Shown: piece by piece, positions 1 through 64,000 of the stretch
How positions within the stretch are numbered: position 1 is the stretch's first letter
Layout of the letters: each line of letters opens with the position of its first letter
Virus record (IMG/VR): IMGVR_UViG_3300020499_000002
Strand: one strand, 5' to 3'
Source of the DNA: an uncultured virus (IMG/VR IMGVR_UViG_3300020499_000002)
Taxonomy: Duplodnaviria > Heunggongvirae > Uroviricota > Caudoviricetes
Length of the DNA stretch: 64,000 nucleotides
The notes under the pieces: model-generated
Seen by the model: the letters and a program-made list of their open reading frames with translations, nothing else
Told to the model about the DNA's origin: nothing
The model's database searches: none
Made by a program: the position numbers and the translations under genes

Positions 1-129
1 CTCACCATTAATAGTAGATTCATATTTCACAGCGTAGATATCTTTGCTAGTTTCATTATACCCGCGATCTTCTAGCATAGCAACTATATTATCACGAGTA
101 AATTTCGTGCAGTCGATATGATAGCGCAT
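1..129 (-). CDS. hypothetical protein, partial (runs off window start)
   Basis: ATG at 129 overlaps the stop of the upstream minus ORF; open frame MRYHIDCTKFTRDNIVAMLEDRGY... Confidence 0.6.
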   Translation of the reverse strand, partial: MRYHIDCTKFTRDNIVAMLEDRGYNETSKDIYAVKYESTINGE

Positions 130-383
130 TAGTAGAGTTCCTCGGTGATATCAGCAATTTCTGCCGCCCGATCAACATTAAACGGACGCCCACGACGAAT
201 TAATTCCGCCTCGCTTTCCTTAGTTTCATTTACAACTACCGGACCGGAATAACCCCAATTCCAGTAGATCAGATAATGAAGTTGATCGTCCGAGAATTCA
301 GAAAGACCAACACTATTATCGTTCTCGTATTTGTTAGCGAGAACTTCAGTGGCGTCGAGCCATTCTTTATTGATCGTATCCAT
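129..383 (-). CDS. hypothetical protein
   Basis: 84 aa ORF, AAGGAG RBS, coupled to neighbours. Confidence 0.75.
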   Translation of the reverse strand: MDTINKEWLDATEVLANKYENDNSVGLSEFSDDQLHYLIYWNWGYSGPVVVNETKESEAELIRRGRPFNVDRAAEIADITEELY

Positions 384-398
384 TATTATTCTCCTTTA

Positions 399-623
399 TT
401 AGGCGAGGCGATTAAGGTTATACATACGCCCACCGAATTCGTCCTCGCCGTGAGAGATAGTAATATTCTCGCCGTCAATAATAATAGCGAATTCGCCGTT
501 ATAACCGATAAGCGGATTTTCGCTTTCGCAACCAGCCCAGGTCTGGCGCTCAACGGCGTCTAGCGGCTTAAACTCGGTCTTAGCGATAAGAGAGAACAGT
601 TCAGCTTGAGTCGGGTAGTTCAT
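399..623 (-). CDS. hypothetical protein
   Basis: 74 aa ORF, AAGGAG RBS, downstream of minus-strand promoter at ~655-690. Confidence 0.75.
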   Translation of the reverse strand: MNYPTQAELFSLIAKTEFKPLDAVERQTWAGCESENPLIGYNGEFAIIIDGENITISHGEDEFGGRMYNLNRLA

Positions 624-651
624 AGTTTTCTCCTTAGTTTCAACCTTATAT

Positions 652-695
652 TCTTATATTACCCTAAACCTAGAAAAAAGCAAGCGGTATCTGAG
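652..695 (-). promoter_or_regulatory. early sigma70-type promoter (leftward)
   Basis: reverse complement CAGATACCGCTTGCTTTTTT...GGTAATAT, same upstream motif as the rightward promoter at ~760. Confidence 0.6.
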
Positions 696-755
696 CCATA
701 CGGGCACTTTTTTTTTAAAAAAAATTGGTTTACTTTCGAACGTAAACTTGATCGC

Positions 756-800
756 TACAGCCCAGATACCGCTTGCCTTTTTTCTCGAAACGGGTATACT
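756..800 (+). promoter_or_regulatory. early sigma70-type promoter
   Basis: TACAGCCCAGATACCGC-TTGCCT-N17-TATACT. Confidence 0.75.
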
Positions 801-827
801 AAAAACTATAAACTGAAAGGAACTAAA

Positions 828-1040
828 ATGGCTCTAATTAATATCAAAGGGGATACGTATATCAACACGGATTATATTGTATTAATAACCCCTGTTGAAC
901 ATAACCAAACGAGTAACGTATATTATTATAAAATCCTAATTGATCACCAATTCGAGGAAGTATATATTCCTTTTTCGACTAAAGACGAGGCAATAACTGA
1001 TAAACATCGCCTGATTAATCTTATGGCAGGAGAGAAATAA
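828..1040 (+). CDS. hypothetical protein
   Basis: start moved to ATG 828 after AAAGGA RBS; MALINIKGDTYINTDYIV... Confidence 0.7.
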   Translation: MALINIKGDTYINTDYIVLITPVEHNQTSNVYYYKILIDHQFEEVYIPFSTKDEAITDKHRLINLMAGEK

Positions 1041-1148
1041 AATGGATAGAATTACACTTATTCCGTGTGAAAAGGCTGAAGCGGTTAGAGACGCCTATAC
1101 TAAAATTATGAAAGACTCCGGGTATCATATTATGAAGGTAAAAGAATA

Positions 1149-1307
1149 ATGACCTACGTTCTAATCGCTCTTTTATATTATAAGGCGGCAATTACGGCGG
1201 AGTTTAATTCGCTAGACAAATGTAAGGCGGCTGGTGAAGCCCTTATTCGTGTATACCCGGATAAGTATCACCAGTCTATGATTCATTACGTTTGTGTGGA
1301 GAAATAA
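1149..1307 (+). CDS. small hypothetical protein with hydrophobic N-terminus
   Basis: 52 aa, not in ORF track: MTYVLIALLYYKAAITAEFNSLDKCKAAGEAL...YVCVEK. Confidence 0.6.
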   Translation: MTYVLIALLYYKAAITAEFNSLDKCKAAGEALIRVYPDKYHQSMIHYVCVEK

Positions 1308-1308
1308 A

Positions 1309-1530
1309 ATGACTATAATATGGAAAGCCGAATTAGATAACAAATATGATTGTAAGGTAGTTAGAATAAGAGATTACGTCGGTCTATTAACCGTAATTGA
1401 TATTGATACTAAAGAAAAAATAATAGACGAGGAGGTTGATCTAACCTATAACGCTATAGTTGGCGCTGATATAATGGATATTAGTCTCTGGGAAGAGAAA
1501 ATATTAAGCGTAATTGATGGGGGTTTTTAA
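1309..1530 (+). CDS. hypothetical protein
   Basis: ATG 1309 with GGAG RBS. Confidence 0.7.
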   Translation: MTIIWKAELDNKYDCKVVRIRDYVGLLTVIDIDTKEKIIDEEVDLTYNAIVGADIMDISLWEEKILSVIDGGF

Positions 1531-1681
1531 TCCCGTTTTAGAAATCGATGCGTTATTCGGTCCGAGTAATCTCGTTAATGCGAGTTAATGTGTGCTGATG
1601 CTCGTTGGTGTGTGTCGGTGTTGAACTTTATTATCAACCACACAACATCAGCAATTCTTAGTGAATTACTTTATTAATTAA

Positions 1682-1888
1682 TTACCTCCGAATTCTATTA
1701 TATCGGGGGCAATTTTTATAATAGTTTAAAGGTTTATTATTATAAATTTCTAATTCGGTCGCTAAAACGGGGATCATCATTTCATTTTCTCCGTGATATA
1801 TTAAACCTATCGGGCCGAATTTATTAACCCATGAATTAATAAAAGCCCAATTATTTGAACCTTTAAAGGGGAAATAAATCGCTTTCAT
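1682..1888 (-). CDS. hypothetical protein
   Basis: ATG 1888 with AAGGAG RBS; leftward TTGACT..TAATAT promoter at ~1913-1943. Confidence 0.65.
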   Translation of the reverse strand: MKAIYFPFKGSNNWAFINSWVNKFGPIGLIYHGENEMMIPVLATELEIYNNKPLNYYKNCPRYNRIRR

Positions 1889-1958
1889 GGAGTTCTCCTT
1901 CAGTTTAGACCTTATATTACCCCAAAGGCAATAAAAAGTCAATAGAAATATTTGATCG

Positions 1959-2005
1959 TTACAGCACAGTTTCCGCTTGACTTTTTCTTCGGGATCAGGT
2001 ATAGT
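1959..2005 (+). promoter_or_regulatory. early sigma70-type promoter
   Basis: TTACAGCACAGTTTCCGC-TTGACT(1977)-N17-TATAGT(2000). Confidence 0.7.
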
Positions 2006-2080
2006 ATTAGGGAAGGCGGGAGGGAGGAGGCCACCAGCAGTTTACGTAAACGAAAAAAAGATCAGTTTACTATTACTTTT

Positions 2081-2113
2081 CGCTTGACGAATTCTCAGAG
2101 AGTGGGTATAATC
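2081..2113 (+). promoter_or_regulatory. early sigma70-type promoter
   Basis: CGC-TTGACG...GGG-TATAAT upstream of ORF 2146. Confidence 0.75.
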
Positions 2114-2145
2114 ATATATGTAAGGTTGAAATAAAGGATTCGAAG

Positions 2146-2322
2146 ATGACTGTAGCTGAACTGATCGCTAAACTCCAAACTCTCCCCCAGGACTACGAAG
2201 TCGAAATGGGTATGAACCAGGAGTATCAGGAAGCGGTTACTGAGGATATGGTTGTTATAGAGGAATATCGTGGTCGTCGATATGTTATTATTGATGACTG
2301 TGCTCGTTACAGAGGAGAATAA
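2146..2322 (+). CDS. hypothetical protein
   Basis: 58 aa, not in ORF track: MTVAELIAKLQTLPQDYEV..., a common phage small-protein N-terminus; AAGGA RBS. Confidence 0.75.
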   Translation: MTVAELIAKLQTLPQDYEVEMGMNQEYQEAVTEDMVVIEEYRGRRYVIIDDCARYRGE

Positions 2323-2568
2323 TATGAGACTCAATAGACTTGACACTGATACGCTGGTCCAATTGACTGCTCTGGGTATTGTGACGTTTGGATTAGCATT
2401 AGGGCTGGCACTGATTGCTTATCTCGATGGAGGAATGTGATATGGTAGTATATGTTAATCATCTGATGATATACGCTGATCTCGGTGTGTTTGGTCATGT
2501 TGTGGCATATGCTGCTAATAGTGATCATCAATCTTATTGGGTTGTTCCTGGAACGTTGGAGGATTGAT

Positions 2569-2730
2569 ATGATTAAGACGTATGATCTCTATCTTTATTT
2601 CAACGGGTATTCGAAAGAGTATCATAATATATCTCGCGTGGCAGTCAAGTACTATATTGACTGGTATAAAGAGAGTGCTGCATTCTTCGGGTATGACGTG
2701 CAGGATCATGAATCGTTGGTAAGTAACTGA
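2569..2730 (+). CDS. hypothetical protein
   Basis: ATG 2569 with GGAGG RBS. Confidence 0.65.
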   Translation: MIKTYDLYLYFNGYSKEYHNISRVAVKYYIDWYKESAAFFGYDVQDHESLVSN

Positions 2731-2775
2731 AAACACTAGGTAAAGTCATTTTTCTTCAGAAATTTGACTTTAGGG

Positions 2776-2806
2776 GCTTGACGAATATCGAAATCCGAGG
2801 TATACT
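2776..2806 (+). promoter_or_regulatory. early sigma70-type promoter
   Basis: GC-TTGACG...GG-TATACT. Confidence 0.75.
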
Positions 2807-2831
2807 GGTAATATAGTGAGACAGGAGATAG

Positions 2832-3329
2832 ATGATGGCTACGAAGACTGAAATCGTGATTCGCATTATGAAGGATAACCAGGGCAAGGCGATGGCCGAT
2901 GTCCTCCCGTTGCTGATGGCTGAGTTCGGCTGGACTGAGAAGAACGCTCGTGCAGCGTATGCTCTCCGTGTTAAGGCTGATCCTTCGCTCGGCACTGTCC
3001 AGAAGGCTGCTCGTGCTGCTGCTCCGGCCAAGGCTGCTAAGGGACCGAAGCTGGTTAAGGTGCCGAAGCCCAAGGTGCAGGGCGATAAGCCGAAGGTTAC
3101 TGACAAGACTGTCGAGGAACTGCAGGATATCCGTAACAAGAATCTTGCTCGTCTCAAGGCTGTCGGTCGTAAGTATATGAAGGGACAGTATGCCGAGCCG
3201 GAAGCAGCTGGTGTTCCGAACTTCGATGCGGATGAAGCTCGCCAGTATGTCGAGGATGTCACGAATGATCTCGAGTCCTTCAAGTCTCCTCGCTTTCTGA
3301 ATATGGACCAGGTTAAGGCCCTGGTCTAA
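2832..3329 (+). CDS. early protein with Lys/Ala-rich histone-H1-like segment
   Basis: AGGAG RBS, own promoter, biased codons (AAG, CGT, GCT); KAARAAAPAKAAKGPKLVKVPKPK. Confidence 0.85.
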   Translation: MMATKTEIVIRIMKDNQGKAMADVLPLLMAEFGWTEKNARAAYALRVKADPSLGTVQKAARAAAPAKAAKGPKLVKVPKPKVQGDKPKVTDKTVEELQDIRNKNLARLKAVGRKYMKGQYAEPEAAGVPNFDADEARQYVEDVTNDLESFKSPRFLNMDQVKALV

Positions 3330-3415
3330 TCTCTCCGAGTGCTGGCCCTTGATCCAGTGGCTCAGAGTTGGGTGGATTGTCAGTGACTGGGTCGACGAGA
3401 GCCGACGATCCACCC

Positions 3416-3443
3416 ATTATACTCTATTTTTAAAAAAAGTCAA
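3416..3443 (-). promoter_or_regulatory. leftward sigma70-type promoter
   Basis: reverse complement TTGACT-N16-TATAAT. Confidence 0.55.
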
Positions 3444-3532
3444 TATTTAAGTCGTTTACGTTCGTCCATCGTTGTCTCCGCGGAGCTCCAGGTGGCGTTT
3501 ACGTAAACGACATTTTTTTAAAATATTTGGCG

Positions 3533-3578
3533 TTACAGCACAGATATCGCTTGCCTTTTCCCGAGAATAGGGTATACT
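3533..3578 (+). promoter_or_regulatory. early sigma70-type promoter
   Basis: TTACAGCACAGATATCGC-TTGCCT...GGG-TATACT. Confidence 0.75.
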
Positions 3579-3604
3579 GGTAATATGGTGATGGAGGATT
3601 AATC

Positions 3605-3805
3605 ATGGAAGTCTACGTTCTGCTCGGACACATCGAATATGAAGATACGATGCTCCTGGGCGTTTATCACACGCAAGAGGATGCTGAGTTTCACAAGGAA
3701 GTGTATATCAACAAACAGGGTATACTCGCATTCGATAGCTACTCGATCGAAAGTCGAGTGATCGGTGCTCGTGCCTTTGGTGAATATGATCAGGAGGCTG
3801 TATAA
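3605..3805 (+). CDS. hypothetical protein
   Basis: 66 aa, GGAGG RBS, own promoter. Confidence 0.8.
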   Translation: MEVYVLLGHIEYEDTMLLGVYHTQEDAEFHKEVYINKQGILAFDSYSIESRVIGARAFGEYDQEAV

Positions 3806-4094
3806 TGTATAATATCCCAGTTCACATCATTGCCCAGATCAACAACTGGGCTGAGCATCAGCTGATTTGGCACGGTGTTTGTGTGTGGTTATATTCCGAT
3901 CTTATCTCTAATGCGGAGAACCGTTAATGGCTCAGGACAAGTTTCGTAAGATCATAACTGGATCTAAAGCATACGTAGCCCGTGTCGCGAAAGAGTGGCA
4001 GTTCTATGGCTATGTTGTAGTTAAGTCCAAGCTGTGGAGCGATGGTAAGTATACTATCGTCATGGAGAAGCGGCCCGAGTCAGTTTTTTAAAAA

Positions 4095-4129
4095 TATCGC
4101 TTGCCTTTTTTCCGGATCCGGGGTATACT
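4095..4129 (+). promoter_or_regulatory. early sigma70-type promoter
   Basis: ATATCGC-TTGCCT...GGG-TATACT. Confidence 0.75.
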
Positions 4130-4213
4130 GAGAATAGTTGATAACGCTAGTCGCTGGAGAACTGAGATGGCTGACTTCGACTTTGCTGTATTTACCCGTG
4201 AGACCGAAATCAT

Positions 4214-4432
4214 ATGGCTTGGACATATCCTGTGGGAGCACTACCTATGACAGCGATCGCGACTGAGGACCAAATCGAACGTATCGTCGAACGTCAAATG
4301 GACAAACTCGACCTACAGTATACCAAGGGTATGCTGACCAACGACGAGTATAACCAAGAGGTGCTTGAGCTTGACCGTTGGGCGAGAGATCAACATCGAC
4401 TATCTCGAGCTCGGCAGTATAGAGAATGGTAG
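4214..4432 (+). CDS. hypothetical protein (start uncertain)
   Basis: ORF track; helical, charged sequence. Confidence 0.6.
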   Translation: MAWTYPVGALPMTAIATEDQIERIVERQMDKLDLQYTKGMLTNDEYNQEVLELDRWARDQHRLSRARQYREW

Positions 4433-4814
4433 CCCATGTGAATCACTATTCTCTCTGGAGAGCTCTCATGCACTCTCAGAAAAATAATATCGCCACCGAG
4501 AAGATTTTGCTTGACATTGGGCGCTTTTGGTGGTATGATGGATACGATGGGTTTCAAACGGATCACTAGGAGATGAAGATGGAATATATGGCTCTGTTCG
4601 TGCTTGGTATTGCCTATGGATTTTGGATCCAGTTGTATGTGGATGTGATTCGGTATCGTCGAAAGATGTTTTCACGTAAGTAGGAAGACATCGAAAAAAC
4701 GGTCGCACCTTTAGAAAAATCGGGTTTTTGTGGGCGGGGGACCCTAAGCGTTGCATTTATTCCACACACAACCACACGCCTTAAAGTTCGTCCATAGACT
4801 CTCTAAAGGTCACG

Positions 4815-5093
4815 ATGACTTCTAAAAAAATCCGCAACAAAATTTTCACACTTTTAAAGTTCGAGGATAACATGTCAGTAATCAAGTGTAAAGTTACTCA
4901 GCCATATATTGAACGTTCTCTGTCTGGCGATTTCACATGGCATGTGTATAATGAAAAGACAGGGCATATCGTGGCCTCTACCTATAATGAGGAAATGGCG
5001 GGAACCATTCTCTTTGCTATAATAGAATCTGGTTATTATAAAGATGAATATGCAATTACCGAATCATGGAAATCACCGGAGCCATTGGTATGA
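4815..5093 (+). CDS. hypothetical protein (likely start 4872)
   Basis: GAGGA RBS precedes ATG 4872. Confidence 0.65.
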   Translation: MTSKKIRNKIFTLLKFEDNMSVIKCKVTQPYIERSLSGDFTWHVYNEKTGHIVASTYNEEMAGTILFAIIESGYYKDEYAITESWKSPEPLV

Positions 5094-5205
5094 TTGATTT
5101 TCTCTGGACCTATGTCTTATGGCCACTGGGTCTCCTGTTGGTTGCGCTTTTGTTCGCTTCGGTGTTCTTTGGTAAAAATGACGATGATAGGAATGTGGGG
5201 TAATT

Positions 5206-5475
5206 ATGACCAACGAAGAACTTGTGGAACGTCTTCGTAGTGAGACATGTTCTAAGGCTGATATAGAAGAAGCTGCTAATCGAATAGAAAAGATGAACTA
5301 CTTTCTTCGACACAATGCTTTTGCCGAAAAGCAATTTGGTGTATACTTCATTTGTGGTGCAGCAGGCGAGAAAGATAAGAATGGTGTTCCTGAAGAGGTG
5401 TATATCTGTCCTGCTTATGGATCAGATGTATCATATGTGTTTACTCGTGGCGGAACATTCGCACCGGAGTGGTAA
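5206..5475 (+). CDS. hypothetical protein, paralog of 6746-6997
   Basis: shared YxxCG..G....GxPEEVxICPAxG motif. Confidence 0.8.
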   Translation: MTNEELVERLRSETCSKADIEEAANRIEKMNYFLRHNAFAEKQFGVYFICGAAGEKDKNGVPEEVYICPAYGSDVSYVFTRGGTFAPEW

Positions 5476-5685
5476 ATGACTGATAATACAAATTCAAAAC
5501 TATTCAAAGAGTTTCATAAACAATATGAACATGCGGATTTTGTAGATGAGCTCCTAAAGCATTTACGTCAAGGATTACGATATCTCGATATGCGCCAAAC
5601 TCATTATATGGACTTCCCCATGGATAAGGAAATGTATACGTTTTTGATCGATCTGATAGAAGAGAAATATGGAAATGAACATTGA
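5476..5685 (+). CDS. hypothetical protein
   Basis: abuts previous ORF. Confidence 0.7.
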   Translation: MTDNTNSKLFKEFHKQYEHADFVDELLKHLRQGLRYLDMRQTHYMDFPMDKEMYTFLIDLIEEKYGNEH

Positions 5686-5814
5686 TATATATTGTTAATG
5701 TATCATTGCTCGCTAGATCCAATCGTGAGTATTGGTGCTGTGAATATGTTATCACTTACATCGGCTCCGCTGATTGCCCTGCTAGTGACTCCGAATTACG
5801 TATAGGTGAAATAG

Positions 5815-6027
5815 ATGGTTGCTCTTAAATTTATGATCATATGCTTGGTGGCTTTGACAGTGGGTTTGTTCATTGGGTTTAATATCGAAATGTTTTCAGG
5901 TCCCACTCCATCTGAAGTTTATATGAAGGCATGTCGTGATGCTGGTGGTATTCCAGTTATCGTGGCAAGAGGATCTAATGTCTGTATCAATCCTGGTGCT
6001 GTCATAAAGGATATGGGTAATGACTGA
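5815..6027 (+). CDS. membrane-anchored hypothetical protein
   Basis: N-terminal hydrophobic helix, C-terminal Cys pair. Confidence 0.7.
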   Translation: MVALKFMIICLVALTVGLFIGFNIEMFSGPTPSEVYMKACRDAGGIPVIVARGSNVCINPGAVIKDMGND

Positions 6028-6208
6028 TTATACTAAACTCAGCGATGAAGAACTTTCAGTTCAGTTTGAAATTCTCTGGGCCAGGTATATGTATTACCAG
6101 GCTGCTGAAGGTAATTGGAATCAAGAAACAGAGGCTCGTGGTAGAGCTACTAAGCAATACTGGGAATGTTTAGCAGAATGCAAGGAACGTGGGCTTGAGG
6201 TGTATTAG
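6020..6208 (+). CDS. hypothetical protein
   Basis: overlapping-operon ORF. Confidence 0.7.
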   Translation: MTDYTKLSDEELSVQFEILWARYMYYQAAEGNWNQETEARGRATKQYWECLAECKERGLEVY

Positions 6209-6461
6209 AAAATATAACATAAGCTCAATGCTTAATCCTCTGATCGCCATGCCGAAAGGAGCGAAGATACTCAAACTTGCGAATAAAAAGTCAAACCCCT
6301 TTATTTGGGCAGAGGTGGATACTTCGAAACCGATTGTAAAAAGATTAGTTCGAACTTTTGAGACTGACCAAGAATTGCCAGATGAGCCAGGTCTCTACTT
6401 GGGCACTGTGGAGGTTCTTGGTATGATCTTTCATTGTTTCGATGGTGGAGAGCGAATGTAG
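6189..6461 (+). CDS. hypothetical protein (start uncertain)
   Basis: MPKGAKIL...IWAEVD...YLGTV...FHCF pattern common in phage small proteins. Confidence 0.7.
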   Translation: MGLRCIRKYNISSMLNPLIAMPKGAKILKLANKKSNPFIWAEVDTSKPIVKRLVRTFETDQELPDEPGLYLGTVEVLGMIFHCFDGGERM

Positions 6462-6471
6462 ACCGTCTCTA

Positions 6472-6479
6472 TATAAATA
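6472..6479 (+). promoter_or_regulatory. T4-type late promoter
   Basis: intergenic TATAAATA before AAGGAG RBS of ORF 6506. Confidence 0.75.
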
Positions 6480-6505
6480 CCTTGTCTTAGTATAAGGAGA
6501 TAATT

Positions 6506-6733
6506 ATGACTGTTAGTAAAAAAGAAATTGTAGAACGTATTGATGCTCTAAAGAAATGGCAAGAACTTAATTCGGAAAAAATTAATTCTGAACCGTTCGT
6601 TGAAGGATATAATTCTGCTGTTAACTCTGAAATTCTATTTCTTACTGAGCAATTAGGAGCTATACTAGAAGTATCTGAAGATGTGGTAGAAACGAAACGT
6701 CCTTCTAGATCGAGAAAGACTCCTACTCAATAA
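6506..6733 (+). CDS. hypothetical protein
   Basis: AAGGAG RBS, late promoter. Confidence 0.75.
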   Translation: MTVSKKEIVERIDALKKWQELNSEKINSEPFVEGYNSAVNSEILFLTEQLGAILEVSEDVVETKRPSRSRKTPTQ

Positions 6734-6745
6734 AAAGGATTGATT

Positions 6746-6997
6746 ATGAGCGAAAAATTGACAAATGATGAAAGAAAAAAATACATAGACCATATTGAAA
6801 CGCTTCAAGAAGAAAATGCATTCATGAAAAAGGTTCTAAAACACATTTTTCCCGAAAAATCTGATGCATACTATCTTTGCGGAGAAAAAGGTGATAAAAA
6901 TGAGCTTGGGCTTCCGGAAGAAGTTGTAATTTGTCCTGCGTTTGGTAAACAAGAACTAGTTACATACAAAAGGCAAGAAGGAGAAACCAATGGCTAA
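6746..6997 (+). CDS. hypothetical protein, paralog of 5206-5475
   Basis: shared Cys motif; ATG 6746 after AAGGA. Confidence 0.8.
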   Translation: MSEKLTNDERKKYIDHIETLQEENAFMKKVLKHIFPEKSDAYYLCGEKGDKNELGLPEEVVICPAFGKQELVTYKRQEGETNG

Positions 6998-7178
6998 GGA
7001 AAAAAAGTATACTCAGTCGAAGGTTTTTGAGTTTAAACCCGCTGAAAACATCACCGAAGCCGAAATTATTGAATTATCCGAGCTAATTCGCATCGGAGTA
7101 AGCGGAGAGATCCTAGATAAGGCCTCTCCAAACCTAAAAAAGCACTTTTTTGAGGTAAAAGACAAAAAAGCTGCGTAA
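6990..7178 (+). CDS. hypothetical protein
   Basis: AGGAG RBS. Confidence 0.75.
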   Translation: MAKEKKYTQSKVFEFKPAENITEAEIIELSELIRIGVSGEILDKASPNLKKHFFEVKDKKAA

Positions 7179-7195
7179 TTAGTGGAGTATTTGTA

Positions 7196-7351
7196 ATGAA
7201 ATTGATTGCTGCGATCGTTTATATGTGCATTGCTGGTGTTTGCACCGAACAGCACGTCGAAATCGAGCCCAAAGCATGCAAAATTGGCACTCTTCATGGT
7301 AAAGTAATGGGAACTGACGCCAAATTTGGTGTTCGATGCCAGGGATCATAG
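7196..7351 (+). CDS. small Cys-rich, probably exported protein
   Basis: 51 aa, not in ORF track: MKLIAAIVYMCIAGVCTEQ...ACK...VRCQGS; GGAG RBS. Confidence 0.65.
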   Translation: MKLIAAIVYMCIAGVCTEQHVEIEPKACKIGTLHGKVMGTDAKFGVRCQGS

Positions 7352-7353
7352 TC

Positions 7354-7674
7354 ATGAGTGCTAAAATTATCCCCTTTCCTAAAACGCAAAAGCAGTTAGA
7401 AGTAGAAACTATGAAAGACTTTGTTAATAAAGCAAAGACTGTGATTGCTCAATCTATTGCTGAAGACATGAAGCGTTATGATGTCCCTAATGTTTTTGGT
7501 GTTCCGGTTGAAGATCCAAAAACTCGTGGCCAATACCAGAATATTTTAAAACAGTTTTTAGATCCTGAAGATTATATGGATATTCTTTGTGGAATTATGG
7601 ACCGAGATCATTATGATGCGCTTGAGCGTCCTCTTCAAAAGATTATCGATGCATACTATTCGTTCCCAAAATGA
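7354..7674 (+). CDS. hypothetical protein
   Basis: start MSAKIIPFPK at 7354. Confidence 0.75.
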   Translation: MSAKIIPFPKTQKQLEVETMKDFVNKAKTVIAQSIAEDMKRYDVPNVFGVPVEDPKTRGQYQNILKQFLDPEDYMDILCGIMDRDHYDALERPLQKIIDAYYSFPK

Positions 7675-7853
7675 GTGAAAGAAAAAGAGTTTTTCTAGAA
7701 ACTCTGTTCATTTTTGGGTTTATAACAATTCCCTATTTGGATGCAATATATATAACACCAGGTATTAAAGAATCTGGTATTCGTATGGAAATCCAGTGCC
7801 ACGATGACCCTAAAAATTGTTGGATTCAAAACAAGGACAAACGACATGCATGA
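7671..7853 (+). CDS. small membrane protein
   Basis: ATGA overlap, hydrophobic segment. Confidence 0.6.
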   Translation: MSERKRVFLETLFIFGFITIPYLDAIYITPGIKESGIRMEIQCHDDPKNCWIQNKDKRHA

Positions 7854-8058
7854 TTGGCAGTATACTAATCAGTTTTTTCTCGAAGGCAGAAATCATTATG
7901 ATTCGGGTGGATCAATTAAAGATTGTCCATATAACTATTTAATAGTAGATCAGAGTAACGAAAAACTCGTGCAGTCTGAACATTATCGAGAAAGAGAGTG
8001 GTATGCTGGGTTCCATCAAGCATTTTTAGATTCTCTCGAAGCCAAAAAAATCGCTTGA
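7846..8058 (+). CDS. ribosome modulation factor (Rmf)-like small protein
   Basis: EGRNHYDSGGSIKDCPY...REWYAGFHQA resembles the Rmf G..AG..G.S...CPY...R..W..GW pattern. Confidence 0.5.
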   Translation: MHDWQYTNQFFLEGRNHYDSGGSIKDCPYNYLIVDQSNEKLVQSEHYREREWYAGFHQAFLDSLEAKKIA

Positions 8059-8083
8059 CTTTTTAAAAATACCGAGCTATACT
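8052..8083 (+). promoter_or_regulatory. sigma70-type promoter
   Basis: CGC-TTGACT(8055)-N17-TATACT(8078). Confidence 0.8.
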
Positions 8084-8117
8084 ATGTTTATGATGGTTGA
8101 TGTGAAGGAGATGTGTT

Positions 8118-9095
8118 ATGGCTCACGAAATTGAATTTGTTGATGGTATCGCTCAAATGGCATATGCTGGGGCTGTTCCTTGGCATGGTCTAGGCGTAAA
8201 GGTTCCGGCTGATCTTACGCCGGAACAGATGCTCGAGGCTGCTGGTTTGGACTGGGTGGTGCAGAAGTTTCCGACTTTTGCTATTCTCGACGAAAATGAT
8301 CCGGATAGCGTAATCGAGACAAAGCAGTCTGCTCTTGTTCGTATGAAGGATAAGAAGCTGCTCGATGTCGTCTCTGACGATTGGAACCCTGTTCAGAACG
8401 CCGAGGCTTTCGACTTCTTCAACGAATTCGTTATGGCTGGCGATATGGAGATGCATACTGCTGGCTCTCTGAAGGGCGGACAGATCGTTTGGGGTCTTGC
8501 CAAGGTTAAGGAGTCATTTGAACTCTTTAAGGGCGATCAGATCGATTCCTATCTTCTGTTCTCTAATTTCCATAAGTATGGGTTTTCTACAGACGTTCGG
8601 TTCACTCCGATCCGTGTAGTTTGTAATAATACTCTTACCTTGTCTCTCAGCTCGTCGGTAGAACGGATGGCTAAGATTTCTCACCGTAAGCAGTTTAATC
8701 CTGCTAACGTAAAGGATATGCTTGGTATTGCTACCGATAAGCTGCAGAAGTATAAGGAGATGGCTCAGTTTCTTGGGTCTAAGAAGGCTAAGACCGAGTC
8801 AATTGTCGAATACTTTGAGCGTATCTTTCCGCTTGCTGGTGCGACTACCGAAGATAAGGCAGAAGGTAAGCGTTCGAAGAATGCCAATATTGCTCTTGGT
8901 ATTCTTGATACGCAGCCTGGTAGCGAGTATGCTCAGGGAAGCTGGTGGCAGCCGTTTAATGCTGTTACTTTTATGACCGATCATGTTCTCGGTCGTTCAG
9001 CTGACACTCGTCTCCAGTCTGCTTGGTATGGTTACAACAAGGGTCTAAAGACAAAGGCTCTTGAACTCGCTGTTGAGATGGCCGAAGCCGCTTGA
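8118..9095 (+). CDS. DUF932/DUF945-family phage/plasmid protein
   Basis: MAHEIE...VPWHGLG...AGLDW...PVQNAEAF...TAGSLKGG...TPIRVVCNNTL motifs. Confidence 0.9.
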   Translation: MAHEIEFVDGIAQMAYAGAVPWHGLGVKVPADLTPEQMLEAAGLDWVVQKFPTFAILDENDPDSVIETKQSALVRMKDKKLLDVVSDDWNPVQNAEAFDFFNEFVMAGDMEMHTAGSLKGGQIVWGLAKVKESFELFKGDQIDSYLLFSNFHKYGFSTDVRFTPIRVVCNNTLTLSLSSSVERMAKISHRKQFNPANVKDMLGIATDKLQKYKEMAQFLGSKKAKTESIVEYFERIFPLAGATTEDKAEGKRSKNANIALGILDTQPGSEYAQGSWWQPFNAVTFMTDHVLGRSADTRLQSAWYGYNKGLKTKALELAVEMAEAA

Positions 9096-9120
9096 CTTTT
9101 AATAAAAACTAAGTTATAAT
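9089..9120 (+). promoter_or_regulatory. sigma70-type promoter
   Basis: CGC-TTGACT(9092)-N17-TATAAT(9115). Confidence 0.85.
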
Positions 9121-9142
9121 TCTATATAACTTGGAGGATAAC

Positions 9143-10273
9143 ATGGCTCGTCGCGCTGCTCTTATTAAACGTAAACCGAAGATTACTCGCACGACTCGTT
9201 CGGAGCAGTATATCATTAATAAGAAGCATCTGGGCGACGAGCCAATTTTCACGAAGCCTCTTACAAAGGTAGATTACATCTACGCTCTGAATTGGTATAA
9301 CTATATGTGCACCAATACAGAGGCCAAAGAATATATTGTAGAATATCTTAAAAATCTTGGCCGTGTGCTCGAGGCTAAACAGTTCAAGTCTGTTCCTGAC
9401 AATCTTGTGCCGACAACTGTGGCATGGATTTGTCGTATGTTGTCTAAAGGATATAAACTTCCTACTGATACCGCTGAATATATCAATCAACGCATCAAAG
9501 AAACATATAAATACATTCAGGAACCCAAGGAAGAAAGTAGTAAGCCGACGGTTTCTATTCAAGATCGCATGCGCGAGCGTACACACGATATTCTCGGTGA
9601 AATTGAGGGAATGATAGACGACTACATCTACAATAATGTAGAATTTTCTCTTTATGAGTGGCTGCAGTCTAATAACATTCCTGCCGCCTATGCTACTTCT
9701 ATCATCTCCAAATTTACCCCAGTCTTAGACGAATTGCTGCAAGCATATGAGGGTAAATGTGAACAACTCAAAGAAGGTTATCGTCATCTCAAGAAAACCG
9801 AGATCAAAAATCTCGTCACATTCTACAATACTCTCATCGAAGATGCAGAGAGATATTGTTCGAACACGAAAAAAGTTAAGAAAGCTCGTAAGCCAAGAAC
9901 GATCTCGGTCGAAAAGAAAGTCAAGAATCTCAAGTTCCAAAAGGAAGATGCAACTTACAAACTTGCTTCGGTTAGTCCAGAGAAAATTATTGGTGCGCAG
10001 GAATTGTGGACGTTTAATTCGAAATACAAAACTGTCACGGTATTGCGTGCGATCGATCGTGGCGGGTTACAAATTAAGGGAACTAGCATTACAAACTTTG
10101 ACGAAGTTAATTCTATTACGAGATCTTTGGGGCGTAAAGACCCGAACGAAGTGGTCAAGCGCATACTTGAGGGTGGAAAACTTGTTCTCCGAAAAGTCCT
10201 TGACGATTTCAAGACGGAAAAGCCTCTTGCGTATCGCATCAACGAAAACACTATCCTGTTGAGGATTATATAA
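9143..10273 (+). CDS. conserved hypothetical protein of T4-like phages
   Basis: GGAGG RBS before ATG 9143; ALNWYNY...IIGAQELWTFNSKYK...IKGTSI...RINENTILLR. Confidence 0.8.
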   Translation: MARRAALIKRKPKITRTTRSEQYIINKKHLGDEPIFTKPLTKVDYIYALNWYNYMCTNTEAKEYIVEYLKNLGRVLEAKQFKSVPDNLVPTTVAWICRMLSKGYKLPTDTAEYINQRIKETYKYIQEPKEESSKPTVSIQDRMRERTHDILGEIEGMIDDYIYNNVEFSLYEWLQSNNIPAAYATSIISKFTPVLDELLQAYEGKCEQLKEGYRHLKKTEIKNLVTFYNTLIEDAERYCSNTKKVKKARKPRTISVEKKVKNLKFQKEDATYKLASVSPEKIIGAQELWTFNSKYKTVTVLRAIDRGGLQIKGTSITNFDEVNSITRSLGRKDPNEVVKRILEGGKLVLRKVLDDFKTEKPLAYRINENTILLRII

Positions 10274-10461
10274 TGAGCGATCTTAACGAAGACAAAGTCT
10301 ATGACTTGATTGTTGTAGCAAGATTCCTGCTATGGTATCAGAAGGAAAATCCTGATGCTGTGTGGGGAGGAGAAAAGATTGAAGAAGTAATTGATTCTTT
10401 CTCCAGTTTAACTGGATTCGATATTGCTTTGTTACAGAATATCGCATCCTTTCAAAAGTAA
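10273..10461 (+). CDS. hypothetical protein
   Basis: TAATG coupling. Confidence 0.7.
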   Translation: MSDLNEDKVYDLIVVARFLLWYQKENPDAVWGGEKIEEVIDSFSSLTGFDIALLQNIASFQK

Positions 10462-10472
10462 AGGAAAATAAG

Positions 10473-10667
10473 ATGAACAAGATTATCTTATCAACCGTTG
10501 CTGCCATGCTTATGGGTGGTAGTGCATTTGCTGGCGACGTTATTGCGCCTCCAGTTTCAAAGTATGTAGAAGAAACTCCTCTGCCTCCAAAGCGTCCTAC
10601 CAATTTTGGTAAGACTGACAATCAGAAGGTTGCACAGAAGGTTCAGGAAGTAACCACAAGGAAGTAA
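10473..10667 (+). CDS. secreted small protein
   Basis: signal peptide MNKIILSTVAAMLMGGSAFA; PLPPKRP motif. Confidence 0.75.
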   Translation: MNKIILSTVAAMLMGGSAFAGDVIAPPVSKYVEETPLPPKRPTNFGKTDNQKVAQKVQEVTTRK

Positions 10668-10669
10668 TT

Positions 10670-11020
10670 ATGAAGAATATCATGTATAGCGTGATGGTTG
10701 CTTCAATGTTATCTGGCTCTGCTGCTAGAGCAGAGCCAGAATTGAAGTGCTATGAAAATAAAGATTTCATGAAGATGATCGACGATAAGAATCTTTCTAC
10801 CATTTATAATGGTTTCAAGGATGATAACCGAGTTTCTGAGATCATGATGTCGAAGGAAAGATATATCTACGTTGTAGAATATGACAAGGCGACTGATGGT
10901 AATGCTTTTGCTGCCAAGCAATATTGCGTTACAACAATACTAAAAAACGTAACATTCAATGAATCTGCTATTGAATATCTTTACCAGCTTCTGGAAAAAG
11001 TGAGAGGACAAAAGACATGA
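10670..11020 (+). CDS. secreted hypothetical protein
   Basis: signal peptide ending AARA; Cys pair. Confidence 0.75.
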   Translation: MKNIMYSVMVASMLSGSAARAEPELKCYENKDFMKMIDDKNLSTIYNGFKDDNRVSEIMMSKERYIYVVEYDKATDGNAFAAKQYCVTTILKNVTFNESAIEYLYQLLEKVRGQKT

Positions 11021-11301
11021 GTATTCTTGGACCAGATGGTGGTTTAACTTTTAGTGTTACAGGTAAACAGAATAAAGATCCAATCACTGACATTCGAATG
11101 GTAATGTTTCCTAAGATGATGGTTCATCCAGAAACTAAACAGATGGTAATGGTTCCTATGCAGGATCTTCAATATCAACGTCAGGGTTCTACAGAATGGT
11201 TTTCAGTGGCCATTCACGAAACTGATAAACACGATTTTAACCCGGAGTATAAAAATGAAGAAGTATCTACTAGTAATTCTAGCGGGGTTATCCTTTCTTA
11301 G
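11017..11301 (+). CDS. hypothetical protein
   Basis: ATGA overlap. Confidence 0.7.
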   Translation: MSILGPDGGLTFSVTGKQNKDPITDIRMVMFPKMMVHPETKQMVMVPMQDLQYQRQGSTEWFSVAIHETDKHDFNPEYKNEEVSTSNSSGVILS

Positions 11302-11377
11302 TTTGGTTGGCTGTTCAGTACTCGGAACAGTCGTCAAGTGCTCTGTACGGGATAGTAGTAATAGACCGTGCCAGTGA
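11255..11377 (+). CDS. small lipoprotein
   Basis: 40 aa, not in ORF track: MKKYLLVILAGLSFLSLVGC-SVLGTVVKCSVRDSSNRPCQ; lipobox LVGC; GGAG RBS. Confidence 0.7.
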   Translation: MKKYLLVILAGLSFLSLVGCSVLGTVVKCSVRDSSNRPCQ

Positions 11378-11394
11378 AGGGCCAGAGGGAATAC

Positions 11395-11709
11395 ATGGAC
11401 CGGAAATCGAAGATTTTGAAAATTCTGTTGACAAGTAGCGTTTTTACGCTATACTATATGAATATGGCAATGGCAGCGGATGATATATCATGTGATAAGA
11501 AGACTAGCGATAGCCATATCATCCACTGTAAAACAAAAAAGGTGATGGATGTTTCGTTGGTTTCTATTAACGGCGGTGAGTGTAACTCTCCTGCATTCCA
11601 CTGGCATGGTAGCGGTGAGTTTTCCATTCCAGGAACTAAAGAATGTGGCTACGTTGGAGCAGTCACATTATCAATCGACGGTCACAATAAAACCTTCGCC
11701 CCATTATAA
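11395..11709 (+). CDS. secreted Cys-containing protein (start uncertain)
   Basis: signal-like segment ending AMA; four Cys. Confidence 0.65.
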   Translation: MDRKSKILKILLTSSVFTLYYMNMAMAADDISCDKKTSDSHIIHCKTKKVMDVSLVSINGGECNSPAFHWHGSGEFSIPGTKECGYVGAVTLSIDGHNKTFAPL

Positions 11710-11712
11710 ATA
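11705..11712 (+). promoter_or_regulatory. T4-type late promoter for tmRNA
   Basis: TATAAATA just upstream of the tmRNA acceptor piece. Confidence 0.7.
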
Positions 11713-11717
11713 GAATT

Positions 11718-12048
11718 GCCGAGGTCGTTGAGAGACGAAACATAGGTTTCTTGGACGTGGGTGCGATTCCCACCGCCTCCACCATAGATACATTAGGAAA
11801 GACAATGTTTTAGAAAAGTTCTAGCACCAAGTGAGTTCTAAAACATAAGAAGATCATTGCTTCAGCTTGCCGACTAGACTAGTGTATCTATGATGGGGGC
11901 GAACAGGTTCGACGGGATACAGTAAGGTCGTAAGGAGACCAAAGGCAAGTATAGGTGCTAACGATAACTTTGCACCATTTGACTTCGCTCTAGCAGCGTA
12001 AGTTCATTGGGTTCTGCAAGTCTTACCTCGAAACAGAAAAGACTTGCC
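11718..12048 (+). ncRNA. ssrA: circularly permuted two-piece tmRNA (acceptor piece ends CCA 11784; coding piece starts 11895)
   Basis: T-arm and CGCCTCC-ACCA precede GGGGGCG (G3:U70 Ala identity); tag ORF 11957-12001 ANDNFAPFDFALAA*; CGAGGT(11720)/ACCTCG(12025) inter-piece pairing; outer ends approximate. Confidence 0.95.
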
Positions 12049-12072
12049 TTTCTGATTATACCATAGTATAAT
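12044..12072 (+). promoter_or_regulatory. sigma70-type promoter for tRNA
   Basis: TTGCCT-N17-TATAAT ending ~10 nt before the tRNA. Confidence 0.65.
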
Positions 12073-12081
12073 ACTAATAAT

Positions 12082-12158
12082 GGCTCCGTAGCTCAGCAGG
12101 ATAGAGCAACAGACTTCTAATCTGTGGGTCGAACGTTCGAATCGTTCCGGAGTCGCCA
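12082..12158 (+). tRNA. tRNA-Arg(UCU)
   Basis: GGCTCCG/CGGAGTC acceptor stem, ACAGA-CTTCTAA-TCTGT anticodon arm, GTTCGAA T-loop, encoded CCA. Confidence 0.97.
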
Positions 12159-12176
12159 TTTCTTAGGAGAACTAAA

Positions 12177-12287
12177 ATGTCAAGACACAATCATTGGTTT
12201 TGGAATAGTTCTTTCGTCAATGTTGTCCATCAAAAATTACTACACTTAACTTCATACATCTGGAAGAAGCAGAATCACAACCACTAA
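12177..12287 (+). CDS. small hypothetical protein
   Basis: 36 aa with AGGAG RBS, not in ORF track. Confidence 0.55.
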   Translation: MSRHNHWFWNSSFVNVVHQKLLHLTSYIWKKQNHNH

Positions 12288-12303
12288 AATCGGAGATTAT
12301 ATT

Positions 12304-12498
12304 ATGGCTTATAGAGACGAACCTGGAATTGTCTATTATGTGACATGTCTGTTGATCTTTGGTTTTGCACTATATGGTTGGATTTCGAATATCCTTATCC
12401 TTTGGAATTCGTTTGATTCTCCTCTGACAGCTAAGATGATTGTTCGTATTGCTGGTATTTTTGTAACTCCTCTAGGAATTATTCTAGGATATATCTAA
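12304..12498 (+). CDS. small two-TM membrane protein
   Basis: YGWISNI...RIAGIFVTPLGIILGYI. Confidence 0.8.
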   Translation: MAYRDEPGIVYYVTCLLIFGFALYGWISNILILWNSFDSPLTAKMIVRIAGIFVTPLGIILGYI

Positions 12499-12510
12499 AA
12501 GGAATGTGGC

Positions 12511-12708
12511 TTGAAAAACTCTCGTCCTTCTTCGCTTTCGCAGATTTATAATCTGAAACATGCATTTGAATATGAACTGAATAATGTGTTAGCCTTTGAA
12601 GATAGACAGGAGTTTTTTAGAGTCATAAATTACTTTGAACAGAGAATTTCAGAATTGAAAGAAGAAGAAAAGCAATGCTTAAGAATTCAGTCTTCGTTGA
12701 AGAAGTAG
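12511..12708 (+). CDS. hypothetical protein
   Basis: ORF track, TTG start after AAGGA. Confidence 0.6.
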   Translation: MKNSRPSSLSQIYNLKHAFEYELNNVLAFEDRQEFFRVINYFEQRISELKEEEKQCLRIQSSLKK

Positions 12709-12893
12709 AAAAACTGTGTCGAGATAAGAATATCGAATATATTGATGCTGTTGTCTTTTGGTGCGAAAAAAATAATCTAGAAATAGAGACTGCTGCTTAT
12801 TGGATAAAAAAAGATCCAGTTATGAGATCTAAAATTCAACTAGAAGCCGAAAACCTTAATGTGCTTAAACGAGGAGCAAGATTGCCCATATAA
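12675..12893 (+). CDS. 33: late transcription coactivator gp33
   Basis: F..EVE....IEYIDAVV..CE.NN.E.E......KIQ.EA..LN.L; synteny with 59 and 32. Confidence 0.9.
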   Translation: MLKNSVFVEEVEKLCRDKNIEYIDAVVFWCEKNNLEIETAAYWIKKDPVMRSKIQLEAENLNVLKRGARLPI

Positions 12894-12896
12894 ATA
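12889..12896 (+). promoter_or_regulatory. T4-type late promoter
   Basis: TATAAATA. Confidence 0.6.
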
Positions 12897-12909
12897 TTAG
12901 GTTCAGCCA

Positions 12910-13428
12910 TTGTTGGAGGCGTCTATGCGTATAAAAACAATCGGTCGACCATCGCATGTATCCTTGGGGATAGTTAAAAAGGCAGCTTATTTTTATGGTA
13001 AATATCTAATCGGGGGTGGAAAGCTATTTAATAATATCCGTTTGACTGTTCAGTTTGAACACTTCAATAAAAATGACGGAGATTATGCATACTGCGATTG
13101 GACAGACGACAATAACAGTTGCAGAGAGTTTTTAATAGGTATTGACCATGCTTTGAGCAAAAAAGAAACTTTGCTTGCTCTTGCTCATGAAATGGTTCAT
13201 CTTAAGCAATATGCGAGAGGTGAAATGAAAGATATCTGGCGTCCGGTTAGAATGGTAAAGTGGCAGGGCGAAAGATACTTGCATGAAGAAATGGATTACT
13301 GGGAGTGCCCCTGGGAAATTGAAGCGTATGGTCGTGAAAAGGGTCTATACTTCAAATTTCTAACATATTTACAGTATGGAGAGCCTGAAGAATTATGTCA
13401 GCGTTCGAAGCATATAAAGAGTACATAG
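12910..13428 (+). CDS. zincin-like metallopeptidase (likely start 12925)
   Basis: LAHEMVHLKQY HExxH motif plus PWEIEAY. Confidence 0.8.
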   Translation: MLEASMRIKTIGRPSHVSLGIVKKAAYFYGKYLIGGGKLFNNIRLTVQFEHFNKNDGDYAYCDWTDDNNSCREFLIGIDHALSKKETLLALAHEMVHLKQYARGEMKDIWRPVRMVKWQGERYLHEEMDYWECPWEIEAYGREKGLYFKFLTYLQYGEPEELCQRSKHIKST

Positions 13429-13970
13429 CCCTTAAAAATCATTTCACCAAAGCTGATTATGACTACATTAAATACAACGGAAAGACAGGAATAAAACATG
13501 CTTCCTTTGAGAAGCGAAAAGACAAGATTTTCTTTGAGAAACTTTCAAAGATTGAGAATTATCACGAGTTTCTTATTGCTAATCTTAGTAATAATCCTAA
13601 ACTCTGGATTCGTGATCTAGCGTATTCAGAATCCGCTCAATTAACATATCAAAATTGGAAAAAGAGAAATCAGTCTCTTACATACAATTTTAAAAACGAT
13701 TTCAAAAAAATATTAGAAGAACCAGGAGGGCAGCAACATCCAGCCGCCCTTCGATTATATCTTGGTAACCAGATCAGTTTGGAGTCTCTTTGTATCTTTA
13801 TTAAAATGACAAAGGCGATCGATCAATGGGACTCTAAACTTGAATATGACCCGATATGGGAAGATATCCGATTGAGGGTTGTAAAATATACTTCATTCAT
13901 CAAATTTGATTATGAGAAAGTTAAGCAGACAATGCTTGACATTATGAATGATATGGAGTATACTAAATAA
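13395..13970 (+). CDS. 59: helicase loader gp59
   Basis: Y.ALKNHF...YDYIKYNGK.....FEKRKDK.FF.KL; precedes gp32. Confidence 0.92.
   Translation: MSAFEAYKEYIALKNHFTKADYDYIKYNGKTGIKHASFEKRKDKIFFEKLSKIENYHEFLIANLSNNPKLWIRDLAYSESAQLTYQNWKKRNQSLTYNFKNDFKKILEEPGGQQHPAALRLYLGNQISLESLCIFIKMTKAIDQWDSKLEYDPIWEDIRLRVVKYTSFIKFDYEKVKQTMLDIMNDMEYTK
13935..13968 (+). promoter_or_regulatory. promoter for gene 32
   Basis: TTGACA-N17-TATACT, overlapping a late-like ACTAAATA. Confidence 0.7.
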
Positions 13971-14031
13971 TGGCGGGCGATACAAATGCCCAACATACAA
14001 TTGTTATACACTGTAATACGGAGAAATATAC

Positions 14032-14937
14032 ATGGTAGATTTTAAGTCCCTCAAAGCAGCTTCAGGTAAGAAGTCTCTAGAATCCCTAACATCAGAGCTT
14101 AATAAGCTATCAGGCGGCGAAGGCAAGGGTGCCGATGATCGTTTCTGGGCGCCAACAGTCGATAAGGCTGGTAATGGTTATGCTGTTATTAGGTTTCTTC
14201 CTCCACCAGCTAACGAAGACGTTCCTTTCGTTCGTATCTTTGATCATGGTTTCCAGGGTCCAGGTGGATGGTATATTGAGAATTCTCTGACCACTCTTGG
14301 TAAGAATGACCCAGTTTCAGAATATAATTCTAAGTTGTGGAACTCCGGTATTGAGGCCAACAAGGAAATTGCTCGTAAGCAGAAGCGTCGCCTTCACTTC
14401 ATCAGCAATATCTACGTTGTCAGCGATTCTGGCAATCCTGCTAATGAGGGTAAAGTTTTTCTTTACAAGTACGGTAAGAAGATCTTTGACAAGCTCAAGG
14501 AAGCGATGGAGCCACAGTTTGCGGATGAAGAGGCTGTAAATCCTTTTGATCTTTGGGCTGGTGCTAACTTCAAGTTGAAGATTCGTAATCTCGAGGGTTA
14601 TCGCAATTACGATAAGTCTGAGTTTGATAAACCAAGTCCACTTCTTAAGGATGACGAAGAGCTAGAAAAGGTTTGGAAGAGCGAACATTCACTTCAGGAA
14701 TTTCTTGCTCCATCTAACTTCAAATCTTATGAAGAACTTCAGACTCGTTTGTCTAAGGTTCTTGCTGAAGACTCTGCTCCTGCAAAGCGTAAGGCAGCGG
14801 AGAACACTGAAGTTCCATGGCAGGAAGAAGAGTCTGCTCCTACCTTTAAGGCGACTCATGCGCCAAAGTATTCATCTGATGATGAAGATGATGATGATGA
14901 GTCATTGGAGTTTTTTAAGAAACTTGCTAACGACTAA
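14032..14937 (+). CDS. 32: single-stranded DNA-binding protein gp32
   Basis: DDRFW.P..DKAGNGYAVIRFLP, GANFKLKIR, NYDKSEF, acidic C-tail. Confidence 0.98.
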   Translation: MVDFKSLKAASGKKSLESLTSELNKLSGGEGKGADDRFWAPTVDKAGNGYAVIRFLPPPANEDVPFVRIFDHGFQGPGGWYIENSLTTLGKNDPVSEYNSKLWNSGIEANKEIARKQKRRLHFISNIYVVSDSGNPANEGKVFLYKYGKKIFDKLKEAMEPQFADEEAVNPFDLWAGANFKLKIRNLEGYRNYDKSEFDKPSPLLKDDEELEKVWKSEHSLQEFLAPSNFKSYEELQTRLSKVLAEDSAPAKRKAAENTEVPWQEEESAPTFKATHAPKYSSDDEDDDDESLEFFKKLAND

Positions 14938-14944
14938 AATGAAG

Positions 14945-14970
14945 AGGGAGCCAAATTGGCTCCCTTTTTT
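14945..14970 (+). terminator. rho-independent terminator between convergent genes
   Basis: AGGGAGCCAA-A-TTGGCTCCCT followed by T-run. Confidence 0.85.
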
Positions 14971-14971
14971 A

Positions 14972-16978
14972 TTAACCCCAAGACATATTCTTTTTATAAT
15001 TTTTCATCTCTTCATAATGATTACCGCCAAGCATACTAGCCCAATCTGGCCATTCAATATCTCCTGGCATATTATAAGCAAACCCTGATTGATTTGTAGC
15101 AGTCATTCTATTTGGTTCTACATTAACTTGAGGATTAAAGAAAGAACCTTGAGCTTCTTGTATTGTTTGTTCTGTTGCTTGAGATGTTACTGCTGCTTGA
15201 TTGAGCATTTGAGCGTTTAATGCAGGCATCGATGGCGTTGAAACTAATTCAGATTGAATAGCAGATGTAATCATTGGTAGAAGCATACCAACTATACCAC
15301 CAATTCCTCCTCCCATCATTCCTGGCATCATACCCATCATTTGACCCATCATATTTGCGCCAGCTGGAGGAGCTGAGATACCCGAAGATATGGGTGCTTG
15401 TGCTACTGGTTCTGCAGCCGCCATAGGTGATGCTGCAGGAGGTGCCATAGATGTCGTAGTTCCTACTGCTGGTGTTGCACCTTGTAATGCTCTTTGTTCT
15501 GGGGTTCCTGCTACTTGATACGTATCTGGAACCGATGGCGCACCACCTTTTGGTATTTCAGCATGTAAATGGTTATTATGACCAGCTGCTGCGTATGGTC
15601 CGCTTTCTCTCCAATAAACTTTATATCCAAGTCTAGTCAATTGTTCGGCTAATTGATCGAACTTGGCTCCCATAACAGGATCTCTCGCTTCAACATTACC
15701 TTCTCCGAAATTGATGTCAATTGCTCTACCTTCATAATGAGCTTTGCCTTTATGAACTGGTTTTACACCACCAAATTGTGGATGTTCAGAAATGCGCATT
15801 CCCATTTTTTCTAGAGCATGTCCAAGAGCTACTACGTCTCCTGCAGGCAAAGAAGCGCCAACTTGTTCGCCATGGCCATGACCTTCATGAGCTACGCCGC
15901 TAATTGGCCCATGGCCGCCTTCTTTACCTATACGTTCTGTACGAGGATCGTTGGCAGAAGGAATGACTTCAGGCGTTGATACTGGGGTGGCTGTTGGAGT
16001 GGATGTTGGGGTGGTGCCACCAGAAGGCGTAGAAGTTGTTTTATTGTCTTGCGGCGAACTTTTAGCTAACGCTGCAGCATTAGCCATCCTTTGGCCTAAA
16101 TGTTGATGCGTTGATCTTTCGTAACCATAATCGATTGCTCTTGCTGCTTCTATTGCTGTAGAAGCAGATTTAAGCATTTGACCAGCACGTTTTTCAGTAT
16201 TCATTAATTCCCATTGAACGAACTCTAACTGTTGTTTAAAGTTAGATTGTCTAATAGGAATTCCCATTACTTGTTGGAACTTAGCTTGTCTATCTGGATG
16301 CCATTGAGCAATTCCGTATGCTTGACCGTTATCACCCACAGCATTAGTTCTTAAACTTTTTCCTGATTCTACTTGGAGATTGCCGACAATGCCAGCTGCC
16401 TGTTCTTTTGACCAACCTTTTGATTGGAAGAAAGACATTGCTTCTGAAGAGCTTCCAGATTCACCAACCCCTGGACCTATTGCACCGCCACCACCAGCGG
16501 TTGAAAGCGCTGCCATTCCTCCACCAGCAACTGCAGCGCCAATACCTAATGTGGCTAATTGTTTTGCGAAATCCGAACTTAGATTAGTAATACTTCCTAG
16601 CAAACCACTGCTGCTAGTATTCATGATATTGCGATTTAGACTTTCAATATCACCACTAAGAGTACGAGTGTTTCTGGTTACATTACTAATTTCAGTGCGC
16701 ATAGAATTTTGAATTTCTAAAGACTCTCTGAATAGAGAATTTAGGCTATCAATTTTATTGCCTGTTTGCTGAGACTCTGAAACCATCTCTTCAAGCACAT
16801 TATGAAGATCCGCAATATCTTCTCTTTGTGATTTGAAGGTTGTAGAAATATCTTTGACAATTCTACTTAAATTGGCATTACTAGCATTGGCTGCTTGACG
16901 AAACTCGCCTGCAGTCTCCATGCCGGCATTTCTAATGCCTCTAGTTATCGCCGATAATTCTTCTGCTTCTATGGCCAT
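14972..16978 (-). CDS. tape measure / baseplate hub protein (gp29-like) with tail-lysozyme and peptidase domains
   Basis: coiled-coil N-terminus; AAGIVGNLQVESG...YGIAQW lysozyme; H..GRAIDI...HNNHLH peptidase M15-like; next to gp51/gp26. Confidence 0.75.
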   Translation of the reverse strand: MAIEAEELSAITRGIRNAGMETAGEFRQAANASNANLSRIVKDISTTFKSQREDIADLHNVLEEMVSESQQTGNKIDSLNSLFRESLEIQNSMRTEISNVTRNTRTLSGDIESLNRNIMNTSSSGLLGSITNLSSDFAKQLATLGIGAAVAGGGMAALSTAGGGGAIGPGVGESGSSSEAMSFFQSKGWSKEQAAGIVGNLQVESGKSLRTNAVGDNGQAYGIAQWHPDRQAKFQQVMGIPIRQSNFKQQLEFVQWELMNTEKRAGQMLKSASTAIEAARAIDYGYERSTHQHLGQRMANAAALAKSSPQDNKTTSTPSGGTTPTSTPTATPVSTPEVIPSANDPRTERIGKEGGHGPISGVAHEGHGHGEQVGASLPAGDVVALGHALEKMGMRISEHPQFGGVKPVHKGKAHYEGRAIDINFGEGNVEARDPVMGAKFDQLAEQLTRLGYKVYWRESGPYAAAGHNNHLHAEIPKGGAPSVPDTYQVAGTPEQRALQGATPAVGTTTSMAPPAASPMAAAEPVAQAPISSGISAPPAGANMMGQMMGMMPGMMGGGIGGIVGMLLPMITSAIQSELVSTPSMPALNAQMLNQAAVTSQATEQTIQEAQGSFFNPQVNVEPNRMTATNQSGFAYNMPGDIEWPDWASMLGGNHYEEMKNYKKNMSWG

Positions 16979-16981
16979 TTG

Positions 16982-17164
16982 TTATCCGTTAGTTTTCTTT
17001 TTAGCTTCTTCTACTTCTTTCAAGTAGTTGACTAGCATTTGAACATATATGTCTCTCTCAAAGGGCATCATAGATTCTATTTCACTAATTGAGTATTTAT
17101 GGTGCTGAGCCAAAGAAAATACAGTCGCATAATAGTTAGATAGCGTATTATGACTCAGCGCCAC
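16982..17164 (-). CDS. 51: baseplate hub assembly catalyst gp51
   Basis: FSLAQHHKYSISEIESMMPFERDIYV. Confidence 0.9.
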   Translation of the reverse strand: MALSHNTLSNYYATVFSLAQHHKYSISEIESMMPFERDIYVQMLVNYLKEVEEAKKKTNG

Positions 17165-17865
17165 GTAAAAAAATCATTTAACGAAGACAACACGATTTCC
17201 CGATCGTTCCCAAGTTCGTTTTGGTATAAAATCTTATATTCCATTCTGGGAACATTTAATAGAAAGTTTTGAACTTGTTCAAATGTCTTGATATTTAAAT
17301 TTTCAAGAAACTCGTTCAATTCTTCTCTTTTATAATCTTTACATTCATAAATCTGATCTTCAAAATAGATAGATTCGATACATCTGATAATTAGCTCAAA
17401 CATATAATCTTTTTCTAGATTTAGAAAATCTTTGTCATCGTATAACGCAGCTGAAGGATATTTCATGATTATCCCTGACTGCGGAGTTATCTTAATCTTG
17501 TTTTCCATTTTTTTGGGATAGTTGACTTTAACTTCTTCTAAATTGATTTCGAAGTCATATACTTTTTTATCCTCTGAATCTCTATATGATACCTTTACTA
17601 TGTTATCAACTGATACTGATCTTAATTTTAAGAAAATGTATTCAAGATCAAATAATGCTAGTTTGCTAACATCTAATTTTGGGTCAACGGAACAATTATT
17701 GACTACCTGTTTAATAGCAGAAAGGATGTCAGCTGAATTATCGCTTTCCTTTGCCATCAACAATAATTTTTCTTCTTTGACTAAAAAAGGTCTAAACTGA
17801 AAGTCTTTTTTCAGAGATGGTACATTTATTTTATATACAGGATAATCAATTTTCGGTAATGACAT
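17155..17865 (-). CDS. 26: baseplate hub subunit gp26
   Basis: MSLPKI..P.Y...PS....FRPFLVKEEKLLLMA...FDLEYIFLKLRS.SV. Confidence 0.93.
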   Translation of the reverse strand: MSLPKIDYPVYKINVPSLKKDFQFRPFLVKEEKLLLMAKESDNSADILSAIKQVVNNCSVDPKLDVSKLALFDLEYIFLKLRSVSVDNIVKVSYRDSEDKKVYDFEINLEEVKVNYPKKMENKIKITPQSGIIMKYPSAALYDDKDFLNLEKDYMFELIIRCIESIYFEDQIYECKDYKREELNEFLENLNIKTFEQVQNFLLNVPRMEYKILYQNELGNDREIVLSSLNDFFTWR

Positions 17866-17880
17866 TAATATACTCCATTA

Positions 17881-18546
17881 TTAAATTGTCACAGAGCTCC
17901 TTGCAGTCCCTGATGATAGATTAGTTCTTTGTTGTGAATTAGTTGGCTGTATTGAAGAGTTTTCTATTGTATATTCTGTGTAAGCAATAGAGACATTGAT
18001 TTTTAGAAGATTTGAATCGCCCCAAGAGAGAGGAAATTCTCTGATAGCTGTAGGAAAGGCGTCAAAAAGATTTATTTTTTGAACTATGTTACCATAATGG
18101 TCGTAAATGAAAATAACCATAGTGGTGGCATAGTTTTCTTTATAATCTGCAGTATAATTTGGCGTAGAATTATTTGCAGTTGAACCGTTATATTGAAAAA
18201 TAGCTCTAGTCCATTGATACCAATATTGCCAAAATTCGCAATAATGATCGCCAAGCATAGAAATAGATACTTCTTGAAATTGAGCGCTTATTGGCATTTT
18301 TTGAGTTGGACCTATACCAAATCGATTAATATCCGCTGTCATTATAGAAATACCAGGAGCTCTTACTTGATCTATTCTGAACTCCATGTTTTTAGCAATT
18401 TTATAAATGGCTGTAGGAGTGCCCTGATTACTAAGAACAGCGTTTGACAAAACTCGAGGAGTTTGTATCAAAACTGAGAATGCATTATTGTCTAGATAGC
18501 CAAAATCTCTTAAATTTGTTTGATAGGCGTTTATGTTAAATGGCAT
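17881..18546 (-). CDS. 54: baseplate tail-tube initiator gp54-like
   Basis: tube-fold motifs (L.DAFP.AI....LSW.....KINV...Y); position in module. Confidence 0.7.
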   Translation of the reverse strand: MPFNINAYQTNLRDFGYLDNNAFSVLIQTPRVLSNAVLSNQGTPTAIYKIAKNMEFRIDQVRAPGISIMTADINRFGIGPTQKMPISAQFQEVSISMLGDHYCEFWQYWYQWTRAIFQYNGSTANNSTPNYTADYKENYATTMVIFIYDHYGNIVQKINLFDAFPTAIREFPLSWGDSNLLKINVSIAYTEYTIENSSIQPTNSQQRTNLSSGTARSSVTI

Positions 18547-18554
18547 TTTTCTTC

Positions 18555-19130
18555 CTAGTAAGGTGGTGAACCAGCATATCTTCTATTACTATTAATTTTC
18601 CATCTTTGAAGCGGTAACACAGCAGCCTTTTCCCAGTCAGAAGGGTCAACTTCATGAAAAGAACTTCTAACGTGCGAAAAAAGATATCTTTTTATGCAAC
18701 CTTCAACGCCTTTTAATTGATTAGAGTAACCTTTTAAAAACTCATAAGATATACTTAATCTCTTATTCTTATTATATTTATTTTCATCGGTCAAATCTAT
18801 CAGAGAATTTAATATTTTAATTCTGGCCAAAGGAGGTAGGTAATGAAGATTGATTCCTAAAAAACCATCTAGATACATTTCAACTGGTAGGGTCAGTGGA
18901 AACATATCGTAAAACGGTAAAGTGTTTTTGTATTTGGGATCATAAAGATAAAGAAACATTCCGCCTATAAAAGGCATAGATGATTTTCTAAAAATTTTAT
19001 TAGGATCAGCTTTTGTTTTATTTGCCTTCAGATCTTCGACAGAGGAAGAAAACCAATCTTGGGCTGTAGTTGATTTGTCTGCTATAGCCCTGGAACTGGC
19101 TTTCAGAAGATCATTAAAAGTATTTGGCAT
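18555..19130 (-). CDS. 2: DNA end protector gp2
   Basis: YDPKYK.TLPFYD.FPL...GFLGINLHYLPP. Confidence 0.93.
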   Translation of the reverse strand: MPNTFNDLLKASSRAIADKSTTAQDWFSSSVEDLKANKTKADPNKIFRKSSMPFIGGMFLYLYDPKYKNTLPFYDMFPLTLPVEMYLDGFLGINLHYLPPLARIKILNSLIDLTDENKYNKNKRLSISYEFLKGYSNQLKGVEGCIKRYLFSHVRSSFHEVDPSDWEKAAVLPLQRWKINSNRRYAGSPPY

Positions 19131-19576
19131 TAAAACATGAGTCCTAGCTCTTTTTCAGTTATGATTTCAAATTCATAACCTCTGTCTCTACAAAATTCTC
19201 TGGCAGCTTTCCATTTTGCTGAATTTACACCCCAAGTCATAACTTCATTAACATATTTCCGAGACTTTCTTTTACCTTCAGTAATAGTTGGAGGTAAAGT
19301 CTGGGCATAAGGTTTTATTTCAATTACTATAGTTTTGGTACCTTCTTTAGTTTTTTTCCTGACTACAAAATCAGGATAATACCTATGGACTCTATTGTCC
19401 ACTGGAGATCTATAAGGAATTATAGTCTCTTCGCTCTGCCACCAAATAACGTCTGGATCTTTATCCAGCCTAGCCATATACACAAATTCCCATCTACTTC
19501 TGTAGACAATATTTGAAGAATCGCCTTTGTATTTATCAGGGTTTATGGGTTTAAAGTAACCTTTATATGTTGCCAT
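19130..19576 (-). CDS. 4: head completion nuclease gp4
   Basis: YKG.FKP.NP.KYKGD...IVYRS.WE...HRYYPDF...IEIKP..Q. Confidence 0.95.
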   Translation of the reverse strand: MATYKGYFKPINPDKYKGDSSNIVYRSRWEFVYMARLDKDPDVIWWQSEETIIPYRSPVDNRVHRYYPDFVVRKKTKEGTKTIVIEIKPYAQTLPPTITEGKRKSRKYVNEVMTWGVNSAKWKAAREFCRDRGYEFEIITEKELGLMF

Positions 19577-19590
19577 CTTGATACAGTTTA

Positions 19591-19620
19591 AATAAATAAA
19601 GTAAAGTAGTAATATTTATT
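19591..19620. promoter_or_regulatory. divergent late-type promoters between genes 4 and 48
   Basis: AATAAATA on + (19591) and on - (19613-19620), each one mismatch from TATAAATA. Confidence 0.55.
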
Positions 19621-19638
19621 ACAAGATTAAGGGATACT

Positions 19639-20400
19639 ATGGCTCTAACACAGAACTTTCCGCAGCCGCCCGGAAGATTTAACAGACAATCAAGAACATT
19701 TCCTGAAGACTTAATTCAGTCTAATAGAGGATTTTACACGAATATCAGTCTTGTTAATTATGAATACAGTCTAGTATCAAACGGTTTAGGAGCTATCTCT
19801 TATGGTGGCGGATTCAAACTACCAATCCCTAGAAGATTAAATGATAATGAAGTTATTTTATGGGAAGAATGGAGCGGCATTAATGCAATTCAACAAGGAT
19901 TAACTACACTTGGTTCTTATCTACCTGGAGCTAATCAATTAAATACTCTTGCTAATGCTGGTCTTGCTGGCATAGAAATAGGTGGAATGTTTGGCACCGG
20001 CGTGCCAGGTATTTCTCAAGGAGGAGAAACTGTTAGTCCATTTATGTATATGATGTATAAAAGGCCCGGATTCAAAGAATTCACGTTAAGCTGGACTTTG
20101 GCGCCAAATACCGAAAGCGAATCTGATACATTATTGAGTATAATAAAAGAATGTAAAAAGGCTGCATTACCTAGTATTGGTAGTGCTTGGGGGTTACAAA
20201 AGTATCCTAAAATCGCTCTGGTCTCATTTAAGCCAGAAAAGTATCTGTTTAAACTGAAGCCATGTGCGATCATTTCAGTGCAAGTAGATTATAATGGTTC
20301 TGGTACTCCATCTTTCTTTAAAAGCGGCGCACCAACAATAATAAATCTAACATTACAATTGAAAGAAATCCAACTTTGGACTTCTGAAGAAATTACATAA
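19639..20400 (+). CDS. 48: baseplate tail-tube cap gp48
   Basis: P.....Y..P.FKEFTLSW.LAP....ES...C.I.SV.VDY...G.P....LTLQLKEI. Confidence 0.85.
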   Translation: MALTQNFPQPPGRFNRQSRTFPEDLIQSNRGFYTNISLVNYEYSLVSNGLGAISYGGGFKLPIPRRLNDNEVILWEEWSGINAIQQGLTTLGSYLPGANQLNTLANAGLAGIEIGGMFGTGVPGISQGGETVSPFMYMMYKRPGFKEFTLSWTLAPNTESESDTLLSIIKECKKAALPSIGSAWGLQKYPKIALVSFKPEKYLFKLKPCAIISVQVDYNGSGTPSFFKSGAPTIINLTLQLKEIQLWTSEEIT

Positions 20401-20411
20401 AAGAGCAAGAA

Positions 20412-21287
20412 ATGCCACAAAGATATTTCGACAAATTTCCTGTAATCACCTATGCCAATAATCAGGCTATAGATATTACTAGACGTGTCACAGTTTTAGA
20501 TAAAATTGAAAACATACCATTTGTGTATTATCCTTATGAGATTACTGATAACGAGAGACCAGATCAACTAAGTGCTAGATATTACGAAGATCAGTATAAA
20601 AGCTGGATCATTTACATTGTTAATAAAATAGTAGATCCATATTATGAGTGGTATTTACACGAAAGAGAAATGGTTGATTTTCTAGATAAGAAATATGGTT
20701 CGTATTATAACGCTCAAACTAAAGTCAAACATTATATGAACAATTGGGCGGACAGCGATCAAATAACAATTGGTGGATACAATGCGTTGACCGTTGGACA
20801 ACAAAGGTATTGGGAGCCTGTAATCGGTACCAATGGCAAAACTATGTCATATAAAAGAAAACAAATAGACTGGAAAACTAATACAAATAAAATTGTACAA
20901 TATAATGTTAGTAATACCTCATTTATCAAAGACGAAATTTGTTATATCAATTTTGATACTGAAAACTATGGTAGAGGTCAGGTATTATCAGTATCTAATA
21001 ATTTAGTTTCTATATGTCATGTCAGTGGAGTCTATAAAAATAGCGCAGAAGTTTCTATAACTTCAAACAGCTATATCTATGGTTCTGAAAGTTCAGTGAA
21101 TACAGTCTTTACTACTTCAACTGTAGTTTCTTCAAATATACCTGTGGATGAAGAAATATATTGGAAGCCAATTACTTATTTGCAATATGAAGAGGATAAA
21201 AATGAATTTAATAAAACTATCAGAATTTTGGATAGTAGATTGAAACAAGTAGCAGTTGACAACTTAACAGATTTATTGAGCGAATAA
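20412..21287 (+). CDS. 53: baseplate wedge gp53
   Basis: YF.KFP.I.Y...ERPDQLS..YY....WII...N.I.DPY.EW. Confidence 0.9.
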   Translation: MPQRYFDKFPVITYANNQAIDITRRVTVLDKIENIPFVYYPYEITDNERPDQLSARYYEDQYKSWIIYIVNKIVDPYYEWYLHEREMVDFLDKKYGSYYNAQTKVKHYMNNWADSDQITIGGYNALTVGQQRYWEPVIGTNGKTMSYKRKQIDWKTNTNKIVQYNVSNTSFIKDEICYINFDTENYGRGQVLSVSNNLVSICHVSGVYKNSAEVSITSNSYIYGSESSVNTVFTTSTVVSSNIPVDEEIYWKPITYLQYEEDKNEFNKTIRILDSRLKQVAVDNLTDLLSE

Positions 21288-21288
21288 C

Positions 21289-22545
21289 ATGGCTGCTGGC
21301 GATATTAAGATATCCAATGTTAAAATAGGAAATATGGAACTAACCAAGGACAAAAAGGTCTCATTGGTTGGATTCAACGTATATGAAGATATATTGAACC
21401 CATATGGTCCTGTTGGAGAGGTCAGAGTTATGGACCCATCCGATTCATTGGGCCAAAACAGAATCAACGGTTCTTATGATCAGGACGTTGAAATAAGATT
21501 TTCAGGAGATGATAGTATTTTTAGTGCCGGTGGCGGTGGCAATTTCAAATTCAAAATGTTCCAAAATAAAAATCTTAACGACCAATCACAAAACAATTTC
21601 GGTTCAGGTCACCACAAACAATATGATATTAGGTGTGTTTCTCCAGAATTTTTAAATGCTCAGGGTAATCATATTGAAAAAAGTTTCAAAGGCAAAACAA
21701 GCGAAGTTGTTGAACATATCCTTAAAGAAGGATTTAAGACCAAAAGAAAAATAGAAAAAGCTGACACTAAAGGAAATCGTAGAATTGTTATTCCTAAAAT
21801 GCATCCTTTAGATGCATTGAAAAAAATGAACACGGAACATGTTTCAGAGAAATATGAATCTTCTACATTTGCTCTTTTTCAACAGGGAGACAGTAATGGT
21901 GAACACAAATATGTATTCAAAACATTTGAAGAATTATTCGAGAAGTCTCCAGTAGTCAAATTAAGACAAACTACAAATCTAAATTTTTCTAAGGCAAATC
22001 AACAAGACAGACAAAATTCTATAATGTGGTTTAAACCATCAAAGAACTTTGATGCTGGCCCAAGAGCATTGGATAAAACCGAAGAGTATGCTGTAGATTT
22101 AACAACTCATAAGGTTGTTGCAACAAACACACAAAAACGAAATAAATTTAAGTTTGCTGACAATCAAGGAGTTTATGACAGTTCTCCTTCTTATGCTAAA
22201 TCTGCTCCTGTAAGATATATACATGATAAAGCGAATAACAAAGATAAACATACAACTTCTGAGGCCAAAACAAAAAGAGCAGCATTTTTGGCTCATTTAG
22301 CGCAGAACTCAGCAGAATTAGAAGTTTACTATAACCCTAAAATTACTTTAGGATCTATGGTTGAACTGGACATACCTAAGAAATCTAATAGCAATTGGGA
22401 AGAAGGTGAATCTCAGTTTAATGGAAAATGTCTAGTGGTTGCTATAAGAACAAAGTATAGGGTTGCGGCAGAACCACCAAACTGCACAATGATATTAAGA
22501 GTTGTTAAGGCGTCGTTCAAACGTGGCGGTGGAGGTCAGGGATAA
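21289..22545 (+). CDS. baseplate hub protein (gp27-like)
   Basis: position between gp53 and gp5; VYEDI..P...G and GKCLV.AI motifs. Confidence 0.7.
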   Translation: MAAGDIKISNVKIGNMELTKDKKVSLVGFNVYEDILNPYGPVGEVRVMDPSDSLGQNRINGSYDQDVEIRFSGDDSIFSAGGGGNFKFKMFQNKNLNDQSQNNFGSGHHKQYDIRCVSPEFLNAQGNHIEKSFKGKTSEVVEHILKEGFKTKRKIEKADTKGNRRIVIPKMHPLDALKKMNTEHVSEKYESSTFALFQQGDSNGEHKYVFKTFEELFEKSPVVKLRQTTNLNFSKANQQDRQNSIMWFKPSKNFDAGPRALDKTEEYAVDLTTHKVVATNTQKRNKFKFADNQGVYDSSPSYAKSAPVRYIHDKANNKDKHTTSEAKTKRAAFLAHLAQNSAELEVYYNPKITLGSMVELDIPKKSNSNWEEGESQFNGKCLVVAIRTKYRVAAEPPNCTMILRVVKASFKRGGGGQG

Positions 22546-22952
22546 TGTTTTATATTGCAGAAGTTAGAAATTTTGAAGATGATCCTACTAAATCAGGTCG
22601 TGTTAAAGTCAGAATTTATAACGAACATAATGATGAACAAGCAATCAAAGACGAAGAACTTCCATGGGCTATGGTAGTACAACCTATAACATCAGCTGCA
22701 ACGTCAAGAATTGGAGTTTCGCCTTCAGGATTAAAAGTGGGCTCTAGAGTATTAGTTACATATTTACCTCATGATACTGCTATGCAATATCCTATTGTTC
22801 TTGGTTCTTTGGCTCGTGGTGATATGCCAGAGGGTCACGAAGATAGTAATGGCGGCGTAGGTCAACAATCACAAGAAGCTCAAAGAAATTCTGGAGGTAA
22901 AATTAAGAAACCTGGTATTGATAATCCTGCTTGGACAAGGAAAAGTAATTAA
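22545..22952 (+). CDS. 5: gp5 N-terminal OB-fold domain as a stand-alone gene
   Basis: DDPTKSGRVKVRI...LPWA.V.QP.TSA...G.SP.GL.VGS.V...P.VLGS. Confidence 0.88.
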   Translation: MFYIAEVRNFEDDPTKSGRVKVRIYNEHNDEQAIKDEELPWAMVVQPITSAATSRIGVSPSGLKVGSRVLVTYLPHDTAMQYPIVLGSLARGDMPEGHEDSNGGVGQQSQEAQRNSGGKIKKPGIDNPAWTRKSN

Positions 22953-24427
22953 TGGCAGAAAAGGCTTTTGAGAACAATAACAAAACAGTTAGTCCGAATC
23001 ATCAGACATTAGGTGGTAAAAAACCTAAGATTAATGCTGAAGTAAAATATGCTGACGCTCCTGCAGTAAAGCCAGATGATTCTAAAACATTATCTGACGC
23101 TCGAGATAAATTTGCTCCAAATGCGGATAAGCCAACTTCTGCTTCGGCTGATAAAGGTCAAACTGATCTACCTCAATTGATGAAAAAGGTTGATCCGCAA
23201 GGAAAAGCGCAAGTTTTGCCTCAAATGTATCAGCAATTAATGCAGATGTCAAATATTTTAGGCATGGGCAGCGGCATGATGGGCGGCATGGGCGCTGGTG
23301 GTTCAGGACAAAATACACCACAAGGTATTCTACAAAATAGTGACCCAATACCTGCAGGTATAGTTACTGTAATTAACGATTCGTTTACTGGCGCTCTTGC
23401 AATTTTGTCTCTCAGATATGGGTTTGAGAGAGTCATTTTGGTATTTACTACTTTATTAGATAAAGGCGGTATAGATAGAATTGATGATAGGTTTCAGGAT
23501 ATCGTTAAGAATGGTATAGCAAATTTAATTAAAGTTGCTTTGTATTATGGGCCATTGAATATTCCTGTTTCAGTTTATGATGAAACAATTTATGGCGACA
23601 TTGTACCAGAACCTTTAGTTTCTTTAAGTAATGTGCCAGATGGATACAATAAACAATATTATGAAATTGCTGACGATCCATATCCCGGATACATAGAATG
23701 GTTATCACCAGACAAAACTGAAAAAGTTTATACCAGGAGACCGCCTGGTTCGTTTGTTTACACAACGCCAAATGAAGAGACATATTCAGTTTCTGAATTA
23801 GAAATCGCTGCCGATCTTAAGCCATACATTCAGATACAAATACCACAGCCATTATTGACGACTGATATATTAAATGAGATATTGGCCAAACAAGTTGTCA
23901 ATGTAGAGGAAAATATTACCAACAATAATATTGGTAACAACTCAAGTCAAAATAATAATAGCAGTGGTGGTGGGAATATGGGAGGTCAATTGCAATCTCT
24001 TATGCAAATGTTGCTCTCACAACAGCTACCAAAATCTGTATTGAATCAAGGCGATGTACAAAAAACAATGAATCAATTTACTAAAGATATGTCATTCAAT
24101 AATCAGTTGTTTGAATTAGGTAACCAAGCTATGGGCGGAGGAATGGGCGGCGGTCTCGGTTCTCTAGGTAACATGGGTGGTATTTCAAATATCATGAGCG
24201 GTTTCAATTCCGGTGGCGGTGGTATTTCAGGAGTGCTCGGTAATCTTGGTGGTGGTAATTTATTAGGAAGTTTTGGTGGTTTTGGTGGTGGATCAGGCGG
24301 AGGTGGCGGAGGTGCTGGTAGTGGATTCCCTGGCGCTTCTGGTGGCGGATTTTATACTGGTGGAGATGTTACTGATACTGGTAAGAAAAATATTGCTCAG
24401 ATGTTAACATTATTAGGTATAAGTTAA
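22952..24427 (+). CDS. hypothetical virion protein with Gly/Met-rich tracts, between gp5 halves
   Basis: 491 aa, coupled on both sides. Confidence 0.8.
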   Translation: MAEKAFENNNKTVSPNHQTLGGKKPKINAEVKYADAPAVKPDDSKTLSDARDKFAPNADKPTSASADKGQTDLPQLMKKVDPQGKAQVLPQMYQQLMQMSNILGMGSGMMGGMGAGGSGQNTPQGILQNSDPIPAGIVTVINDSFTGALAILSLRYGFERVILVFTTLLDKGGIDRIDDRFQDIVKNGIANLIKVALYYGPLNIPVSVYDETIYGDIVPEPLVSLSNVPDGYNKQYYEIADDPYPGYIEWLSPDKTEKVYTRRPPGSFVYTTPNEETYSVSELEIAADLKPYIQIQIPQPLLTTDILNEILAKQVVNVEENITNNNIGNNSSQNNNSSGGGNMGGQLQSLMQMLLSQQLPKSVLNQGDVQKTMNQFTKDMSFNNQLFELGNQAMGGGMGGGLGSLGNMGGISNIMSGFNSGGGGISGVLGNLGGGNLLGSFGGFGGGSGGGGGGAGSGFPGASGGGFYTGGDVTDTGKKNIAQMLTLLGIS

Positions 24428-25245
24428 TGGTAGATCATAATAAAAAAGTTCCAAAATCAGCACTAGACGAAAACGAGATTGAACCAAAATATGGTTATGT
24501 TCATGGAGAATGGGACGCACTTGGCGGACACCATTTAGTATATCGTAATCCAGAAGAACACGAAAAATCATATTCAGAGTCATTAACTCCCAGTGGAAGT
24601 TACCAGATAACTCATCATGATCAAAAGAAAAAAGAGATACACACAGCAGTAAATCCTGGAGAACATAGAGCTTATGTTGGTGGTGGTAAATCAATTCAAG
24701 TAGACGGTCATTTCGATCACAATGGTGAAAAAACTGGTAGAATGGAACACGGTGATGATTTTGGTCAAACTACTGGTAAAAATTACTATAGAGGAACTGG
24801 CAAAAAAGAATTCAAAATGTCTGGAGATTCCAGATATAATGGTGTTCAAAAAGGTTCGGCTCCTGTTCATTGTAATGTTGATGCAGGAACAAATAGAAAT
24901 AGAGTGAAAGGCGATAGGTTTCACGCCACAGAAGGCGATTATGTTTCTATGGGCGAGAAGAAAAAAATTGAAGTCTTTCAAAAAGACGTTTCAATGTATG
25001 CAGGTGCCAATCATGATGTATTCGTTAAAGAAAAAGGTAAAATAGAAACAGGTAGCACGATGTTAGTGCAGACCGGATCTACAGCTACTGTAAATTCTGC
25101 CTCTGACGCTCTTGTTAAAGCAGCAACAGAAATTACAGTGGATGCTGGTTCTAAGATAACTTTAAAAGTCGGTGGTTCTAGTATTGTCATTGAAAGCGGT
25201 TCTATTACTATCAAGTCCGCAAGTATTAAGTTTGAACAAGGTTAA
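24427..25245 (+). CDS. gp5 C-terminal beta-helix spike domain
   Basis: PKYGYVH...TPSGSY and C-terminal ITLKVGGSSIVIESGSITIK as in VgrG/gp5 tips. Confidence 0.75.
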   Translation: MVDHNKKVPKSALDENEIEPKYGYVHGEWDALGGHHLVYRNPEEHEKSYSESLTPSGSYQITHHDQKKKEIHTAVNPGEHRAYVGGGKSIQVDGHFDHNGEKTGRMEHGDDFGQTTGKNYYRGTGKKEFKMSGDSRYNGVQKGSAPVHCNVDAGTNRNRVKGDRFHATEGDYVSMGEKKKIEVFQKDVSMYAGANHDVFVKEKGKIETGSTMLVQTGSTATVNSASDALVKAATEITVDAGSKITLKVGGSSIVIESGSITIKSASIKFEQG

Positions 25246-25253
25246 ATAGTTAG

Positions 25254-25541
25254 ATGGCTCAAGCACATAGACAAGACGATCAGAGATCTTGTGGGGCTAC
25301 TACAATAGTTAGTGGTCAAAGTTTTGTTACTATTGACGGTAAATTATGGGCTGTAGAGAATGATCAAAATACTCATGGCGCTGGCGGTTTGATTGCTAGT
25401 AAATCGTATATTACGATTGGTGGTAAAAAGATTATAGTTGTGAATGATAGTGCTAATCAAGATAATTTATGTCCAACGGCTGGAGGAGAACATTGTAATC
25501 CAAAGGCTTCATCCGGAAGTAGCTTAGTAGACGTAGGATAA
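25254..25541 (+). CDS. PAAR-like spike tip (gp5.4-like)
   Basis: HR.DD.RSCGA...V.I.GK...H...HC.P.ASSGS..V. Confidence 0.85.
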   Translation: MAQAHRQDDQRSCGATTIVSGQSFVTIDGKLWAVENDQNTHGAGGLIASKSYITIGGKKIIVVNDSANQDNLCPTAGGEHCNPKASSGSSLVDVG

Positions 25542-25543
25542 AA

Positions 25544-25972
25544 ATGGCATTAACAAGAGCAGATACCTTCACAGGTTCTAAAAAACAAATTGAATATTTT
25601 TCAGACTTTTTGACTAGTTTTGCAAAAACACCAATTGGAAATCAATTGGCTAGAGTAACAAACGAACAAGCTGTCGTGCAGTCTTTGAAAAATCTTATAA
25701 GAACAAATTTGGGCGAAAGATTGTTTCAGCCTACAGTTGGTTCTGACGTTATGGCAACTTTATTTGAGTTGAACACAGACGAGGCTAGGGATTCATTAGA
25801 ATTATTCATCAATAACACTGTTGAGAACAATGAACCTAGAGTCAATCTAGTACAAACCATAGTGAATACCGATAATATTAATGAAAATCAAATTGAGATA
25901 ACTTTGATTTATAACTTAATAAATAATCCAACAGAGTTAACTCTTAATTTAGTACTAAAAAGAGTCCGATAA
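25544..25972 (+). CDS. 25: baseplate wedge gp25
   Basis: AV.QSLKNLI.TN.GERLF.P..GS...EPRV. Confidence 0.95.
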   Translation: MALTRADTFTGSKKQIEYFSDFLTSFAKTPIGNQLARVTNEQAVVQSLKNLIRTNLGERLFQPTVGSDVMATLFELNTDEARDSLELFINNTVENNEPRVNLVQTIVNTDNINENQIEITLIYNLINNPTELTLNLVLKRVR

Positions 25973-27787
25973 ATGGCAAATAGTTCACTCAATCTTTCGT
26001 CTCTAGATTTTGACACCCTTAAAGATAATTTTAAGGAATTTCTAAAAACACAATCAGCATTCAAAGATTATAATTTTGATGGTTCGAATATTAACGTTCT
26101 CCTAGACGTTATGTCTTATAATTCATATTTAAATTCGTTTTATTTAAATATGATTGCATCAGAGATGTTCTTAGATTCAGCTCAAAAAATAGACTCTGTT
26201 ATTTCTCATGCAAAAGAATTAAATTACACGCCCAGAAGTTCTCATTCTGCTGTTGCTAATATCACTTTTACTGTGGAAACTAGCGGATTTACATCAAATA
26301 AATTAACGATTCCCAAAGGGACCAGATTCACTGGTTTTAATTCTAACGGAACATATACCTTCGTTACAGATCTTTCACAGACTTTTGTTTCTTCTAATAA
26401 TACTTATTTGGTAGAAAACATCCAAATAAATGAAGGCACATATTTTACTGATTCTTTTGTTTTAGATTACGAAATTGAAAATCAAAGATTTATACTTTCT
26501 AACGAAAACATTGATATTGAAAGTATTACAGTAAATGTCTCGGAAAATGGAGTTAATACTGATTACACTTTTGCAACCACTTTGTTTGGTTTAAGTGACG
26601 CCTCTACCGTTTATTTTATTCAGGCAGTCGAAGGCGGTAGATATGAAATTAGATTTGGTGATGGATTATTTGGAAAAAAACCAATAAACGGAGCTACGGT
26701 TGTTGTTGAATATATTGTAACAAATGGTTCAGATGGTAATGGTGTTGAAAATTTTGCATTAACAGATAATCTTGGTCCTGGTAATGGCGGCGAAGCTACT
26801 GCTTCGGAAATCACAGTTATTACTAGTTCTATACAAGGCGCAAATCAAGAAACTATAGAAGACATAAAATTTAATGCTCCTAGATATTTTGCCGCTCAAC
26901 AAAGAGCAGTTTCTATAGATGATTATTACTCACTAGTGCGTGCCAAATTTGGTGGAGCTGTTGACGATGTTATTATCTATGGTGGGCAAGATTTAGAACC
27001 AAAACTATACGGAAGAGTTATTGTTTCAGTAAAACCAACCGCATCTGTTACTGCATCTTCATTATTAAAAAATGATATCGTAAATTATTTACAAGATTTT
27101 ATCGCTCTACCAAATAGAGTCATAGTAACTGATCCTGATTATTTTTATATTGATGTATCTTCTACAGTTCAATTTAATTCTAAACTGACAACAAAATATT
27201 CTACTGAAATTAAAAGTATGATATTGGATGGTATTATTAATTTTAGTAGAGATCATTTAGAAAAATTTGGCAACGATTTTAGATATAGCAGATTCGTTAC
27301 TCGTATCGATTCATTAGATCAGAGTATAACAAGTAATGATACACGAGTAAAAATAATCAAAAGATTGACCCCTAAATTATTATTTGCTACTTCTTTTGAT
27401 GTCCGTTTCAATAATGGAGCTGAACAAGAAGGTTTATATGATGGTGTAGCATATCCAGATCAAAGAGTTTTAACTAGCACAGGATTTTCATACGTTGACG
27501 AAGAAGATAATATCTATCCTAACTGTTATTTAGAAGACGACGCTCTTGGTAATGTATTAGTATATACGTTTTTGAAAGGTATCAAAACTATCTTAAAAAC
27601 AAATATTGGAATCATAAATTATGAAACTGGTGCAGTATCGATAACCAATCTTAAAACTTCTTATTATAATAGTTACATAGAGTTATCTTTAACTACTAAA
27701 AATAAAGATATCATTGCATCTAAAAACATGGTTCTTTTAATTGACCCTGTTGACGTTAACATAGACATCATAGAAACAATAAGATAA
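25973..27787 (+). CDS. 6: baseplate wedge gp6
   Basis: LDFD..K.....FL..Q..FKDYNFDGS...E.FLDSAQ...AQQRAVS.DDY. Confidence 0.96.
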   Translation: MANSSLNLSSLDFDTLKDNFKEFLKTQSAFKDYNFDGSNINVLLDVMSYNSYLNSFYLNMIASEMFLDSAQKIDSVISHAKELNYTPRSSHSAVANITFTVETSGFTSNKLTIPKGTRFTGFNSNGTYTFVTDLSQTFVSSNNTYLVENIQINEGTYFTDSFVLDYEIENQRFILSNENIDIESITVNVSENGVNTDYTFATTLFGLSDASTVYFIQAVEGGRYEIRFGDGLFGKKPINGATVVVEYIVTNGSDGNGVENFALTDNLGPGNGGEATASEITVITSSIQGANQETIEDIKFNAPRYFAAQQRAVSIDDYYSLVRAKFGGAVDDVIIYGGQDLEPKLYGRVIVSVKPTASVTASSLLKNDIVNYLQDFIALPNRVIVTDPDYFYIDVSSTVQFNSKLTTKYSTEIKSMILDGIINFSRDHLEKFGNDFRYSRFVTRIDSLDQSITSNDTRVKIIKRLTPKLLFATSFDVRFNNGAEQEGLYDGVAYPDQRVLTSTGFSYVDEEDNIYPNCYLEDDALGNVLVYTFLKGIKTILKTNIGIINYETGAVSITNLKTSYYNSYIELSLTTKNKDIIASKNMVLLIDPVDVNIDIIETIR

Positions 27788-27788
27788 A

Positions 27789-30700
27789 ATGGATCCAAAA
27801 ATAGAAAAAACGATATCTAATTTCGTTCAGAATCAGTTTCCGCAATTCTATCAAGAGGAAGGCGAAAATTTTATTCTGTTTGTCAAAACATATTTTGAAT
27901 GGATGGAAACTGAAGGTCAGCCTATCAGAGAGGCTAGACAATTATTTGAATATAGAGATATTGATACAACTATTGAAAGATTTTTAGAATATTTTCAGAA
28001 AAAATATTTATACGGAATACCATTCAACATTATTGCCAATAAAAGATTTTTGTTAAAACATATACTTAATGTATATCGTTCTAAAGGTACAATACAAGGT
28101 TATAAACTATTATTCAGATTGATATATAATGAAGACGTAGACGTTTATCTGCCCGGTAAAGATGTTCTTAGGGTATCTGATGGTAAATGGGTGGAACCAA
28201 AATATTTGGAATTATCTTGGAGTCCAATTTTAGATTCGTTAATTGGTAAAACAATATATGGAGTATCTTCTGGAACTTCGGCTGTAGTTGAACGAATTGT
28301 AAAAGAACGTTTTAACAAAGACGAAATATATGTAATGTATATTAATGATGTTGGTCCCAAAGGCGGAGATTTCATCGTTTCTGAAAAAATTGTTGATAAC
28401 CAATTCAAATCTAATTCTGAATTGGTTAGTTTATCGCCTACAGTTTTGGGTTCTTTGGACAGACTTGATGTTTTCAATAGTGGTAACTCGTTTAATGTTG
28501 GCGACGTTCTTAAAATTGCATACAAAGATTTAGATACAAATGAAATAGATTCATTTGGCGATCAAGGTTTGATTGTAGTTACTTCACTATTTCGTGGATT
28601 CGGATCGCTCAACTTTAACATCAGAAATGGTGGTTTCGGGTTTACTGCTAATGCTGCTATTTTCTTATATAAAAACATACTAGATCAAACTGGTCAGGGC
28701 GCAAGTTTTAATATTAAAATAGCCGACGTTAGAAGATTAACATATAATACAGATCTATTTTTAGATTTTATGGATCTTCAATTAGACGAAATATACGGTT
28801 TCAGTAAATATCAAAACGCAAATTCGGCTTCTACACTGGACGAATGTTTTTCCTACGATACAAATGATTTTGGTAGAATAGCGGCGCTAACAAACGTTTT
28901 AACTGGTAATGGTTATATTGCTCCTGCTAATGTTTTTATTCGTTCTACTTATAGATCTAAAAATATTCCGGGAAGATTGACTTGGTACAACAGTAACGAT
29001 TTTATTAACGCTTACTCCACGGACGTCTATGTTAATACCTCATTTATCAGTAATAACGTTATTCTTATAGCAAACGCTGTTAAACATTATGATACAAACG
29101 CATACGTAGATTATATTGTACCAGCAGGAAATACTGCTATTAATGGTTTGACTGCTAATACAAGATATTATGTGAAAACTACTAATACGTTAGGTATTAC
29201 ATTAAGCGCCACTCAAGGCGGAACGACTTTAAATATTAATACAGCTGTCACTAGTAATACCACTGAAAGACATTCTTTCATAACAAAGGCTCTTACAAAA
29301 AGTTTTTTTGCTAACACTACCTCTGTAAATAATGCAAGCTATTCTATCCTAGTAACAGATGCTAATACTTATTTTTACCCAGACGATTATGTATATTATC
29401 TTGTCCCTGCAGGCAATACTGGGTTACTTGGTATTACACCAAATAGTTTTTATTATGTAGAAAGCTCGAACTCTACAGCTATAACATTGAGCGATACATT
29501 CACAGGCAATTCAGATCCAATTGAAATTGCAACAGATGTTATATTGGCTGGAGAAACGCATTATCTATTAAATGACACTACTAGAAATATTTACCCATAC
29601 GTAAACGGTTATTCTACACAAGTTTATGCTAATACATTTTCAATTAATAATACTAGTTATGCAATCAAAATAGCAAACGCTGATATATATTTTTCTGTTA
29701 ATGATAGAGTTTATTATGACGTTCCTGTTGGTAATACCGCCATAGCTAATTTAAGAGCAAATTCTGTTGTTTACATCAAAACTTCTAATTCGTCAGCAAT
29801 TACTCTGAGTAACACTGCTGGCGGTCCAGTAATGCAAATTTACACCAGTTCTTCTGGAGCAGCAGAAACACATACTATTAAAACTGCTAAATTTAGTAAA
29901 TATTTCGCAAATGATGACGTTATATATCTACAATCAGACAGCACAAATGCTAATACTTTGGAATTGGCAGTTATTAGAAATATAATAAGCGATGTATCGA
30001 TACAGCTGTACGGGTTCACTAACAGCAGCTCTACGAGTAATTCTCTTTATGGAAGAGCTGTTGTTATTATGCCTTCTCAGTTTGATGTTTCAGAGTTTAC
30101 AGGCAGAAATAAAATTACAGGTAATTCTGATATTTTCAGTATTCTTTCTTATACATATAGTACCTTAGATTATACCAATTTAGCTAATATTATGAAAAGG
30201 CTAGATGGTACCATAAATGGTATAAATGATAATATCGAAGCTCTAAATTCTAGTGGTAATAATATTGTAGAAAATGTTTCAGCGATCAATTCTGGTAAGG
30301 CTTATGTTGAAGGCGAATCAGTACGAGCTTATCGTTATGGTATTTTGCAAGTACCCACTGTTGCAAAAGGTGGAACAGGTTATGTCAATGGTGACACAAT
30401 CATATTCAGCGGCGGTGTTACTGAAACACCTGCCAGAGGCTCAATTCTGACAAATTCTCAAGGCAATGTAGTTTCTGTTAATACAGCAGAAGGAGCTTGG
30501 TATGGCGGTGTAGGTTATAATTCACTACCAGAAATAAGTATTAGATCAGCGAATAATTTAGCAAATGGCGCCGTTTTAACCACAAATTATATCCCATTTG
30601 ATACAGCCAATGAAATCAGAGGATTAGTGAGAAAAAGCGGAATAGGTAGAGGATTGGGTTATTGGGCGACTACTGATGGACTTTTGAATTCGGATAAGGT

Positions 30701-31109
30701 CATTCAAGATAGTTATTATTATCAGGATTATTCTTATGAATTGAGAACTGCACTTAGTCTAGAAACATACAAAGACGTATTTTACTCTACTTTTCACACA
30801 GCAGGTTCGGCTCTGTTTGGTAAATATGAATTACAACCTTTTGTGATGGCAAGTAACATAGAGTTAAATATCGATACTCTCGCTAATACGGCTTGGCCGC
30901 TTTGGCTAACTTGTGATATCGCAGACCCAAGAATTAGAGCGGACGTGTATCTTGAAGAACTCGCCAACGGGTATCCGCTCCCTGGCGTTATACTTACTGT
31001 AGACCAATTCACATTTTCTAATAATTATTTTGGATGTGATATAAATACAGTATACGCTGACAGCACAGAAATAACTTCTGACAGATTCTCAGAAGATTTA
31101 CCAACATAA
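27789..31109 (+). CDS. 7: baseplate wedge initiator gp7 with large insertions
   Basis: QFP.FY.....F..FVK.YFEWME...YRSKGT; C-terminal IQDSYYYQDYSYE...H.AG..LFG. Confidence 0.9.
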   Translation: MDPKIEKTISNFVQNQFPQFYQEEGENFILFVKTYFEWMETEGQPIREARQLFEYRDIDTTIERFLEYFQKKYLYGIPFNIIANKRFLLKHILNVYRSKGTIQGYKLLFRLIYNEDVDVYLPGKDVLRVSDGKWVEPKYLELSWSPILDSLIGKTIYGVSSGTSAVVERIVKERFNKDEIYVMYINDVGPKGGDFIVSEKIVDNQFKSNSELVSLSPTVLGSLDRLDVFNSGNSFNVGDVLKIAYKDLDTNEIDSFGDQGLIVVTSLFRGFGSLNFNIRNGGFGFTANAAIFLYKNILDQTGQGASFNIKIADVRRLTYNTDLFLDFMDLQLDEIYGFSKYQNANSASTLDECFSYDTNDFGRIAALTNVLTGNGYIAPANVFIRSTYRSKNIPGRLTWYNSNDFINAYSTDVYVNTSFISNNVILIANAVKHYDTNAYVDYIVPAGNTAINGLTANTRYYVKTTNTLGITLSATQGGTTLNINTAVTSNTTERHSFITKALTKSFFANTTSVNNASYSILVTDANTYFYPDDYVYYLVPAGNTGLLGITPNSFYYVESSNSTAITLSDTFTGNSDPIEIATDVILAGETHYLLNDTTRNIYPYVNGYSTQVYANTFSINNTSYAIKIANADIYFSVNDRVYYDVPVGNTAIANLRANSVVYIKTSNSSAITLSNTAGGPVMQIYTSSSGAAETHTIKTAKFSKYFANDDVIYLQSDSTNANTLELAVIRNIISDVSIQLYGFTNSSSTSNSLYGRAVVIMPSQFDVSEFTGRNKITGNSDIFSILSYTYSTLDYTNLANIMKRLDGTINGINDNIEALNSSGNNIVENVSAINSGKAYVEGESVRAYRYGILQVPTVAKGGTGYVNGDTIIFSGGVTETPARGSILTNSQGNVVSVNTAEGAWYGGVGYNSLPEISIRSANNLANGAVLTTNYIPFDTANEIRGLVRKSGIGRGLGYWATTDGLLNSDKVIQDSYYYQDYSYELRTALSLETYKDVFYSTFHTAGSALFGKYELQPFVMASNIELNIDTLANTAWPLWLTCDIADPRIRADVYLEELANGYPLPGVILTVDQFTFSNNYFGCDINTVYADSTEITSDRFSEDLPT

Positions 31110-31130
31110 TTTAGTCATAGGGGATTTAAA

Positions 31131-31715
31131 TTGGCAAGACAAGTAGTAAACGTCGGAAACGACCCAAATGATGGAACTGGAACTCCTCTTAGAGATGCCA
31201 TGGTTATCATTAATGATAATTTTTTGGAGCTTTATACTAATCCGGTTGTGAATACTTCAATAACAGTCGGCAATTCTTCAGTAAACACTGTTGTGAACTC
31301 TACATCTATAGTTTTCGGTAATAACTCTTCTGTCATTAGGATTGGAAACACTTCAATCAATGCTATCGCCAACAGTTCAGGATTCTTTACAGGGAATGGA
31401 ACTGTCACAGCAAATTCTATCAGTGTTTCCTCTAATACTATAAATGTTGGATCGTTCACAGCTGCAGCTAATGGGTACACATTTTTACCAAACGGTTTCA
31501 AATTAAATTATGGTTATGTATTTTGTAATTCTAGCGTAGGCAATGCTACTTTTTCGTCAGCGTTTGCGACAGCGTGTTATGTAGTTACGGCCACTTCTAA
31601 TACAGCAGCAGTTACATATGAACCTGCTGTAGTCGGAACTAATACTACCGTGGCTATTATCAGAACATCAAATACAACAGCCGTAAACGTTTATTATATG
31701 GCTATAGGAAGATAA
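31131..31715 (+). CDS. short fibre / gp9-gp10-like N-terminal protein
   Basis: RQVVNVG..PNDGTG.PLRDA...INDNF.ELY; C-terminal LPNG....YG...YYMAIG fibre-tip pattern. Confidence 0.8.
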   Translation: MARQVVNVGNDPNDGTGTPLRDAMVIINDNFLELYTNPVVNTSITVGNSSVNTVVNSTSIVFGNNSSVIRIGNTSINAIANSSGFFTGNGTVTANSISVSSNTINVGSFTAAANGYTFLPNGFKLNYGYVFCNSSVGNATFSSAFATACYVVTATSNTAAVTYEPAVVGTNTTVAIIRTSNTTAVNVYYMAIGR

Positions 31716-31724
31716 GGCGAATAA

Positions 31725-33260
31725 ATGACAGGAGTATTACAACCTTCTTATAGAAAGGCTCTAATTGATGAAATGTTTGATAACATAAGATCAAACACTT
31801 CATATTATTATGCAGTCGCCTCTAATCCTATATTAAGAGTTGGGCCCCTTCCTAATACTACCCCAGACGACTATAATACTAAATTTGAAACTGATTGGTT
31901 AATGTTATTTGGTAAAAAATTATCAATAACCAATTTTGCTCCATTAGTTGATAATAATCTATGGGCGAATGGTTTTGTCTACAAAATGTATGATAATAAC
32001 GATGTAGATTTATATTCAAACAATAAATTTTATGTTATAAGTCCTCCAGAATTTGATGGTGGAACTTATAACATCTTTAAATGTATGGACAATGCCAATA
32101 ATTCTCCTTCTACAGTAAAACCAGCAATAGTACAAGTAACTTCTTTTCAAACTGATGATGGTTATGTTTGGAGATATGTAACTTCTATTCCATATAGACT
32201 TTATAAAATGTTTGCTACAGACACATATGCACCAGTTTATGCAAACAGTGTTACTACTTTATATGCTAATCAATACTGCGGCGTCGAAAAGGTAGTCATT
32301 ACTAATACTGGCTCTGGATACGTAGGATACCATGATGGAACTATCTTATCAGCTAACAGCACAGTTATTCAGGTAGGCAATACAGCAAGTAATGCTTCGG
32401 GTATCTATAACAACAGCGCAATTTATATCTATAATGTCACTTTAACAACTTCTCAAATATTTCAAATATCAGATTATGTATCTAACAGCGTTGGAAAGTG
32501 GGTGCTTTTGAATGGAGAGGCTAATACTACAAATATTATCCCAGAAGCTACTCAATATAAAATTTCACCAAGAGTTGTTTTTACTACAGATGGCGGTACA
32601 CAGCCAGTAGCATATAGCGTTGTTAATACTACTACTAATTCTATTAGTAATATAGTTATGCTTGATATCGGCGCTGATATATCATGGGCAAACGTTTCTA
32701 TAGTATCCGCTGTTGGTTCTGGTGCGAATGTATATGCTATAGTTCCGCCACCAGGCGGTCACGGTTCTGACCCAGTCTCAGAATTGAATGTAAAGGCATT
32801 GGGCGTTAATTTTCATTTTGCCAACAGCGAAGGTAATACAGTATCTGACGATTTATTATATAACAAAATTGGTATAATTAAAAACCCTTACGGTCTACAT
32901 GCTAATGGCGCTAAAAGTAATACCGCTTACATATCTACAACGTTTAGTCAAACATTAGACGCTAATTTATTGAATCCAGTATTATTTACTGTTGGTGATA
33001 GAATCTATGGAAATACTAGCAATGCTTATGGTATAGTGGCCTTTGCTAATACATCTAGGATAAAAGTAGTAGGCGATAAAACTTTTGTTAATGGAGAATT
33101 TGTATTTTCTAGCGATTCAGTTTTGAGTTCAGAAATTGATATTATTGATAACGGTAGTATTTACGTTAAAGACGTAAAACCATTATATGTCCAAGATATA
33201 AATAACGTAAATAGGTCTAATTCTCAAACAGAATCTTTTAAGCTGATCATTGAGATTTAA
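31725..33260 (+). CDS. 8: baseplate wedge gp8
   Basis: FYV......N.FKC.DN.N...STVKP...T.DGY.WRY; PPGGHGSDP..EL; R...Q.E.FKLIIE. Confidence 0.9.
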   Translation: MTGVLQPSYRKALIDEMFDNIRSNTSYYYAVASNPILRVGPLPNTTPDDYNTKFETDWLMLFGKKLSITNFAPLVDNNLWANGFVYKMYDNNDVDLYSNNKFYVISPPEFDGGTYNIFKCMDNANNSPSTVKPAIVQVTSFQTDDGYVWRYVTSIPYRLYKMFATDTYAPVYANSVTTLYANQYCGVEKVVITNTGSGYVGYHDGTILSANSTVIQVGNTASNASGIYNNSAIYIYNVTLTTSQIFQISDYVSNSVGKWVLLNGEANTTNIIPEATQYKISPRVVFTTDGGTQPVAYSVVNTTTNSISNIVMLDIGADISWANVSIVSAVGSGANVYAIVPPPGGHGSDPVSELNVKALGVNFHFANSEGNTVSDDLLYNKIGIIKNPYGLHANGAKSNTAYISTTFSQTLDANLLNPVLFTVGDRIYGNTSNAYGIVAFANTSRIKVVGDKTFVNGEFVFSSDSVLSSEIDIIDNGSIYVKDVKPLYVQDINNVNRSNSQTESFKLIIEI

Positions 33261-33275
33261 TAACGGGAACTCATA

Positions 33276-36200
33276 ATGTCATTAGATATAGATTTAAACG
33301 TTGCTCCTTACTACGATGACTATAACGAAAATAAAAATTATCATAGAATTCTTTTTAGACCATCAGTAGCGGTGCAAGCAAGAGAATTAACTCAGCTTCA
33401 AACAATTCTTCAAAAACAGATAGAGCGTTTTGGAAATTGGGCATTTAGGAGCGGAGATATAGTATCTGGTTGTAATATCTCTGATATTCCATCTCTTTCA
33501 TATGTAAGACTTATGGATTTCGCTTCTAATGGATCAGCTAATACTGCAACATTAGATGTCACAGAATATATTAATGCAGTCGCTACTAGCGTAACTAGTA
33601 ATCTAAGAGCAAAAGTTTTATATGCTAATGCAGGTTTTAGTACCAATTATCCTGATACAAATATTTTATATTTAAGATATCTTAATACTGGAACTGGAGG
33701 GGAAAAAGTATTCTCTAATGGTGAACTCCTTACCTTTGTTCAAGTTTCAGAAGCAGGAAATACAGATTTAGCTAATGTATATTCTTGGGCTAATACTCTA
33801 GCTAATACTGTAACAACTGGAAATGCTCATGGTGTTACTGTTTCTGAAGGTATCATTTTTATCAATGGCAATTTCGTAAGAGTAGAGAACGAAACTTTCG
33901 GATTAGTTAATAATTTTGGAACTTATGCCGGCAATAACGTCATAGGGTTCGAATTAGTTGAACAAATTATTACTGAAACACAAGACAACACTTTGTTGGA
34001 TAATGCTCTAGGTTATTCTAACGAAAATGCGCCAGGAGCTCATCGTCTAAAAGTTTCGCCAATCATACTTTCTTTGACCGAAGAACAAGCGGCGCTAACC
34101 GAGAAATTCAATCCGATTGCTTCATACAATTATGGCACTCTGGTAATCAAATACTCAGAATCTTCTAATTTGTATTCTATAGTAGGCGATGTTATTGCTA
34201 AAAGAACTTATGAAGAATCTGGGAATTATGTAGTAAATCCTTTTGCTGTTGATACAGTAACAAATGTTTTGGACAACAACGTTGATATAGCGCCTTCTTC
34301 TGCTAATAATGTTCTTGCTAGAGTAAGCGCAGGAATTGGTTATTCTCAGGGTAAAAGAGTTGAGCTTCTTAAAACAGCATATATCGATATGCGTCGTGGC
34401 GTAGATACACAGACATTAAGTTCTCAACAGATCAGTTTCAATTATGGCAGTTATTTTATTTTAAATGAAGTATCAGGAACTTTTGAATTTAATAAATCAC
34501 AAACTGTTACTTTGTATGACAAACCACAACAGTCAGTAACTAATAGAACTTATGCTGGCACATCGCCTACGGGTAATAATATCGGAACAGCAACAGTAAA
34601 ATGTTATAGTTTTAATTCTGGTGTACCAGGAAGCGCATCTGCAACTTATTTGCTTCATATATTCAACATATCTCTAAATGCAGGGTATAACAGTACTCAA
34701 ATAAAATCTGTTTATTATAATGGTTCTAAAAAAGGAGTTGCTGATGTTTATTCTGTAGGATTGTTAGAAGATCAGTTCAAAAGACAACTTTATTCTTTTG
34801 GTTTTTCTGGAATAAAAAACATTAGAGATCAAAGTAATAACGTCCAGACTAATTATATTTACAGAAATAAAGCCTCTGGAACTATGACTACCACAGGTAA
34901 TGCGACTATAACATTAACTTATTCTGCGCCTGGAGGCACAGATATACTTCCTTATGGTATAGGTATACTATCAGATGCTACTGCTTCTGAGTTTACTGTG
35001 GTTGCTACTGCTAATGTTGATTCTGCGGTATTAACAGGCACAGTCAGCGTAAATACAACATCAGTTAACGTTGTAGGAACTTCAACAACGTTCACCAATA
35101 GATTTTATGTTGGAGACAACATAAAGGTAGGCACTGATATAAGAACAGTTATTTCAGTGTCAAATGCTACGTTTTTGACTGTCGATGCTCCATTTGGTGC
35201 GACTAACGCTTCTGCGAATTATTACAAATCTTACATTAGTGGTAAAAACATTCCAATTTCTAGAACCTTCAGTTCTGGTCCTTCAAGTTTTATACAGGTA
35301 ACAAACAGTACATCATTTACTATAAGTTCAGGTCAAATTCCTAGTTCATCTTTGAGTGTTGACATATTTTATAATACCCAAAGAAATGTTGCATTACCCG
35401 CTAAAAAGGTAATCAAGAGAGATGTGTTTGTTAAAATTAACACAGCTTCTAATCCAAAAGGACCATGGTGTTTAGGATTTAGCGATATTTTTAAAGTAAA
35501 TAAAATTTACGGATCTTCAAATGGAACTTATACAACAAACGGTGTAGATTTAACTACTAGCTTTACTTATGATACAGGTCAAAGAGACACTCATTACGAT
35601 TTGGGTTATTTGTATTCTAAGGGCTCATATAGTTCATCATCCTTCCCTAATATTTTAGTTCAACTTGACTATTTTGCTGTAAATACTGCACCAGGAGTAG
35701 GCTTCTTTTCAGTAGAATCTTATCCCGTCGATGATGCAAATACTGCAAACACTAATGCGATACAGACCAAAGATATTCCACTTTATGTTGACGAAAATGG
35801 CGCTAAGTTACCTCTTAGAGATTTCATAGATTTCAGAACTCCTTGTGCAATCACAGCTAACGACACAGGTACAGTTGATACATCTAATTCTACTCAAGTT
35901 ACTACAGCTATAAGTTATGCATCAGTCAATCCTGCTTCGACTTTGACTTTAAGCACCGGCGATGCTACATCAGGTTTGAACGTCCCTGCTTATGGTAAAA
36001 ATCTAGAAGCGGATTATACTAGATACCTACCTAGAAAAGATTTAATCCTAATAACTCCAGATAATGTTCTTAAAGTTAAAGAAGGCGTTTCTAGCCAGAG
36101 TCCACAAACTCCTCTATGGCCAGATAATGCTATGGTTCTTTCTGTATTGAATATACCACCATATCCTTCTCTTTCTTCAGATCAACTTGATTCGTTTTAT

Positions 36201-37115
36201 CCTATAAATCAAAACTCTAAAAATTTGATTAGAGATACATCAACAGCAATATCTGGAAGTATAGTTAGTAACCGTAGATATACTATGAAAGATATTGGTA
36301 CTCTAGACCAAAGAATTACTAATTTAGAATATTATACGCAATTAACTCTGTTAGAAAAAGCTGCTAAGGATTTGTCAGTAACAGACGCAAATGGTCTTGA
36401 TAGATTCAAAAACGGAATTTTCGTAGATCCTTTTTCTGATTTTTCTCTTGGGGATGTTTCCAGCACAGAGTATTCTATAGCTATTGATTCAGCCAAAGGA
36501 GTGGCAAGGCCAAGAATCATAAGAGAAGTTTTTAATATTAATTTTAATAGTTCTAGTTCTATAAACACAAGAAAAACAGGCAGATTAATTACCATCGATT
36601 ATGTCGAAGTACCATTTATTCAACAATATTATGCTACTAAGTATCGTAGTTCTGCTCTTGTTGCATACGCTTGGAATGGAACTCTATTATTAATTCCACC
36701 ATTCGATAATAATAGCGATATTCATAATACTGGTTCTATAAATATTACTATAGATAACACCAAACCTTGGAAAGATTTCGCAGCTAGTCCTTTTGGCTCT
36801 TCTTATGGAGAATGGAGAACAACTACTACTACAACCTCTGATACAGTTATAACTGGAACGCAGAATATAATTAATAGAGATATAGGATCATTGGGCGTTG
36901 CAGGAGCTGGTAGAGAAATTGCTGGCCCTAGAAGATTTAATGTCGGTTCAGGATCTTGGAATGGCACCGTTGATCTGTTGACAGAATCTGGTAGAGAATT
37001 AGCTTTGTCATTGGCGGCACAAGAATTGGGTGTTAACGTAGACGTCATCAGAGGTCATCTAACTGTGGTGTACGATGAGGGTATACCAGGCTATGAAAGA
37101 ACATTCAATTTTTAA
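33276..37115 (+). CDS. VrlC/DUF4815-like structural protein, N-terminal part
   Basis: LNVAPYYDDY...YHRILFRP..AVQARELTQLQ; RRYTMKDIG.L..RI.NLEYYT; DRFKNGIFVDPF. Confidence 0.9.
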   Translation: MSLDIDLNVAPYYDDYNENKNYHRILFRPSVAVQARELTQLQTILQKQIERFGNWAFRSGDIVSGCNISDIPSLSYVRLMDFASNGSANTATLDVTEYINAVATSVTSNLRAKVLYANAGFSTNYPDTNILYLRYLNTGTGGEKVFSNGELLTFVQVSEAGNTDLANVYSWANTLANTVTTGNAHGVTVSEGIIFINGNFVRVENETFGLVNNFGTYAGNNVIGFELVEQIITETQDNTLLDNALGYSNENAPGAHRLKVSPIILSLTEEQAALTEKFNPIASYNYGTLVIKYSESSNLYSIVGDVIAKRTYEESGNYVVNPFAVDTVTNVLDNNVDIAPSSANNVLARVSAGIGYSQGKRVELLKTAYIDMRRGVDTQTLSSQQISFNYGSYFILNEVSGTFEFNKSQTVTLYDKPQQSVTNRTYAGTSPTGNNIGTATVKCYSFNSGVPGSASATYLLHIFNISLNAGYNSTQIKSVYYNGSKKGVADVYSVGLLEDQFKRQLYSFGFSGIKNIRDQSNNVQTNYIYRNKASGTMTTTGNATITLTYSAPGGTDILPYGIGILSDATASEFTVVATANVDSAVLTGTVSVNTTSVNVVGTSTTFTNRFYVGDNIKVGTDIRTVISVSNATFLTVDAPFGATNASANYYKSYISGKNIPISRTFSSGPSSFIQVTNSTSFTISSGQIPSSSLSVDIFYNTQRNVALPAKKVIKRDVFVKINTASNPKGPWCLGFSDIFKVNKIYGSSNGTYTTNGVDLTTSFTYDTGQRDTHYDLGYLYSKGSYSSSSFPNILVQLDYFAVNTAPGVGFFSVESYPVDDANTANTNAIQTKDIPLYVDENGAKLPLRDFIDFRTPCAITANDTGTVDTSNSTQVTTAISYASVNPASTLTLSTGDATSGLNVPAYGKNLEADYTRYLPRKDLILITPDNVLKVKEGVSSQSPQTPLWPDNAMVLSVLNIPPYPSLSSDQLDSFYPINQNSKNLIRDTSTAISGSIVSNRRYTMKDIGTLDQRITNLEYYTQLTLLEKAAKDLSVTDANGLDRFKNGIFVDPFSDFSLGDVSSTEYSIAIDSAKGVARPRIIREVFNINFNSSSSINTRKTGRLITIDYVEVPFIQQYYATKYRSSALVAYAWNGTLLLIPPFDNNSDIHNTGSINITIDNTKPWKDFAASPFGSSYGEWRTTTTTTSDTVITGTQNIINRDIGSLGVAGAGREIAGPRRFNVGSGSWNGTVDLLTESGRELALSLAAQELGVNVDVIRGHLTVVYDEGIPGYERTFNF

Positions 37116-37137
37116 TGAATTGATCTAGGAGATAAAA

Positions 37138-39843
37138 TTGGCAGCAACTAGTACAACCACTACCACTTCAATAAATAATTCTGTAAGATCAGGCACGCAA
37201 CTAGTAGTAGATTCTATTTCTAGTACTCAAACGGTTGGTTCTTTTGCCACTGATATTTCATTACAACCATATATAAACAGCCGAATTATTTCTTTCTTAG
37301 CGTTTAATATGAGACCTAATGAAAGAATGCATATATTTTTCGATAGTATTAACGTTGATGAATATTGCGCTCCAGCAGTGATTGACGCCAATAACAAATA
37401 CGTATTACCTGCATCACTAGATAGTTCAGATTCAACTCAAATTGCTAAAAATGGTGATTGGGGTACACCAATATTTTCTGATTCTTTAGGTGTAGTAGCA
37501 GGGCAATTTTATATTCCTGCTGGTAAATTTAAAACTGGAGACAGGCTTGTTCAAATTACAGATGTAGACAGTTTAGTACTAGGAGGCTCTGCCTTTACTA
37601 CTATGTCTTCTGCATATTTTACAGCGTCAAATCTTAATGTTACTAAACAAGCAATAACTTTGACTACTGTAAACCCTGAATTGAGATCTATTCCTATTGA
37701 AGAATCAGTAGTAACCACGTCTACAAATGTTGTTATCAGAGAATTACCAGACATAATTAATGTAAGAGCTAATGCTTGGGAACCTATAGCACAAGCGTTG
37801 ACCATAAACACACCTCAAAACGAATCTGGCATTTTTGCAACTTCTTTAGAACTTTATTTTAAACAGAAAGCGCAAACCTCTGAACACGGCGTGACAGTTT
37901 ACCTGTGCGAGATAGATAACGGTTATCCTAATGGTAACGCTGTTCTTCCTTTTTCTAGAGTGCATTTACCATATAGTAATATCAACATAAGCAACACTTC
38001 TACAGTTTCTACCAAGTTCACTTTTGAAGCTCCTGTGTTTTTGGCTAATAAAACAACTTATGCATTTGTTGTAAAGCCAGACGCAAATGATCCAGATTAT
38101 TTTGTCTGGAGCGCAAATCTAGGCGACATCGACGTATCAACTGGATTTCAAGTTTCCAGCCAGCCAGCCATAGGAACAGCTTTTTATGGAGCTACTGAAA
38201 CACAATGGACAGCTCTTCAGACAGAATATATTAAGTTCAAACTTAACAGAGCAAGTTTTCAGTATAATTCTGCTAATGCGGTTTTTAATAATTCTAATAC
38301 TGAATATTTGACTGTTTTCAATTTAGGTTATAGTAATACTTCTGTAGGTATAGTACCAGGAGATATAGTTTTTAACTCGACCAATTCTTTGTCTAACTCT
38401 TCTGGAGGAACAGTTAATACTTCCATTAGAGCAACAGTTAATTATTATGATAGCGTTAGAGGAATTTTGTATTGCGAATCATCTACTGGTAATTTCGTTT
38501 CCAACACTTTTGTGCAAGTTCACAGATTCGCTAACAATTCATTATCTTCTTCGCCGAACAATGTCACTTTAATAGCGTATGCTAATACTTCTTCTCTTTA
38601 TAATCCTGGCGTTAATGCTCTTGTTCCTCAATTTGCTACTATTTCGCCTCCAGGAACAACTTTGAATTTCACATATACAGGAACTAATAACACATATTCT
38701 ATAGATTCCGAAGAGTATAAAGTTAATCCTGGTTATGAAACTGAATTTTACGATTATGAAAGAATTGTTGTTTCTAAATCAAATGAAATGGCCTCTATGA
38801 GCGGTAACAAATCTGTTACCATAAAAGGGAATATGACTACAGATACTGAATATTTGTCTCCTGTGATCGATACGGCCAGGCAACAAGAACTAGTAATTAA
38901 AAATGATATTGATCCTGTAGAAATCAAATATAATGAATTTTTCAATTCAGGTAACACGAAGTCAAAATATGTATCTCAAATAGTCACATTGGCTGACGGT
39001 CAAGATGCAGAAGATTTACAAGTTCTATTAACTGCATTCAAGCCTGTGGGTTCATCTATTCAAGTATGGGCTAAATTTCTAAACAAAGAAGATCCTCGAC
39101 CTATGAGTCAGCAAACATGGACTCCTTTGTTAAACGATTCAATTGATGTTTATTCTGACCCTAGTAATCCAAACGATTTCAGAGAATTGAAGTATTCACT
39201 AGGAAGTTATTACAGTAAAATTATAAGAACAGGAACTATTACATGTTCTAATACTAGCAACACTATTGCCGGTAATGGTACTTTGTTTACAACAGAACTA
39301 GAACCTGGATGGTATATTAATACTAAAACTTCTAAGGATATTCTTTTACAAGAAAGAACTAGAAAAATAGTATCTATTACTAATAGTACTAGTGTTGTAT
39401 TAGATAGCCCATTTTTTGGTAATTATACCAATGAACCTTATTATCTAGTTGCGCCTCCAACTACTGCTTGGTTGTCTACAGAGGCCTCTGTTCAATTAAC
39501 AGGAAACGTTAGCACATATACTACAAACAACAGCATAGTTGGTAACGGAACTTTGTTCGCAACTGAGTTACTGCCAGGTAATATAATTAATGTTGCTGGT
39601 GATTCTCAAACAATACTTTCTATCACTAATTCAACATTTTTGACAGTAGGCACGCCATGGTCGTCAAACAATTCAGGAGCTAATGCTTATGTTATAAGTG
39701 CTCCAGGCGTAACTTATCTTAATGAAAATTTGAATCTATATTCTTCGTTCAATAGATTTCAATTAAAAATTATACTTCAATCTAATGACACTTCTAAGGT
39801 TCCGATTATGGATGATCTTAGAGTTCTAGCTTTGCAGATGTGA
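37138..39843 (+). CDS. VrlC/DUF4815-like structural protein, C-terminal part
   Basis: TTG start with AGGAG RBS; MRPN....FFD, PIAQ, LYFK.K, LSPVID, F..FQLKI.L.S.....P...DLR.LAL. Confidence 0.88.
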   Translation: MAATSTTTTTSINNSVRSGTQLVVDSISSTQTVGSFATDISLQPYINSRIISFLAFNMRPNERMHIFFDSINVDEYCAPAVIDANNKYVLPASLDSSDSTQIAKNGDWGTPIFSDSLGVVAGQFYIPAGKFKTGDRLVQITDVDSLVLGGSAFTTMSSAYFTASNLNVTKQAITLTTVNPELRSIPIEESVVTTSTNVVIRELPDIINVRANAWEPIAQALTINTPQNESGIFATSLELYFKQKAQTSEHGVTVYLCEIDNGYPNGNAVLPFSRVHLPYSNINISNTSTVSTKFTFEAPVFLANKTTYAFVVKPDANDPDYFVWSANLGDIDVSTGFQVSSQPAIGTAFYGATETQWTALQTEYIKFKLNRASFQYNSANAVFNNSNTEYLTVFNLGYSNTSVGIVPGDIVFNSTNSLSNSSGGTVNTSIRATVNYYDSVRGILYCESSTGNFVSNTFVQVHRFANNSLSSSPNNVTLIAYANTSSLYNPGVNALVPQFATISPPGTTLNFTYTGTNNTYSIDSEEYKVNPGYETEFYDYERIVVSKSNEMASMSGNKSVTIKGNMTTDTEYLSPVIDTARQQELVIKNDIDPVEIKYNEFFNSGNTKSKYVSQIVTLADGQDAEDLQVLLTAFKPVGSSIQVWAKFLNKEDPRPMSQQTWTPLLNDSIDVYSDPSNPNDFRELKYSLGSYYSKIIRTGTITCSNTSNTIAGNGTLFTTELEPGWYINTKTSKDILLQERTRKIVSITNSTSVVLDSPFFGNYTNEPYYLVAPPTTAWLSTEASVQLTGNVSTYTTNNSIVGNGTLFATELLPGNIINVAGDSQTILSITNSTFLTVGTPWSSNNSGANAYVISAPGVTYLNENLNLYSSFNRFQLKIILQSNDTSKVPIMDDLRVLALQM

Positions 39844-39847
39844 TAAA

Positions 39848-40063
39848 ATGAATAATAAATATTACAGAACAGATTTTGAAGGTTTAGTAAAAGATCCGCA
39901 TAGCGGAGCAGTTTTGAACGTGGATAATAATAAATTGGAAGCATATAAAAAACAGAAAGCTGCTTTCATGTTAAATGTTGAAAATAATGAAAGAATCAAT
40001 AAAGTCGAAAAAGATCTTAACGAAATTAAAGAAATGTTAAATCAACTCTTAAAAAGAAGTTAA
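39848..40063 (+). CDS. conserved small coiled-coil protein following VrlC
   Basis: LVKDPHSGAVLN.D...Y...EIKEML.QLL. Confidence 0.8.
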   Translation: MNNKYYRTDFEGLVKDPHSGAVLNVDNNKLEAYKKQKAAFMLNVENNERINKVEKDLNEIKEMLNQLLKRS

Positions 40064-40066
40064 TAA

Positions 40067-43000
40067 ATGACAGTAAATGTTTCCAACGTAGGCACAAATA
40101 ATACTTTTGATTTTTGGCGCAATAGAACCAATGAAATGGCTTACACTTTTTCAGTGTTGGCTGTCACTGCCAATGGTTCTAATGCAGCTGTAGGTAATGC
40201 TGCGATTACTGGTAAATTTACTGCCGATTCTTTAGTTATTAATACAACTGCTCAAGTTAATAACGCTCTATTGGTTGGTAATAATACTGTAGATGCTTTT
40301 AATTTCACGTTAGTTAATACGTCAGCAATATCTGTAGGTAACTCTACAGTAAATTCTTTCTTGGATTTCAACTCTCTCAATACATATGCTGTTTATGTTG
40401 GTTCTAACGTTGTTGTTAATACCAATCAGTTGTTTATTACCAGTTCCACAGGTGGAAATACTACGAACGTAATAGCCAACAGCTCAACTCTACTTTTCAG
40501 ATCTAACACAACAGTAAATACAATAGCCAATTCTACATTAGTTCAGATTACTAATGGCGCTGCATTAGCTGTATTGAATTTCAATTCTTTATCTATTGGA
40601 AATTCTTTAGTAAATAGTACATCTATTTCTATGGTTGGTTCCAACAGCCTTTTTGCTAACACTGAAGCAGTGACTGTTGGATCTAATGTGTTCATGAACA
40701 CATCAACAATTGTAATCGGTAATACTTTTACAAATGTATTATCTAACTCTAGTTCAATTCTTGTTGGTAACACAACAATAAACACTTTCGCTAATTCTTC
40801 ATTAGTAAAAGTTGCTAACTCTACAATTTCGGCTAATATTGAACCGCATAGATTAATTGTAGGAACTTCAATAGTCAATAGCACAATTATTACAACTGGC
40901 GCTGGTGGTTTAGTTGCAAATACCACAGCCATTACAGTCGGTTCTAATGTTGTAGCTAACACCTCACAATTTATTATTAGTGTATCTACTTCTAACGTTT
41001 TGGTCAATGCCATAGCTGTGGATATTGGTAATACTACTGTAAATTCTCTGGCTAATGCTACTTTAATTAGAATAGCTAATTCTACAGGTTCTGCTAATCT
41101 TAATCCTATAAGTCTAACTATTGGAACTTCGCTAGTTAATAGCACCATTATTACAACTGGATCCAACAGTCTTATAGCTAATACTAGTACTGTAAGAGTT
41201 GCTGCTAATATTCAGATTAATACTTCTTCTTATTTCGTAGGCAATAGCACTTTATATTCAGATCAAAGTATTAATAGATTCATTATTGCTAATAATTCAG
41301 GATCGGCAAATCTAGATCCAATAAGTCTGACCGTTGGAACTTCTTTAGTAAACAGCACAGTTATCACAACTGGAGCTAGTGGGTTTACTGCCAATACTAC
41401 TGCTATGCAGGTTACAACTGCAACAATTGGCAACTCTTCAGGTTTTTGGACAACGGGAACAGTTAATGCAGCGATTCATTCAGTAGGAACATCAACTATC
41501 GCTAATAGTTCTGGTGTTTATACTACAGTAGTTAATGCAGCGATTCATTCAGTTGGAACTTCTACGATTGCTAATGCTACTGGTGTTTATACTGGTATTG
41601 TTAATGCGGCAGTTCATTCTGTTGGAACTTCCACAATCGCTAATGCTACTGGCGTTTACGCTACAATTGTAAACGCCGCAACATTAAGTGTTGGAACTTC
41701 TACGATTGCTAATGCTACTGGCGTATATACTGGCATTGTTAATGGTTCTAGTATTACAGTAGGAACATCAACAATTGCTAATGCTACTGGTGTATATACT
41801 GGCATTGTTAATGGTTCTAGTATCACTGTTGGAACCTCTACAATTGCAAATTCTACTGGTGTTTATACTCCTATCATTAACGCAGCAGTTCATTCTGTTG
41901 GAACTTCCACAATCGCCAATAGTTCTGGCGTTTACGCTCCTGTTGTTAACGCATCTACAATTAGCGTCGGAACTTCTTTTGTATCTAACTCTTCAGTGCT
42001 GAATCATACCGGAACGGCGAACATTTCAGGTAATGTTCAATTTAGTGGAACATATGCCAACGTGTCTGGTAATATGTTCGTCAGAGGCGATCTAGCAGTT
42101 TCTGGTAATATTAGTTATACTGGTATTTCTACAGCTGACCTTGTACCAGCAGTTGGTGACATTTATAGTCTAGGTAATACAACATTCAAATGGTCAACTC
42201 TTTGGTCTCAGTTTGCAAACGTAGCTCAAAGCATTACAGTAGGTAATACTTCTTTTATTAACGCTTCTGGCGCTTATGTTACTACAATTAATGCAGCAGT
42301 ACATTCTGTAGGAACATCAACTATCGCTAATTCTACTGGCGTTTATACTCCTATTATTAATGCAGCCTCTCATACAGTTGGAACTTCTACTATAGCCAAC
42401 TCCACTGGCGTTTACACTGGCGTTGTTAATGGTTCTAGTATTACTGTCGGAACATCAACTATAGCCAACTCCACTGGTGTTTACACTGGCGTTGTCAATG
42501 GATCCAGCGTTACAGTTGGTACTTCTACAATCGCTAATTCTACTGGAGTTTACACTGGCGTTGTTAATGCTTCTACTCTCAGCGTTGGATCTATTTTTAC
42601 TGCAAATGCTCTTGGTATTAATACTACAGCAGTTGATGCTTCGGTTGAAGTTGTAGTTGGTAATTCAACAGTTAATGTTATCGTAAGTAACACTTCTGTT
42701 AGAATATCGAATTCTACTACAAATGTTTCTATAACTAATCCTAATACTACTGCTATTTCATCAGGCCAATATTTCTTGAATGCTAATGGACAATGGAGTC
42801 TAGTAGTTACTGGACCTGTAACCAATGGCACTATTATTACTACCGGAACAAGCGCTCAAGAAATTGATGCCTATTCTATGGTTTCATTCCCAGCTGCTGA
42901 ATATATAATCAGCGTTGTTGATAATGTAGCCAACAATCGTTATATGTCAAAAATATTAACAACCCACGACAGAGCAACTGGATATATGACAGAATTTGCT

Positions 43001-43129
43001 ACTATAACAACAAACACAAACGTAGGAACATTTAGTTTCATAGCACCAAATGTATCACACGTTTCACTAAGATTTACTCCAGTATCTACTAACACTACAG
43101 TCAAATATGTCAGGACAATAGTAACGTAA
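40067..43129 (+). CDS. fibre protein with 23-aa repeats
   Basis: N-terminal NTFD.WR..TNE; N/S/T/V/G-rich repeats. Confidence 0.85.
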   Translation: MTVNVSNVGTNNTFDFWRNRTNEMAYTFSVLAVTANGSNAAVGNAAITGKFTADSLVINTTAQVNNALLVGNNTVDAFNFTLVNTSAISVGNSTVNSFLDFNSLNTYAVYVGSNVVVNTNQLFITSSTGGNTTNVIANSSTLLFRSNTTVNTIANSTLVQITNGAALAVLNFNSLSIGNSLVNSTSISMVGSNSLFANTEAVTVGSNVFMNTSTIVIGNTFTNVLSNSSSILVGNTTINTFANSSLVKVANSTISANIEPHRLIVGTSIVNSTIITTGAGGLVANTTAITVGSNVVANTSQFIISVSTSNVLVNAIAVDIGNTTVNSLANATLIRIANSTGSANLNPISLTIGTSLVNSTIITTGSNSLIANTSTVRVAANIQINTSSYFVGNSTLYSDQSINRFIIANNSGSANLDPISLTVGTSLVNSTVITTGASGFTANTTAMQVTTATIGNSSGFWTTGTVNAAIHSVGTSTIANSSGVYTTVVNAAIHSVGTSTIANATGVYTGIVNAAVHSVGTSTIANATGVYATIVNAATLSVGTSTIANATGVYTGIVNGSSITVGTSTIANATGVYTGIVNGSSITVGTSTIANSTGVYTPIINAAVHSVGTSTIANSSGVYAPVVNASTISVGTSFVSNSSVLNHTGTANISGNVQFSGTYANVSGNMFVRGDLAVSGNISYTGISTADLVPAVGDIYSLGNTTFKWSTLWSQFANVAQSITVGNTSFINASGAYVTTINAAVHSVGTSTIANSTGVYTPIINAASHTVGTSTIANSTGVYTGVVNGSSITVGTSTIANSTGVYTGVVNGSSVTVGTSTIANSTGVYTGVVNASTLSVGSIFTANALGINTTAVDASVEVVVGNSTVNVIVSNTSVRISNSTTNVSITNPNTTAISSGQYFLNANGQWSLVVTGPVTNGTIITTGTSAQEIDAYSMVSFPAAEYIISVVDNVANNRYMSKILTTHDRATGYMTEFATITTNTNVGTFSFIAPNVSHVSLRFTPVSTNTTVKYVRTIVT
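41460..42590 (+). repeat. 69-bp (23-aa) tandem repeats in two blocks
   Basis: VGTSTIAN(A/S)TGVYTG(I/V)VN(GS/AA) units, ~7 copies at 41460-41970 and ~4 at 42290-42590. Confidence 0.9.
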
Positions 43130-43458
43130 TGGCCACTAAAGCTAACTTAGTAATAGATCAAGGAACAACCTTTTCGACCGATTTAACATTGACGGACGAA
43201 AACGGAGACGCTTTGAATCTGAATGGCTATTCAGCAAACTCTCAAGTTAGAAAATGGTACTCATCTTCTAATGCTGCTGCAGTTTTCTCAACTTCTATAA
43301 ATGTAGTTTCTAGCATTGTTACAATATCATTAACAGCCAACCAAACTAGTAATCTAGTTGCTGGTAGATATGTCTACGATGTAGAACTTAATGATGGTTC
43401 TACAACTTCTAGAATTGTTGAGGGTATTATTACAGTCACACCTCAAGTCACGAGATAA
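43129..43458 (+). CDS. conserved small virion adaptor protein
   Basis: ANLVIDQGTTFS...GRYVYDVE......RIVEG.ITV.P.VT. Confidence 0.85.
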   Translation: MATKANLVIDQGTTFSTDLTLTDENGDALNLNGYSANSQVRKWYSSSNAAAVFSTSINVVSSIVTISLTANQTSNLVAGRYVYDVELNDGSTTSRIVEGIITVTPQVTR

Positions 43459-43460
43459 AA

Positions 43461-43736
43461 ATGGTAAACGTCGTAGTAGGTAGAAGAAGGGATATTCGCG
43501 TTTCCGCTAATGCAACAAGCGGAATCATAGACACAACAGTGCCTGTTACTATTAAAAATACGCCTACTTTATCAAGCATGGAATCTACACAAAGATTAGA
43601 TAGTTTGCTGGATGTCATTTCTAGCGGAGAAACTAATGGGGCGGTTCCTGTTTATGATTCTTCTATTGACAAATATGTAGTTCAAAAATTGAATTTAACT
43701 GATGTAGATGGCGGGTTAGATGGCGGGACGTTTTAA
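43461..43736 (+). CDS. small virion protein ending DGGTF
   Basis: LDSLLDV...NGAV.VYD....KY...LDGGTF. Confidence 0.8.
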   Translation: MVNVVVGRRRDIRVSANATSGIIDTTVPVTIKNTPTLSSMESTQRLDSLLDVISSGETNGAVPVYDSSIDKYVVQKLNLTDVDGGLDGGTF

Positions 43737-43739
43737 AAA

Positions 43740-43747
43740 TATAAATA
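43740..43747 (+). promoter_or_regulatory. T4-type late promoter
   Basis: intergenic TATAAATA. Confidence 0.8.
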
Positions 43748-43771
43748 TATAAAACAGGAGCAGTATTTTAA

Positions 43772-45745
43772 ATGTCCAATAAGATCCAAATTAAGAGATC
43801 TGTTTCTAATTCTACCGTTACAGGGTTATCCAACGGCGAACTAGCCTTTACTCAGGCCTCTAATACACTACACATAGGTCTTCCAGACGGTTCTGGCGTT
43901 CTTCGTATTGGGGGCGCTCAATATCCAGGAACTCTTACTAATAGTCATGCTCTAGTAGCAAATTCTACTGGCGGTATTGATAAAGCAATAGTAGCAAATT
44001 TAGTCCCTACTGGCATTTGGGCTAATGGTGCGGCTGGTTCCGCAGGGGATGTTCTTACCTCCAATGGTAGCGTAGTTTATTGGAAAGCTCCTTCCGCTGG
44101 AGTTGCAGGTTCAGACACTCAAGTGCAATTCAACGACGGCGGAAATCTTGCTGGCGATTCAGGTCTTACCTTTAATAAGACATCAGACACTTTAACAGTT
44201 TCAAATAATATTATTATTTCTGGCGTAACGGTAAGTTCTAATACTACTACAGGGGCTTTGACTGTTGCCGGAGGCCTTGGTGTTGCGGGAAGAATTAATA
44301 CTGGCGATTTAGCAGCTGGTAATGATTCGGTTTATTCTTCTCTTACAGGAACAACATTAGCCACAATTAACGTTTTTGCAACTTCAACTGTTAACGCTGC
44401 AGTTCTCAGTGTTGGCGGTTGGGTTATTGCTAACAATGGCGGTGTTTATACTAGTGGTATAGTCAATGCTGATATTCTAGCTGTCGGAACTAATTTTAGA
44501 GCAAATACTACTCGTGTTACTGTTGGTTCTGGCGTAGGGTTTTCTGCTAACGGTTCTTTGGGTTCGGCAAATCAGGTTCTTCGATCAAACGGTACTAGCA
44601 TTTATTGGGATGATGATGTTGGCGATATTTCGGCCATTACAGCTGGCAACGGTTTATCTGGCGGCGGAACCACAGGTGATATTACTGTTAGTTTACTAGC
44701 TAACAATGGTCTGATAGCCAATTCTTCAGGTTCGTTCGTAGATCCAGCAAATGGTGTTTATGTAGACGCTTCTGGTGTTGGCGTTCTTGCTAATAATGGT
44801 ATTGTTTCTAACTCCTCTGGAACATTTGCTAAATCTGCAAATGGTACTAATGTCGATTCAGCAGGCATTAACGTTGTTGGTGGTACAGGCGTTACTGTTA
44901 ACGCCAGTGGTGTGCATATCGGTCAGGCAGTAGGCACAACTTCTAGTGTAACATTTGCAAACGTAGTTACAACAGATCTTACTACTAGTGGAAATACAGT
45001 TCTAGGCGATTCTACTGCTGATACTCTTACAGTCGCAGCGCAAGTCAGTAGTAACGTTACTCCTTCAACTAATAACACATATCATTTAGGTAATAACACC
45101 CTTCGTTGGGCGCAAGTTCATGTCGCCAACGTTCATGGTGTTACTGGTACATTTGATGGCGACGTTCAAATTGCAGGCAGTCTCACCGTTTCAGGTAATG
45201 TTACCACCGTCAACGTAAGCTCTTTTGTTGTATCAGATCCTATGATCTATCTCGCTGGAAACAATTATGCCAGTGACGTCTTAGATATTGGTTTTGCAGC
45301 CAATTATCATGATATTTCAACAAATACAAATCTACACACTGGTCTATTCCGTGATGCTTCTGATGGGGGCATCTATAAACTGTTTACCGGTTCTGAGCAA
45401 GAACTATCTGGAAACAATACTGTAAATACTGCAGCTAATGGGTTTACATTAGCAATTCTACAGACTTATCTCCAATCTGGAGGATTGTATACCAATTCAA
45501 CTTCAGCAAATTTAATTGCTAATTCATCATATACGGTTGGTATTGTTGCTAACACTCTGTCTCTATCTACTGCACTAGCTGGCACATCAGGTGGTACAGG
45601 GTTGAATAACTATACAGCTGAAGATATCCTGGTTGCTAACTCGTCTAATGGATTCCGTAAACTAGCATTAGGAACTAGTGGTTATGTTCTTCAGTCCAAC
45701 GGTAGTGCTATCGTATACGACGTGTTAGACGGAGGCAGTTTTTAA
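43772..45745 (+). CDS. fibre protein
   Basis: IQIKRS...L..GELA N-terminus; AGSDTQVQFNDGG; HTGLFRDASD; ends LDGGSF. Confidence 0.85.
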   Translation: MSNKIQIKRSVSNSTVTGLSNGELAFTQASNTLHIGLPDGSGVLRIGGAQYPGTLTNSHALVANSTGGIDKAIVANLVPTGIWANGAAGSAGDVLTSNGSVVYWKAPSAGVAGSDTQVQFNDGGNLAGDSGLTFNKTSDTLTVSNNIIISGVTVSSNTTTGALTVAGGLGVAGRINTGDLAAGNDSVYSSLTGTTLATINVFATSTVNAAVLSVGGWVIANNGGVYTSGIVNADILAVGTNFRANTTRVTVGSGVGFSANGSLGSANQVLRSNGTSIYWDDDVGDISAITAGNGLSGGGTTGDITVSLLANNGLIANSSGSFVDPANGVYVDASGVGVLANNGIVSNSSGTFAKSANGTNVDSAGINVVGGTGVTVNASGVHIGQAVGTTSSVTFANVVTTDLTTSGNTVLGDSTADTLTVAAQVSSNVTPSTNNTYHLGNNTLRWAQVHVANVHGVTGTFDGDVQIAGSLTVSGNVTTVNVSSFVVSDPMIYLAGNNYASDVLDIGFAANYHDISTNTNLHTGLFRDASDGGIYKLFTGSEQELSGNNTVNTAANGFTLAILQTYLQSGGLYTNSTSANLIANSSYTVGIVANTLSLSTALAGTSGGTGLNNYTAEDILVANSSNGFRKLALGTSGYVLQSNGSAIVYDVLDGGSF

Positions 45746-45770
45746 TTTTCTTTGACAAAGGAATTATACT

Positions 45771-46271
45771 ATGGAAACTAATGAAGGTCAAGAAATTTAT
45801 TTCAAACAATACATCCAGAGGCAGGAAAATCTGCTTCTGGATTTTATTCGTAAAAATACCGATTTAGAAATTAGAGTTTCTGCTCTATCTTTCTCGTTAA
45901 AAGATATAACTTCCAAATACGAAGAATCTCAAAAACAAGTTTCAATACAAAACGATTTGATGCAACAAGCAGCAAACAGTGTAGAAAAACTTACTATTGA
46001 GAAAATGAATCTAGAGAAAAAAGAAACAGATAATAATAAAATAATAGAAGATTTGAAAAAGAATCTTCATGATTGTAAAGAAGAAAGAAAAAAGATTTTA
46101 AAAGATTTTGATGAATTTAAAAAATCTAATAAAAATTACGAAGATCTGAGTAAAGAATATGCTCGTCAAAACGAAGAAATGAATAAAGTATATTCTGAAA
46201 ATAAACAATTAAAAGATAAAACTATAAATAAAACTAAACCTCAGGCAATATTGCCTCCGGATGAATTTTAA
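45771..46271 (+). CDS. coiled-coil protein
   Basis: K/E/Q heptads. Confidence 0.8.
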   Translation: METNEGQEIYFKQYIQRQENLLLDFIRKNTDLEIRVSALSFSLKDITSKYEESQKQVSIQNDLMQQAANSVEKLTIEKMNLEKKETDNNKIIEDLKKNLHDCKEERKKILKDFDEFKKSNKNYEDLSKEYARQNEEMNKVYSENKQLKDKTINKTKPQAILPPDEF

Positions 46272-46308
46272 ATTTCTCAGTATATACTGAGTTTCAGAGG
46301 AGCCTAGA

Positions 46309-47448
46309 ATGGCCAACACAGTTTTCAAACTGCGACGTTCATCAGTCGCAGGTAAAGTTCCTACCACAACAGATATTGCTATTGGCGAATTGGCAATAAA
46401 TCTTACTGATAGAAAACTGTATTCTTCTGATGGTTCTAATACTTGGGAAATTGGAGCTAATCTTACATCTATAAGCGTTTCCGCTAATTCTACAGTAAAC
46501 AATATTATCATTTCTGGTGGAATATTTGCCAATGGTGGATTTGGTAATTCTGGGCAAGTTTTAACTTCTAATGGTTCAGCAACTTATTGGACTAGTTCTA
46601 GCGGCGCAGGAACAGTAACACAAGTTAATACTGGAATTGGACTTACTGGAGGTCCAATCACATCTTCAGGAACTATAGAAGTTGTAGCCAATAGTGGCAT
46701 AGTTGCTAACTCTTCAGGGGTGTTTGTTAAAGCTGGTAATAATGTTACTGTAAATTCAACTGGCGTTCATGTTATTGGCTCTGGTTATGTCAGACAATCG
46801 TTTACCGGTAATGGTTCTAATACGATATTCACAATATCTGGAGGTTATACATCTAATAATCTTGATGTATATGTTAATGGTATTAGATATAATAGTTCAG
46901 AAGTAGATGTGTCGTCGGGCACAACAATTACTTTTACAACAGCTCCTTTATCTGGCGCTTTGATTGAAGTTGTTGGTATAACTGCTGGCGTTCTGAATTA
47001 TACAACCGTTAATACTGATTTAGCCTATACTTGGACAAATACGCACACTTTTAGTAATACAGTAACATTAAACGCTGTTTCAGCAAACGGTTCTCTAGGC
47101 ACCGCCAATCAGGTATTAACGACAAACGGTTCAGTTGTGTATTGGGCAAATGCTTCTGGTGGTAGCGGTGGCGGTTCTTGGATTCAAAAAACTTCTGGGT
47201 ATACCGCCGTCAAAGGCGAATGGATCATGTGTGATACGAGCTCCGGAGCATTTACAGTTACATTACCAGCCTCTCCTAATACTAATGATTATGTAAAAAT
47301 AAACGTTGGGCCAGTGGCTTCAACAAATAATATAACAATTGGAAGAAATGGCTCTACAATTATGTCATTGAGCGAAAATATGACTATAAATGACAATAAT
47401 ATTACAGTAGAGTTTGTTTATAATGGTTCAACTTGGAGAATAGCATAA
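46309..47448 (+). CDS. fibre protein
   Basis: KLRRS...GKVP......GELAINL.DRKLY; C-terminal DTSSGAFTVTLPASP...W. Confidence 0.85.
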   Translation: MANTVFKLRRSSVAGKVPTTTDIAIGELAINLTDRKLYSSDGSNTWEIGANLTSISVSANSTVNNIIISGGIFANGGFGNSGQVLTSNGSATYWTSSSGAGTVTQVNTGIGLTGGPITSSGTIEVVANSGIVANSSGVFVKAGNNVTVNSTGVHVIGSGYVRQSFTGNGSNTIFTISGGYTSNNLDVYVNGIRYNSSEVDVSSGTTITFTTAPLSGALIEVVGITAGVLNYTTVNTDLAYTWTNTHTFSNTVTLNAVSANGSLGTANQVLTTNGSVVYWANASGGSGGGSWIQKTSGYTAVKGEWIMCDTSSGAFTVTLPASPNTNDYVKINVGPVASTNNITIGRNGSTIMSLSENMTINDNNITVEFVYNGSTWRIA

Positions 47449-48675
47449 ATGAGTAATTTTTCACAATTTATAGGTAAAGCATTCCCAATAGGCGGAATAC
47501 TTAATATGCCATATAGTTCAGATTTATATACTGCTGCTGATGGTACCCAATGGTACGCTTTAGTATCTACTGCTCCTTTTGATTATACTTCAGATTATTC
47601 TTATTTACCAGATCACTTGACTTCGCCGCATCCTATATTTTATGGCCCGGAAAGCGGAGGACTTTGGTATGGACCTGTAGTTTCACAATCTATTTCTATA
47701 GCATATAATCCTTCCGGACCTCTTTATGTTACTGCAACTTTTAATGGTAATGCTACTAATGGATTCAAATATTATACATCAACAAATGGTTCAACATGGA
47801 CAGAAAGAACATTTCCTAATTCTAAAACGTATCCTATTATACAGTATACAGCAGGAAAATTTATAGCAGTTTCGCCAAGTTCAACAACAGATGGTATTAT
47901 AACTTCTACTGATGGTATTAATTGGACTTCAGTTACAGGTGTGAGCATAGCAAATATCACAGATATTATATCTGATGGTACAGATGTAATTGTATTTCCA
48001 TATAATAGTACAACGGCAGCATATTCTTCAGACGGTGGTTCTACTTGGGCTTCATCGACAATGGCTGCTAGTTCTGGCACTAGTAATGCAATCAATACTA
48101 ATGGTATAGGAAGTATTACATGGAACGCTGGCGCTGGATTATTTATAGCAATAACTTCTACAACAGGGCAATATCAAACATCAGCAACAGGGGCTAATGG
48201 ATCATGGACAGCCAGAACGCCAGCAACCTATAATGGTTACGCACAATTTACAAATTCAACAAGGTTTGCTTCAAACTCAACAACAACAGTTGCAGTAGGT
48301 ATAACTGGTTTTTTTGCAACTACAACTGATGGTTTAACTTGGAGTAATCATGGATTGATTTCGACCTCATTGGCTACTACTTCCGCTCCTCTTGCAGTGT
48401 ATCATGATGGAACTAGATTTGTTGTTAGATTTTCTCAAAGAGTTTTTTATTCGACAGATGGTGTAACATGGACAGAAGGTAAACCAATTGGAGGAGTATC
48501 AATTAATAGCCCAGTTTCAAGCGGTGTGATGTTTAGCTTTCTTACAAACAATTTTACATTGATTAATAAAATGTTAAAAATATCCGATGTCACATTAACT
48601 ACTCCACAAACAATTATTCCTGCTGCTGGACATTCTTTTTTTGCTGCCACCGTAAATTACGTAAGAATCAGATAA
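47449..48675 (+). CDS. BNR/Asp-box beta-propeller protein, putative adhesin
   Basis: repeated S.DG.TW motifs. Confidence 0.8.
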   Translation: MSNFSQFIGKAFPIGGILNMPYSSDLYTAADGTQWYALVSTAPFDYTSDYSYLPDHLTSPHPIFYGPESGGLWYGPVVSQSISIAYNPSGPLYVTATFNGNATNGFKYYTSTNGSTWTERTFPNSKTYPIIQYTAGKFIAVSPSSTTDGIITSTDGINWTSVTGVSIANITDIISDGTDVIVFPYNSTTAAYSSDGGSTWASSTMAASSGTSNAINTNGIGSITWNAGAGLFIAITSTTGQYQTSATGANGSWTARTPATYNGYAQFTNSTRFASNSTTTVAVGITGFFATTTDGLTWSNHGLISTSLATTSAPLAVYHDGTRFVVRFSQRVFYSTDGVTWTEGKPIGGVSINSPVSSGVMFSFLTNNFTLINKMLKISDVTLTTPQTIIPAAGHSFFAATVNYVRIR

Positions 48676-48699
48676 ATATATAAAAAGAGAGAGATTTAA

Positions 48700-50127
48700 A
48701 TGGCTCAAAGTCAAGAATTAGCAGAATTAGGGCAATATTTATCTGTAAATAGTACTTCTAATACCATTATTTTTAATGGTATTATTTCTGTTGCTAATGT
48801 ATCTATGACTTCTGCCGGATTTACAGTTAATGGTTCAACAGTTGTTGTAAACTCTTCTGGTGTTACAACAACAGGATTTGTTAATGCTACTTCAAGTGTT
48901 AACTCTGCTTCGTATACGACTGGCGGAACAGGAACGAGTACTGGCGGATTTGTTGCTAATACCACTCGAATTTTTATTGGCAATAATACTGTTAATGCAG
49001 CTGTTAATACTACTGTTTTATATATTAGTGGTAATGTTATTGCTAATTCTACTGGCGCTAACAATGCATTCAATTTAGGCGGAACTGCTGCTTCTTCCTA
49101 TCAGCTTAATTCTACTTTAAACGCTAATATTGCCAGTTACCTTCCAACATATACTGGTGTTGTTAATGGTTCTAGTCATACTGTAGGTTCTTCATTTATT
49201 GCTAATGCTACTGGTGTTTATCATACTGGCACAATGAACGCTGCCAGTCTTACAGTGGGAACTTCTACAATCGCTAATTCCACTGGCGTTTACACTGGTA
49301 TTGTTAATGGTTCTAGTATTACAGTTGGAACTTCTTTCACTGCTAACTCTACTGTGGTTAACGCTGTCAGTTTAAGAGTAGCTAGTAGTTTCTTAGCCAA
49401 TACTACAGGCGCTTATCATACTGGAACTATGAACGCTGCTAGTTTTACAGTAGGCACCTCAACAATTGCTAATGCTACTGGTGTTTACACTGGAATAGTT
49501 AATGCTACAACGATCTCAACTGGTTCAGTAAACGTAATAAATGCTTCTGGTTTGACAACCTCGGCCAACGTTAATATATCAGCAACAGGCGAACTTATTA
49601 TCACTGCTGGCGCTGGTATATCTGCTAATGGCGGATTTGGTACCGCTGGTCAAGTTTTAACTTCTAATGCATCTTCAATATATTGGTCAACAGTTGGCGG
49701 TGGTGCTACGCTAACTGCAAATAATACTGACACAGTTACATATTACTTACCTATGGCCAATACTACATCAGGCACTTGGTCTAATGCTGTAGTTTCAACC
49801 ACCAAACTATACTTTGTTCCTTCAACTGGAACTTTGTCCGCTACGATATTCAATTCACTATCAGACGCTAATCAAAAGACAAATGTTCAGATTATTACCA
49901 GTGCTGTTAATACAGTCAGTAAAATGGAAGGTGTTTCGTTCAACTGGAAAGATTCTGGAGCAAAATCATATGGTGTTATTGCTCAAGAAATTGAAAAGAT
50001 ACTTCCGGATATTGTCAATGAAAACAATGGAACTAAGTCTGTCAATTATGATGCTATCATAGCGTTCCTTATTCAATCAGTCAAAGAACTTTCTGAAAGG
50101 GTTGAGAGATTAGAGAATGACAAGTAA
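48700..50127 (+). CDS. fibre with C-terminal peptidase S74 intramolecular chaperone
   Basis: SDANQKTNV...GVSFNWK...GVIAQEIE..LP..V...SVNY......LI..VKEL. Confidence 0.9.
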   Translation: MAQSQELAELGQYLSVNSTSNTIIFNGIISVANVSMTSAGFTVNGSTVVVNSSGVTTTGFVNATSSVNSASYTTGGTGTSTGGFVANTTRIFIGNNTVNAAVNTTVLYISGNVIANSTGANNAFNLGGTAASSYQLNSTLNANIASYLPTYTGVVNGSSHTVGSSFIANATGVYHTGTMNAASLTVGTSTIANSTGVYTGIVNGSSITVGTSFTANSTVVNAVSLRVASSFLANTTGAYHTGTMNAASFTVGTSTIANATGVYTGIVNATTISTGSVNVINASGLTTSANVNISATGELIITAGAGISANGGFGTAGQVLTSNASSIYWSTVGGGATLTANNTDTVTYYLPMANTTSGTWSNAVVSTTKLYFVPSTGTLSATIFNSLSDANQKTNVQIITSAVNTVSKMEGVSFNWKDSGAKSYGVIAQEIEKILPDIVNENNGTKSVNYDAIIAFLIQSVKELSERVERLENDK

Positions 50128-51280
50128 TTATCTTGCCGATGATCCAATTTTAGGTAGCGTAGATTTAGACGATCTATTTGTCACTGACGCTTGGTTAGTT
50201 GATCAGTTTGTTGGTAATCAGATGTGGGCGTTTGGGCAAAACAATTTTGGTCAATTAGGAGACAGAACAATAGTTCATCGTTCTTCACCAGTTCAAGTAG
50301 GATCGCTAGTAAATTGGAGTCGTGTTGCTGCTGGTAGTGATCATATAGTATCAATAAAAACAGATGGCACTTTATGGGCATGGGGTTACGGCGCTCAAGG
50401 TCAATTGGGTCTTGGTAATACTACTAGTCGTTCATCTCCAGTTCAAGTAGGTTCATTAACTAATTGGAAACAAGTGTCAGGCGGTTATTATGAAACATTA
50501 GCAATTAAAACAGACGGCACTTTATGGGGATGGGGTTATAATTTTTATGGTCAATTAGGAGATGGAACGAGAGTTGATAAGTCTTCGCCTATTCAAGTTG
50601 GAACTTTGACTAATTGGAAACAAGTTGAAACCTCATTTGGATTTACAATAGCAATTAAAACAGATGGTACGTTATGGGCATGGGGATTAAACGATTATGG
50701 TCAATTAGGTTTAGGAGATATAGTTCATCGATCATCGCCTATTCAAGTTGGATCATTAACCAACTGGAAACAAGTTTCAGTGGGTTATTATAGCACATTT
50801 GCGATTAAGACTGACGGAACATTATGGGCATGGGGCAGAAATAATTTTGGGTTTCTAGGAATAGGTAATACCGCCCATCGTTCTTCTCCTACTCAAGTTG
50901 GATCATTGACTAATTGGAAACAGGTTTCTTCTGGACAATTTCATGTAGCAGCTATTAAAACTGATGGAACTTTGTGGAGTTGGGGAAATAATGATTATGG
51001 TCAATTAGGCTCAGGGAATTCTACTGGTCGTTCTTCTCCTATACAAATAGGAACATTGACTAATTGGAAACAAGTTTCCTTAGCTAAATTCAATTATCAC
51101 ACAACAGCAATCAAAACTGATGGTACATTATGGTCTTGGGGGCTTAATATTGAGGGTTACTTGGGTCATAATGATCTAGTTTGGAAGTCTTCTCCTGTGC
51201 AACTTGGTTCATTAACTAATTGGAAGGAAGTTGCTACTGCATTTAGATCAACTGTAGCAATAACTTACACTGAAATATAA
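50117..51280 (+). CDS. RCC1-repeat beta-propeller protein 1
   Basis: ~7 repeats of AIKTDGTLW.WG.N..GQLG.G....RSSP.QVGSLTNWKQVS. Confidence 0.95.
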   Translation: MTSNYLADDPILGSVDLDDLFVTDAWLVDQFVGNQMWAFGQNNFGQLGDRTIVHRSSPVQVGSLVNWSRVAAGSDHIVSIKTDGTLWAWGYGAQGQLGLGNTTSRSSPVQVGSLTNWKQVSGGYYETLAIKTDGTLWGWGYNFYGQLGDGTRVDKSSPIQVGTLTNWKQVETSFGFTIAIKTDGTLWAWGLNDYGQLGLGDIVHRSSPIQVGSLTNWKQVSVGYYSTFAIKTDGTLWAWGRNNFGFLGIGNTAHRSSPTQVGSLTNWKQVSSGQFHVAAIKTDGTLWSWGNNDYGQLGSGNSTGRSSPIQIGTLTNWKQVSLAKFNYHTTAIKTDGTLWSWGLNIEGYLGHNDLVWKSSPVQLGSLTNWKEVATAFRSTVAITYTEI

Positions 51281-51292
51281 TAGAGGAATAAA

Positions 51293-51946
51293 ATGACTGA
51301 TTACGTTCTTGTAGAAAACAAACAAATAATTCATCTTGGTCCTATGGGTTGGAAGCCAAGAATGTTTCAATCTGAATTGAACGATCTTGAAGTAGATTTT
51401 ACTGTTCCTACAGCAGAACCCGGATACATTCAGATCAATGAAAACTTTGAGATTATGCCTGTGAGTTTAGATACTCCAACGCATAATCCATTGTTTGAAG
51501 AACTGGCAGGTCCATTTTGGACGTATGAAAATAATACTGCTATTGGTCATTACACTGTGCATGACGGTAATATAGATTCTATCAAAGGCAATTTAAAAAA
51601 CATCGTCGCTGCTCTAAGATATAATAAAGAACAAACTCCGTTCAAATACACCATTCAAGGAACAGAAATTACTGTTGATGCGTCAAGAGAAAACAGAAAT
51701 ATCTTTGTTCAGAAATATCAATTTATGACTGACGCTGAAACTGTTGATTGGAAGTTTCCAGAAACATGGCTCACACTAACTAAGGCAGAACTCGGCGAAT
51801 TAGTTGTGGCTGGTGCTACTCACATTCAGACACAATTTGATTGGGAAAAAGGATATGTTGATAGTATTGAAAGTTCTACAACTATTGACAATCTAAGAAA
51901 CATTTATAATGAATTGATACCTCCGCCTAATTACTCAGGGGTGTAG
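51293..51946 (+). CDS. DUF4376-like tail-associated protein
   Basis: VAALRY.KE...WKF...W..LT..EL......H.Q..FDWE. Confidence 0.65.
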   Translation: MTDYVLVENKQIIHLGPMGWKPRMFQSELNDLEVDFTVPTAEPGYIQINENFEIMPVSLDTPTHNPLFEELAGPFWTYENNTAIGHYTVHDGNIDSIKGNLKNIVAALRYNKEQTPFKYTIQGTEITVDASRENRNIFVQKYQFMTDAETVDWKFPETWLTLTKAELGELVVAGATHIQTQFDWEKGYVDSIESSTTIDNLRNIYNELIPPPNYSGV

Positions 51947-51948
51947 TA

Positions 51949-53184
51949 ATGGCTGTTACTGGTCCTAACACAGGATTTACACTCACTGAATCAGGAGTAA
52001 CGAGTGATCTTGGTAATAGGTATGTTTCTAAAGACTATCTACTTGATGTTTATCCCAATTTAGTTTCTCCAACAGGAAACAGAACTTCTCCTGGATTGTA
52101 TGTTTGGGGATTTCAAACCAGTCCTAGTGGCGAGTATTTTTTGGGTCTAGGAGACAGTAATCATCGTTCTTCGCCAGTTCAACTTGGATCGTTGAGTAAT
52201 TGGAACATGGCTAGTTATGGCGATACTCATGTCATAGCTTTAAAAACAGATGGCACTTTATGGGGGTGGGGCGGTGATAGTGGATCAAGAGGAGCATTTG
52301 GTGTAGTTACTAATTTAGGTGGTACTTATTCAACGCCAATACAGTTAGGCGCTGATACAAACTGGAAATTTGTAAAAGCAGGAAGATTATTGTCAGTAGG
52401 ATTGAAAAATGATGGATCGATGTGGGCGACAGGTTATAACTTAGATGGTCAGTTAGGTTTCGGAACAGGAGGTGTAAATGTTTCTAGTTGGACTCAAATA
52501 GGCTCTGATACTAACTGGAAACAATTAGTGTATGGCGAGTATAGTGGTTACGCTTTAAAAAATAATGGTACATTATGGAGTTGGGGATTTAATGGTAGTG
52601 GTCAATTAGGCCATGGTAATATAGTCCATCGTTCTTCTCCTACTCAAGTTGGTTCATTAACTAACTGGAAACAAGTTTCTGCTGGTCTTAGATATGGAAT
52701 GGCAGTCAAAACAGATGGCACATTATGGGCATGGGGTCACAATAATGTAGGCCAATTAGGTTTAGGTGATCTTGTTCATCGTTCGTCTCCTGTTCAGGTT
52801 GGTTCATTGACCAATTGGAAAGAAGTTTCTTGCGGAGGATGGGCATGTTTTGCGATTAAAACAGATGGAACATTATGGGCTTGGGGTCATAATCCAGCGG
52901 GCGACTTAGGTTTAAACGATACTAATAGTCGTTCTTCCCCTGTTCAGGTTGGTTCATTGACCAATTGGAAACGTGTTTTTGGTGCCTGTGGTAAAGCAAT
53001 TAAGACTGACGGAACATTGTGGGGATGGGGACGAAATTCCGAAGGAAATGTAGGAGTTGGTACTGCAACAGATAGATCATCACCTATTCAAATAGGCACA
53101 GAAACAACTTGGAAATCTTGTAATTACGATGGTTATAACACTACTAGAATGACAACATTCGCAATCAAAGACGGATATTTTTAA
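51949..53184 (+). CDS. RCC1-repeat beta-propeller protein 2
   Basis: same ~50-aa repeat. Confidence 0.95.
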   Translation: MAVTGPNTGFTLTESGVTSDLGNRYVSKDYLLDVYPNLVSPTGNRTSPGLYVWGFQTSPSGEYFLGLGDSNHRSSPVQLGSLSNWNMASYGDTHVIALKTDGTLWGWGGDSGSRGAFGVVTNLGGTYSTPIQLGADTNWKFVKAGRLLSVGLKNDGSMWATGYNLDGQLGFGTGGVNVSSWTQIGSDTNWKQLVYGEYSGYALKNNGTLWSWGFNGSGQLGHGNIVHRSSPTQVGSLTNWKQVSAGLRYGMAVKTDGTLWAWGHNNVGQLGLGDLVHRSSPVQVGSLTNWKEVSCGGWACFAIKTDGTLWAWGHNPAGDLGLNDTNSRSSPVQVGSLTNWKRVFGACGKAIKTDGTLWGWGRNSEGNVGVGTATDRSSPIQIGTETTWKSCNYDGYNTTRMTTFAIKDGYF

Positions 53185-54375
53185 ATGCCAGCAATAGGAT
53201 ATAAATTTCCAATCTATAATTCTGATGGTAATGTATCAACTACAAGCGTTGATATGGGCGATATGTTTGTTTTTAAAGATCAGTTTTTGAATGCCGGATT
53301 ATATGGGTGGGGAGACGATACTTATGGTCAAATAGGTGCAAATGTGGCAAATGATAGGCGTTCTTCGCCCGTTCAAATAGGCTCATTGACCAATTGGAAA
53401 GATATTACCAATGGGATTCAACATAATCATGCTATTAAAACTGATGGAACTTTGTGGAGTTGGGGTGCAAACTTTGCAGCACAATTAGGTGATGGAACAA
53501 CTACTAATCGTTCATCTCCTGTTCAAATAGGAACAGGTACAAATTGGAAACAAATTTCTGCCGGTGGAAATTTTGTATTAGTTATCAAAACCGATGGCAC
53601 TTTATGGGGATGGGGGGCCGCATCTTTTGGAAGATTAGGAGACGGAACAACCGTTACTAAGTCTTCGCCCGTTCAGATAGGAACAGACACAAATTGGAAA
53701 CAAGTTTCTGCTGGTTTTTTACATGGCGGAGCAATTAAAACCGACGGTACATTATGGACGTGGGGTTATAATGTTTTTGGCGCAGTAGGCGACGGAACAA
53801 CTACTGATCGTTCATCTCCTGTTCAAATAGGAACAGGTACAAATTGGAAACAAGTTTCTGCCGGTTACACACACACTGGCGCTATTAAAACTGATGGTAC
53901 TTTATGGGTGTGGGGAAACGGAGTTAATGGTAGATTAGGCAACGGAACAACTACTGATCGTTCATCTCCTGTTCAAGTAGGAACATTATCAAATTGGAAA
54001 CAAATTTCTAGTGGAGCAGCTCATACTGGCGCTATAAAAACTGATGGTACTTTATGGATGTGGGGTCTGAATAATGATGGACAATTAGGTGATGGCACTG
54101 TTGTTTCAAAATCCTCGCCAATACAAATAGGAACAGGCACAAATTGGAAACAAATTTGCTTATCTAAAACTGGATATTATACATTAGCAATCAAAACAGA
54201 TGGCACATTGTGGGCGTGGGGAATAAACGCCAATATTTCTCCACATGGTAATCTAGGTTTAGGAGATATAGTTCATCGATCATCGCCTGTTCAGATAGGA
54301 TCACTAACTAACTGGAAACAAGTTTCAGCAGGAGAAGTTAGCGCACACGCTATATCTGCACCAGAACTACCCTAA
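53185..54375 (+). CDS. RCC1-repeat beta-propeller protein 3
   Basis: same ~50-aa repeat. Confidence 0.95.
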   Translation: MPAIGYKFPIYNSDGNVSTTSVDMGDMFVFKDQFLNAGLYGWGDDTYGQIGANVANDRRSSPVQIGSLTNWKDITNGIQHNHAIKTDGTLWSWGANFAAQLGDGTTTNRSSPVQIGTGTNWKQISAGGNFVLVIKTDGTLWGWGAASFGRLGDGTTVTKSSPVQIGTDTNWKQVSAGFLHGGAIKTDGTLWTWGYNVFGAVGDGTTTDRSSPVQIGTGTNWKQVSAGYTHTGAIKTDGTLWVWGNGVNGRLGNGTTTDRSSPVQVGTLSNWKQISSGAAHTGAIKTDGTLWMWGLNNDGQLGDGTVVSKSSPIQIGTGTNWKQICLSKTGYYTLAIKTDGTLWAWGINANISPHGNLGLGDIVHRSSPVQIGSLTNWKQVSAGEVSAHAISAPELP

Positions 54376-54403
54376 ATAGTCTATATTAGATTATGAGGTC
54401 GTT

Positions 54404-55831
54404 ATGAAATCAGATGAAATTTGGCAGTCAATCACTGCTGGTCTTCCAAAAACACCATCACCATCAGAAACTATTCCGTTACCTGAAATTTTAAGGGTTA
54501 TGGAATATTGCTTAGACAATCGTGTAGAAAAATTTAACGCTGCTATTGACCTATTAGATTGTATTGCACCGCTAAGAAATGATATTGAGTTTCTTAACTT
54601 TAAAGCAATGGTCGAGTTCGTTGCAAAAAAGTATAATCGTTGCTTACAAACTTCTGAACAAATTTTAAATCACTATAAAGACACCAACACATACTTTAAC
54701 GCCGGGCGTGCAGCGTATAAAGCCAATCAACTAGAGAAATCATTAGAATATCTCACCAAATCATTAGAACTTGATCCAGAAAATGTTTCTGTTCTTCTTG
54801 ATTACGCTGTCACCATTTGTACCATGGGAGACTTTGATGGTTCATTGGATATTATCAACAACATAGATAAATCAAAATATTCCGAAAGAGACCAGAAAGT
54901 AACTGACTTCAATAAAGGTTGGCATACTATTCGGAAAGGCGACTTCAAGAAAGGTATGGCTCTACTTAATATTGGTCGTGATCTTAAACTATTAGGAACA
55001 CATTCTGATAAGTATGATCAACCAGAATGGGATGGCACTACATATGAAGGTAAAACTATTCTTATTGTCGGCGAAGGTGGTATTGGTGACGAAGTAATCA
55101 ATGCTCGTTTCTCTAAGATCATCAAAGAACGTGGTATGAAATGTATCATGTCTACGGTACATAACAATCAGTCTATGTTATCTTCCGTTAGAATGATTGA
55201 CAAGGTGATTGACAATAAAGACATTCGTAAAGAAAAGTGGGACTACTGGGTTCCTTGTATGTCTCTGCCATATAAGTTAGGCATAGACTCTAACGAAATA
55301 CCAAATGAACCATATCTATTTGCTAAACCAGGATATGTTGTTAAGTGGAAGAACAGAATCAAATCTGATAAGAAACTTAACATTGGTATTCGTTGGATGG
55401 GTAATCCATTATACGAACTAGAATTAGCCAGAACAATTCCTGTAGAATACTTTGACGAACTATCTAAGTATGACGTTCAACTTTGGTCGTTACAAAAAGA
55501 TGACGGTGTTCCGTTTAGATTGCCAACTAATACTATAGACTTGGCATCAGGTTTTGAGAATTGGGATGATACGATGGGAGCCATTATGAATATGGATCTT
55601 GTCATTACATCCTGCACCTCTGTTGCTCATGTTGCCGCTGCTCTTGGAAAACCTACATGGGTTGTAATGCCCTTACTTCCATATTATACTTGGGCAGACA
55701 TGAAAAAAGAATCCTACTGGTATAAGAATGTATCTTGTTACCGTCAAAGAGTATGGCAAGATTGGTCTGCTCCATTTGATGAATTGAAGAAAGATTTAGA
55801 ACATGAAATTAAACTTAGCAATTCCAATTAG
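54404..55831 (+). CDS. TPR-containing GT-B glycosyltransferase (GT9/heptosyltransferase-like C-terminus)
   Basis: TPR helices; EGGIGDE; DTMGAI..MDLVITSCTSVAHVAAALGKPTW. Confidence 0.88.
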   Translation: MKSDEIWQSITAGLPKTPSPSETIPLPEILRVMEYCLDNRVEKFNAAIDLLDCIAPLRNDIEFLNFKAMVEFVAKKYNRCLQTSEQILNHYKDTNTYFNAGRAAYKANQLEKSLEYLTKSLELDPENVSVLLDYAVTICTMGDFDGSLDIINNIDKSKYSERDQKVTDFNKGWHTIRKGDFKKGMALLNIGRDLKLLGTHSDKYDQPEWDGTTYEGKTILIVGEGGIGDEVINARFSKIIKERGMKCIMSTVHNNQSMLSSVRMIDKVIDNKDIRKEKWDYWVPCMSLPYKLGIDSNEIPNEPYLFAKPGYVVKWKNRIKSDKKLNIGIRWMGNPLYELELARTIPVEYFDELSKYDVQLWSLQKDDGVPFRLPTNTIDLASGFENWDDTMGAIMNMDLVITSCTSVAHVAAALGKPTWVVMPLLPYYTWADMKKESYWYKNVSCYRQRVWQDWSAPFDELKKDLEHEIKLSNSN

Positions 55832-56561
55832 AACTTCTGGTGTATATAACTTTTGGAACTCTGAAAGATATATCAGTAAAGATAAGGGTCTAATCACTAG
55901 AACCTGTATTAAAAGTCTTGCCGCTTCTATCGCTGCATCTCAAGTAAGGCCAATCATATCCATTCACGATGATAACTCTGACGATTATACTCTTAACTCT
56001 ATACACGAATCATTTCATGAATATGGATTAAAGTATGAGTTATATCACACAGAACCACAACAGAACTTTATATCGCAGTATGAATGGACTATAGAACAAG
56101 ATTTTGATTTTGTTTATAACATAGAAGATGATTACCTACATTATCCTGCTGCCATACATGATATGGTTGATATGATTGATTGTATGAATCGGCTAAAACC
56201 TTATGACTATGCCATGTATCCATTCAACAATCCACACAGATACCAAAGTTTCGCTGCTTTGTATCCCTCATATATTGTAAAAGGAACCTACCAGTATTGG
56301 CGTTCGCTATTGCATTCAACTCATACCTTTATGTGTTCTAAGAAGTGTTTTGTGGATAATATAGATATAATGAAAGACCAAGCATACACTTGGCATGTTG
56401 ATGCTGCCGTTGAGGATGAAAGCATCAATAAAGTTTGGAGAAACCAGGAAACAATATTATTCTGTCCAATGAACTCTCTGGCGTTTCATATGACAGACGT
56501 TACACAAAAGCCTGACTTTGATGATTGGCAGACATTATGGAGTTACTATGAAACACGGTAA
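55803..56561 (+). CDS. GT-A fold glycosyltransferase-like protein
   Basis: IHDDNS, VYNIEDDYLH DxD-type motif. Confidence 0.75.
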   Translation: MKLNLAIPIRTSGVYNFWNSERYISKDKGLITRTCIKSLAASIAASQVRPIISIHDDNSDDYTLNSIHESFHEYGLKYELYHTEPQQNFISQYEWTIEQDFDFVYNIEDDYLHYPAAIHDMVDMIDCMNRLKPYDYAMYPFNNPHRYQSFAALYPSYIVKGTYQYWRSLLHSTHTFMCSKKCFVDNIDIMKDQAYTWHVDAAVEDESINKVWRNQETILFCPMNSLAFHMTDVTQKPDFDDWQTLWSYYETR

Positions 56562-57387
56562 GACAGCGGTATATACTATTCTCAAGAATGAAAAGCAGTA
56601 TATCGAAAAGTGGTTATATTACGCCGATCCTTTTGATTACAAGGTTTTACTTGACACCGGATCAGCTGATGGTTCATGGGAAATGTTGCAAGAGGCAGCA
56701 ACAAAAGATCCAAAACTAATCATTGAACAAAAAACATTTACGCCTTGGCATTTCTCTAATGCTCGCAATCATAACATGACAATGATTCCGAATGATGTTA
56801 TTTGGTGTCTTTCGCCAGACTTAGACGAATACTATTCTATCAATACACATGATCAAATCGAAAAGGTTATTGATCAGAATCCTAATGCGACTTCTATTAC
56901 TTCTGATAGGTTGGATATCTACTCACATCATGTAAAGGTCGGACCACCATTTCTACTACCTACTAACAAAATTCATCTCAAGGATTATTACAACTGGAAA
57001 CAGCCGGTGTATGAATACATCAACTATATTGGGCCAGAAGGTTATGATGTTGAAGTTTATGATCCCTTGATTTGCCTTATTCACGATCAGGATTTTCGTA
57101 AGAAAGAACGATCAGAATTATACATCAAACTTATGGAAGACGAATACGCTGTCAATCCCACAAACACTTGGGTTCTATGGTTTCTAACATATCACTACTA
57201 TAAGTCAAGGCAAATAGACAAATACATTCCCGCTGCTTGCGATTATATTACTTATCATGACAACATGTATGATAATAACTATAAGGGACTTTTGAAGGAT
57301 CTAACCAACTTATATTTCTTTGATAAAGATGTTACACCAGAGCAGAAAGAACAGATCAAATCAGTAATCAAGGGCAAGTCAATATGA
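56548..57387 (+). CDS. GT2-like glycosyltransferase
   Basis: VYTI.KNE, DTGSADGS, FSNARN, SPDLDE; start moved to 56548 (GGAG RBS). Confidence 0.85.
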   Translation: MKHGKTAVYTILKNEKQYIEKWLYYADPFDYKVLLDTGSADGSWEMLQEAATKDPKLIIEQKTFTPWHFSNARNHNMTMIPNDVIWCLSPDLDEYYSINTHDQIEKVIDQNPNATSITSDRLDIYSHHVKVGPPFLLPTNKIHLKDYYNWKQPVYEYINYIGPEGYDVEVYDPLICLIHDQDFRKKERSELYIKLMEDEYAVNPTNTWVLWFLTYHYYKSRQIDKYIPAACDYITYHDNMYDNNYKGLLKDLTNLYFFDKDVTPEQKEQIKSVIKGKSI

Positions 57388-58052
57388 ATAATTTTAGATG
57401 GATAATTGAAAACCCTAACGATACTATTCAAAGTTCTTTAAAAGCAGGTCATTTTCACGAACAACGTGAAATGGAGATTATGAAAGAGTATTGTCCAAAG
57501 GGAGCGCATATACTGGACATTGGCGCTAATGTTGGTAATCATTCAGTGTATTTTAGTAAGTTCTTTGATGCTGAAATAATCTATGCTATCGAACCATTGC
57601 CAGTGGCATACAAGATGTTGTTAGCCAATCTGTGTTTAAACTACTGTCATAATGTTAATGTTGATTATGTCGGCGTAGCATTAGGTCATATGGAAACTCA
57701 AGGATTTCCGATGGAGATTTATCCTGACAATCTAGGATCAACCAGATTGTTTCATGAAGATAAAACCGATTTACCATTTCAGAAGTTTGATCCAGTCAAT
57801 ATCATTCCAGGTGATGTTCTATTTGCTGATAAAAGAGTTGATTTTATCAAGATGGATATTGAAGGAATGGAGATGGTTGCTCTTATGGGATTAAAAGAAA
57901 CCATCGCCAGAAATAGACCTAATATGTTTGTTGAAGTCAGTATTGAAAACGTAGAAGATTTTCACCAGTGGATGGACGAAAATAACTATAAAGTTGTTTG
58001 GAATGAGATAGAACCTAGAATTTTTGCTTCATATATTATCATTCCTCAGTAA
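57384..58052 (+). CDS. FkbM-family methyltransferase
   Basis: LDIGANVGNHS, IEP, FIKMDIEGME. Confidence 0.93.
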   Translation: MNNFRWIIENPNDTIQSSLKAGHFHEQREMEIMKEYCPKGAHILDIGANVGNHSVYFSKFFDAEIIYAIEPLPVAYKMLLANLCLNYCHNVNVDYVGVALGHMETQGFPMEIYPDNLGSTRLFHEDKTDLPFQKFDPVNIIPGDVLFADKRVDFIKMDIEGMEMVALMGLKETIARNRPNMFVEVSIENVEDFHQWMDENNYKVVWNEIEPRIFASYIIIPQ

Positions 58053-58829
58053 ATATTCTTCTATGGAAAGAAACTTATGATCTATAAAATGATTCAATGA
58101 GCATGTGAAGTATTGATACTTATTCTCCAGATGTTTTGGAAAGGGAATGCACTCAATTGTAGCGCATTCTTTTTCAGCAACTAATTGAGCCACCCTTTCA
58201 AACGACCTAGCAACTCCTGTGCCGAGATCGTAAATACCAGAAGGTTTATCATAAAACATACAATCAATAACATCTTCTACCCAAATAAAGTCTCGCATAC
58301 ATGCGTTAGATTTTTCGAATAGTTTAATTGTTCCTGTTTCTCTTGCTTGTTTGGTGAATTTATAAACTGGACTTGCTTGGTCGCCTTTGTGGCTTTCGTG
58401 TTTGCCAAAAACATTAAAGAATCTATAACCTTGAATTTTAGAAAACTTATCTATATTATCTTCTACAAACCTATCAATAGTTGCTTTTGATAGAGCGTAA
58501 TAATTCAAAGGGTTTATTTCTCTTCTATAATTTGTATTACCATACACTGCAGCAGACGAAGCGTATTTTACAGGAATTTGATAGTCTATTGCATTATTAA
58601 GTAGTTTGATAGTATAGTCTATGTTATACTTGTGTATTTTATTAATATCAGTTTCAGTAGTGTCTGTAATAGCTCCAAGATGCCAAATTTGCTTTATTTC
58701 TTCCCAATTTATACCCTCGTATAAATCGTCAAAACAATATTGTTTTTCTGAATAATAGATTCCTCCTTGTGGAAATCTTTGAAGTAAATGTTGACCAATA
58801 AATCCGTCAGTCCCTGTTATTAAGATCAT
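58029..58829 (-). CDS. hldD: ADP-L-glycero-D-manno-heptose 6-epimerase-like
   Basis: TGTDGFIG, HLGAITDTTE, YASSAAVYG, Y..SK, RFFNVFG..E.HKG.QAS, YQ.FT. Confidence 0.9.
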   Translation of the reverse strand: MILITGTDGFIGQHLLQRFPQGGIYYSEKQYCFDDLYEGINWEEIKQIWHLGAITDTTETDINKIHKYNIDYTIKLLNNAIDYQIPVKYASSAAVYGNTNYRREINPLNYYALSKATIDRFVEDNIDKFSKIQGYRFFNVFGKHESHKGDQASPVYKFTKQARETGTIKLFEKSNACMRDFIWVEDVIDCMFYDKPSGIYDLGTGVARSFERVAQLVAEKECATIECIPFPKHLENKYQYFTCSLNHFIDHKFLSIEEYLLRNDNI

Positions 58830-59118
58830 TGAAAAAATCCTCTGAATTTATCGCCTTGTCGTCAATCCAAACATCATATGATGGTTTATTGAAATTAAGG
58901 GAAGTATATTTAACGCCCCATTTTTTAAACTGTTCAATAGTCAAATCGCGCCAATCTTTGCCCGAACTCATTCCTCTTGCAGTCCAGTAATGTATTTCAT
59001 AACCAACATCATACAAACTGTTAAGAGTCTCAATTCTTTTTTTGATAGGCAATGAATTAGCGTAATCGCTATTTTTTGAAATACAAATAGTATTATCAAT
59101 ATCTACCAAATATTTCAT
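58807..59118 (-). CDS. short HAD-family phosphatase
   Basis: VDIDNTIC, WTARG, KP.YD..IDDKA. Confidence 0.85.
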   Translation of the reverse strand: MKYLVDIDNTICISKNSDYANSLPIKKRIETLNSLYDVGYEIHYWTARGMSSGKDWRDLTIEQFKKWGVKYTSLNFNKPSYDVWIDDKAINSEDFFNDLNNRD

Positions 59119-59468
59119 TTTTGACTGTCTCCTGGCATTATTCTGAAATCATCGTTATCATAATGTGTAGTTGAGATTTCGAATACAACAGAATCATCTT
59201 CAAGAGCTTCTAATTGATGTGGTTCTCCAGGTTCGTTTGTCCAAGTATCGCCTTCTTTTAAAATATTGTGTTGAATCGAAGCATCTTTAGTTTCTATCCA
59301 ATGTATTTTAAATTTTCCTTTTTGAACATAAAACGTTTCATGTTTTTTTAAATGAAAATGCATAGATCCTTTAGAGCCAGCTTTATCATATACTAATAAC
59401 TTACCACAATATTTGTCGTTGTTTTCAATTATGAGTTCTCTACCCCATCCTTTATTGACAATCTGCAT
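59115..59468 (-). CDS. cupin (sugar-phosphate isomerase-like)
   Basis: KGWG.E...YCGK.L...SMHFH..K.ETF...H....E.ST. Confidence 0.85.
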   Translation of the reverse strand: MQIVNKGWGRELIIENNDKYCGKLLVYDKAGSKGSMHFHLKKHETFYVQKGKFKIHWIETKDASIQHNILKEGDTWTNEPGEPHQLEALEDDSVVFEISTTHYDNDDFRIMPGDSQK

Positions 59469-60606
59469 TTAAATGCTCCAAAGTTTTTGTAGTAGAGTAG
59501 CCCTTAACAAATGGTATTATTACGACCTTTGTTAAATCGTTACCTACAACTTCTTCAGGTTTATAGTCTCCGCCCTTTGTAATTATATCTGGCTTCAATT
59601 TTTTTATTAATTCATAAGGAGTATCTTCGTTAAAAATAATAACTTCATCGACACAATCTAGAGCTTCTAGAACTGCTTTTCTGTCTTTCTGATTGTTTAT
59701 AGGTCGTTGTTCGCCTTTTAATCTTTTGATTGATTCGTCTGAATTCAAACCCACTATCAATTTATATCCAAGTTTTCTAGACTCTTTTAGATATTCTATG
59801 TGGCCTCTATGTAGAATATCAAAACAACCATTAGTGAATACTACAGAGTTTTTAGCAATATTTTCTTTTGATAAAACATATGTTCCGAATTTAGTAACTG
59901 AAATACTGGCCAATCTCACAGCCTTTGAACAAGCATCATAAAGGTTGTTTCCGATACTAAGATAGTGAGTCATAGCTGCGATGAATACATCTCCTGCGCC
60001 AGTAACATCAGAAACTGGATGTTTGTCTGTTGATATTTCTCCTTCGAAATCGTCAGAGGAAATATATACTCCATTCTCTCCCTTTGTGACTACAATAGAT
60101 CCTATGTTGAATAATTTTCGAAGCTGAAAAGGCGTATTACCGAATCCATATTCTTCAAGTTCTTTTTGGTTCAATTTTATTATACTTGAATTTTTATAAT
60201 TGTCAATAGGTTTTTTGGGATCTACTATAACTTTAGAACCTTTTTTAATAAAATTATCAACTATCAATTGGCTGTGATGTAAGAATCCTTTGTTATAATC
60301 AGAAAGAATCACATAATCCGGATTAACTGGAAAATCTATATCTTGATTTGGGATATATTCTTCTTCGTCAGAACGAAACATTATATGATTATCGCATACG
60401 AATCTGGTCTTTTTGGAATTAAAAGAAGCAAAAATCTCAGTATCCGAACCAAGAGCTTGGAGATTCTCGTAGACATTTCCTGCACCGCCTGAACGAAATT
60501 CAGTAGTTTTAGATTTGAAAACAGGTATGGGAGACTCAGGCGATATACGGTCTACGGTGCCATATATATAAATATCTTCTATGTAATCACCAATCACTGC
60601 GATCAT
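59452..60606 (-). CDS. hldE: bifunctional heptose 7-phosphate kinase / heptose 1-phosphate adenylyltransferase
   Basis: RISPE.P.PV, GGAGNV, LSDY.KG, DVTGAGD; FTNGCFDILHRGH, KGGDY, STT; start moved to ATG 60606. Confidence 0.95.
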   Translation of the reverse strand: MIAVIGDYIEDIYIYGTVDRISPESPIPVFKSKTTEFRSGGAGNVYENLQALGSDTEIFASFNSKKTRFVCDNHIMFRSDEEEYIPNQDIDFPVNPDYVILSDYNKGFLHHSQLIVDNFIKKGSKVIVDPKKPIDNYKNSSIIKLNQKELEEYGFGNTPFQLRKLFNIGSIVVTKGENGVYISSDDFEGEISTDKHPVSDVTGAGDVFIAAMTHYLSIGNNLYDACSKAVRLASISVTKFGTYVLSKENIAKNSVVFTNGCFDILHRGHIEYLKESRKLGYKLIVGLNSDESIKRLKGEQRPINNQKDRKAVLEALDCVDEVIIFNEDTPYELIKKLKPDIITKGGDYKPEEVVGNDLTKVVIIPFVKGYSTTKTLEHLNADCQ

Positions 60607-60668
60607 ATTAACTCTCTTTGTTATGCCTAAATATATTAAAAACAAAGCCAACAAGGGGATAGGGAACC

Positions 60669-63600
60669 ATGGCAGATAAAGATTTCGTCGTAAAAAATGG
60701 TCTAGTTACCGGAACTAATAACGTCACAATAGGTAACTCAGTATATATAGTTGCCAATGGCAACGTCGGCGTTGGCACTGATACCCCTAATGCTCTGGTG
60801 ACTATTGTAGGTCCAACCACTAACGCAACTAATTTAAATATTAATGGTTTGACAGTAACTTATAATAGTAACACGTTTAATAATTCTTCCAATGTAGGCG
60901 GAGCTGCTATTGGTGGATATAATGCTAACGGTTTTGGCGTTTTAGGTAGATCTGGTCCTGGTATAGGCGTTATTGGTGTTGCTAATGTTGGTGGTGGATA
61001 TGGCGTTGGAGGTTACGCCCATTCAACGGCAGATTCTTTTTCGGTCGCAGGCTATTTTCTCAACCAAAGTAATGGTATTGGCGTTAGAGCAGCATCAGTT
61101 TCTGGTAGACCGTTCGTTGTTGCTAATGCCACAGTAGATATTATGACTGTGATTTCTAATGGTAATATTGGTATAGGAGATTCTTCTCCTGCAGTTAGAT
61201 TAGTTGTTAATGGATCAATCAATGCTACTAGTATAAACGCTGCTTCTTATACAGTTGGAACATCATTCACTGCTAATTCTACTCTAGTAAACGTTGTTTC
61301 TTTATCAGTTTCTACTAACACATCTACCTTCGGTACAGCAGCCCGAATAGTTGCTAACGGCAACATCGGTATAGGAACTGCTACCCCTAATTCTCTAGTA
61401 ACTATTGTAGGTCCGGCTGCTAATGCAACCAATTTAGATATTAATGGTTTGACAGTAACTTATAATAGTAACACATTCACTAATTCGGTAAATACTGGTG
61501 CTGCAGCTATTGGTGGATATAATGCTAACGGTTTTGGTGTTCTTGGTAAATCAGGGGCTGGTATAGGCGTTATTGGTGTTGCTAATGTTGGTGGCGGTCA
61601 AGGAGTTGCAGGTTACGCCCATTCAACGGCAGATTCTTCTTCAATTGCAGGATATTTCTTTAATCAAAGTAATGGTACTGGAGTCTATGCTAGATCTTTT
61701 GGCGGTAGACCATTCGTTGCTGCTAGTAATACTGCAGAATATATGAGCATTTCAGCTAACGGTAATATTGGTATAGGAGATTCAACCCCTGCAGTTAGAT
61801 TAGTTGTTAATGGATCAATCAATGCTACTAGTATAAACGCAGTTTCTCATACAGTTGGAACATCATTCACTGCCAATTCTACTCTAGTAAACGCTGTTTC
61901 GCTAGTAGTGTCAACTAACACTTCTACTTTTGGCACAGCAGCCCGAATAGTTGCCAATGGTAACATTGGCGTTGGTACTGCTACTCCTGGTGAAAAAATT
62001 ACTGTCATTAGTACCGATAGTACAGGGGCTGCGGGATTTCAAACTTTATCTGGAACTGCGACAGCTCTGGGAGCTGCAGCTAATGCTGGCGTTGGAGCTT
62101 ATATCCAATCTAGAACTGGTAGGCCATTAGTTGTTGCTAATAATACTACAGAATTTTTCCAAGTTGTTGCTAATGGCAACGTCGGCGTTGGCACTGCTAC
62201 CCCTAATTCTCTAGTAACTATTGTAGGCCCAACCGCTAATGCTACTAACCTAGATATTAATGGTCTAACAGTTACCTATAATAGTAACACATTCACCAGT
62301 TCTTCTAATGTAGGCGGAGCTGCTATTGGTGGGTATAACGCCAATGGTTTTGCTGTTCTTGGTAGATCTAGCGCTGGTATAGGTATTGTTGGAGTTGCTA
62401 ACTCTGGTAGCGGTATTGCTATTGCAGGTTATGCTCATGCAACAACTAATTCTTCTGCGCATGCAGGTTTTTTCTTGAATTCAAGTAATGGAATTGGCGT
62501 TAGAGCGGCGGTCTCAACAGGTGGTAGACCTTTCGTTGCTTCTAATGCTACTGTAGAATTTATGTCTGTTGAAGCTAATGGCAACATTGGTTTCGGCAAT
62601 TCATCGCCTAGATCTAAATTACATATAACCAGAAGTTCGGGCGCCAGCGCCGCTGGCGAAATATATTTGGATGAAGGTTTATATTGGTCCATGTTGAACA
62701 GTCGGTCGACCGTTGGCGCTTGGAATCCATTAGTACAAACTAATGATCATACTTTAATATATTCTGATGGTTCGGCTGATACTGGCGCTTTGGTCATTGG
62801 ACCATGGTCTTCTGATAACAAAGGTATGCGTATCGCTAGTAATGGTAGCATTGGTATTGGTACTGCTACTCCTGGCGAAAGAATTACTGTAATTAGCGCC
62901 GATGGTAGAGGAGCTGGATTTTTTCTATCCAATACAGGTAATGGTTTGAGTAGCAAAACTGAAAATGGTTTTGCTGGAATTATTGGTGTATCTAACTCTA
63001 GTTCATCATCTGTCGCTATTGCTGGTTACGCTAATACTGGATATGGTGGTTATTTTCAAACTTTCTTTGGGACGCAGACAGCTCTAGCAGCTGTAGCTAA
63101 TGCTGGAGTTGCAGTTTACGCTCAATCCGGAACTGGTAGACCATTAGTTGTTGCTAATAATACTGTAGAATTTATGTCTGTTCAAGCTAATGGCGCTGTT
63201 TTATTTGCTGGCACTCATCATAATATATCCAGTCTCGGTGGAGTTTTTAGGACTGGCGCTGGCGATTATGGTGTTAGAATTTATCCAGGTGGCGGTAGTG
63301 ATTCGAATACTGCTATATTACAATTCACAAACGCTGCTCAAAATACACAAACAGCCCAAATCGCAGTAAATTCTGCAGGTCTTTTTGTGGGTACTTCTGT
63401 TAGCACCTCTGTTTATTTTGTAGCCGGTGGTTCAGTAAAGGCCACATTAGATCCAAGTGGTAATTTCGTCGCCAATGGTAATATTACTGCATTTGGCGCG
63501 ACTTCCGACGAAAGATTGAAAGAAAATATTACACCATTTTCAAACACACTAGATAAAGTAAAAAGACTTCAAGGCGTTACTTATAATTGGAAAAAAGGAA

Positions 63601-63806
63601 CCGCTGAACGTGATTTTGCTGGTATCAATAATGATATTGGTTTGATTGCACAGAACGTCCAAGAAGTATTTCCAGATCTAGTTCGTGAAAGCGAAGACGG
63701 TTATCTTTCTTTGCGCGATAGAGGTTTGTTTGCAATTCTAATCGAAGCAATCAAAGAACAACAAAATCAAATTGATGAACTTAAAAAAATGTTGGAGAAT
63801 AAATAA
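60669..63806 (+). CDS. long tail fibre with S74 chaperone and internal duplications
   Basis: MADKDFVVKNGL; repeated GN.G.GT.TP; SDERLKENI...GLIAQ.V..VFP..V...LIEAIKE. Confidence 0.92.
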   Translation: MADKDFVVKNGLVTGTNNVTIGNSVYIVANGNVGVGTDTPNALVTIVGPTTNATNLNINGLTVTYNSNTFNNSSNVGGAAIGGYNANGFGVLGRSGPGIGVIGVANVGGGYGVGGYAHSTADSFSVAGYFLNQSNGIGVRAASVSGRPFVVANATVDIMTVISNGNIGIGDSSPAVRLVVNGSINATSINAASYTVGTSFTANSTLVNVVSLSVSTNTSTFGTAARIVANGNIGIGTATPNSLVTIVGPAANATNLDINGLTVTYNSNTFTNSVNTGAAAIGGYNANGFGVLGKSGAGIGVIGVANVGGGQGVAGYAHSTADSSSIAGYFFNQSNGTGVYARSFGGRPFVAASNTAEYMSISANGNIGIGDSTPAVRLVVNGSINATSINAVSHTVGTSFTANSTLVNAVSLVVSTNTSTFGTAARIVANGNIGVGTATPGEKITVISTDSTGAAGFQTLSGTATALGAAANAGVGAYIQSRTGRPLVVANNTTEFFQVVANGNVGVGTATPNSLVTIVGPTANATNLDINGLTVTYNSNTFTSSSNVGGAAIGGYNANGFAVLGRSSAGIGIVGVANSGSGIAIAGYAHATTNSSAHAGFFLNSSNGIGVRAAVSTGGRPFVASNATVEFMSVEANGNIGFGNSSPRSKLHITRSSGASAAGEIYLDEGLYWSMLNSRSTVGAWNPLVQTNDHTLIYSDGSADTGALVIGPWSSDNKGMRIASNGSIGIGTATPGERITVISADGRGAGFFLSNTGNGLSSKTENGFAGIIGVSNSSSSSVAIAGYANTGYGGYFQTFFGTQTALAAVANAGVAVYAQSGTGRPLVVANNTVEFMSVQANGAVLFAGTHHNISSLGGVFRTGAGDYGVRIYPGGGSDSNTAILQFTNAAQNTQTAQIAVNSAGLFVGTSVSTSVYFVAGGSVKATLDPSGNFVANGNITAFGATSDERLKENITPFSNTLDKVKRLQGVTYNWKKGTAERDFAGINNDIGLIAQNVQEVFPDLVRESEDGYLSLRDRGLFAILIEAIKEQQNQIDELKKMLENK
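60750..61950 (+). repeat. 600-bp tandem duplication inside fibre gene
   Basis: identical segments at 61161 and 61761, and at 60841 and 61441; third partial copy ~62165-62600. Confidence 0.9.
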
Positions 63807-64000
63807 TGCCAACACCGAGTACTGGCGCTATATCATTTTCTGACATTGCAAGTATTGTTTATAACAATGCAACAGCTCAAATAAGTTTAAATGATACTAA
63901 TGTTAGAATTTTATTAGATGTTCCTACTAGTGCAGCGCAGATAAGTATGACAAATGCACGAGGCAAACCTGTAGCAGGAAGTAATAGTTACAGCACTCCT
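63806..64000 (+). CDS. fibre-tip adhesin-like protein, partial
   Basis: TAATG-coupled; MPTPSTGAISFSDI...ISLND..VR.L...ISM...RGK. Confidence 0.7.
   Translation, partial: MPTPSTGAISFSDIASIVYNNATAQISLNDTNVRILLDVPTSAAQISMTNARGKPVAGSNSYSTP

Follow-up and report, generated by a model that had tools for sequence, protein, structure and literature searches.

An (Ala/Ser/Gly)-Asn-(Ser/Thr) motif in the outer virion proteins of a T4-like phage lineage and its possible glycosylation

The 64,000-nucleotide stretch of viral DNA analysed here, which we call the window, comes from a T4-like lake myophage whose lineage also includes Cr30, phiM12, DLP6 and RHph_I1_18. What sets these phages apart is the sequence (Ala/Ser/Gly)-Asn-(Ser/Thr), hereafter [ASG]N[ST], and not the textbook sequon N-X-S/T. 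Two transferases encoded outside the window, a GT4 and a GT-A enzyme, share the distribution of this motif; the sugar cassette inside the window does not. In the best reading, to which we give a probability of about 0.5, these core transferases would glycosylate the whole virion at an Asn motif that is atypical and resembles that of chloroviruses. The original prediction had proposed an Asn-linked tail glycan added at canonical sequons by the local cassette; glycosylation at an Asn motif survives from it, while the links to the canonical sequon and to the cassette fail.

Sequons and the [ASG]N[ST] motif in the tail proteins

Sequon expectations were obtained from shuffles of each protein, with local-block shuffles and repeat collapsing in addition for the Asn/Ser/Thr-rich fibre of 1020 residues at 40067..43129 (plus strand, as are the other genes listed from 27789 to 63806 unless stated), which was recognised by its sequon count and by 23-residue repeat units in arrays from ~41483 and ~42308. 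This fibre, hand-counted earlier at ~65 sequons, has 67 among 125 Asn against 37.1 expected (z 6.2), an excess kept under local-block shuffles (z 6.1) and with repeats collapsed (43 of 89 Asn, 26.3 expected, p 1.5e-4); the excess outlasted repeat collapsing in six fibre/VrlC proteins. The 194-residue gp9-like connector/fibre protein (31131..31715, PHROG 677) has 12 of 28 Asn in N-X-S/T where 6.3 were expected (p 0.01), close to the two-fold enrichment first noticed, and three other fibres singled out at that stage were likewise enriched, namely the 657-residue protein at 43772..45745 (24 vs. 15.4) and two with an S74 intramolecular chaperone (PF13884), of 475 residues at 48700..50127 (24 vs. 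14.5) and of 1045 residues at 60669..63806 (30 vs. 20.7). A further fibre of 379 residues, matching tail-fibre PHROGs (46309..47448), had 18 sites with 11.1 expected. Both VrlC halves had been described as sequon-rich, which holds for the C-terminal part (37138..39843, 901 residues, PHROG 358; 29 vs. 18.0) but not for the N-terminal part (33276..37115, 1279 residues, DUF4815 and PHROG 358), which is at chance (21 vs. 22.1); similarly, the gp8-like baseplate wedge (31725..33260, 511 residues, PHROG 438) was marginally enriched (14 vs. 9.0) but the gp7-like wedge (27789..31109, 1106 residues, PHROG 17744) fell below chance (12 vs. 17.3). The hub, gp26, the enzymes and the RCC1 proteins were all at chance, as first stated.

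The control that the original prediction had asked for fails, however: when the nine flagged proteins were pooled, Ser/Thr was as enriched directly after Asn (239 vs. 165.5 expected at +1) as one residue further on (233 vs. 165.1 at +2), and selection specific for N-X(not P)-S/T, as expected of an HMW1C-type system, was therefore not found over the protein set, although the fibres alone do show an excess; N-P-S/T occurred at none of 15 N-P. Among 121 gp8 orthologues mean enrichment was 1.65x for N-S/T and 1.27x for N-X-S/T, with covariation odds ratios, which ignore relatedness, of 1.81 at +1 and 1.23 at +2.

The motif [ASG]N[ST] was about three-fold over-represented in gp7, gp8, the sheath and the fibres, and at chance level in the orthologues from outgroup T4-like phages. 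Observed counts were 20 vs. 4.0 expected in gp7, which has three repeated inserted domains bearing the motif, 12 vs. 2.2 in gp8, 13 vs. 3.9 in the sheath, 35 vs. 11.8 in the fibre at 40067, 7 vs. 2.0 in the gp9-like protein and 9 vs. 4.4 in the C-terminal part of VrlC, with little or no excess in the N-terminal part (7 vs. 5.7; AN[ST] 5 vs. 1.6). Across these proteins the motif is independent of fold, while gp6, the hub, gp5, the tube, the neck and the RCC1 proteins were at chance. Ala precedes Asn 164 times where 74 were expected (AN was 20 vs. 6.7 in the fibre at 43772 and 24 vs. 12.8 in that at 60669), and the over-represented words were ANT, SNT, ANS and NST. In the lineage the outward-facing proteins (gp7, gp8, the gp9-like protein, the C-terminal part of VrlC, the fibres, the sheath and insertions in the capsid) have gained the motif, with a preference for (Ala>Ser/Gly)-Asn-(Thr/Ser), often with a second Ser/Thr next, so that N-X-S/T arises as a by-product.

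Neither Asn of the 23-residue repeat varies across its 16 units; the first lies in N-X-S/T in all 16, and the second reads N-A-A in 7 of 16, a pattern fitting an Asn ladder that counts against glycosylation. The fibre is probably a homotrimer: a trimer model of residues 440-720 scored 0.46 with the best control at 0.00, the model being confident for residues 626-720 only, not the 23-residue array, and giving no side-chain exposure.

Distribution of the motif and of the core transferases

Median observed/expected [ASG]N[ST] in the sheath was 3.04 in 14 GT4-bearing genomes vs. 0.49 in 15 others, in gp8 2.78 (14) vs. 0.71 (11), and in gp8 plus VrlC 2.74 (13) vs. 0.95 (12). N-X-S/T did not separate clade and outgroup in gp8 plus VrlC (1.14 vs. 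1.05, p 0.16) or in gp8 alone (1.11 vs. 1.20). Ala at -1 was found 177 times with 100 expected in four cultured GT4-bearing phages, with no excess in 12 phages lacking GT4, and exposed particle proteins showed the chlorovirus-type excess of Thr directly after Asn (204 vs. 142 in the cultured GT4-bearing phages and 1494 vs. 1186 in the pmoC-like clade).

The core pair consists of a GT4 enzyme (PF00534), encoded within a cluster of NDP-heptose genes, and of a GT-A enzyme; contig G036 carries both. From its 98-99% identity to the left-hand 9.6 kb of the present genome we take G036 to be an overlapping piece of the phage studied here. Both occur in Cr30, phiM12, DLP6 and RHph_I1_18. GT4 was present in nine of nine relatives with records reaching the locus and in five named clade phages, and absent from all 14 named outgroup phages; strong GT-A matches fell in the same 14 genomes as GT4, such that both phage-encoded transferases are conserved with the virion genes in all clade genomes reaching the loci. 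GT4 is rare, with matches in only 20 of the 50,697 phage records of GenBank; the Atlas clusters to which it belongs are 94-99% viral, and a search of its profile against PDB sequences gave no match at E 0.001. Among the clade genomes examined, no complete one lacked GT4. Eight matches were found in cellular genomes, mostly on phage-like contigs in MAGs, and the two examined further (G041 and G042) fall inside the same clade and have the motif. In the capsid tree every GT4-bearing T4-like phage lies on one side of one branch (support 93/97); gene and motif thus mark one clade with a single origin, and the p values cannot be read as coming from independent tests. No independent lineage with gene and motif was found among 80 HTVC023P-like loci, and podovirus loci with a distant GT4 (~30% identity) had no motif (AN[ST] 31 vs. 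29.5 in 59 proteins), which counts against glycosylation, although in HTVC023P the count was 14 vs. 5.9 expected.

Of 35 loci with sufficient flanking sequence, 31-33 have heptose genes around GT4, and so does Cr30. They comprise a transaldolase, HddA-, GmhB- and GmhA-like genes and an RfaE-domain-II-like nucleotidyltransferase, all scoring under curated cut-offs; in DLP6, phiM12 and RHph_I1_18 the regions retrieved contained neither HddA nor GmhA. GDP-D-glycero-alpha-D-manno-heptose is made by GmhA, HddA, GmhB and HddC, and the phage-borne cluster resembles this pathway in its first three components but has its own transaldolase and, for HddC, the RfaE-domain-II-like nucleotidyltransferase.

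The sugar cassette within the window

Between the fibre genes lies a block at 50117..54375 with three RCC1 beta-propeller genes (50117, 51949 and 53185; PF00415; [ASG]N[ST] 3, 0 and 0 vs. 1.2, 1.7 and 1.6) and a gene for a DUF4376 protein (51293); these probably work with the cassette next to them. The TPR-GT9-like enzyme proposed at 54404..55831 was borne out by model and structure comparison. Family searches also recovered a GT2-family enzyme (56548) and the FkbM methyltransferase (57384), which share 55803..58052 with a 252-residue protein, labelled a GT-A enzyme in the original prediction but without a match in Pfam, PHROG or NCBIfam, and, on the minus strand at 58029..60654, an HldE-like kinase/nucleotidyltransferase, a cupin, a HAD phosphatase and an HldD-like epimerase (NF008454, E 3.6e-88, and TIGR02197, E 2.4e-61, both under curated cut-offs).

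The model of 54404, built from a 106-row alignment (pLDDT 95.6), was matched by VIA-align to 3tov (Z 18.0, rmsd 3.0 over 246 residues; top among the best 50 matches listed), WaaF (1psw; Z 17.3, rmsd 3.3, 244 aligned), TibC (4rap; Z 15.8, rmsd 3.4, 249 aligned) and XcOGT (Z 10.9, rmsd 9.8); HMW1C/ApNGT chains were not among these best 50, which excludes nothing. Foldseek placed OGT/SPY near the top via TPR plus GT-B (rmsd 10-20), and a sequence search of the PDB gave TPR proteins only. The modelled catalytic part appears to fit GT9 best, the fold expected of a TibC/Aah-like enzyme. Enzymes of the TibC/Aah kind take heptose from ADP-heptose and place it on Ser, and TibC forms an iron-finger dodecamer; the N-terminal part of 54404 is TPR. 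While the GT9 fold and the adjoining HldE/HldD-like genes recall TibC/Aah and WaaC/WaaF, 54404 differs in its TPR N-terminus, its likely RCC1 propeller partner and its lack of a link to the Asn motif.

TPR-GT9 was absent from 37 of 38 and from 5 of 5 relatives searched. RCC1 genes adjoin it in 43 of 46 loci, whereas HldE is found in 5, HldD in 7, the 55803 protein in 16, the GT2 enzyme in 6 and FkbM in 10. In the sister phages G005 and G007 the stretch between VrlC and the neck genes lacks the cassette, and their orthologues of the 40067 fibre have 80 and 81 sequons among 155 Asn (45.6 expected); this is the equal enrichment in transferase-less relatives that the original prediction had named as its refutation, and the TPR-GT9/HldE cassette therefore does not explain the motif. 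Co-occurrence of cassette and motif was accordingly rejected, nor does 54404 co-occur with its presumed substrate as an HMW1C-type enzyme should. In beta-rich neighbours of the TPR-GT9 loci AN[ST] was 113 vs. 45 expected, which may count against the link to the core GT4. The TPR-GT9/HldE/HldD genes are a separate accessory module, probably decorating RCC1 propellers in the manner of TibC. Should the motif prove to be structural, these results would still remove the local cassette as its cause and tie the TPR-GT9 family to RCC1 propellers.

Proposed glycosylation and its alternatives

We suggest that the lineage-wide soluble GT4, with the co-distributed GT-A, would add sugars to the motifs in the host cytoplasm, either while particles assemble or afterwards, with the Asn amide as acceptor, as at chlorovirus N-T-X-T sites, or else the adjoining Ser/Thr. 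The donor in this phage and Cr30 would probably be an NDP-heptose, possibly O-methylated, from the transaldolase, GmhA, HddA, GmhB and nucleotidyltransferase genes around GT4. Only tentatively would we go further, to a Cr30/phiM12/DLP6/pmoC-phage lineage whose whole outer particle is glycosylated at (A/S/G)-N-(S/T) by a virus-specific GT4, which would be the first protein N-glycosyltransferase of family GT4 and the phage equivalent of atypical chlorovirus N-glycosylation, with self-made methylated NDP-heptose in the freshwater branch and a second, mobile TPR-GT9 module heptosylating RCC1 fibre tips.

HMW1C/ApNGT enzymes (GT41) are soluble, use a nucleotide-sugar donor on Asn-rich beta-helical substrates and need N-X-S/T; our candidates would share the first three features, but N-X-S/T is not the lineage signal here and they fit GT9 (54404) and GT4 (core). 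There is also a likeness to PBCV-1 Vp54: in the available portion of PMC9614988 chlorovirus capsid N-glycans sit on NTGT, NTET and NTAT and not on N-X-S/T, with three of four Vp54 sites being N-T-X-T in a particle glycosylated in the cytoplasm by virus-encoded enzymes; that is a eukaryotic virus with measured glycans, whereas ours is a tailed phage with many proteins and hundreds of sites predicted from sequence. Mycobacteriophage-encoded glycosyltransferases decorate capsid and tail proteins (Freeman et al. 2023, as cited in the parts of PMC12619734 and PMC10877033 available), with glycans reported on the C-terminal ends of the subunits that form the capsid and the tail tube, as opposed to the present T4-like phage of Proteobacteria, in which an internal Asn motif occurs on baseplate, fibres and sheath. 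CryoSeek glycofibrils (10.1101/2025.09.30.679562), considered as a parallel, are not relevant, being Ser-linked and not phage in the portion available.

It is also possible that the motif is a structural habit, the clade preferring Asn (after Ala/Ser/Gly and before Ser/Thr) to Asp/Gly in exposed beta-turns and at the corners of beta-helices and spreading it by repeat expansion and domain shuffling, with no sugar there and the shared transferases acting elsewhere. The higher Asn/Asp ratio of the clade (median 1.57 vs. 0.98 outside) fits this, as do the repeat Asn, invariant whatever residue follows, the frequency of Asp as the alternative at gp8 motif Asn columns, and the confinement of the motif to one clade. 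So does Ochrobactrum phage OC, which has both transferases yet no motif in gp8, VrlC or sheath; the relative G022, weak in gp8 plus VrlC (AN[ST] 1.39), also counts against glycosylation. Nor was there significant avoidance of the motif in non-structural proteins (five-lineage test p 0.18), where AN[ST] was 38 vs. 59.7 expected in eight GT4-bearing sets and 30 vs. 33.1 in eight sets lacking it, and [ASG]N[ST] was 0.82 of expectation in both groups. A structural habit accords less well with an excess spanning unrelated folds (wedge, sheath and capsid insertions) when outgroup orthologues of these proteins have the same turns without the motif, and with its sequence specificity across genomes of 35-56% GC, Ala at -1 and Thr at +1 being in excess while the Asp controls D[ST] and AD showed no enrichment.

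That the core GT4/heptose cluster acts on phage DNA or the host surface, the virion motif being modified by a host enzyme or not at all, we think improbable. GT4 does lie among replication genes, adjoining rnh, a phage GT-B putting heptose on DNA as heptosylated 5hmC is described in the available part of 10.1101/2023.12.21.572611, and in that of PMC12801897 the usual interpretation of sugar genes in cyanophages is modification of the host surface or of DNA. The putative DNA-modification slot, however, differs in content from one close relative to another (G009 and Cr30 have a TET-associated GT, PF20691, there, G031 and G036 a different gene set) while GT4 stays constant, and phages with the motif infect Caulobacter, rhizobia and Stenotrophomonas, making a single host enzyme unlikely. 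Canonical N-heptosylation of fibre sequons by the TPR-GT9 and HldE/HldD enzymes of the window is largely refuted and very unlikely: the fibre sequon excess, the first repeat Asn, the missing N-P-S/T and the heptosyltransferase fold of 54404 speak for it, but cassette-less sisters are equally enriched, G031 and G037, both complete relatives, lack TPR-GT9, which travels with RCC1 and seldom with HldE, and N-X-S/T fails to separate lineages.

If glycosylation at [ASG]N[ST] is correct, the cultured phages Cr30 of Caulobacter and phiM12 of Sinorhizobium would be glycoprotein particles whose main modification has been missed so far, a large conserved viral GT4 family and an orphan heptose pathway would gain a substrate, and cytoplasmic protein glycosylation would gain a new peptide signal; the claim is directly testable on phages already in laboratories.

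In the parts of the DLP6 paper available nothing was found on glycosylation, and the main text of the pmoC-phage paper (PMC7674155) makes no mention of glycosylation, heptose or sugar. The present phage resembles those pmoC-phages in being a large freshwater-type phage with a stand-alone pmoC: its gene at G000:C1:17561-18322 matches PmoC chains (E 2e-155) and AmoC chains (2e-65) and passes both NCBIfam models, AmoC and PmoC/AmoC, which makes a methanotroph the probable host.

The asparagine motif and its carriers

Family scans of the window identified gp6, gp7, a gp9-like protein, gp8, a split VrlC, fibres, three RCC1 propellers and sugar genes. The original prediction held that the outer proteins among these are rich in N-X-S/T sequons, and shuffles bore this out for the fibre 40067 (67 observed vs. 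37.1 expected; proteins are named by window start coordinate), the gp9-like protein 31131 (12 vs. 6.3), the C-terminal VrlC part 37138 and fibres 43772, 46309, 48700 and 60669. The excess persisted in local-block shuffles and after repeats were collapsed (189 of 636 Asn vs. 138.6 expected in the nine flagged proteins). It was only marginal for gp8 and absent from gp7 (12 vs. 17.3) and from the N-terminal VrlC part (21 vs. 22.1). The supposed contrast with S/T directly at Asn+1 also failed, this position (239 vs. 165.5) being on par with +2 (233 vs. 165.1); gp7 had its excess at +1 only (36 vs. 18.9), and 121 gp8 orthologues showed mean ratios of 1.65 at +1 and 1.27 at +2, with several conserved Asn having S/T at +1 only. 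The strongest context feature was Ala preceding Asn (164 vs. 74). Given the +1 enrichment and this Ala, the motif as read from sequence is (A>S,G)-N-(T/S), which an S/T often follows to make it N-X-S/T. Both Asn of the 23-residue repeat of 40067 are invariant in all 16 distinct units, the first lying in N-X-S/T in every unit and the second in N-A-A in 7 of the 16.

Enrichment of [ASG]-N-[ST] was 3- to 5-fold in gp7, the gp9-like protein, gp8, 40067 and the sheath, ~2-fold in 37138, 43772, 46309 and 60669, and weak in 48700 and the N-terminal VrlC part; gp6, the hub, gp5, tube, neck proteins and RCC1 were at chance. The enriched proteins would be outward-facing if, as we assume, their positions follow T4 architecture. 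Four of the five motif sites in the G009 capsid protein (a relative) fall at residues 124–214, and the fifth (DTGNTFA) is common to outgroups. A trimer model of 40067 residues 440–720 scored 0.46 vs. 0.00 for the best control; for this score, 21 of 30 solved pairs attained the mark, against 0 of 23 single chains. The model is confident only for residues 626–720, its runs agree in at least 65% of contacts, partner pLDDT is at least 49, and the score may reflect likeness to solved fibres.

Several further features were observed. In gp7 (window 27789-31109), residues ~430–700 hold a ~100-residue inserted domain three times, each copy rich in GNT/ANT/ANS/SNS. VrlC (window 33276-39843) is two genes here and in G009, G037, G039, DLP6 and Cr30, with differing split points, and one gene in G031, G038, G022, phiM12, RHph_I1_18 and OC. 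Phage OC also encodes a 329-residue protein (L378:5507-6496; 19% Asn, 18 [ASG]N[ST] vs. 5.8 expected), which may be a repeat protein.

The in-window sugar cassette

Modelled from an alignment, 54404 had a confident fold, TPR plus a GT-B domain nearest GT9 heptosyltransferases and TibC. Among the relatives searched it was present in 1 of 38 in one set and in 0 of 5 in another, many of these records being fragments, and it was missing from G031 (98% complete) and G037 (100% complete); when stretches retrieved from 19 relatives were searched with the cassette by tblastn, only its small nucleotidyltransferase domain was matched, in four. G005 and G007, each contiguous between VrlC and the neck genes, lack the cassette there; their 40067 orthologues still carry 80/155 and 81/155 sequons vs. 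45.6 expected, which uncouples the excess from the cassette to which it had been tied. Elsewhere, TPR-GT9 loci (46 distinct among 80) had RCC1 genes nearby in 43 of 46, HldE in 5 and HldD in 7. In their RCC1 repeats, Asn precedes [RK]-[ST]-[ST]-P in 196 of 540 (ten commonest residues counted), so this position is no fixed sequon. Judged by these neighborhoods the cassette is an accessory module linked to RCC1 genes, and because 54404 resembles TibC, a likeness of fold, we propose that it could carry out Ser O-heptosylation. The cultured Synechococcus phage BUCT-ZZ01 (L027:6131-9996) has an RCC1-type gene followed by a TPR-GT9, without the core GT4.

The core GT4 cluster and readings of the motif

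In relatives, a GT4 gene (PF00534) adjoins rnh together with HddA-, transaldolase-, GmhB-, GmhA-, RfaE-domain-II- and sugar-O-methyltransferase-like genes; among 57 GT4 loci, 35 had enough flank for neighbor counts, each heptose gene occurring in 31–33 of these and the methyltransferase in 24. The record of this virus (G000) ends before the region, and a profile search found no GT4 in it. Contig G036, which overlaps the left end of this record (97.97% over 5315 bases, 99.27% over 4264 bases), carries methyltransferase, nucleotidyltransferase, GmhA, GmhB, transaldolase, GT4 and HddA genes (G036:C1:~30970-36170; L186:6798-11999), as well as a separate GT-A (G036:C1:49093-49962; L204:11090-11962). 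This 290-residue GT-A-like protein had only a weak Anp1 match, with strong matches in the 14 clade genomes among 29 searched and weak ones in two others. GT4 matched 20 of 50,697 GenBank phage records (DLP6, Cr30, the phiM12 group, RHph_I1_18, OC, two pelagiphage podoviruses and a few weak matches), and a profile search was positive in 15 of 30 genomes (9/9 relatives, five named clade phages and one weak match), none of these being among the 14 outgroup phages covered. In Cr30, GT4 (OZ74_gp009) adjoins genes annotated as a heptose 7-phosphate kinase and a phosphoheptose isomerase. No heptose genes turned up in the retrieved portions of DLP6 (nearly all), phiM12 and RHph_I1_18 (~70%), so the sugar of any glycan may, by gene content, vary by branch.

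The motif follows GT4 where N-X-S/T does not. Median observed/expected [ASG]N[ST] in gp8 plus VrlC was 2.74 in 13 GT4+ genomes vs. 0.95 in 12 GT4- genomes (AN[ST], 3.94 vs. 0.83; N-X-S/T, 1.14 vs. 1.05); in the sheath it was 3.04 (14) vs. 0.49 (15), with the weak-GT4-match genome placed among the negatives (N-X-S/T, 1.07 vs. 0.75), and in gp8 alone, leaving out B23 (no gp8 match), 2.78 (14) vs. 0.71 (11) (N-X-S/T, 1.11 vs. 1.20). The original observation is confirmed in part, with the proposed mechanism moved from the local cassette to core GT4/GT-A, and we put virion-wide glycosylation at an atypical motif by this pair at about even odds (~0.5). That the local cassette acts on N-X-S/T sequons now appears very improbable. 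A structural habit of the lineage is a serious if less probable competitor: a single branch (93/97, not starred) of a 28-row capsid tree separates the 13 GT4+ sequences from the rest, implying one origin, so that any clade-wide gene would correlate with the motif. OC has both transferase genes, yet its gp8, VrlC and sheath lack the motif; the motif is absent from podovirus loci with distant GT4, and its avoidance in non-structural proteins was not significant. A by-product of beta-helix turns, however, leaves part of the pattern uncovered, as wedge and sheath are not beta-helices. We consider it unlikely that the core cluster acts on DNA or the host surface, the motif being handled otherwise, although a phage GT-B that places heptose on phage DNA has been described (10.1101/2023.12.21.572611). 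The full-text literature searched, in which few subscription papers were within reach, yielded no description of T4-like virions glycosylated at an Asn motif or with heptose; if the chemistry holds, glycosylation by the GT4/GT-A pair would add a new form to the virion glycosylation known from phages.

Genome context and probable host

The virus is a T4-like myophage with a 105.6-kb linear record (62% complete) that includes the window. Outside the window, a stand-alone pmoC-type gene (G000:C1:17561-18322; 92% identical in G031) matched PmoC chains (2e-155) far better than AmoC chains (2e-65). Its best PDB matches are from Methylocystis. Carrying this gene, as G031 does, makes it a pmoC-phage, a group treated in PMC7674155, and the closer match to PmoC points to a methanotroph as the probable host. 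Also outside the window, what we take to be a second GT-B-like gene adjoins a presumed metallophosphoesterase-like gene (G000:C1:19228-20966); G031 has both, and they were not seen in the G009 listing.

Between close relatives, the genes past a 457–461-residue protein differ (G036:C1:50500-56900 vs. G009:C1:96700-98900). This slot holds a TET-associated glycosyltransferase (PF20691) in G009 and a several-gene set, presumably amidotransferase/amidoligase-like from its N-termini, in G036 and G031; it looks like a site of interchangeable DNA-modification modules. Two MAGs, titled Legionella sp. (L323, G041:C15) and Gammaproteobacteria (L320, G042), contain contigs of 172 kb and 86 kb from T4-like phages belonging to this clade, which were probably binned in.
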